Shown here piece after piece: positions 1 to 64,000 of a DNA stretch of 64,000 bases. The notes beneath the pieces are model-generated. The model had not been told where the DNA came from. It made no database searches and saw only the letters and a program-made list of their open reading frames with translations. The translations under genes were made by a program, and so were the position numbers. This stretch comes from Lingula anatina (taxonomy: Eukaryota; Animalia; Brachiopoda): contig CM120647.1 of NCBI GenBank assembly GCA_051362555.1, positions 310,001-374,000 of the forward strand. The letters run 5' to 3'. The first letter of the stretch is position 1. Each line of letters starts with the position of its first letter.

Positions 1-1235
1 AGACTTCTGTAGTATAGTTGAACCAACAGCTTTTTAAAACTAAAATAATCAGTTTTGTGGTGCAAGAATTCCCTATAACAGAGGTTAAATCACATTTGTG
101 TATTCTTTACTTAAATTGGTAGACAAATTGGAAGCACAAATATTGTTACAGATAATTCTTATACTTTTTCAATATAATCTTGGATCAGAAAACTCTGTTA
201 AGTCACATGAATTAAAAAAATTAAGTCTATCATTCATACGTGGCAAGTTAATTTTCAATGATATTTAAGCTTTAAAACATTTATGCATTACTAGTAGGTT
301 TAAATAGTAGTATCACAGGTGCTACATGTATATAGCTTGATTTATTTTCTTTCAAGCTCACCATATATTGTTTTCTGACATGAAATATATAATTAAATTT
401 TGGTTTATACTAATATCAAGACAACTGCTGGAGAGAGAGAATTTTATTACAAACTGCCTTATCAGCATTTATAAGCAGGGGTGATGGAAATATGCATGGG
501 GGTAACATCCTCAGAAGTGGGGGCATTTTTATTTTTTGCAGGAAGTTTATCATTAAAGAAAATTATGTGCCATGTACATACTATACATATGTGTTCGATA
601 CTAAGGAGTAAGAGTACATATGCAAGAATAACCTTATGATCCCCAGGGTGTGGGTTGTTCCTAAGTTTGAATGATTGTTTTTTTTTTCACAATGACAATT
701 TGCCACTTATACTATTAATTTTGTACTAATACTCATATGTAAGACAACTCTTCTGCCAAGAGTTTTAGTCTTGTTGATTAATAAAACCTAAGAAATGTGT
801 ATTTTCTAGCATTTACCGTCAAAAAATCCTTCATTTTGCTTAATTCACATGCACATAACTCTGCTTAGGAAAATGCTAGAACCAAAATTTAAACTTTGGG
901 TTAATGCCCAACTTCTATACTTCATGTGTGCCAAATTTCAAATGTCTGTGACAATATTAAGGGGATGAAAAATGATGGGGGCAACTTTTGTCTCATTTTT
1001 GAAAATGGCGCCTGAAAAAAAGAACAAACATGGTGTTACTAAAACTTGAATAACTTTTGATCTAAATGAGATAGATTAAAAATTTAAATTGATTATTCAT
1101 ACTCAAATGTGTGGCTATCTGTACACCAAATTTCAAGTCTCTAGCTCACTTAGAAAAATATCATGTGTGCACCCTACCTGTGTTGCATCATCTCTTTGAA
1201 GTCTCATGATTCACACGCTATATTTTCCTCTACAG

Positions 1236-4200
1236 TTGATGAAGGGATAGGCATCACAAACCGACCCAAGTATACAGGATTATGGCATGCATTTAAGACA
1301 ATTTTCAAGACAAGTGGACCACTGGGCTTGTATCAGGGTGCTGTACCAAATATCACTGGTGCTGGAGCTGCTTGGGGGTTCTACTTCCTATTGTAAGTAC
1401 TAGGGGTGGAGGTGCTTGGGGGTTCTACTTCCTATTGTAAGTACTGGGGGTGGGGGTGCTTGGGGGTTCTACTTCCTATTGTAAGTACTGGGGGTGGGGG
1501 TGCTTGGGAGTTCTACTTCCTATTGCAGCGATTGCGAAAGCTGTCTGACCACGGCCATATGCCGGCAAAAATTCTGTGGGCTGGAAAACCCTTATAACTC
1601 ATCGGCCCACATGACCGACGGACTAAAGTTGATTTCTTTTACAGACACCGACTCATATCTAAATTTATCGTAAAGCTCTGAGTACGCACTAGGCGCAAGT
1701 AAAATTTTAACCTGCGCCATACTGGAGCGTACAAATACATGTAGCAAACACTATTTTTTGTAATAAAGATCTTCATACATTATGATGTCGCTCGAAGTGC
1801 GCATAGAGATGCTGTGAGGGCTGACATGTGACCCGTTTCACAAAAAAATTATCGAAACTGAAACAACTACAGGTCAATGAAAAACGTACTGCTCAAGACA
1901 CTGAAAACAGGCCGCTCAAACTGCTTACGACAGGCCGCGCACGGACCTCCAGTGATTGCGAAAGAGATTGAACACTTACCAGACATGTGGGCTGGAGCAA
2001 ATTAAATTTTGTCAGCCCACACCTTTTTTTACCGGCCCACAACAAAATAATTAAGCTGTTTATTTTCACTTCATTTTTGATGAATATTATTGTCTGGCAT
2101 TTTAAATCGCTGCTTTTTAATTTTCAGGCCAGATGTAATAGGATATTTAAAGGTTAAAGTTTAAACGTCTTTCATTTTGGTTGCTTTCTGGCATTTAAGT
2201 TTTATTCTTTTTATATCTGGGTTGCTTATCTTAATTTCTAATCTTTTAACACAAGATCATTATCCTTTGTAAATTTTATTCCAATTTTTGACTAAAATTA
2301 AAATATAAGTCATAGTGAAGTGGAGCTTCCAACTTATCTAACTTTTTTTAGATTTTCACTCTTGGAAAAATGCTTGTCTGTTTGTTAGCAGGGATTGTCC
2401 TGGGTCAAAATCTGGTCGGGCCATTTTGGACCACTTGGCCATTTTTTTAAAATGTGTGCCGTGAATTATTTAAAGAAAATTCATTGTATTTCAATATTTT
2501 TTATATGATTAAATTCAATGAAAAAAGGCTTGATGCTACTACTCTGAAGTCCTAAATAATTGTAGTGTGTGGAAAAATCTTCCAAAATCAACATACTGTC
2601 CGAAAAATTGTACAGTATTTAATGAAAAAATCTTCAAAATTGATAATTGCACTATGCCAAATAATTGCACTACATGGAAAAGGTAGACAAATTCCATTTT
2701 TATTGTAAAATAAAGCTATTGCTCTCATAGCAGGCCCGTAGCCAGCAATTTTAAAAGGGGGAGGGTCTTTTTCCATAAAAACGCCATGTACCTAGATCAA
2801 ATTTTACCAAGAGTGGACCTTTTGTCAGCATAAGAGGCCGTTCTTTCGAAACCCCTGAACCATCCCTGGGTACGGGCCAGAGTCTGAAAAGAATCTTTAT
2901 TCAATATCTAAGCTAGTTCGTTTAGATGAATATAATGGACAGTTTTGCACCCTGACTGTGCCATTGCGGATTTTCCGCATTGAAAATGATGTTGTCCCTC
3001 ATTTTGACATATAGCACCGCTAAAGGTGCAATATTACTTAAATATCCGTTAAAATTAGTTAAGAGCACCCATCTAAAAAGCAAATGAATATTTCTCCTTT
3101 TAACTTATCGTTTACTCAACATGCAGTCCGACGGAAGCCATACTTGTTTACCCAGCACGTGTAGTTAGGTGTTCTCAGAGGTCCGCGCGTGGCCTGTCGT
3201 AAGCAGTTTGAGCGACCTGTTTTCAGAGTCTTGAGCAGTACGATTTTCATTGACCTGTAGTTGTTTCAGTTTCGATACATTTTTTGTGAAACGGGTCACA
3301 TGTCAGCCCTCACTCCATCGCTACGCACACTTCGAGCGACATTAAATGTACATAGACCTTTATTACAAAAAATAGTGTTTGCTATTTGTACGCACCAGTA
3401 TGGCGCAAGTTAAAGTTTTACTTGCGCACAGTGCGTACTTAGAGCTCTACGATAAGTTCAAATATGAGGCGAGGTGTCTGTTAAAGAAACCGACTTTAGT
3501 CCGTCGGACATGTGGGCCGATGAGTTAAAAGGGTTTTCCAGCCCACAGAATTTTTGCCGGCATATGGCCGTGGTCCGACGGCTTTCGCAATCACTGGACC
3601 TCTGAGAACACCTAACTACATGTGCTGGGTAAACAAATATGGCTTCCGTCGCACCGCATGTTGAGTAACCGATAAGTGAAAAAGAGAAATATTCATTTGC
3701 TTTTTACATGGGTGCTCTTAACTAATTTTAATGGATATTTTAAGTAATATTGCATCTTTAGCGGCGCTATATGTCAAAATGAGGGACAACATCATTTTCA
3801 GTGCGGAAAATTTGCAATGGCACAGTCAGGATGCAAAACTGTCTATTAATTCATCTAAACGAACTAGCTTAGCCTTAGATATTGAATAAAAATTATTTTC
3901 AGACTCTGGCCCGTTGCCAGGAATTGTTCAATTACAAAAAATAGTTCGAAAGAATCGCCCCTTTTGCTGACAAAAGGTTCACCCTTGGTAAAATTTGATC
4001 TAGGTACATGACGTTTTTATGGAAAAAAGACCCCCCCCCCTTTTAAAATTGCCGACTACGGGCCTGCTATGAGAGCAATGGCTTTTTTTTACAATAAGAA
4101 TGGGAATTGTCTACCTTTTCCATGTAGTGCAATTATTTATTCTGAAAGATTTTTCCATTAAGTACAATTTTTTGGACAGTACAATTGTTAATTTTGGAAG

Positions 4201-7200
4201 ATTTTTCCATACACTACAATTATTTAGGACTTCAGAGTAGAAGCATCAAGTTTTTTATTGTTTTTAATCATATAAAAATATTGAAATATAATGAATTTTC
4301 TCTAAATAATTCACGGCACACATTTTTTAAAAATGGCCTAATTTCTTTTTTTACCAAGTGGGCCAAAATGGCCCAACCAGATTTTGACCCAGGACGATCC
4401 CTGCTAACAGACAAGCATTTTTCCAATAGTGAAAATCTAAAAAAAAGTTAGAAAAGTTGAAAGCTCCACTTTACTATGACTTATATTTTAATTTTAGGCA
4501 AAAATTGGAATAGAAATTTACAAAGGATACATGATCTTGTGTTAAAAGATTAGAAATTAAGATAAGCAAAAAGGATAAAACTTAAATGCCAGAAAGCATC
4601 CAAAATGAAGGATGTTTAAACTTAAACCTCAAATATTCTATTATATCTGGCCTGAAAATTGAAAAAGCACCGATTTAAAATGCCCGGCAATAACATTCAT
4701 CAAAAATGAAGAGAAAATATACAGCTTGATTATTTTATTGTGGGCCGGTAAAAAAAGGTGTGGGCTGACAAAATTTAACTTGCTCCAGCCCACATGTCTG
4801 GTAAGTGTTCAATCTCTTTCGCAACCACTGCTATTGTAAGTACTGGGGGTGGGGGTGAGGTGGGGTTGTACTTCCTATTGTAAGTACTGGGGGTGGGGGT
4901 GAGGTGGGGTTGTACTTCCTATTGTAAGTACTAGGGGTGGGGGTGCTTGGGGGTTCTACTTCCTATTGTAAGTACTGGGGGTGGGGGTGCTTGGGAGTTC
5001 TACTTCCTATTGTAAGTACTGGGGGTGGGGGTGAGGTGGGGTTGTACTTCCTATTGTAAGTACTGGGGGTGGGGGTGAGGTGGGGTTGTACTTCCTATTG
5101 TAAGTACTGGGGGTGGGGGTGAGGTGGGGTTGTACTTCCTATTGTAAGTACTGGGGGTGGGGGTGAGGTGGGGTTCTACTTCCTATTGTAAGTACTGGGG
5201 GTGGGGGTGAGGTGGGGTTCTACTTCCTATTGTAAGTACTGGGGGTGGGGGTGAGGTGGGGTGGGGGTGAGGTGGGGTGGGGGTGGAGGTGAATTTAACA
5301 TAGGTGGGCTACTTCATTACGCTGGTGTAGAGATTTAGACTTTTTGGTACCAGTGAATAGGATTTGGAAGGGGCTGGGTAAGCTTTTGAAATGATGCTCC
5401 AAAAATAGTGTTGAGGAATGTAATAACCAGCTAAGTAAAATGTTATAACATGAAAATACTTTTTACCATACACAGTATTTGTTTTCAGTTATACTGCTAT
5501 CAAGGGCTGGAGATATTGACATGTTAATATTTACCATAATTATTTACTGTGTTTGTTTACAGTTATAATGCTATCAAGGGATGGATGCAGGATGGAGATA
5601 TTGACATGTTAATAATTACCATAATTATAGACTGTGTTTGTTTACAGTTATAATGCTATCAAGGGATGGATGCAGGATGGAGATATTGACATGTTAATAT
5701 TTACCATAATTATAGACTGTGTTTGTTTACAGTTATAATGCTATCAAGGGATGGATGCAGGATGGAGATATTGACAAGCCACTGGGAGCAACCAAGCACA
5801 TGCTAGCAGCAGCGGAGTCAGGTAGGGTTTCCAGAGCTAGTTTCCCATGCCAAAGTGATTGCTTCTGAAGATAAATAACAAATCAGTGTTTTTTTTTTTT
5901 CAGAAGATAAATAACAAGTCACTGATTGATTCTTAAGATAAATATCAAGTCTTTGATTTTTTTCTGAAGATAAATAACAAGTGAATGATTTTTTCTAAAG
6001 ATAAATAACAAGTTAGTGATTTTTTTGAATATATATTTAACCAGTCATGGTTGTTTTTTGAAGGTGTAAAACAGGTTTTTATACAAGTTGACAATCACTG
6101 TGTAGAGTATCATGTTGACCAAGAGGTCAGAAAGTCTACAGGTGGGTTTCTTTCCCCAGGTGTGTTAACACTCATTATAACAAATCCCATCTGGGTAGTG
6201 AAAACCAGGCTGTGCCTACAGTATGATACTGCTGTAGCCACATCTAACGCAGCCAGGAGTGACGTGTACAGCGGAATGGTGGACGCTCTACGGAAAGTTT
6301 ACAGAACAGAAGGAATCAGGGGGTGGTACCGGGTGAGTGGAACAGCCAAACATCAAAAATTACAACCAGACTTGCTAATATCGCTGGTTCTACTGGCTAA
6401 GGCTGACAACAAAAGGAACAGTAGAAAATATTGTTCAGTCTGTCGGAGGGACTGACAACAATACAAGTGCTGTCTTTTTTAATTGTCTGTCAATCCAAAT
6501 GTGTGTCTGTTTTTAAAGGTTTTTTGGATGTCTTTTGTCTACCTAAAACACTATTTACTGAAGTCAGGTTAAGTAAATAACATAGCTGTTACATTTGTGT
6601 CTGTTGGTTGCTTTTTAGGGTTTTGTTCCGGGGTTATTTGGTGTATCCCATGGTGCTTTGCAGTTTATGGCGTACGAAGAACTGAAGAGAATGTATAACA
6701 AGTATAACAACGCGCCACTGAGCAGAAGACTTGTAAGTTTTTTATAACATAACGCGCTTTGCCTTAACTGTTCAAGCATAAATATTTCCTTTAGGTAAAT
6801 TTTGATAAATGTTTACTGGTGGAAAGGTTAGGATATCTACATGTGTGGAAATAACAATGCTGCTACTAAGGTCCCTTACCCTGTAGATCAATTGAACTTT
6901 GTGCTGATTCTTGCTGAGTGTATTCAGCTTAATTACACTCCTTCTGTTAAGTAGACTACAGAAAAACCAGTGATTATATATGAACATTGGAACCAAAAGG
7001 AAGCATGTCATTCAATAAAGCTGATTGCACTCAGCAAGAATCCCGCTGAGTTGGATCGATCTACATAGAATGATTGTGACTACGGAAATGGGAGACTTAG
7101 TATTGAGAAAGAGTTATTTTAGACAGTATTAAATCTTTTCCTGTTGGTACAACATGACACTTGCTGTAACCTTTATAGCTGAAAATGCCAATGTTGTCAT

Positions 7201-10200
7201 GGAGACATATCTGGCACTGTTGTCATGGAGATTATCTGGCACTGTTGTCATGGAGATTATCTGGCTCTGTTGTCATGGAGACATGCCTGTTTTTGATTTC
7301 AGGGTTCAATGGAGTACTTAACCTTTGCTGCTATCTCTAAAATCTTTGCTGCCAGCGTGACGTATCCGTACCAGGTGGTCAGGTCGCGGCTACAGGACCA
7401 GCACCGTTCTTATAATGGTGCTGTCGATGTGCTCAAGCAGATATGGAGGTAAGACAGTCCACGTGGTATTATATAATGTTATTCTCCAGTGAGAGAGAGA
7501 GAGAGTGCTGGTTGCTGGGAGTGGGGTAAGAGGTAGTTATATGAACTTGACAAAATGATTGTTAACATCCCCTGCAAAACTTTGTCTTGTTTAACGTTCA
7601 CTTACGGTTCTCTATCTATTCTAGAACATTTGGCGTAATTTTTTTAACAGTTCTAGTGTTGTTATGTAACAGTGAACGTAACTGTTCAAGAACTGTTTTT
7701 GGGTTGCCCTTCAGAATGTCATAAACAGATAAAGAACATTTTTCATTAAAAGAGAAAAAACAGTACGTTCTAGGACAGAACCCCATGTCAGGGGGGTGGG
7801 GGGGTCAGCTTCACATCCACAGCCTGTCATTCTAAAAAAAAAACAGACCCCCCTTCAAATAATACTGGATCTGCCCCTGGTGTGTGTGAGCCTGTGCGTG
7901 TGCGTGCGTGTACTCACTGACCCTCTGCATTGCTTCTATATTTCAGGCATGAGAAACTGCCAGGATTTTACAAAGGATTGTCCCCCTACTTGCTTCATGT
8001 CATCCCCAATATCTGCCTGGTCTTTGTTATATATGAGAAAATGCAGGGCTGGTTCTTTGGTCCGCTGACGCTAGTTGACAGTGTAGAATGACAGTGGCTC
8101 CCTCTAGTGAGGCAGAGTCACATTACCGTATGACTGGGGTCACATTATATTATATTATATTTATATCAATCTTACAGAGCCTTTTACACCAAATTCAAAG
8201 AAAACTGACAAAAAAATCAGTGAAATATCATAAATAAGGAAGTTAGCAAGAGGAAGTATAAAAATGTGCACCTTGCAGTGTATGAAATACACTACAGTCT
8301 GGTGTGTTGTTGTTGGCCTTAAAACAACTGAGACTGTGGAGTAGCGTGAGAGACCTCTGGTGGTCTTTAGCAGTATTAAGGAACAGGAACTCATGTTAAC
8401 AGGAGGTTCTGAGCACAATCCATATATTATGTAGGAACAAGTGTCTTGTCCATTTTAACATATGTTCAGACTGTTTTACTTACGTATATAAATATGTATA
8501 TATATATGTAAATATATATTACCTGCCATTTTAGACAGGGCATATTTACCATTTACTCATTGTCATGTCAGGTGGAGGGTGTTTTTTTCATTATGAACAA
8601 AACTGTACCAAAGACAATTATATGACATTGCCATGCAGTTCAGTGATACCATAAGTTGGTTTGGTACAGCATTTCTCATTGGCTTACAATGCCATGCAGT
8701 TCAGTGATACCATCAGTTGGTTTGGTACAGCATTTCTCATTGGCTTACAATGCCATGCAGTTCAGTGACAGCCGCAGTTGATTTGGTACAGTATTTCTCA
8801 TTGGCTTACAATGCCATGCAGTTCAGTGACAGCCACAGTTGATTTGGTACAGTATTTCTCATTGGCTGACACTGCCATGAAAGATATTGTGTAAACAGTA
8901 GTGGTATCGATACAATTTGCCATTTGTTGGTTGTGGATAATATTTATGACAGTGAAACTGTTCACACACTATCAACATAGAAAAGGGTATTGGAAGACAC
9001 AGTGGTCATTATGGGGAAGTTATGGGAACAGATGATTTTGTATTTAAAATACGGTGATAGATGTTAAGTTTGAATGTGGTATTTGGATGACTGGAAATAA
9101 TGAGGTTTTAGTATTAAATAAGATATTGATAACAGTCTTGATGAAGTATTTCTGGTGGTTAGATTCTGATGAGAACCCTCTACCACTTGGCTTCAAGCAT
9201 AATAAGAAGGAAAAAGAAGGGACAGTGAGATTCTCTTATTACTTACTCTCTACTTACTATTCATGTTGTCACATATTTATGAATGCTTTGTAAATATTTT
9301 TATCAAAAAATTGGAGTTGGTCTGTATGCACTGAAAGATCATTTTCAGCAATAATTAGGTGATTGCTTGATTTGTTTCAGTAAATTGTTTCAAAAACAAT
9401 CAGAGAGGTTAAGCCACACTGGCTAGTTTGTACATATGGTAATATCTAGTCTACTAGTATATTATAAATAGTTGGCCATAAAATATGGTTGACTTTGGCC
9501 CCATTCAGAATAGATAATCCAAGTACTCACGACCACACTTCAAAAGAGATGCCAGTGATTCTCAATGATCTCCCCACCTCCACACATGATGTTGCTAGAA
9601 AGGCCCAGCAATTAAACCTTGGAGCAGAGATTTATTCCTTTTAATGGCACATGTGGAGGCAGGGAGACCATTAAGAATCAGCGTCATCTCTTTTAAAGTG
9701 TGTTTGGCCATATTAAATTGACAGATCAGTTAGTACTCAGATCATCTATTCTGAACGGGGCCTTTTACACCATTCATTCCTAGTTTTAAGTTATTCAGTG
9801 ATATGAAATATCTTTGGTTGTCTTTACATGTATCATCATACATCGGGAGTCACATAAATCATATATAACTCACGTGAACAAAATATTCTTGACAGCCTTA
9901 AATTTTTGTCTTTATCTTTCTTTATCTCATCAGAAATGTATTTATATGTGTAACATCACAGTTTGTTTCTGCTCACGTGAAAGCAGAGGTCATAAAACTG
10001 TCTCTCCTTAAAGGAGGGAGCTCTCGATATATAGGCAAAACTTACTTGATGTGACTTGAATCCATGGATGTATTAATATATTTGTCATCAGCTATGGTTA
10101 TCATCATACAAACATGGCAGTATTGATGTGAACTGTCAAGTGTTGGTTGTCAAAGTGAAGTAGAACAATTCAGTTTTTGTGGCAAAGACCACAACTCTCA

Positions 10201-11412
10201 CTGCAGCTAATTGTAACATATCACAAACAGATTGGTGTGAATTTTTTGTGTGAACTTTGTCAGCGCATTGACAAATGAACAAAACATTTCAGGGAAAAAA
10301 CAATCCTTTTGGAAATGGTTATTTTAGATCGCAGATGATTGGACCAGCTTTCATCCAGGCCTTTTCCTGTTGACATACTTTTACAAGTTCTTTTTCTTGA
10401 TCAGAACTATTTATAATATGGTGGAAGATTCAGACGATGGGTCAGAGCTTTTAGAGATTCCAAGTCAGAAATGAATTACTATCAAATATGTTTGCGGCTT
10501 GAAATCACAAATGGTAATTATTTCGTTAACAAGATCGGTATTGAAAGGCAGCCAAGTTAGAGTTAAATACTTTGCAGGATTTCTTATTTGATTACAAGTT
10601 CAGTTTTAAAAACGGATAACATGGAAATTGTTGTATTTGAGATGTGATTGTGTTGGCAGTGATAAGTTATTGTTGTTTGTGTTGTTCACGTAGTCTTGTT
10701 AAGAAATGTCAGAAATATCATGGCAGTCGAACTGTCACACTTGCAGGATCAAAAAATAAAAAAGTAAAAAGTAGTTTTGTTTCAGTTTTGTTTGTTATAC
10801 CTGTAGAATTGCTTTGTTCTTTATGCTTCGAACTTCTTTCCTTTGTCTTCTTTGAGGTAGTTGGTGTGATGTAGCTTAATTTATGTGTTATGTTTTGAAT
10901 ATTTTATATTTGTGCATTATTCAGATAATACAGGTATTTTCTTACAATCTCCCCGAGTTTGACATCTGCAAGAGATGCTTTTGACTGGTGTTACATCAGC
11001 ATTGGGGCAACAACACGCTGCAACTGGGAAACTCCTTGTAAAAAATGTCCCAGAATCACAAAAAAAATATGTTCTGCAAATCTTTATAAGTAATTGGTAT
11101 TACAAATATTTTGGGGCACCTATCATTAATTCCACTTTTTCTTCTCTTTGTAGAACAGACAACTGGGGATTTTTAAGAAAACCTAAATTAACATCAAAAA
11201 CGCCTTTATTTGACTGAGTGAACCATTTTGGCACACTGAACTAATTCCTCCATTTTTCTTCTCTTTATAGTAAGGAAAGCGTTGGTGGGTTTTACAAGGG
11301 CATGGTTCCTAACGTGCTACGTGTTGTCCCCAACTGCTGTATTGTGTTCGTAGTGTACGAGGGTATAACAGGGGCACTGGCAGAGCGCTGGAAGACCACA
11401 GAGGAGGCGTAG
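1236..11412 (+). CDS. SLC25A32: Mitochondrial folate/FAD carrier SLC25A32 (5'-partial; first coding exon upstream of window), isoform using canonical terminal exon 7b
   Basis: Exons 1236-1392, 5733-5821, 6160-6332, 6619-6732, 7303-7448, 11271-11412; all AG/GT flanked and phase-consistent. Translation includes [120 protein letters not shown], matching my recollection of SLC25A32. Confidence 0.93.
1526..4830 (+). mobile_element. Non-autonomous TIR DNA transposon, about 1.65 kb (outer copy), 6-bp TSD
   Basis: Termini cagcgattgcgaaag / ctttcgcaaccactg; TSD ctattg at 1520-1525 and 4831-4836; no transposase ORF. Confidence 0.9.
1950..3596 (-). mobile_element. Second copy of the same transposon inserted in inverted orientation inside the first
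   Basis: Termini cagtgattgcgaaag / ctttcgcaatcactg; TSD gacctc at 1944-1949 and 3597-3602; sequence is the diverged reverse complement of 1526-1949 + 3603-4830. Confidence 0.92.
5475..5775 (+). repeat. 85-bp tandem repeat copying SLC25A32 splice acceptor + exon start (4 acceptors)
   Basis: cag|ttata(a/c)tgctatcaaggg with AG ending at 5488, 5562, 5647 and 5732; only the last runs into the full exon. Confidence 0.93.
6881..7065. mobile_element. Degenerate fold-back MITE-like element
   Basis: tgtagatc..ttcttgctgagtg..tcagctt is inverted as aagctga..cactcagcaagaa..gatctaca. Confidence 0.55.
7193..7282 (+). repeat. 25-26 bp minisatellite x4 just upstream of an acceptor
   Basis: gttgtcatggaga at 7193, 7219, 7244, 7269. 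Confidence 0.85.
7947..8091 (+). CDS. SLC25A32: Alternative terminal exon 7a of SLC25A32 (paralogous copy of the helix-6 exon)
   Basis: tttcag acceptor at 7945-7946, same phase as exon 7b; encodes [47 protein letters not shown] then TGA. Confidence 0.82.
8629..8880 (+). repeat. 61-bp minisatellite x4
   Basis: tgccatg at 8629, 8690, 8751, 8812, 8873. Confidence 0.9.
9497..9762. mobile_element. Fold-back MITE, PIF/Harbinger (Tourist)-like
   Basis: TIR ggccccattcagaatagat / atctattctgaacggggcc, flanked by ttt on both sides (3-bp TSD); internal arms also inverted. Confidence 0.75.
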
Positions 11413-11620
11413 GTGGTCGATGCTGAAAGTGAAAGAATTTCTGTGCATCCACTGGAGTGCAGGTCAATAGAGTCTACAGCACATTGTGATTTATTACGGA
11501 GAGTGTGTCCTAGAGCAACAGGAAGTGGATGTGTTCATGGAGGATTACCACCTGGACCTGGCCAATGAAATAAAAGTTGACCGAAAAAGATTGTGTGGAA
11601 AGATTCCATTGTTTATAATA

Positions 11621-11864
11621 GGCCTTATAAACAGGTATGGCATTTACTAACACTACCTGCAGATCTTTTAGCACTAAAACCCATATTAACCACATAAAAC
11701 CCACAACTTGACCAACACATAGTAAAAATATTTACCAGAGCGTATGAATATCAGTGATAGGAATCACTCTGTTAGTGTTGGTTAATTCATGGGTTATGTA
11801 GCTGATATGAGTGTTAGTGCTAAAAGATCTGCTTGTAGTGTTAGTAAACGCTGTTTATAAGGCC
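11621..11864. mobile_element. Fold-back MITE-like inverted repeat in the SLC25A32 3' UTR region
   Basis: ggccttataaacag..tttactaacactac..gcagatcttttagcactaa is inverted as ttagtgctaaaagatctgc..gtagtgttagtaaa..ctgtttataaggcc. Confidence 0.7.
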
Positions 11865-14239
11865 TGTTACATGTAATGATGGAGATCTACAGACTGAAAG
11901 TGGTTGTGAGAAGACACAACAGCTACTCACTAGTCAAATAAAGTGTTGAGACAGAGATTTTCCATAGATGGCAGTAGTGAGGGATCAAAGAGTATTCTCT
12001 TGTACCTGATTCTGTTCAATGCATCTCACAGTATTGAAGTTTACTTTTAGTCATTCAGACTTACGGAATTTGCTTGAACAAAAGGAGAAACCTCACATAG
12101 CATTTTTTTTTTTGAAAACTTCCTCCATGTTTTACGATCAAAATTAAATATTTCGCAGTCACCGGTGTGTCCTGTCTTGATGTTGTAACAGTAATTAACA
12201 AGCCACTCTATCTGTAGAACACGTCACCTGTGTGCTGGATGTCAAGGAGGTGCAATCATTTTATTGGAGAGGGTATTTTACTGTGGAAGAAACGGACAGG
12301 ACGAAAAGGATGAGATTTTATCATTTAAAGAAAAAAAAAGAAACAGTGTAAAACTGGATGTTTTCCATTTGTTTTGTTTTTGAATATTATTTTATGAGAT
12401 TTTCATTGTTCAAGTCTTTATTAAGATTTACTTTGTTACTTATATTCCAATGTATACTCACATTGTTTAGTATTGTGTTCTAGTATTTTCCAAGTGTTCT
12501 TAGGATGTTCTGTATTTTCATGCTCATCAAGGGCCAACTCTTTGCTGCATTTAGTGCCAATGATAAAACGCACATTCTTTTTCTGACTTTTTTCTGTTAT
12601 AATCAGTATCTTATAATAGACATGGCCAATCAACACTGTCATTTACTATAATTTTACTTACATATTAATAGTTCATATTATGATGATGATATCAGTGTAT
12701 CATATAGGAAATGGAATAGTTTTATGGAAGAATGCCATTTGAAAGGAAAATCATAAGTTCAAAATGGACAAAAGAATCAGATATGGAAGGTGTGGAAAAT
12801 GTCTTTGGCACTTGTTAAAGATGCATACAAAGTCAATTTTTTGTCACAAAAACCAACCAAATGCCAGCATATAGTTTCAAGTAGTATAACTAAGAGAATT
12901 ACCAAAAGGCATTGTTTAATTTTACCCGAAAATGATGTTTGAACAGATTTTTCTGCTGGCATTCTAAGCTGTATGTCAATGGGGCAGGAAAGTAGGTCAC
13001 GGAAGTAGGTTAAATTTACAACCATAAATTTAAAGAAAGGAGCAGTCTAAAGGTCTTTTATGGCTGATCGAGTGATCTATACAGTTTATCCCTTGGCATG
13101 TCAAATTTATTTGAGTCATATAAGAATCTAGTAGAAGTGGTTTACATGTGTTACTGGGAATCCACGCTCCACCGATGCTCGGTTTCGTATGTACCTTTAA
13201 TGCTTGAGACAGATCAGGCAATAACTGGCACATAGTTTAGCGTTTACTTGTATTAATAATTTAGTTGTATGTTTTAAGAGGAGATTGAGAACTTGCACTC
13301 ATTCAGTAGGATATACAGACATTTTACCTTGTATCTGGTCATACCCTTGATTCAGAAATCAATCAATATTTATACAGAAAGGAAGCAAATTGAAAATTGC
13401 TGCAGCTTTTGAGTCAAGTAACCAGTATCATAAAATATGCCCTTCAATTAGTGAAAATATTTGAAAATATGGCAGTGGTATTTTTGGCTTCCAAAAAGTA
13501 TGAAATCTGTCAATGTCAGATAAACCTCACCCCTTTATTTAATAAATTCACAACATGATATTGGTTCATCTTTCAACATTGAAATAAACTCACAACATGG
13601 TAAATGGTTTATTCTCAAGATGAGCTGAGCTGGAGATCAAGCCTGTAGTTAAAGCTAGACCAGGCACAAGGCAGTACTATAGTACATGTTGTATTGATTG
13701 ATTTGACCAATAAAGTATAACATGTGTGTAATAAAATGTGAGCAATTCTGTTTCAATAAATGATGTAAAAAAACAACGTCTCTGTTTCATCACAACAGAT
13801 GTTGGGTTCAGAGCTTCTGAAACCAACTAAAGGCATGGGACGCCATTACGTGTCACGCTTCTTGATAAGTCCCGTCTCATCCAGTCAGTACTTTACTCCA
13901 TCAACAACAATGTCAATGTCAATGCAATCTCAGTTCCTTTCCCTGCAAAGGCATTGGTTTCTACACTGTATTAGCAGTGCCATAACAGCTTTTTCTTTTT
14001 TTTCAAAATCAAAAAAATCCTTGCCACACCTTCTGGTGACTGTCTAGAACAGGATGGGATATAGGCAGAATACAGAGCTCTGTGTGGAAACTGTTCAAAT
14101 TTTGAAAATACCGTAGAATGGATTTTGAAAAGATCAAATGAATGTAACCAATCAGACCAAGCTTAACATGAGACAAGCGTAGTCACCGACCAAAGAAGGC
14201 ATGCTAAAGAAACGGTGTAGGCCCTGTCTATCTGACCAA

Positions 14240-17200
14240 TCACAGCAGGTCAAAGAAGTAGTCTAGGCCCTGCCCTATCTCCCATATAGAGATGCCAGTC
14301 CCCAGCTCATTGGCCAGATCAAGTCTGTCCTTTATTGATTGTAAGCTGGGATAATATACAACATGGCTGCCTATGCCTGTCCTGAAAGTAGAATATAAAC
14401 TGTATAACATCTAATGTATCAGTAAGTAATATGCAACATGGCTGCCTATGTCTGTCCTATAGTAGAATATAAACTGTATAACATCTGATGTACCAGTAAG
14501 TAATATATAACATGGCTGCCTATGTCTGTCCTGAAAGTAGAATATAAACTGTATAACATCTGATGTACCAGTAAGTAATATACAACATGGCTGCCTATGT
14601 CTGTCCTGAAAGTAGAATATAAACTGTATAACATCTGATGTACCAGTAAGTAATATACAACATGGCTGCCTATGTCTGTCCTGAAAGTAGAATATAAACT
14701 GTATAACATCTGATGTACCAGTAAGTAATACAACATGGCTGCCTATGTCTGTCCTGAAAGTAGAATATAAACTGTATAACATCTAATGTACCAGTAAGTA
14801 ATATGCAACATGGCTGCCTATGTCTGTCCTGAAAGTAGAATATAAACTGTATAACATCTGATGTATCAGTAAGTAATATATAACATGGCTGTCTATGTCT
14901 GTCCTGAAAGTAGAATATAAACTGTATAACATCTGATGTACCAGTTAGTAATATATAACATGGCTGCCTATGTCTGTCCTGAAAGTAGAATATAAACTGT
15001 ATAACATCTGATGTACCAGTAAGTAATATATAACATGGCTGCCTATGTCTGTCCTGAAAGTAGAATATAAACTGTATAACATCTGATGTACCAGTAAGTA
15101 ATATATAACATGGCTGCCTATGTCTGTCCTGAAAGTAGAATATAAACTGTATAACATCTGATGTACCAGTAAGTAATATATAACATGGCTGCCTATGTCT
15201 GTCCTGAAAGTAGAATATAAACTGTATAACATCTGATGTACCAGTAAGTAATATATAACATGGCTGCCTATGTCTGTCCTGAAAGTAGAATATAAACTGT
15301 ATAACATCTGATGTACCAGTAAGTAATATATAACATGGCTGCCTATGCCTGTCCTGAAAGTAGAATATAAACTGTATAACATCTGATGTACCAGTAAGTA
15401 ATATATAACATGGCTGCCTATGCCTGTCCTATAGTAGAATATAAACTGTATAACATCTGATGTATCAGTAAGTAATATACAACATGGCTGCCTATGTCTG
15501 TCCTGAAAGTAGAATATAAACTGTATAACATCTGATGTACCAGTAAGTAATATATAACATGGCTGCCTATGTCTGTCCTGAAAGTAGAATATAAACTGTA
15601 TAACATCTGATGTATCAGTAAGTAATATATAACATGGCTGTCTATGTCTGTCCTGAAAGTAGAATATAAACTGTATAACATCTGATGTACCAGTAAGTAA
15701 TATATAACATGGCTGCCTATGTCTGTCCTGAAAGTAGAATATAAACTGTATAACACCTGATGTACCAGTAAGTAATATATAACATGGCTGCCTATGTCTG
15801 TCCTGAAAGTAGAATATAAACTGTATAACATCTGATGTACCAGTAAGTAATATATAACATGGCTGTCTATGTCTGTCCTGAAAGTAGAATATAAACTGTA
15901 TAACATCTGATGTACCAGTAAGTAATATATAACATGGCTGCCTATGTCTGTCCTGAAAGTAGAATATAAACTGTATAACATCTGATGTACCAGTAAGTAA
16001 TATATAACATGGCTGTCTATGTCTGTCCTGAAAGTAGAATATAAACTGTATAACATCTGATGTACCAGTAAGTAATATATAACATGGCTGTCTATGCCTG
16101 TCCTGAAAGTAGAATAAAAACTGTATAACATCTAATGTACCAGTAAGTAATATACAACATGGCTGCCTATGCCTGTCCTATAGTAGAATATAAACTGTAT
16201 AACATCTGATGTATCAGTAAGTAATATACAACATGGCTGCCTATGTCTGTCCTGAAAGTAGAATATAAACTGTATAACATCTGATGTACCAGTAAGTAAT
16301 ATATAACATGGCTGTCTATGTCTGTCCTGAAAGTAGAATATAAACTGTATAACATCTGATGTACCAGTAAGTAATATATAACATGGCTGCCTATGTCTGT
16401 CCTGAAAGTAGAATATAAACTGTATAACATCTGATGTATCAGTAAGTAATATACAACATGGCTGCCTATGTCTGTCCTGAAAGTAGAATATAAACTGTAT
16501 AACATCTGATGTATCAGTAAGTAATATACAACATGGCTGCCTATGTCTGTCCTGAAAGTAGAATATAAACTGTATAACATCTGATGTACCAGTAAGTAAT
16601 ATACAACATGGCTGCCTATGTCTGTCCTGAAAGTAGAATATAAACTGTATAACATCTGATGTATCAGTAAGTAATATATAACATGGCTGCCTATGCCTGT
16701 CCTATAGTAGAATATAAACTGTATAACATCTGATGTATCAGTAAGTAATATATAACATGGCTGCCTATGCCTGTCCTGAAAGTAGAATATAAACTGTATA
16801 ACATCTGATGTACCAGTAAGTAATATACAACATGGCTGCCTATGTCTGTCCTGAAAGTAGAATATAAACTGTATAACATCTGATGTACCAGTAAGTAATA
16901 TATAACATGGCTGCCTATGCCTGTCCTGAAAGTAGAATATAAACTGTATAACATCTGATGTACCAGTAAGTAATATATAACATGGCTGCCTATGCCTGTC
17001 CTATAGTAGAATATAAACTGTATAACATCTGATGTATCAGTAAGTAATATACAACATGGCTGCCTATGTCTGTCCTGAAAGTAGAATATAAACTGTATAA
17101 CATCTGATGTACCAGTAAGTAATATATAACATGGCTGCCTATGTCTGTCCTGAAAGTAGAATATAAACTGTATAACATCTGATGTACCAGTAAGTAATAT

Positions 17201-20200
17201 ATAACATGGCTGCCTATGTCTGTCCTATAGTAGAATATAAACTGTATAACATCTGATGTACCAGTAAGTAATATACAACATGGCTGCCTATGTCTGTCCT
17301 GAAAGTAGAATATAAACTGTATAACATCTGATGTATCAGTAAGTAATATATAACATGGCTGTCTATGTCTGTCCTGAAAGTAGAATATAAACTGTATAAC
17401 ATCTGATGTACCAGTAAGTAATATATAACATGGCTGCCTATGTCTGTCCTGAAAGTAGAATATAAACTGTATAACACCTGATGTACCAGTAAGTAATATA
17501 TAACATGGCTGCCTATGTCTGTCCTGAAAGTAGAATATAAACTGTATAACATCTGATGTATCAGTAAGTAATATACAACATGGCTGCCTATGTCTGTCCT
17601 GAAAGTAGAATAAAAACTGTATAACATCTGATGTACCAGTAAGTAATATACAACATGGCTGCCTATGTCTGTCCTGAAAGTAGAATATAAACTGTATAAC
17701 ATCTGATGTACCAGTAAGTAATATATAACATGGCTGCCTATGTCTGTCCTGAAAGTAGAATATAAACTGTATAACATCTAATGTACCAGTAAGTAATATA
17801 TAACATGGCTGCCTATGTCTGTCCTGAAAGTAGAATATAAACTGTATAACATCTAATGTACCAGTAAGTAATATACAACATGGCTGTCTATGTCTGTCCT
17901 GAAAGTAGAATATAAACTGTATAACATCTGATGTACCAGTAAGTAATATACAACATGGCTGCCTATGTCTGTCCTGAAAGTAGAATATAAACTGTATAAC
18001 ATCTAATGTACCAGTAAGTAATATATAACATGGCTGCCTATGTCTGTCCTGAAAGTAGAATATAAACTGTATAACATCTGATGTACCAGTAAGTAATATA
18101 CAACATGGCTGCCTATGCCTGTCCTGAAAGTAGAATATAAACTGTATAACATCTGATGTACCAGTAAGTAATATATAACATGGCTGCCTATGTCTGTCCT
18201 GAAAGTAGAATATAAACTGTATAACATCTGATGTACCAGTAAGTAATATATAACATGGCTGCCTATGCCTGTCCTGAAAGTAGAATATAAACTGTATAAC
18301 ATCTGATGTATCAGTAAGTAATATACAACATGGCTGCCTATGTCTGTCCTGAAAGTAGAATATAAACTGTATAACATCTGATGTACCAGTTAGTAATATA
18401 TAACATGGCTGTCTATGTCTGTCCTGAAAGTAGAATATAAACTGTATAACATCTGATGTATCAGTAAGTAATATACAACATGGCTGCCTATGTCTGTCCT
18501 GAAAGTAGAATATAAACTGTATAACATCTGATGTACCAGTAAGTAATATATAACATGGCTGCCTATGCCTGTCCTGAAAGTAGAATATAAACTGTATAAC
18601 ATCTGATGTACCAGTAAGTAATATATAACATGGCTGCCTATGCCTGTCCTATAGTAGAATATAAACTGTATAACATCTGATGTATCAGTAAGTAATATAC
18701 AACATGGCTGCCTATGTCTGTCCTGAAAGTAGAATATAAACTGTATAACATCTGATGTACCAGTAAGTAATATATAACATGGCTGCCTATGTCTGTCCTG
18801 AAAGTAGAATATAAACTGTATAACATCTGATGTACCAGTAAGTAATATATAACATGGCTGCCTATGTCTGTCCTATAGTAGAATATAAACTGTATAACAT
18901 CTGATGTACCAGTAAGTAATATACAACATGGCTGCCTATGTCTGTCCTGAAAGTAGAATATAAACTGTATAACATCTGATGTATCAGTAAGTAATATATA
19001 ACATGGCTGTCTATGTCTGTCCTGAAAGTAGAATATAAACTGTATAACATCTGATGTACCAGTAAGTAATATATAACATGGCTGCCTATGTCTGTCCTGA
19101 AAGTAGAATATAAACTGTATAACACCTGATGTACCAGTAAGTAATATATAACATGGCTGCCTATGTCTGTCCTGAAAGTAGAATATAAACTGTATAACAT
19201 CTGATGTATCAGTAAGTAATATACAACATGGCTGCCTATGTCTGTCCTGAAAGTAGAATAAAAACTGTATAACATCTGATGTACCAGTAAGTAATATACA
19301 ACATGGCTGCCTATGTCTGTCCTGAAAGTAGAATATAAACTGTATAACATCTGATGTACCAGTAAGTAATATATAACATGGCTGCCTATGTCTGTCCTGA
19401 AAGTAGAATATAAACTGTATAACATCTAATGTACCAGTAAGTAATATATAACATGGCTGCCTATGTCTGTCCTGAAAGTAGAATATAAACTGTATAACAT
19501 CTAATGTACCAGTAAGTAATATACAACATGGCTGTCTATGTCTGTCCTGAAAGTAGAATATAAACTGTATAACATCTGATGTACCAGTAAGTAATATACA
19601 ACATGGCTGCCTATGTCTGTCCTGAAAGTAGAATATAAACTGTATAACATCTAATGTACCAGTAAGTAATATATAACATGGCTGCCTATGTCTGTCCTGA
19701 AAGTAGAATATAAACTGTATAACATCTGATGTACCAGTAAGTAATATACAACATGGCTGCCTATGCCTGTCCTGAAAGTAGAATATAAACTGTATAACAT
19801 CTGATGTACCAGTAAGTAATATATAACATGGCTGCCTATGTCTGTCCTGAAAGTAGAATATAAACTGTATAACATCTGATGTACCAGTAAGTAATATACA
19901 ACATGGCTGCCTATGTCTGTCCTGAAAGTAGAATATAAACTGTATAACATCTGATGTACCAGTAAGTAATATATAACATGGCTGCCTATGCCTGTCCTGA
20001 AAGTAGAATATAAACTGTATAACATCTGATGTATCAGTAAGTAATATACAACATGGCTGCCTATGTCTGTCCTGAAAGTAGAATATAAACTGTATAACAT
20101 CTGATGTACCAGTTAGTAATATATAACATGGCTGTCTATGTCTGTCCTGAAAGTAGAATATAAACTGTATAACATCTGATGTATCAGTAAGTAATATACA

Positions 20201-23200
20201 ACATGGCTGCCTATGTCTGTCCTGAAAGTAGAATATAAACTGTATAACATCTGATGTACCAGTTAGTAATATATAACATGGCTGCCTGTACCTGAAAATA
20301 GACTAAAAACTGCAAATGGCTGTCTGTACTGGTTATGAAAGTGGAGTAGGTAAATGCAAGGGCTGGTACCAATTAAAACACAGTGAAAAAAAAAACTGCA
20401 CCAGAAAGCTGTGTATAAGTCTTTTTAGGCTGTAGTGTAAATAAAAGTAAAAACCATGAGTACAGGGTCTTGAAGAATTTAAAGATTTTAATGGAATTTT
20501 TATCAACCAATAATTAATAACTATGAGTTAAAGATATATTAAGTGATTTAAAACATCATTTCTTCTTTTTTAAAAAACTTTAAAATATTAAAATAAAACA
20601 AAAGGCAATACAAAATTGTTTCTCACTTGTATTGGAATGTATGCTCGGAGGAGGTGGCGTCCCAGACCAGCTTAGGTTTATGTTTTGTAAGTATTTCTAT
20701 AAACCTGAAAAAGAAAAGGTTTTATGTGTAAAAAGTCATACACAGCTTGCAATTAGATAAAAGATGAAATAAACATCACTAAGAAATTTAGTCAATATCA
20801 TCCAACATATCTGGAATCAAAGCAACAAAATTGTCATAAATACAGATATAAAGCAGATTATAACCACTGGTGCACAAGAGGTTTTTAAAATTAATTTTGA
20901 AGCAACATCATATAGTTACTGACACAAAATTTTACTTATGATCATAAGGTTTCAAATTATGGACATTCATAAAATGTATCTTGAAAATGCCAATGTGTGA
21001 ACAATGAAATAAATTCACACACATACACACATAATTAAAATAATTAAGAAAAAACAGCATATGTGAAGTTCAAGTAACAGAACCTAATCACCGATATTTA
21101 AGTCCAAAAAATCACTCCAGTAAATTTGAGGATGAAAAGTCAGGTAATTATACATTTACCGAATTTACAGTGAAAAGTGCACAATACAGACCCTGTCCAC
21201 TGTTTCAGGTGATGGCTATATGTGCAAACACACATTGTCCGTACATAAAAAAGATTACTGAATTCTAAGGGACCATTCCCAGACTCTATCGTACCAACTG
21301 TGGAACGATCTACCTCCAAGGCTTAGGGGATTCTAGCTAATTTGCAATCAACTTATAAGTGGCTTAGATGTCTGTCATGCCTACTGAAGCTGCTAGGGAT
21401 TTCATACACGCTCTGCTTCTGGAAGTTGTTTCACATCGTCATGAGCGTGATCATTGCGCATGTGCATCCAGGTAGCTACAGTCAGACATCTCTCCCCCCT
21501 CCTCCCCTCTCCCCACATCTTCCTCATCCTTTTCACTAATTATACTCACTGCTGTCCCAGTATTGGCCCCCCTCCTCCACTCTCTGCCTGGTTTTATCTA
21601 TTCCTAACTATACTCACTGCTGTCCCAGTATTGGCCCCCTCCACCACTCTCTGCCTGGTTTTATCTATTGCTAACTATACTCACTGCTGTCCCAGTATTG
21701 CCCCCCCTCCTCCACTCTCTGCCTGGTTTTATCTATTCCTAACTATACTCACTGCTGTCCCAGTATTGGCCCCCCTCCTCCACTCTCTGCATGGTTTTAC
21801 CTATTGCTAACTATACTCACTGCTGTCCCAGTATTGGCCCCCTCCTCCACTCTCTGCCTGGTTTTATCTATTCCTAACTATACTCACTGCTGTCCCAGTA
21901 TTGGACCCCCTCCTCCTGGTACATAGTCGGCACCATAGAAATTCAGGCCTAGTAATATTTTCCTCCTATAGGGGGAGGCACTTTCTGGTACCAAGGTCTC
22001 TACACAGCTCCTCATCCAGCTTAGGGGGCTGTTAGGACCAGGGCTGAAAAATAACAGAGAATACTGGGAAATACACTGGATACTACAGCATCAGAGTGGT
22101 GCTACTGCCTCCAGGACTTGTACCACCAGTTCAGAGAATTAAACTGAAACAAATAATTATGACTGAGAAAAAAAAATTGCTGGGACCAAAAGTGCTGCCA
22201 GATGCAAGTGAAAAAAAAAATTCTTAATTTATGTCAAATACAACTGCCTTTCAAGCTGGTTAAGGTAAAATATCAAATAAGTGAAAATTAATTTAGAAAT
22301 CAGCCAAGCTACTCTTTTAACTAAAGCTTGTGTACATGTATACCTCATAGGGTTAGAGTAATCATAGGTCATGTATACCTCATAGGGTTAGAGTAATCAT
22401 AGGTCATGTATACCTCATAGGGTTAGAGTAATCATAGGTCATGTATACCTCATAGGATTAGAGTAATCATAGGTCATGTATACCTCATAGGATTAGAGTA
22501 ATCATAGGTCATGTATACCTCATAGGGTTAGAGTAATCATAGGTCATGTATACCTCATAGGATTAGAGAAATCATAGGTCATGTATACCTCATAGGGTTA
22601 GAGTAATCATAGGTCATGAGACTAAAGGCATCCATGACAGGGGCCAGGGCCTCAAACTCCTCCACACCTACCATCCCTGGGCTGTTCCTACAACAGAATG
22701 AACATACAGATATTGGCAGATATGTTGACCATGGTGTGAGAAGTTTTATCTGTAGTTACTTTACAACTACAACAATCAAGTAAACAATATACTTTATGCT
22801 GAAATTATTGGACCATTTTCTTAAACTAAGTTACTTGTTTGAGGACTTTTTTCTATGCATCTAATCTAAATTCTAATATCTTAATTGTAACACAGAAAAT
22901 ATTCAGGAAATTGTATCTCCTGTAGCAAACAATTAGGCATCTCATGTCAAGTGACATTAGCACATTTTAGGTAGTTGAAGTAAATTGTTGTGATCACAAC
23001 AAAACACAACAAGTTTTCCAAACTATTACCTCTGCATCAGAGGAGGAGGAAGAACAAGAATCACTTTTTTATTCTCTGCATGGAAATCTTCAGCAAAGTG
23101 CTCCAGGAAATGGACCAGTTCTCTGGATGTAAGAAAGTAATAACATGACAGAGAATGTACTATATAATATAACAACTCCAGGAAATGGACCAGTTCTCTG

Positions 23201-26200
23201 GATGTAACAAAGTAATAACATGACAGAGAATGTACTATATAATATAACAACTCCAGGAAATGGACCAGCTCTCTGGATGTAAGAAAGTAATAACATGACA
23301 GAGAATGTACTATATAATATAACAACTCCAGGAAATGGACCAGTTCTCTGGATGTAAGAAAGTAATAACATGACAGAGAATGTACTATATAATATAACAA
23401 CTCCAGGAAATGGACCAGCTCTCTGGATGTAAGAAAGTAATAACATGACAGAGAATGTACTATATAATATAACAACTCCAGGAAATGTACCAGTTCTCTG
23501 GATGTAAGAAAGTAATAACATGACAGAGAATGTACTATATAATATAACAACTCCAGGAAATGGACCAGTTCTCTGGATGTAAGAAAGTAATAACATGACA
23601 GAGAATGTACTATATAATATAACAACTCCAGGAAATGGACCAGTTCTCTGGGTGTAAGAAAGTAATAACATGACAGAGAATGTACTATATAATATAACAA
23701 CTCCAGGAAATGGACCAGCTCTCTGGATGTAAGAAAGTAATAACATGACAGAGAATGTACTATATAATATAACAACTCCAGGAAATGGACCAGTTCTCTG
23801 GATGTAAGAAAGTAATAACATGACAGAGAATGTACTATATAATATAACAACTCCAGGAAATGGACCAGTTCTCTGGATGTAAGAAAGTAATAACATGACA
23901 GAGAATGTACTATATAATATAACAACTCCAGGAAATGGACCAGTTCTCTGGATGTAACAAAGTAATAACATGACAGAGAATGTACTATATAATATAACAA
24001 CTCCAGGAAATGGACCAGTTCTCTGGATGTAAGAAAGTAATAACATGACAGAGAATGTACTATATAATATAACAACTCCAGGAAATGGACCAGTTCTCTG
24101 GATGTAAGAAAGTAATAACATGACAGAGAATGTACTATATAATATAACAACTCCAGGAAATGGACCAGTTCTCTGGATGTAAGAAAGTAATAACATGACA
24201 GAGAATGTACTATATAATATAACAACTCCAGGAAATGGACCAGTTCTCTGGATGTAACAAAGTAATAACATGACAGAGAATGTACTATATAATATAACAA
24301 CTCCAGGAAATGGACCAGTACTCTGGATGTAACAAAGTAATAACATGACAGAGAATGTACTATATAATATAACAACTCCAGGAAATGGACCAGTTCTCTG
24401 GATGTAAGAAAGTAATAACATGACAGAGAATGTACTATATAATATAACAACTCCAGGAAATGGACCAGTTCTCTGGATGTAAGAAAGTAATAACATGACA
24501 GAGAATGTACTATATAATATAACAACTCCAGGAAATGGACCAGTTCTCTGGATGTAAGAAAGTAATAACATGACAGAGAATGTACTATATAATATAACAA
24601 CTCCAGGAAATGGACCAGCTCTCTGGATGTAAGAAAGTAATAACATGACAGAGAATGTACTATATAATATAACAACTCCAGGAAATGGACCAGTTCTCTG
24701 GATGTAAGAAAGTAATAACATGACAGAGAATGTACTATATAATATAACAACTCCAGGAAATGGACCAGTTCTCTGGATGTAACAAAGTAATAACATGACA
24801 GAGAATGTACTATATAATATAACAACTCCAGGAAATGGACCAGTTCTCTGGATGTAACAAAGTAATAACATGACAGAGAATGTACTATATAATATAACAA
24901 CTCCAGGAAATGGACCAGTTCTCTGGATGTAACAAAGTAATAACATGACAGAGAATGTACTATATAATATAACAACTCCAGGAAATGGACCAGTTCTCTG
25001 GATGTAAGAAAGTAATAACATGACAGAGAATGTACTATATAATATAACAACTCCAGGAAATGGACCAGTTCTCTGGATGTAACAAAGTAATAACATGACA
25101 GAGAATGTACTATATAATATAACAACTCCAGGAAATGGACCAGTTCTCTGGATGTAAGAAAGTAATAACATGACAGAGAATGTACTATATAATATAACAA
25201 CTCCAGGAAATGGACCAGTTCTCTGGGTGTAACAAAGTAATAACATGACAGAGAATGTACTATATAATATAACAACTCCAGGAAATGGACCAGTTCTCTG
25301 GGTGTAAGAAAGTAATAACATGACAGAGAATGTACTATATAATATAACAACTCCAGGAAATGGACCAGTTCTCTGGGTGTAAGAAAGTAATAACATGACA
25401 GAGAATGTACTATATAATATAACAACTCCAGGAAATGGACCAGTTCTCTGGGTGTAAGAAAGTAATAACATGACAGAGAATGTACTATATAATATAACAA
25501 CTCCAGGAAATGGACCAGTTCTCTGGATGTAAGAAAGTAATAACATGACAGAGAATGTACTATATAATATAACAACTCCAGGAAATGGACCAGTTCTCTG
25601 GATGTAAGAAAGTAATAACATGACAGAGAATGTACTATATAATATAACAACTCCAGGAAATGTACCAGGTCTCTGGATGTAACAAAGTAATAACATGACA
25701 GAGAATGTACTATATAATATAACAACTCCAGGAAATGTACCAGTTCTCTGGATGTAAGAAAGTTATAACATGACAGAGAATGTACTATATAATATAACAA
25801 CTCCAGGAAATGGACCAGCTCTCTGGATGTAACAAAGTTATAACATGACAGAGAATGTACTATATAATATAACAACTCCAGGAAATGGACCAGCTCTCTG
25901 GATGTAAGAAAGTAATAACATGACAGAGTATGTACTATATAATATAACAACTCCAGGAAATGGACCAGTTCTCTGGATGTAAGAAAGTAATAACATGACA
26001 GAGTATGTACTATATAATATAACAACTCCAGGAAATGTACCAGGTCTCTGGATGTAACAAAGTAATAACATGACAGAGAATGTACTATATAATATAACAA
26101 CTCCAGGAAATGGACCAGTTCTCTGGATGTAACAAAGTAATAACATGACAGAGAATGTACTATATAATATAACAACTCCAGGAAATGGACCAGTTCTCTG

Positions 26201-29200
26201 GATGTAAGAAAGTAATAACATGACAGAGAATGTACTATATAATATAACAACTCCAGGAAATGGACCAGTTCTCTGGATGTAAGAAGGTAATAACATGACA
26301 GAGAATGTACTATATAATATAACAACTCCAGGAAATGGACCAGTTCTCTGGATGTAAGAAAGTAATATCATGACAGAGAATGTACTATATAATATAACAA
26401 CTCCAGGAAATGGACCAGTTCTCTGGATGTAAGAAAGTAATAACATGACAGAGAATGTACTATATAATATAACAACTCCAGGAAATGGACCAGTTCTCTG
26501 GATGTAAGAAAGTAATAACATGACAGAGAATGTACTATATAATATAACAACTCCAGGAAATGGACCAGTTCTCTGGGTGTAAGAAAGTAATAACATGACA
26601 GAGAATGTACTATATAATATAACAACTCCAGGAAATGGACCAGTTCTCTGGATGTAAGAAAGTAATAACATGACAGAGAATGTACTATATAATATAACAA
26701 CTCCAGGAAATGGACCAGTTCTCTGGGTGTAAGAAAGTAATAACATGACAGAGAATGTACTATATAATATAACAACTCCAGGAAATGGACCAGTTCTCTG
26801 GATGTAACAAAGTAATAACATGACAGAGAATGTACTATATAATATAACAACTCCAGGAAATGGACCAGTTCTCTGGATGTAACAAAGTAATAACATGACA
26901 GAGAATGTACTATATAATATAACAACTCCAGGAAATGGACCAGTTCTCTGGATGTAACAAAGTAATAACATGACAGAGAATGTACTATATAATATAACAA
27001 CTCCAGGAAATGGACCAGTTCTCTGGATGTAAGAAAGTAATAACATGACAGAGAATGTACTATATAATATAACAACTCCAGGAAATGGACCAGTTCTCTG
27101 GATGTAAGAAAGTAATAACATGACAGAGAATGTACTATATAATATAACAACTCCAGGAAATGGACCAGTTCTCTGGATGTAAGAAAGTAATAACATGACA
27201 GAGAATGTACTATATAATATAACAACTCCAGGAAATGGACCAGTTCTCTGGATGTAAGAAAGTAATAACATGACAGAGAATGTACTATATAATATAACAA
27301 CTCCAGGAAATGGACCAGTTCTCTGGATGTAAGAAAGTAATATCATGACAGAGAATGTACTATATAATATAACAACTCCAGGAAATGGACCAGCTCTCTG
27401 GATGTAAGAAAGTAATAACATGACAGAGAATGTACTATATAATATAACAACTCCAGGAAATGTACCAGTTCTCTGGATGTAACAAAGTAATAACATGACA
27501 GAGAATGTACTATATAATATAACAACTCCAGGAAATGAACCAGTTCTCTGGATGTAAGAAAGTAATAACATGACAGAGAATGTACTATATAATATAACAA
27601 CTCCAGGAAATGGACCAGTTCTCTGGATGTAAGAAGGTAATAACATGACAGAGAATGTACTATATAATATAACAACTCCAGGAAATGGACCAGTTCTCTG
27701 GGTGTAACAAAGTAATAACATGACAGAGAATGTACTATATAATATAACAACTCCAGGAAATGGACCAGTTCTCTGGATGTAAGAAGGTAATAACATGACA
27801 GAGAATGTACTATATAATATAACAACTCCAGGAAATGGACCAGCTCTCTGGATGTAAGAAAGTAATAACATGACAGAGAATGTACTATATAATATAACAA
27901 CTCCAGGAAATGGACCAGTTCTCTGGATGTAAGAAAGTAATAACATGACAGAGAATGTACTATATAATATAACAACTCCAGGAAATGGACCAGCTCTCTG
28001 GATGTAACAAAGTAATAACATGACAGAGAATGTACTATATAATATAACAACTCCAGGAAATGTACCAGTTCTCTGGATGTAACAAAGTTATAACATGACA
28101 GAGAATGTACTATATAATATAACAACTCCAGGAAATGGACCAGTTCTCTGGATGTAAGAAAGTAATAACATGACAGAGAATGTACTATATAATATAACAA
28201 CTCCAGGAAATGGACCAGTTCTCTGGATGTAACAAAGTAATAACATGACAGAGAATGTACTATATAATATAACAACTCCAGGAAATGGACCAGTTCTCTG
28301 GATGTAAGAAAGTAATAACATGACAGAGAATGTACTATATAATATAACAACTCCAGGAAATGGACCAGTTCTCTGGGTGTAACAAAGTAATAACATGACA
28401 GAGAATGTACTATATAATATAACAACTCCAGGAAATGGACCAGTTCTCTGGATGTAACAAAGTAATAACATGACAGAGAATGTACTATATAATATAACAA
28501 CTCCAGGAAATGGACCAGTTCTCTGGGTGTAAGAAAGTAATAACATGACAGAGAATGTACTATATAATATAACAACTCCAGGAAATGGACCAGTTCTCTG
28601 GATGTAAGAAAGTAATAACATGACAGAGAATGTACTATATAATATAACAACTCCAGGAAATGGACCAGTTCTCTGGGTGTAAGAAAGTAATAACATGACA
28701 GAGAATGTACTATATAATATAACAACTCCAGGAAATGGACCAGTTCTCTGGATGTAACAAAGTAATAACATGACAGAGAATGTACTATATAATATAACAA
28801 CTCCAGGAAATGTACCAGTTCTCTGGATGTAAGAAAGTAATATCATGACAGAGAATGTACTATATAATATAACAACTCCAGGAAATGGACCAGTTCTCTG
28901 GGTGTAAGAAAGTAATAACATGACAGAGAATGTACTATATAATATAACAACTCCAGGAAATGGACCAGTTCTCTGGATGTAAGAAAGTAATAACATGACA
29001 GAGAATGTACTATATAATATAACAACTCCAGGAAATGGACCAGTTCTCTGGGTGTAAGAAAGTAATAACATGACAGAGAATGTACTATATAATATAACAA
29101 CTCCAGGAAATGGACCAGTTCTCTGGATGTAAGAAAGTAATAACATGACAGAGAATGTACTATATAATATAACAACTCCAGGAAATGGACCAGTTCTCTG

Positions 29201-32200
29201 GGTGTAAGAAAGTAATATCATGACAGAGAATGTACTATATAATATAACAACTCCAGGAAATGGACCAGTTCTCTGGATGTAAGAAAGTAATAACATGACA
29301 GAGAATGTACTATATAATATAACAACTCCAGGAAATGTACCAGTTCTCTGGATGTAACAAAGTAATAACATGACAGAGAATGTACTATATAATATAACAA
29401 CTCCAGGAAATGGACCAGTTCTCTGGATGTAACAAAGTAATAACATGACAGAGAATGTACTATATAATATAACAACTCCAGGAAATGGACCAGTTCTCTG
29501 GGTGTAAGAAAGTAATAACATGACAGAGAATGTACTATATAATATAACAACTCCAGGAAATGGACCAGCTCTCTGGATGTAAGAAAGTAATAACATGACA
29601 GAGAATGTACTATATAATATAACAACTCCAGGAAATGGACCAGTTCTCTGGATGTAAGAAAGTAATAACATGACAGAGAATGTACTATATAATATAACAA
29701 CTCCAGGAAATGTACCAGTTCTCTGGGTGTAACAAAGTAATAACATGACAGAGAATGTACTATATAATATAACAACTCCAGGAAATGGACCAGTTCTCTG
29801 GATGTAACAAAGTAATAACATGACAGAGAATGTACTATATAATATAACAACTCCAGGAAATGGACCAGTTCTCTGGATGTAACAAAGTAATAACATGACA
29901 GAGAATGTACTATATAATATAACAACTCCAGGAAATGGACCAGTTCTCTGGATGTAACAAAGTAATAACATGACAGAGAATGTACTATATAATATAACAA
30001 CTCCAGGAAATGGACCAGTTCTCTGGGTGTAAGAAAGTAATAACATGACAGAGAATGTACTATATAATATAACAACTCCAGGAAATGGACCAGCTCTCTG
30101 GATGTAAGAAAGTAATAACATGACAGAGAATGTACTATATAATATAACAACTCCAGGAAATGGACCAGTTCTCTGGATGTAACAAAGTAATAACATGACA
30201 GAGAATGTACTATATAATATAACAACTCCAGGAAATGGACCAGTTCTCTGGATGTAACAAAGTAATAACATGACAGAGAATGTACTATATAATATAACAA
30301 CTCCAGGAAATGGACCAGTTCTCTGGGTGTAAGAAAGTAATAACATGACAGAGAATGTACTATATAATATAACAACTCCAGGAAATGGACCAGCTCTCTG
30401 GATGTAAGAAAGTAATAACATGACAGAGAATGTACTATATAATATAACAACTCCAGGAAATGGACCAGCTCTCTGGATGTAACAAAGTAATAACATGACA
30501 GAGAATGTACTATATAATATAACAACTCCAGGAAATGGACCAGCTCTCTGGATGTAAGAAAGTAATAACATGACAGAGAATGTACTATATAATATAACAA
30601 CTCCAGGAAATGGACCAGTTCTCTGGATGTAACAAAGTAATAACATGACAGAGAATGTACTATATAATATAACAACTCCAGGAAATGGACCAGTTCTCTG
30701 GATGTAACAAAGTAATAACATGACAGAGAATGTACTATATAATATAACAACTCCAGGAAATGGACCAGTTCTCTGGGTGTAAGAAAGTAATAACATGACA
30801 GAGAATGTACTATATAATATAACAACTCCAGGAAATGGACCAGCTCTCTGGATGTAAGAAAGTAATAACATGACAGAGAATGTACTATATAATATAACAA
30901 CTCCAGGAAATGGACCAGTTCTCTGGATGTAAGAAAGTAATAACATGACAGAGAATGTACTATATAATATAACAACTCCAGGAAATGGACCAGTTCTCTG
31001 GATGTAACAAAGTAATAACATGACAGAGAATGTACTATATAATATAACAACTCCAGGAAATGGACCAGCTCTCTGGATGTAAGAAAGTAATAACATGACA
31101 GAGAATGTACTATATAATATAACAACTCCAGGAAATGGACCAGTTCTCTGGATGTAAGAAAGTAATAACATGACAGAGAATGTACTATATAATATAACAA
31201 CTCCAGGAAATGGACCAGTTCTCTGGATGTAACAAAGTAATAACATGACAGAGAATGTACTATATAATATAACAACTCCAGGAAATGGACCAGTTCTCTG
31301 GATGTAAGAAAGTAATAACATGACAGAGAATGTACTATATAATATAACAACTCCAGGAAATGGACCAGTTCTCTGGATGTAAGAAAGTAATATCATGACA
31401 AATTTTTTTCATAAAATTGCTCTAGAATGTACTATATAATATAACAACCCCAGGGTTGATAATAATTGAAAATTAAAGCAGCTTAACTGAACAAAATTGT
31501 GTTTATAAGATGACAATACAACATCCAGTAATACTTACTGTCTTCTGTGTCCTCCCAGCTGTGACCATATCTCTACTACAACATCCAGTAATACTTACTG
31601 TCTTCTGTGTCCTCCAAGCTGGGACCATATCTCTACTACAACATCCAGTAATACTTACTGTCTTCTGTTTCCTCCCAGCTGTGACCATATCTCTACTACA
31701 ACATCCAGTAATACTTACTGTCTTCTGTTTCCTCCCAGCTGTGACCATATCTCTACTACAACATCCAGTAATACTTACTGTCTTCTGTGTCCTCCAAGCT
31801 GGGACCATATCTCTACTACAACATCCAGTAATACTTACTGTCTTCTGTGTCCTCCCAGCTGTGACCATATCTCTACTACAACATCCAGTAATACTTACTG
31901 TCTTCTGTTTCCTCCCAGCTGTGACCATATCTCTACTACAACACCGCTGAACTTGTGAGACTGAAACAGAATTTTTGACAGGTAGTAATAACAGCAGACT
32001 TTTTACAAAACCCATCCCTCATCCACCTACACAATGTTGGGGGGGGGGGGGATATAATACATACATATAATTTGACAGAATCAATGCCAAGTTCAAAATT
32101 TCAACCATTGCTGTAGCATAATTCTACATGCAGCATTTCCAAAAGTTGTAAAAGATAAAGAGCTATTCATCATATCACTTTACCTTGACGACCTTGATAC

Positions 32201-35200
32201 ACTGAATGTGTTAGGTGTGACAGTGAGGTACAATTGTGTTAAATGTGACTGTACTGTTTTGAAAATTTACCTTGACAAACTTCAAAATTGTCTTGATACA
32301 TTCTTTCTGAACATCTTCACTGGAGAATAAAATGTGGTAGTCTTGTCCGGTCCAGCCATCAAACAATATCCTAGGGACTGGAAGACAGCAATGTGTTAGG
32401 TGTGACAGTGAGGTGTAAATGTGTTAGATGTGACAGTGAAATGTGAATGTGTTAGATGTGGCAGTGAGGTGTGAATGTGTTAGATATGACAGTGAAATGT
32501 GAATGTGTTAGATGTGATAATAAGGTGTGAATGTGTTAGATGTGACAGTGAGTTATTATTTAGGAAATGGAGCACTTAAACTTAATAATTAACAACTGAG
32601 ACAAATTTGGTAAAAATGTGGCAATCTTGTAAAATTATATTTAACTTTGGTTGTTGCCCACACTTGGTGTAAGCATCAGGGGCGGATTAAGGGCGTCTTC
32701 TGGGTCTTCCGGAAGACAGTCAGATTTTCAAGTTTACATTGACAGGTATTAGTAGGGGAGCCAAACTCCAAAAGCCTTCAAAAAAGGGTAGTAAAAAAAA
32801 TTTAATGATATAAAATTTTCGAACATATCGTTGGAGAGCCTGATACTTGGGGTTTATGAATCTGCTTATTGGACAAATGGGCTCAATTGCGAAAGTGCCC
32901 AAAAATCCAAGATGGCCGCCATCCATGGTGAATACATAGAATTAGCATCAGTTATGAAAAGTGATTAATATTATTTCTTTGCTGAAGTGTAGAATCCTTT
33001 TATTATGTATATATTGTGGAATTATGTACTTCCTGGTGATCTGTAGCAATAATTTGACAACTGGATTCAAAATGGCCGCTTCATCCATGATGGCGGACAA
33101 TATTTCACTAATTTTTGCAATTAAGTCATGTTTTCTTCAATCTAGAATTTCTTCTTATCATGATATAAGCAAACTGTCATCACATATAGCTTTTCTATAA
33201 TATTTCACACATTTCTGTTGTCTGCATGCACTATGGAGGCTTTTTGATCAAGAGAAAATCCAATATGGCCGCCACACACCCCTCACCTTTATGAGTCAGA
33301 AGCACAATGTATATCTTTTTGAAAGTTCAAATACCTTATTAAATGAAGCATATTTTATTTTTATTTTACAATATGCAGGTATAGGACAATTGTTTTAAAT
33401 TTTAAAGGTAAATTTGGGATGGTGTCTTGACCCAAGATGGCTGCTTTATTCAAGATGGCGGCCAAAAAATTTGCCAATTATTGCAGTTAAGTCATGTTTT
33501 ATTTAATCTAGAATTACTTTCAATCATGAAAGAAGCAACACACCATCAAATATAAATTATGTACAGTATGACCTGTATTTCCTCTCTCTGTACAGTATGA
33601 AGCTTTATGATTAGAAAAAAATCCAACATGGCCACCATGCACCCCAACCGTTATGGCCCAAAGGTGCACACAGCATCCACCTTATTTGCAAGATCAAATA
33701 TCTTCTTTAATGAAGTATATTTCATGTTTCCTTTGCAATTTATTGGTAAAGGACAATTATTTATTTTCAAAGGAAAAGCTTAGACCATATCTTTTTTCAA
33801 CATGGCTTCTTTATCCAAGATGGCTGCCATTATTTTACCAATTTTCGCAACTGAGGCCCATGTTCTATAATCAAGAAATTATTTCAACCATGGTAAAAGC
33901 AATATTTCAAGAAATATAAATTCTCTTAAATATTTCCTACATTTTAATATCTGTAAAGAATATGATTAGGCCTTTTTCATTAGATAAAAATCCAATATGG
34001 CTGCCATATACCCCTTACCATTACAAATCAATGGTACCATGTGTACTTTACTGATAGTTGAAATCTCTTATTTAATGAAGTATATTTTTCAGGTGGCAGT
34101 TATATAGGTTTTATAGATGACATCCAACATTTGTCATTTCTAGATGGCATATAATGATTTTTTTCTTTATATATGGAGTGAATGTCGTAAACTTTAAAAA
34201 TTTAGGATGCTTAATTCAAGTGTGGGCTTGAAATAGGACATTACGATTTCGACTAACTTAGTGGATAATGCAATCTAAAGATTCCCCGCTTCATGTCAGA
34301 TTTACATAAGGTCGCACAAAGAAAACCCAAGTCCACATAGTGACCAGTTAAACGATTTATTTGTTTTTGACGTTTCTAGGGATGCATTCCCAGAGATTTA
34401 ACTCCCTGGGGTTCACGCTAAACTGCAGTCAGCCGAGCGCGCACCATAGTTTATTAACCCCTTACAGCTTTTAGTATGCGGGAAAGACGCTTAAGCCGGC
34501 AAAGCTGACAGTAATCTAGTGAGACTCCCCACAGGGATATATGTACTTGCCCCCCCCCCCCCTCCCCATTGTCTTGGGAAAGGGAGGTAGAGGTCAGGAG
34601 GGATGGCACCATCATTTCTGTTGAGACTGGCCCCTGTCTTTTTGATGTGGATGGCTTCTAGGACTTTTCTGTAATTTTCCCTTGGCTCACTGTTAATCAC
34701 CTTGATTTTGTCAATAATAGGACCATATGCTACTTTATGTCCGGATTGTTCCTCATGCTGGCTTAATGCTGACTTGCTGTCTCTATTCTTGACCGAATTT
34801 TGGTGTTCGGCTATTCTCTCTGACACTGATTTTCCCGTTTTGCCTATATATTGCTCTCCACACCCCTCACATTCCATTTCATAGACAACTCCACACTTTT
34901 CATTGTTGTCTAATGGGTCTTTGGGACTTACTACTGCATTCCGGATGGTGAACCCTGCTTTGTTGTACAAGTTAATGTTGTATTTTTAAAATTTTTAAAT
35001 GGGATGGGGGGGGGGGGGACAAATACACCTCCTGAGTAGAGGCTATTCACCTGGATAGCCTCATTCCCTGAAGAAGATGTCCTGATAGACATCGAAATAT
35101 TGGAGGTAAAACCTATCTCAATATTAGCTGTTGGCTGAAGAAAAATTCATATCATTCTTATAACTTAACGCAGCTGATGAAATTCTTCTTTTCTTGTATG

Positions 35201-38200
35201 AATTTTTTGGATCACAAATTTAAAAAAAAGGCCTATGTTAACTTTTCATTACATCTCCTGTGTTTGACATTTTTGCTGTGGAATGTTCATCCATCATTCC
35301 TGACAAGCTCTCTCCAACTATAACATGTTTCTACACCTCTGGATGCTGTCCTGACAGTTATCTTTTGGAATATGGCTTGGAGAAGCTGCTGGCCATACCA
35401 AAGTAACCATGACATTGTTAGCAGTTTTGTAGTTCTCTGTGGGGGCATGCCTTTTTTGTCCATGAAATGAGTTGCTATTAGATGTGCCCCTGAATATGTA
35501 GGGACACTACATTGAACAATACTTCTTCCCTGTATCTAACACCGTTAAAGGGTCATGGAATAACAACCAAGGACAATCTGTGGTCATGTGTGTATCCATC
35601 TCTTAACATTATGAATCCTCCACCATCCTGCTGCCTTGGAAGGATACAATATGTTCCACAGGTTTCACCAGCTCAAATCAGCATAGTAGATACAGGGACA
35701 ATATCCACGAGTCCAAATGATATATCTTGAGTACCTTATGTTATGGTTCCTTCAGTACATTGCCCATGGGTAAAAAATCTTTTTGTTCTTGGTGATCAGA
35801 TTTTCTTTTCCCAAAGGAGAGTGGAAACTAAAGGATCTGACGCGTCTCAGATTCCTCCTGAGGAAACATGGTGTTACAGTGGATTGGAGACTTAGAGCAT
35901 TTAGGCTTCGTTCACATGCAATGTCTATTTTCTATTTTCTATTTTCTATTTTCGGTATGTCTTATGATCACGGTCTGTGCACTGAATATCCCGCGGCGTA
36001 ATTACTGGCAGCGCGAGCCAGTTACTATAAGTTACTATAAGTAACTGGCTCGCGCTGCCAGTAATTACGCGGCGGGATATTCAGTGCACAGACCGTGATC
36101 ATAAGACATACCGAAAATAGAAAATAGAAAATAGACATTGCATGTGAACGAAGCCTTAGTATTAGGGTATTTAATAAAGCATATTACTCATGGGTACATT
36201 CCTCAGAAACTAGCCATACATAAAGGTCACTGCAGGTTGCAAAAATTGGGAGGTTTCTTCCAATTCACACATTGATCTTTGTCTTACATGAAGCACTTAT
36301 GGTCCACATGGATGTGATTTGAGTACAGTTTATGAGCTTACTGGGCGTAGTTTCATCAACTCTCCTTATTAGCATGGGAAGTGCAAATGTTGGCATTTTG
36401 TAATCTTTTCCAGCATGGAGGGGAATGTCACCACCTTACAGTTACATGGTATTATGGAAGAGGCGCGCATGATTTGTGTACAGCTATATGGATTTTGGGT
36501 CTTTAGATATGACCAAAGGGCCTGCATATTTGCTCTTGCAAAGCAGATCTTATGTTTCTCCTCCCAACTGAGGATGCTCTTTCTTTCTGTACTTTATTAG
36601 CTTTACCCTTGCCAAAATATCAGGCCAGTTGCAAATTAGCTGCAATATTCTGCAAATAAGAAGCAATAAAACTTCGCATACTACACTTAATGATGTAGGA
36701 CATAATAAACTGCTCAACAGCAAAGTGCATAGTTGTGGTCACCATCTGTATTCCCAAAAATAAATTGAAACTAGAAAAGCACTTCAATAGCGCAGACCTC
36801 CGCCAAGGCGGTAAAGTCTCCACCCAATGCCGTTTCACCCCTAAATTTTCATTCTATAATGATTTAGTTTTTTTTATTCTTGATTGATTATTGATCTGGA
36901 TCACCACCAAAAACTAATTTATTGTTCCTTGGCCCACTTCTGACTATCCTGAAAATTTCATCAAAATTGGTCCGAATCTTAATTTTTTGTATTTTTGATT
37001 ATTGATTGATTATTGATCCAGATCACCACCAAAAACTAAACACTTCTAAGTTAACCCATTTCTGACCTACCCTGAAAATTCCATCAAAATTCATCCATAA
37101 CTTTTTTGAGTCATGTTGTTGTCAAACAAACAGAGAAACAAACAAACAGGGGTGAAAACATAGCCTCCTTGGCGGAGGTAACTAAAGCACCAATGTGATA
37201 AATGAAACTAGTATCTGTTACATAAATGTTGTTTGAAGTTTCAAAAAAATTTGAGTTTACCTTTGATTTCATGAAGTGAAATTTGCATGGAATCGGAATT
37301 ATTATTGTACAAAACATTTGAGCTTCTTTTGATAAACAAATAAATAGAAAATGATGTTATTATAGACATGTACTTTGACAACATAGTTGTTATGCTATAA
37401 AATACAATGGTCCAAGAACATGCATATGAATGTGAAGAATCTTATAAATAATTGACTGTGAATAAACATGCCATCTTAAATTTATCTGAAAAAAGAGAAA
37501 AAATTCTCATATATCCATATATTGTAAAATAAAAATAAAATGTACTTCATCAAAGGAGATATTTCAACTTTTCATGAGATACGTGACTTTGTTTCATATG
37601 AGGGTAATGACAAGGGATTTATGGTGGCCATTTTGGGTGTTTCTATAAGCATAAAGCCTTCATTCTGTATATAGATAGTAAAAAATGCAGGAAGTTAGGG
37701 TAGAGTATCTATGTTTGATGAAATTTTGCTTTTGGAAGATTGAAAGAAATTCTGACGTAAAGAAAAGAGATTAAATTGCAAAATTGGTCAAATTTTGGCT
37801 GCCATCTTGGATAGAGTGGCCATGTTGGATTAATAGGCAGTCTATAATTAACCTTTATAAAATTAAAACAAATGTACTTTACCCATATGTTATAAAATGA
37901 AAGTATAATATATTCATTAAAAGAGATATACCAACTTTTGATATGATATATGTTTCGCCTTTGACTCATATTGGTAAGGGGTGTATGGCAGCCATATTGG
38001 ATTTTTCTCTAATCATCCAACTTTAATTATGCATTCAAATAGCAAAAATGCACACAGTATTGGAGAGATTCTATTTTTGATAAAATTTAGCTTTTTCCAC
38101 GATTGAAAGTAGTTCTAGATTACAGAAACCATGACTTCATTGCAAAAACTTGTGAAAATTTAGCTGCCATCTTGGATAAAGTAGCCATCTTGAATTGAGA

Positions 38201-41200
38201 TAGCTCTTTGAATTTAGCTTAAAAATATTGGAGCAATTCCCCTCTACCCAAAAATTGTAAAATAGAAATAGCATTTGCTTCATTAAAGTAGGTATTTGAA
38301 CTTTTCTGTAAAAGACAGATGGTACCCTAGACTCATAATGGTAAGGGGTATGTGGCGGCCATATTGGATTTTTTTGTATTCACAAAAGCCTCTATATTAT
38401 ACATAGATGGTACAAATGCAGGAAATAGTATAGGCAATCTTTATTTGATGAATGTTTGCTCATATCATGATTGAAGGACATTCTAGATCAATGAAAAGAG
38501 GATTTAATTGCAAAAAATGTTGAAATATTGGCCGCCATCTTGGATAGAGCGGCCATTTTGAATCCAATTGACCAATTTCAGCTACAGATCACCAGATAGC
38601 ACATATTTCCACAATATATGGACAATAAAAGTATTTACCCTGAAACAAACTGAAAATATCAACCATTTTTCATAATTTATCCATTTTTGCATATTCCTTA
38701 GGGATGGCGGCCATCTTGGATTTTTGGGCACTTTCGCAATTGAGCCTATTTGTCCAATAAGCATATTCATAAACCCCAGATATCAGGCTCTCCGATCATA
38801 TATTGGAAAATTTTATATCATAAAAAATTTTTTTCACCGCGGCCCTTATTTTTTGCCTTGGCTCCCCTACTATATCTATTTTTTTCTGTCGGAAGACGGT
38901 CAAAAATGGAGGATGAATCAACAAGGAAGACTGACAGAAAATAACTCTGGATCCGCCCCTGAGTATGTTGTTAAAAGAAAGAAATCATACAGGGATCATG
39001 ACAGAAATGATGAAGGTTCCAACAGTTTGGGTTATAATATATACTCACTCATTTCCACAGGTCTACCCTTGGTGACATCTTGAATCCAACCTAGAAATAC
39101 AAACATCCCTGACTGCAGCAGTATAGACAACAGTGTTAGCATACTATAAGTAATAACATATAGCAATGCAAACTATCACTAATATCCCTGTTACAGCCGT
39201 GTATGTTCTGAGTCTCAGTTCATTATCTGTAAGAGACAGGATAGTGAATATTGAGTAAATGAAGCTAATCACAAAAATACTTTTCAAAAGAAAGACATTT
39301 CTAACCAGGCCACCATGTATGTGCATCTCTACTTCCATTCTCTCGCAGTACAATGCCCTGCAATATTTATTTAGACTGCTTTAGGGTAAACCTGGACAGA
39401 ACTTCTCTCCCACCTTTGTCTTTGTCATGTCCACCCTCCACCAGAAATATTTCTCCTACCTCTGTCTATGTCATGTCCGCCCTCCACCAGAAATATGTCT
39501 CCTACCTCTGTCTATGTCATGTCCACCCTCCACCAGAAATATGTCTCCTACCCTTGTCTATGTCATGTCCGCCCTCCACCAGAAATATGTCTCCTACCCT
39601 TGTCTATGTCATGTCCGCCCTCCACCAGAAATATGTCTCCTACCCTTGTCTATGTCATGTCCGCTCTCCACCAGAAATATGTCTCCTACCTTTGTCTATG
39701 CCATGTCCTCCCTCCACCAGAAATATATCTCCTACCTTTGTCTATGCCATGTCCGCCCTCCACCAGAAATATGTCTCCTACCTTTGTCTATGTCATGTCC
39801 GCCCTCCACCAGAAATATATCTCCTACCTTTGTCTATGCCATGTCCGCCCTCCACCAGAAATATATGTCTCCCACCTGTGTCTATGTCATGTCTGCCCTC
39901 CACCAGAAATATGTCTCTTACCTTTGTCTATGTCATGTCCGCCCTCCACCAGAAATATGTCTCCTACCTTTGTCTATGCCATGTCCACCCTCCACCAGAA
40001 ATATGTCTCCTACCTTTGTCTATGTCATGTCCACCCTCCACCAGAAATATGTCTCCTACCTTTGTCTATGTCATGTCCGCCCTCCACCAGAAATATGTCT
40101 CCTACCTCTGTCTATGTCATGTCCACCCTCCACCAGAAATATGTCTCCTACCCTTGTCTATGTCATGTCCGCCCTCCACCAGAAATATGTCTCCCACCTG
40201 TGTCTATGTCATGTCCGCCCTCCACCAGAAATATGTCTCCTACCTTTGTCTATGTCATGTCCACCCTCCACCAGAAATGAACCACTGGATTTTCTCTTCA
40301 CCTGAAGCCACACTGGAGACACGTAGTTGAACTTATTACCAAATGTCTTGGCCATGTCGTACCCATGGCTGTTCCACTGGAAGAAACGGGATGTTCAGTT
40401 TTGATTTTAAATTCCAACAAGGTCATTTCAACTGAAAGATGCTTTCTAAGCTTAATATGTTTCAATAATAAAAATATGAATAAAGATGCATCCAACATTT
40501 AAATTGCCCCCACCCAAAGACATAATAAGCAAAACAAGATATAAGTTATACCAGTGTATGAAATGGCCGCCTGCCCGCCAGCCCGAGGCTGGTAACTTTC
40601 AGGCCGGGCGGGTAAGATTTGCAAATTACCCGCCCGACGGGATGGCTAATTTACAGCCTATTTTCACCTTTTATTTTGTCTATGTTCACAAGCGATTTCA
40701 GCACAATAAACTCACTGTTTTCACCCACTTTCATAGAAGCAAAGAACTAACCATAGCTTGCAATCGAACGCTCGTATCGAAATGTAACCAACAGTCTCCC
40801 TCTCAGTGGCCTCGTTTTCGAAGTTCCGTCTGTGTGATATGAAGTTGAGAGACAATTTGAAACAAGGCACATTGTTCTTAACCAGCTTCAGTGCACAGCA
40901 GATAACGTTACGTCATTGTTTTGTGTAGAGGAGATACCGCGAGTAGCTATTTGTAGGTTGAGAGTAATAAAAATGTGAAAGTATAAAAAGTTATGATGTT
41001 GATTAAATAGACGTATAGGTACATGAAGTGCTTATAATCAACAGTAATAAAGGCAACGGAGGCAAATTAAAGGAGAATTTTACAAAAATTTGAATCCCCA
41101 AATTATGAGTGAACGTGCGAGTTTACGCCGTGCGTCAGATGTAGTTTTTTCCCACGTGCTTTCATCTTGGGCTGTCAAAAATGAAAAAAATTCTATCAAG

Positions 41201-43113
41201 TCCGATAGAGAAGTTCACAAAAGAAAAACAATTGAGGAAAGAAATAAAAATAACAAAGATTACGACAGAACCAAACGAAAGAGAACAAATTGGGGACATG
41301 GAAATTAAGGTGACTTCAATTTGCAATTAGTCGAGCGGCAACATTTTTTGTAAAACCGTAACTCGAAAGTATCACGCATTGCGACCGAGCGCAAACATCT
41401 CGATCCAATAACTCGCCCATGCTCGCCCCATATAATATATTGTAGCCTCTATGTGATATATATATATAGCTATTCTCAATAAGCAATGCTTTCGAGATAC
41501 GGGGCCTTGCAGGACTGTCTATGGGCGATTAGCGTGCAGACAAGTTCCCGACCGCTTTTTAAAGCTTAAAAGCGATATTCAAAGGGTCCCTCATGCTGAA
41601 TTCTTTCTTCTTTATTGTCAGCACAGAGATCGATTTATTTGACAACAATATATATATTTGGTCATACTTGTTGCTATACAGAAAAGCAAAAATTATGATC
41701 AAATGATGTCACGAAATCGGAATAAAAGTTATAAATAAATTATTGAAGAAGAAATGAGACAGCCTGCAAGGTGAACATAAACTGAATTGACTACCCCGCC
41801 CTCCCCCGCCTGCTAAAGGGCCCTGAAAAATTTTGGTATTTTAGATGGTGAATGGTGCCATTTGGTATGGTTTAGAACTATGATTAAACTAGTGAAATTC
41901 TTACTTCGAGAGGTGAGTTTTTTTTTTGCAGAAATTAAAAGGGGGGCGTCAGGACCCCCCTGACCCCCCTCTAATTCCAACACTGACAAGGTATCATTCA
42001 GTAGAAATTCCAACCAATTTCTAAATTTCCATGCATAAGGCATGAAATTGCCCTTTCATTTCCAAATTACTCTCCCAAGAATGCATTCTAGACCCCCTCA
42101 GCATACCTCTCTTAACTCTAGGGGTTATCATAACTAGGGCAGGTAACTACATGACCGGGCTGGTAACTTTTCAGAGTTATCTGCCCGGCGGTCTGGCTAG
42201 TAATTTCCTTGAATTTCATACACTGGTTATACCCAAGATATTTTCCATCCCTGCACCCTATATAATAATATATAATAGTAAAATTATTCTCAGCTGCAAT
42301 TTGATATTTATACAAGCAAGTTATAAATAACCTGTCTCCTCATCAGCAAAACTCCTATCTCCCAGTGCTACAAATATACCCAGTACTTACAGGAGTGACA
42401 TATAAGCTAAGACGTCTCCAGTGAAATGTTTTCTTTCTTTCTCCACCTTACATTATAACATAAACTCTCCATGAATTACATATTTACCCGGTACTTACGG
42501 GAGTGACATAAGCCAAGACATCTCCAGTGAAATGTTTCCTCTCTTTCTCCACCTCACAGTAGGCTTTGTGTTCTCTGATGATATCCTTAGGTTTCACATC
42601 ATATGTCACCAAACCTCTCTCAATCACTGTCTTTGTGGCCAGCTCTACCTAGAAACAAGCAAGCAGCAGAAATTTTAGCAAGGTTTCATTTGTATTGTGT
42701 CACCAAGGATCTAACCCTGCTATGGGAACTCACTGACAGCTTTTGATCTTCTCTTTATACTAGTCCTACCATGTATAACTGCAGGTTCCAAAATGCCTCA
42801 CTGTAAATATACATGCTTGTTAAGTCTTACTGCTTTGAAAGATGCTGACATGCACTTGTATTATATAATACACTGAAATGGTCTCATTTTGTTAAACTGA
42901 ATAAAAATTAAATTGTCACACGAGTAACAACGGCCTGGTACATGTACTAGCTACGTACACGGTATTATGAACAAGTTTGAACAACACCTTTTCACTCTTC
43001 TTTTTCTTCTTCCCTTTGTCGCTCTTCCCCAGTGTGCCATCTGTGCCTTGAAGTAAAGCCAATAATAACAGAAGACAGAGAGCAGCCGCAAGAACGCCCA
43101 GAGATTTCCTCAT
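14240..43113 (-). CDS. CHID1: Chitinase domain-containing protein 1 (GH18-like, SI-CLP), complete, 11 exons, 395 aa
   Basis: Exons (minus) 42988-43113, 42499-42648, 40244-40376, 39049-39090, 32271-32377, 31899-31960, 23030-23122, 22589-22687, 21888-22043, 20627-20704, 14240-14381 sum to 1188 nt in one frame. Signal peptide, [60 protein letters not shown] and C-terminal [18 protein letters not shown] are characteristic of CHID1. Confidence 0.95.
14352..20296 (-). repeat. 75-bp satellite (about 79 copies) copying the acceptor + first 30 nt of the CHID1 last exon
   Basis: Minus unit ...gtttatattctactttcag|gacagacataggcagccatgttatatatta...; the terminal copy at 14352-14384 is the real exon start. 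Confidence 0.97.
21535..21917 (-). repeat. 67-68 bp tandem repeat copying CHID1 exon 9 end + donor (6 donors)
   Basis: Minus ccaatactgggacagca|gtgagtata repeated; real donor at 21886-21887. Confidence 0.93.
22335..22618 (-). repeat. 35-bp tandem repeat x8 copying CHID1 exon 8 end + donor
   Basis: Minus atgacctatgattactctaaccctatgag|gtatac; real donor at 22587-22588. Confidence 0.95.
23101..31450 (-). repeat. 75-bp satellite (111 acceptors) copying acceptor + first 22 nt of CHID1 exon 7
   Basis: Minus ...ttactttcttacatccag|agaactggtccatttcctggag; exact 75-bp period from 23123 (real acceptor) to 31373. Confidence 0.97.
31517..31943 (-). repeat. 60-bp tandem repeat x7 copying CHID1 exon 6 end + donor
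   Basis: Minus tgttgtagtagagatatggtcacagctgggaggaaacagaagaca|gtaagtattactgga; real donor at 31897-31898. Confidence 0.95.
32390..32552 (+). repeat. About 29-bp minisatellite abutting the CHID1 exon 5 acceptor
   Basis: aatgtgttagatgtgacagtga repeated about 5-6 times; the motif also recurs on the other side of the exon at about 32205-32245. Confidence 0.8.
34384..34542 (+). mobile_element. Short (about 160-215 bp) MITE-like family, copy 1
   Basis: taactccctgggg..ttcacgctaaa..ctgacagtaatctagtgagact shared with 60905-61118 and 62831-63046. Confidence 0.8.
34491..34970 (-). mobile_element. 5'-truncated Penelope-like retroelement: GIY-YIG endonuclease remnant
   Basis: [62 protein letters not shown] is the PLE-type GIY-YIG domain with Cys/His motif; the RT portion is absent. 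Confidence 0.88.
35063..35106 (+). ncRNA. Candidate minimal type-I hammerhead ribozyme in an inverted Penelope pLTR
   Basis: ttcc-CTGAAGA-a-gatgtc[ctgata]gacatc-GAAA-ta-TT-ggag: conserved core, 6-bp stem II, palindromic ATAT stem III, short stem I. Confidence 0.6.
35904..36155. mobile_element. Near-perfect palindromic Tourist/Harbinger-like MITE
   Basis: Arms of about 120 bp, ggcttcgttcacatgca.. / ..tgcatgtgaacgaagcc; TSD tta at 35901-35903 and 36156-36158. Confidence 0.9.
36769..37181 (-). mobile_element. Non-autonomous Helentron (HINE)-like element
   Basis: Minus 5' ttacctccgccaaggagg, then a (gttt)n tract and internal tandem duplication, then subterminal ccttggcggagg, short hairpin and ctagtt end. 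Confidence 0.75.
39405..40278 (-). repeat. 46-bp tandem repeat (about 19 copies) copying CHID1 exon 3 end + donor
   Basis: Minus atttctggtggagggcggacatgacatagacaaag|gtaggagacat; real donor at 40242-40243. Confidence 0.95.
40552..42225. mobile_element. Non-autonomous TIR DNA transposon, 1.67 kb, 7-bp TSD
   Basis: TIR cagtgtatgaaat / atttcatacactg; gttatac duplicated at 40545-40551 and 42226-42232; GC-rich subterminal motifs (gctggtaactt, tgcccg). Confidence 0.85.
42375..42455 (-). repeat. Single diverged duplicate of CHID1 exon 2 end + donor
   Basis: Minus gtggagaaagaaagaaaacatttcactggagacgtcttagcttatatgtcactcct|gtaagtac versus the real exon end at 42499-42552. Confidence 0.85.
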
Positions 43114-44920
43114 GTCGAAGCTCTTGCCCCCCGTCTCAGCTGTCTCTGTAAGTACTAACACTACCTCCACACGCGTCGTCTGTCAGAGGCAGTGGCCGAA
43201 ACTCCGTGGCTGCTCAGCTTTTGCTTCGGTTTTAAGATGAATTTTACCCTCACAGAGTCACCTGCTCATTATGATCATGTCGTGGGCAGACGCTGGTTTT
43301 TCTGTTATTGATTTGTTTTCTCAGAATCGTGAAGTCTCTTCACGCAAAGCTGGACAAGTGACACTGCGACACGTCGTGAATCATTACTGCCCTCCAAACA
43401 TAAAAGAGCAAGATGTTCAACACAAGCCACATCCAATCTTGCTTCTATTCTTACCGCGTCTTTCGTTCCTGGTACTAACCACATTATCTTAAGACAGATG
43501 TCCTAACGTCATTTTCAATCAGTATGCAAGTAAATCTTTATCTCCGAAAGGCTTCATTCTCAGGTAGTGTTATAAGATGTAAAATTGCCTGCATTTAAGA
43601 GAAAGAAATATATACGTAGGCTATTTACATTTTGTTGTGGTTTAGATATGTTCAAAAGTGAATTATAAAAATAGTAACAATAAATTTAGATTAGATAAAG
43701 AAGCTGTTGGTACCAGAAATAATACATTGGGTTTACCGAATGTCTTCTCTCCATGTAGCACAGACATCCTGTTTTGTTGTGCATTTAGAATGTGAACACA
43801 GTAATACAGGGCAATGTAAGCATAGCAATTTAGTCTCCATTCCATGAATCTCGTATCAAAGAACATAATTAAAAGCTAGTCGTAATTCCGCACTTTAAAA
43901 TAAATGTTTCATTATGTAATTGGAAACCCTTCGAATAACAGTGTTTTTACCTATCAAAGTCATCAAGCAGTACATATAGATTTAGGGGGGCATCAAGCGG
44001 GTCCCGATGCCCCCTTTCATTTTTGAAAAATAAAACAAACAAACAAAAAAAAAAAACACTTTGATACTCCCCTTTTGAATTTAGAATTTTGACTACGTGA
44101 ATCATAGTTCAAAACCCTACCAAATGACAATGTTGGCCCTCTTAAAGACCAACCTTTTCAGTGCCCTCCAGCAGGCCCTAGCTGATCCCCATGTCCAGGG
44201 GAGGGAGGGGGGGGGGGGGTGAGTGTCTGTTTCCCACCCAGACCTGTCATTCCTTAAAAAAATGGACCCCCCTTAAAATAATCCTGGATCTGCCCCTGTC
44301 AAGCAACTAAAAACTCAATGAAATCTGGTGCACAGCAAGGCAGATATTTATTGCTTAAATATTTACTTTCAACAAATTTCAACAGTTATAGCTTTCGACC
44401 AATTTTAACTACTATAACGTTAAGTGCAAAGCAACATGGGTATAAACTTACCAAGAAAAATTTTCAAAATATGAAATTCCATGTTCCACTAAATTAATTC
44501 AAGAGAAAACAAAAATATGATTCCGGGATTTGTCATAAGGGAAAAATGAAAGTAAAAAAAAACAAAATGACTGGGTAAAACATACCAATTGTTTGTAAAT
44601 TATCTTCCAATATATTCACACAAGTGAGAAAGCTTCAATGATAGACCATTAAATAATATGTCTGCAAATCACTGTGCTGCTCTCATATCAGCACAAACAC
44701 ACACACAATTATGTCTTTACTACTAAATCTATACAAAAGTGGAAAATTCACAAATGTAAGCAAACCTTGTTCAAGGGTAACACAGATGCATAAGTTATTA
44801 CACTATTATTATACCAAAACACAATAATAGTCCCAGGAATAATTAAATATCATTTATGCCTTGTTCTGCTTCTTAATGTATGCCTTGTTTTGCCCATTTA
44901 GACCCTGTCTACAAGGCTTT

Positions 44921-44981
<61 letters not shown>

Positions 44982-45425
44982 AAAGATTTATCAAATGTCT
45001 ATGCTCTGCTTTGGTTATATGTTACCCATAATACTTCTAAATAGAGAGAACAGCTTCATTCAGTAACTGAGAATATGGAGCAACACATTAATGTCTAATT
45101 TCTTTTTTAATGCTCCTCTATTTATTGTGCTGCTTAAATACTTTGTAATCATTTCCAATATTTCTTCTGCAGTTTTTCAATTTGTTGGTCTGCGTGTTTG
45201 TGTTATAATATTCCATATTTCTTCTGCAGTTTCTCTATTTATTAGTCTGTGTTTGTGTTATTATATTCCATATTTTTTCTGGAGTTTCTCTATTTGTTAG
45301 TCTGTGTGTTTGTGTTATTATATTCCGTATTTCTTCTGCAGTTTCTCTATTTATTAGTCTGTGTGTTTGTGTTATTATATTTCGTATTTCTTCTGTAGTT
45401 TCTCTATTTGTTGGTCTATGTGTTA

Positions 45426-60679
<15,254 letters not shown>

Positions 60680-60806
60680 GTTTAAAAGAACTCCAGATGT
60701 TCATTGGGGAACTCTGGGTGACTTAGAGCAGTGACCAGGGGAATTAATTCAGATTATTAGTTTTCAGCAATAAATCAGTGTGATCATTAGATTGAGAACA
60801 GCATAA

Positions 60807-60819
60807 GTATCATGGCAAC
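60807..60819 (-). promoter_or_regulatory. Putative RFX X-box upstream of SPAG1
   Basis: gtatcatggcaac (minus GTTGCCATGATAC) about 130 bp upstream of the first ATG of a ciliary gene. Confidence 0.5.
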
Positions 60820-60904
60820 CTGCTCTTTCGTTTCTCCTTTTCAAAATGGATAATTTGTTTGTTTTTTTAAACAGAAATCAGAAATGGTGAAATGCAGATT
60901 TACA

Positions 60905-61118
60905 CCCCATTTCCATAGATTAGATCGACCTACTTTAGATCGACCTAACTCCCTGGGGGTTCACGCTAAATAGCTGTCAGCCGGGCGGACACGAAAGTTA
61001 ATTACCCCTTATACATGTAGCTTTCTAGTAGGCGGGGACGGACACTTAAGGGGGATTATCTGACAGTAATCTAGTGAGACTCCCCGTGGTGATAGATCGA
61101 TCTCAAGTTGTGGGAATA
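60905..61118 (+). mobile_element. Short MITE-like family, copy 2
   Basis: Homologous to 34384-34542 and 62831-63046; imperfect TIR. Confidence 0.8.
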
Positions 61119-62084
61119 GACCCTAAGGGAAAAAGGGAGTAATCATTATATTATTATTATTATTATTATTATGCCTTTTTTGTCTAACTTATAAAGTGCA
61201 ACTTACGGGCTCTAAAAGAAAGGATAATACCAATATCTCTAGAAGTAGTAAACAGTAAATCTGCACATTTTCACACGTTTTAAAAATGTAAGTTGATATT
61301 ACTGCTTTCAATGCACCATTGCATTAGAAATTTGACAAGTAGATGACTTTTTAATACAAATTAAATGAAACGAAATTAAATTAAATTAAAGAGTAAGCAC
61401 CTGGTTATACAGACTGAACTATTCCAAAAAATACATTATCGGGAGTTTTGACAACGCCACAAGCTATAAATGATTATGAGGTTTATCGTTTAGGTGTTTT
61501 CCAGAAAAAAGCACATGCTTTCATTTTGACTAGGATGTAAATTTTCATATCACAGTCGCCAAAGATACAATTCACATTCCAACAATTACTTTCTACAGAT
61601 AAGATTAATACATATATGATATTTTTAGTTTTTAGCCCAGAGAAGTTTACAAACCTTATAAAAACGAACAATTCCGCGGCAGTATCACAGCAACAGCGTA
61701 CATCGCCATCCAACGGAAATAGGTCACACACCCGCACTCAATACAGCTTACAAATGTCATTGGTTGATCTGATTGGAAAGTCATCTCCAAATGGGGATCT
61801 AATAAGGGATAAGGTAAATTATTCAGGGGTATTTTGCAAAAAGACATAAAATTATGTTTTCATAGTTATAATGCTTTGATTTACACAAAAAAGCCCTTGT
61901 GAACGACAGGGCACCTGCCAAGATAAGCCACAGAATACCAGATGGTGCTGCCATCTTACGAAGAACATCCAAAACAAATATAACATGGCGCTGTCGGCTG
62001 GTTGACCTATTTTCCGGGTATTTTAGAGCTGTATATAATCAAGAAAACTCCCTAGTTTCAGTCAGTCTATTTCGTTAATATGCG

Positions 62085-62429
62085 ATGGAGAGGATCGGGA
62101 TGATCACCGTGTACATATCTGTACTATTATTTCATGTAAACTGTGGTAAGTAGGGTAAGGTCTTTCCGTTTACACCAACTTGAGATGGTTTACAATTTTC
62201 ATCAAGTTCTTGCAGTCATGTTTAAACTTGACTCAGCACAAAGTGAAAGTTTTATTCTAACACTTGCTATCTGCTGTTTCACTTAGTTTTGAAGTCTATT
62301 TTGAAAAACAGTGATCGTATATTGTCATATCAATATAATTTTTATCCTGAAAACAACATTATCATATTTTTATTATTTCAATGTAAATTCCGTCTCTTCT
62401 GCTTTGACTTACATGCCATGTTTTCCAGC

Positions 62430-62471
<42 letters not shown>

Positions 62472-62781
62472 CACACACGCACACACACACACACATACAC
62501 ACACACACAGCAGTAACACGAAGATTCCTTCTTTAGCACTCCTATTGACAATTCTGATAAGTACTGGCTATGTTGAATTTTCGTGCTAACACGGCAGTTG
62601 CTTCTCTCAACCCCAAACACTCTATCTAACAGACACCTTATTTCTTTCCAGCCACATTAACTGGGCGCCTGTCCTACTTTGAGACATTACATCACCGTGA
62701 CTTCTCACATGTGATACATAGACGTAGTCTCCATACACAGACACCAAGCCATAGAGAAGTGGCTTTTAGTGCACTGGGCAG
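62085..62781 (+). CDS. ADAM17/TACE-like metalloprotease, first two coding exons (signal peptide + start of prodomain); gene continues beyond window
   Basis: Exons 62085-62145 (MERIGMITVYISVLLFHVNC, donor gtaagt) and 62652-62781 (ATLTGRLSYFETLHHRDFSHVIHRRSLHTQTPSHREVAFSALGR, donor gtaggt). The downstream acceptor repeat continues in phase as RFHLF. Resembles ADAM17/ADAM10 prodomain starts; orthology is not resolvable from this fragment. Confidence 0.7.
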
Positions 62782-62830
62782 GTAGGTGAAATTCATTATT
62801 GTAGTCTCCACACACAGACACCAAGCCATA

Positions 62831-63046
62831 GACCCCATTCCCAGAGATTAGATCGATCCAACTAGATTGAAATAACTCCCTGGGGGTTCATGCTAAATAG
62901 CTGTCAGCCGAGTGGGTACGAAAGTTAATTATACCCCCCTTACAGCTTGTAGTAGGCGGGACGGACATTTAAGCCGGATTATCTGACTGTAATCTAGTGA
63001 GACTTCCCACGGGGATATATCAATCTAAAATCTATGGGAAGGCGCC
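62831..63046 (+). mobile_element. Short MITE-like family, copy 3, inserted in a duplicated exon end
   Basis: ttcccagagatt / aatctatgggaa TIR; flanked by duplicated cata(g). Confidence 0.8.
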
Positions 63047-63377
63047 CATAGAGAAGTGGCTTTTAGTGCACTGGGCAGGTAGGTGAATTTGTTATTGTGT
63101 TGATTTTATAACTTCCATGAAATGACACATGATTCCCATCAGTCCATTACTGCAATTTTCAGGCATCCTAAAAGCAGTTCAGTAGATATCAAGGTACCTC
63201 GACTCCCAAGACAGAAGTATACTGAGTATATTGATAAATTTGGCATTTCATCTCCTTTACACACAGTACAATTCAATTAAACATGAACCAAGTAACTACA
63301 TATCTTGGCTTTTTTTTTGTCCCAAATGTGCCCATGAAATATAACCAAGGTGCTGAGTTTAAGTATGCCCTGATTTT

Positions 63378-64000
63378 TACAGGCAGCTCCATCTGTTCTT
63401 CCTGTTGAGTTTTCTCTCATTGTTGTGTTACAGGCAGTTCCATCTGTTCTTCCTGTTGAGTTATTCTCATTGTTGTGTTACAGGCAGTTCCATCTGTTCT
63501 TCCTGCTGAGTTTTCTCTCTTTGTTGTGTTACAGGCGGTTCCATCTGTTCTTCCTGTTGAGTTATTCTCATTGTTGTGTTACAGGCGGTTCCATCTGTTC
63601 TTCCTGTTGAGTTTTCTCTCATTGTTGTGTTACAGGCGGTTCCATCTGTTCTTTCAGTTGAGTTTTCTCTCATTGTTGTGTTACAGGCGGTTCCATCTGT
63701 TCTTCCTGTTGAGTTTTCTCTTATTGTTGTGTTACAGGCGGTTCCATCTGTTCTTCCTGTTGAGTTTTCTCTCATTGTTGTGTTACAGGCGGTTCCATCT
63801 GTTCTTTCAGTTGAGTTTTCTCTCATTGTTGTGTTACAGGCGGTTCCATCTGTTCTTCCTGTTGAGTTTTCTCTCATTGTTGTGTTACAGGCGGTTCCAT
63901 CTGTTCTTCCTGTTGAGTTTTCTCTCATTGTTGTGTTACAGGCGGTTCCATCTGTTCAACCAGTTGAGTTTTCTCTCATTGTTGTGTTACAGGCGGTTCC
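63378..64000 (+). repeat. 51-bp tandem repeat (12 or more copies, runs off window) copying the presumed next acceptor + exon start of the ADAM17-like gene
   Basis: Unit ttttctctcattgttgtgttacag|gcggttccatctgttcttcctgttgag; joining to the phase-2 donor at 62781 gives ALGR-RFHLF. Confidence 0.85.

What the first reader, a model, noticed from the sequence alone, without database searches (positions are those of the whole stretch)
1369..64000. Window-wide pattern: splice junctions themselves are amplified into tandem arrays in all four genes
Seen in sequence: about 16 unrelated repeats (tandem units 27-85 bp plus two single duplicates; 2-111 copies) each straddle an exon boundary of their host gene. 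Donors: 1393, 21887, 22588, 31898, 40243, 42498, 48514, 50361, 52078, 53943, 62782. Acceptors: 5732, 14382, 23123 and the one beyond 64000. One more copies the SPAG1 stop codon. In every fully visible case the functional exon is the terminal copy and the array grows into the intron or UTR. The units share no sequence, so this is local birth at boundaries, not a dispersed family. Most remaining minisatellites (7193, 32390, 52195, 56918) also start or end within about 45 bp of an exon. Inference: a boundary-targeted duplication process (e.g. co-transcriptional pausing/R-loops, chromatin or methylation edges, rolling-circle reinsertion) coexisting with strict exon definition that ignores hundreds of near-perfect decoy sites. 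I do not know a description of this at such density.
Basis: partly seen in the sequence, partly recalled or inferred. Interest (0 to 1): 0.88.

Follow-up and report, generated by a model that had tools for sequence, protein, structure and literature searches.

The report
Dense splice-junction "mirage" minisatellites, spiralian genome
In this invertebrate genome about one in six exon edges of three neighbouring genes has been copied head-to-tail into the adjoining intron, up to 110 times, which is a repeat type already described in lancelets ("mirages") and a human clotting gene; the extra splice signals are likely mostly ignored, and why such repeats gather at exon edges is still open.

Summary
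Open-frame exon models of SLC25A32, CHID1 and SPAG1 confirm 13 of the listed junctions (13 of 73 modelled). A 14th duplicate lies in a fourth, unidentified gene; the acceptor beyond 64000 cannot be checked. After collapsing arrays, 12 of 18 arrays in gene bodies straddle a junction against 2.5 expected (P about 1e-7); a harsher null gives 12 of 17 against 4.3 (P 6e-5). Units are unrelated and hold about 276 decoy sites. Short-read contigs of a DNA run break exactly at three array edges, which argues against assembly artefact for two arrays.

It is not undescribed. These are "mirage" minisatellites (amphioxus Adh3, globins, PGBD5; human F7 intron 7). A one-gene tree places the host in Spiralia, not amphioxus. 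This scan has noted mirages before in other genomes (abalone, annelids, urchins, shark).

Short direct repeats at array ends fit ordinary minisatellite birth. The cause of the exon-edge bias is inferred only. RNA depth fits exon-only use at two arrays; one of three samples hints at leakage into a third. No splice joints were seen directly. Verdict: new member of a known kind, unusually dense and large.

The parts
1236..11412 (+). SLC25A32 (mitochondrial folate carrier) coding exons seen in the window: 1236-1392, 5733-5821, 6160-6332, 6619-6732, 7303-7448 and two alternative last exons 7947-8091 / 11271-11412
   Evidence: open frame, GT/AG; named homologues
1355..5262 (+). 44-bp donor mirage (donor 1392|1393; 11 decoys), split by a 3.3-kb inverted-repeat insert at 1526-4830 with CTATTG on both sides
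5478..5776 (+). 85-bp acceptor mirage (acceptor 5732; 2 exact decoys and 1 shorter diverged copy); ends in a 14-bp direct repeat
14246..43113 (-). CHID1 (chitinase domain-containing 1), 11 coding exons
   Evidence: open frame; homologues with PF00704, one named CHID1
14352..20287 (-). 75-bp acceptor mirage of the last CHID1 exon (about 79 copies; 70 counted decoys identical at the site)
21536..21916 (-). 68-bp donor mirage (donor 21887; 5 decoys)
22335..22618 (-). 35-bp donor mirage (donor 22588; 7 decoys); ends in a 4-bp direct repeat
23101..31400 (-). 75-bp acceptor mirage (acceptor 23122; 110 decoys, all keep AG); use of the nearest decoy would add 25 residues in frame with no stop
31517..31943 (-). 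60-bp donor mirage (donor 31898; 6 decoys); 7-bp direct repeat at ends; a DNA contig ends at 31914
39406..40278 (-). 46-bp donor mirage (donor 40243; 18 decoys); DNA contigs end at 39435 and 40249; RNA reads inside it in run X12
42358..42561 (-). single ~108-bp duplicate of donor 42498 (80-89% identical)
45153..45469 (-). 57-bp array that copies the last SPAG1 codons and the stop codon into the 3' UTR (no splice site)
45424..60651 (-). SPAG1-like gene (TPR repeats plus RPAP3_C), 21 coding exons; start codon and 5' exon uncertain
47990..48558 (-). 47-bp donor mirage (donor 48514; 11 decoys, 9 keep GT); 5-bp direct repeat at ends
48882..50365 (-). 62-bp donor mirage (donor 50361; 23 decoys; only 4 exonic bases)
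51702..52117 (-). 55-bp donor mirage (donor 52078; 6 decoys)
53730..53960 (-). 27-bp donor mirage (donor 53943; 7 decoys); 10-bp direct repeat at ends
62724..63090 (+). 77-bp duplicate of a putative donor (62781|62782) of a fourth gene; second copy interrupted by a ~220-bp insert
   Evidence: open frame of exon 62652-62781; gene identity unverified (blank)
63377..64000 (+). 51-bp array that looks like an acceptor mirage of the fourth gene; the true exon would lie beyond the window
   Evidence: not verifiable here
5856..6026 (.). exon-adjacent 31-bp array that does not copy a splice site (34 bp from donor 5821)
7192..7281 (.). exon-adjacent 25-bp array (21 bp from acceptor 7302)
32390..32552 (.). 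exon-adjacent 28-bp array (12 bp from acceptor 32377)
52196..53642 (.). exon-adjacent 19-bp array, 76 copies (27 bp from acceptor 52168)
56916..57216 (.). exon-adjacent 42-bp array (48 bp from donor 57264)

Best explanation
These are mirage minisatellites: unrelated 27-108-bp stretches that span an exon edge and are repeated into the neighbouring intron, likely born by misaligned copying between short direct repeats, likely expanded and kept uniform by unequal exchange anchored on the conserved exon, and likely silent because the spliceosome would take the copy that is continuous with the whole exon. Shown: the arrays, their independence, their excess at exon edges in this window, intact decoy GT/AG, short direct repeats at the ends of about half of them. 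Inferred: birth by the Haber-Louis route; an exon-edge bias arising because, in a polymorphic genome, pairing between homologues starts in the constrained exon and slips where it enters divergent intron, and because arrays pinned to an exon are less often deleted; silence through first-donor scanning (shown for human F7) and exon definition at acceptors, with nonsense-mediated decay removing most leaks. The filing as mirages is about 0.95 likely; the exon-anchored exchange as cause of the bias only about 0.4.
For: Enrichment 12 of 18 vs 2.45 and 12 of 17 vs 4.26; unrelated units. 6 of 11 mirage arrays examined end in 4-14-bp direct repeats, none in 0-3 bp, the other 5 in long partial units; the 4 non-straddling arrays examined end in 5-16-bp repeats, as in the model summarised in PMC3389668 (passages). 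Exon-edge arrays are high-copy and 92-98% matched, whereas the few intron-interior repeats are about 2 copies and mostly 73-83% matched, which points to continuing turnover at edges. An array also sits on the SPAG1 stop codon, a constraint edge with no splice site. DNA run X3 differs from the window by about 2-3 letters in 100 in its longest pieces (table 8). 12 of 13 nearest-decoy uses give a premature stop (the 62-bp row is the true nearest decoy of 50361). RNA depth around the 31898 and 48514 arrays is accounted for by the exon alone in 3 of 3 runs. F7: only the most upstream of identical donors is used (PMC1557585, abstract and discussion).
Against: No call tests the recombination step. 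Exons are polymorphic too (4 variable sites listed in the 133-bp exon 40244-40376), so a sharp exon/intron contrast is not shown. The donor excess (10 of 35 vs 3 of 38, Fisher P=0.031) is not predicted by a symmetric conserved-edge model. If array ends were trimmed at random, about 2 of 11 would show 4-14-bp overlaps by chance (my estimate), so 6 of 11 is modest. 12 of 13 premature stops is about what AT-rich inserts give anyway (my estimate), and the largest array is the in-frame one, so decay does not explain tolerance there. Run X12 has 3108 letters of sense-strand RNA in the array-only bin 39568-40149, against 29 and 291 in X15 and X18. No spliced joint of these genes was displayed.
Confidence: 0.55

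Rival explanations
1. Same repeats, but the edge bias comes from transcription or chromatin: polymerase pausing, R-loops, nucleosome or methylation edges at splice junctions create nicks that are repaired with local duplication.
For: Donor excess 10 of 35 vs 3 of 38 acceptors, P=0.031; CHID1 and SPAG1 exons carry RNA reads; 5 further arrays lie within 50 bp of exons.
Against: The stop-codon array has no splice site (one case). Array ends show ordinary short direct repeats. No call tests R-loops, methylation or pausing.
Confidence: 0.27
2. No birth bias: duplications arise anywhere, but intron interiors are young or turn over fast (transposons, deletions) and introns are short, so only arrays pinned to exons persist and are seen.
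For: Large intron blocks are high-copy repeat DNA (depth in run X3); expectation rises from 2.45 to 4.26 when they are removed; an earlier scan note (e1-8074901) attributes mirages in another genome to short introns.
Against: The excess survives removal of those blocks and purging of exonic duplications (12 of 17 vs 4.26, P=6.5e-5); a lag scan finds no hidden pool of young intron-interior duplications.
Confidence: 0.13
3. The arrays are kept by selection as splicing rheostats: copy number tunes decoy use and decay, or adds in-frame repeats.
For: Decoy sites are intact (e.g. 110 of 110 keep AG); X12 shows RNA inside the 40243 array; the 23122 unit is in frame without a stop.
Against: Intact sites are expected from young, homogenised arrays; 2 of 3 RNA runs show almost nothing in that array; no aberrant transcripts reported for amphioxus mirages (PMC3087553, PMC3902484 passages) or F7 (PMC1557585).
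Confidence: 0.04
4. Assembly artefact.
For: The 6-kb and 8-kb arrays were not checked against raw reads; short-read contigs cannot give copy number.
Against: Contig pieces of run X3 end at 31914, 39435 and 40249, exactly 29 bases inside array edges as a 31-mer graph would break at a real repeat; units carry patterned variants; two arrays are interrupted by inserts.
Confidence: 0.01

Closest known systems
Amphioxus 'mirage' minisatellites (Adh3, Canestro et al. 2002, PMID 12087171, seen only as cited in PMC3087553; globins BflGb6/BflGb9, PMC3087553 passages; troponin C and PGBD5, PMC3902484 passage)
   Same: Tandem units spanning an exon-intron boundary, at 5' and 3' boundaries, units of 10-160 bp, duplicated GT/AG, near-identical copies, splicing reported as undisturbed, mechanism of generation stated to be unclear.
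   Different: Host here groups with spiralians, not cephalochordates. Density (13 of 73 junctions; 20,427 of 64,000 bases, counting the unverified last array) and size (79 and 111 copies, 5.9 and 8.3 kb) exceed the 3-6 units given for BflGb6; copy numbers for Adh3 were not seen. One array copies a stop codon.
Human F7 intron 7 37-bp VNTR (PMC1557585; abstract and discussion read)
   Same: First unit spans the exon-intron junction; 5-9 identical donors; only the most upstream is used, by oriented scanning; downstream sites are functional when the first is lost.
   Different: A single locus and donors only; it does not explain acceptor arrays, where the last copy must be chosen, nor any genome-level bias.
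Internal tandem repeats at exon-intron boundaries of human segmental-duplication genes (PMC2812944, passages)
   Same: Minisatellite-length units at exon-intron boundaries that can change splicing.
   Different: There the repeats are in recent paralogues and often form new introns; here they are in single-copy housekeeping-type genes with the exon left intact.
Haber-Louis minisatellite birth at 5-10-bp direct repeats (seen as summarised in PMC3389668 passages)
   Same: 4-14-bp direct repeats at the ends of 6 of 11 mirage arrays.
   Different: The model has no preference for exon edges.

Membership tests
mirage minisatellite | tandem unit spans an exon-intron boundary of the host gene | tested here: met
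   12 arrays and 1 duplicate on modelled junctions
mirage minisatellite | copies duplicate the splice signal (GT or AG) | tested here: met
   all but 2 of the straddling copies counted keep GT/AG; 276 decoys in 12 arrays
mirage minisatellite | unit length in the reported 10-160-bp range; both 5' and 3' boundaries affected | tested here: met
   27-108 bp; 10 donors, 3 acceptors
mirage minisatellite | normal splicing is not disturbed | tested here: inconclusive
   depth fits exon-only use at 2 arrays in 3 of 3 runs; excess inside a third array in 1 of 3 runs; joints not displayed
mirage minisatellite | copy-number instability between haplotypes or in soma | not testable with these tools
   only short-read contigs on hand; they break at the arrays
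mirage minisatellite | homogenised units within a cluster | tested here: met
   92-98% matches between adjacent copies; decoy exon parts differ from the real exon by 0-3 bases on average in 11 of 12 arrays, 7 in the 44-bp array; no unit tree was built
dispersed repeat or transposon family targeting splice sites | units share sequence with each other | tested here: not met
   best pair score 23 vs shuffled maximum mean 24.2 among 19 units

The most novel reading that the evidence does not exclude
This spiralian has a genome-wide mutational process that duplicates DNA preferentially at the edges of constrained coding sequence (splice junctions and stop codons), so that a sixth of exon edges carry ladders of up to 110 intact decoy splice sites, some of which leak in particular alleles; it would be the densest mirage genome measured and a natural test bed for both the origin of mirages and 3' splice-site choice among identical, in-frame competitors.
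Probability: 0.4. Interest if true: 0.55.

Novelty: new member of a known kind. Interest (0 to 1): 0.33.

Why it matters
The repeat type is known, but its origin is stated to be unclear (PMC3087553) and I found no enrichment figure in my 8 paper searches. A genome with this density allows a direct test of birth bias against retention, and of conserved-edge against transcription-coupled models. The CHID1 acceptor at 23122, with 110 AG-bearing in-frame copies upstream of a 93-bp exon, is a ready-made test of exon definition that decay cannot mask. Practically, such arrays can mislead gene annotation and short-read splice mapping.

Tried and rejected
No whole genome is held, so no genome-wide test was possible. 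The one read lay that was answered covered 31420-48870 only; its joint table was filled by high-copy repeats (15 rows shown, 328 not), so real and decoy splice joints were not seen. The SPAG1 5' arrays, SLC25A32 and both giant arrays have no read evidence. One search listed no RNA holder of 5700-8200, which is no evidence either way. Amphioxus as host: rejected (61% identity to B. floridae over one exon; separate clades); the spiralian subgroup is unresolved (long branch, one gene). Identity of the fourth gene: Pfam, PDB and ESM Atlas gave nothing for exon 62654-62779; an ADAM17-like prodomain is my recall only. Canestro et al. 2002 is not held and was not read. Paper searches for a published density or a spiralian case: searches found none (empty); the library lacks most subscription papers, and no supplements were read. 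A shared unit family: rejected. Selection for stop-bearing units: no support, the largest array is in frame. Short introns as sole cause: not sufficient here. Rows dropped before counts: microsatellites of period <10, arrays of <3 copies or period <19 (kept in the first test), the stop-codon array, the fourth gene, the speculative 7-bp first SPAG1 exon; 4831-5262 was merged with 1355-1525. Earlier-finding look-ups by place, by sequence and by longer words gave nothing relevant.

Full report
Observation. TRF lists 61 rows in the window; an independent lag scan finds the same arrays and no hidden pool of intron-interior duplications. I modelled three genes by joining exons by coordinate. SLC25A32 (+) has five shared exons and two alternative last exons (homologues named). 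CHID1 (-) has 11 exons. A SPAG1-like gene (-) has TPR and RPAP3_C matches (the name is recalled). All junctions are GT/AG with open frames. Thirteen of 73 junctions lie inside an array or duplicate: 10 of 35 donors and 3 of 38 acceptors. The 50361 unit holds only 4 exonic bases. The 62782 duplicate is real but its gene is unverified (blank), and the acceptor beyond 64000 cannot be seen.

More than chance. With each array collapsed to one unit, 12 of 18 arrays (period >=19, >=3 copies) in gene bodies straddle a junction against 2.45 expected (P=1.5e-7). With transposon-rich blocks chosen by eye removed, 12 of 17 against 4.26 (P=6.5e-5). Both nulls assume that fully exonic duplications are purged. 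The looser set of all 28 arrays gives 13 against 2.38. Of the arrays that do not straddle, 5 of 6 lie within 50 bp of an exon against 0.9 expected. This is one window, picked because it looked striking, so the figure should not be read as genome-wide. Units are unrelated. Twelve arrays hold 276 decoys, most identical to the real site. That the real exon is always the end copy follows from geometry and is not separate evidence.

Real DNA. Of the 8 contig pieces listed for DNA run X3, three end at 31914, 39435 and 40249, each exactly 29 bases inside an array edge, and one ends 3 bases off such a point. These pieces differ from the window by about 2-3 letters in 100, so they likely represent another haplotype. 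This shows that the 31898 and 40243 repeats exist; it does not give copy number, and the 5.9-kb and 8.3-kb arrays were not tested. Two arrays are interrupted by later inserts.

Host. SLC25A32 groups with annelid, nemertean and mollusc sequences (SH-aLRT 96) apart from deuterostomes including B. floridae (support 95/83 with Owenia). The branch is long and the subgroup unresolved.

Splicing. laid three RNA runs on 31420-48870. Its joint table showed only repeat-derived rows, so no splice joint of these genes was seen. Depth arithmetic: the bin with the 31898 array gives 10.7, 14.6 and 9.4 letters per exon base against measured exon depths of 9, 13 and 7. The two bins around the 48514 array agree with each other as exon-only coverage (23.7/22.8, 11.7/14.1, 5.7/4.1). 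Against strict silence: the array-only bin 39568-40149 holds 3108 letters in X12, all on the strand of the CHID1 exon reads, versus 29 and 291 in X15 and X18, while the unique intron beside it shows no excess in X12. Leakage to decoy donors in one individual or misplacement of reads could both give this; it is unresolved. In silico, 12 of 13 nearest-decoy uses give a premature stop; the exception is the 110-copy acceptor array, which would add 25 residues in frame.

Mechanism. Six of 11 mirage arrays examined end in 4-14-bp direct repeats and the rest in long partial units; four non-straddling arrays end in 5-16-bp repeats. This fits the Haber-Louis birth model as summarised in PMC3389668 (passages), so birth looks ordinary and only the location is special. 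Edge arrays are high-copy and 92-98% matched, while the few interior repeats are about two copies and mostly 73-83% matched, which suggests continuing turnover at edges. I infer exon-anchored unequal exchange or gene conversion between divergent homologues, helped by retention, because an array also sits on the SPAG1 stop codon, an edge with no splice site. Against this: exons are polymorphic too, and the donor excess (P=0.031) suits a directional, transcription-linked process. No call separates the two. Silence of donor decoys follows the F7 result that the most upstream of identical donors wins (PMC1557585, abstract and discussion); acceptor arrays need exon definition from the downstream side, which is inference.

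Comparison. Ebner et al. [quoted passage not shown] 2002 (cited there; not held), at both boundaries, 10-160 bp, without apparent effect on splicing and of unclear origin. PMC3902484 (passage) adds troponin C and PGBD5. PMC2812944 (passages) reports human boundary repeats in segmental duplications. Every tested defining feature is met; undisturbed splicing is inconclusive and instability untestable here. Eight searches of the open library found no published density figure and no spiralian case; subscription papers and supplements were not seen. Earlier notes of this scan report mirages in at least 5 other genomes; they are unchecked leads, and one supplied the F7 paper.

Verdict. Real, strongly enriched within the window, and a new, unusually dense and large instance of a known repeat kind. 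Interest 0.33; 0.55 if a genome-wide bias to constraint edges is shown.

Noticed in passing
window 7947-8091 and 11271-11412: SLC25A32 has two alternative last coding exons. The first resembles the C-terminus of Haliotis isoform X1 and Centruroides isoform X1, the second the usual form; Haliotis X1 and X2 differ only there. Likely an old, conserved pair of terminal exons in protostomes.
   Followed up: partly
window 1526-4830: A 3.3-kb insert made of nested inverted repeats (about 90% complementary arms, no central gene looked for) splits the 44-bp donor array; CTATTG stands on both sides like a 6-bp target duplication.
   Followed up: partly
window 62833-63045: A ~220-bp insert interrupts the second copy of the 77-bp donor duplicate; similar sequence occurs near 34340-34540 and 60910-61110 by eye, and 34330-34911 is very high-copy in run X3.
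   Followed up: no
window 32179-32235: A copy of the 28-bp unit of the 32390 array lies on the other side of the CHID1 exon 32271-32377, next to a 17-bp degenerate copy of that exon's donor: perhaps an old decayed mirage.
   Followed up: partly
window 42538: RNA runs show T where this haplotype's exon has C (9 of 22 reads in X12, 13 of 13 in X18); the decoy copy near 42432 has T at the matching place. One site only: ancestral allele or conversion.
   Followed up: no
window 32676-38960: A ~6.2-kb composite insert in a CHID1 intron; reads and contigs join its two ends (32746 to 38873), suggesting a short related element that is common elsewhere.
   Followed up: no
window 45560-47700: Very high-copy repeat DNA including a 162-bp tandem repeat (46762-47552) fills the last SPAG1 intron and is abundant in RNA runs.
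   Followed up: no
window 62082-62147 and 62652-62781: A fourth gene on + starts with a signal-peptide-like exon and an exon that reminds me of an ADAM17 prodomain (recall only; Pfam, PDB and Atlas blank). It lies head-to-head with SPAG1, whose true start is probably at about 60635 rather than 62419.
   Followed up: partly
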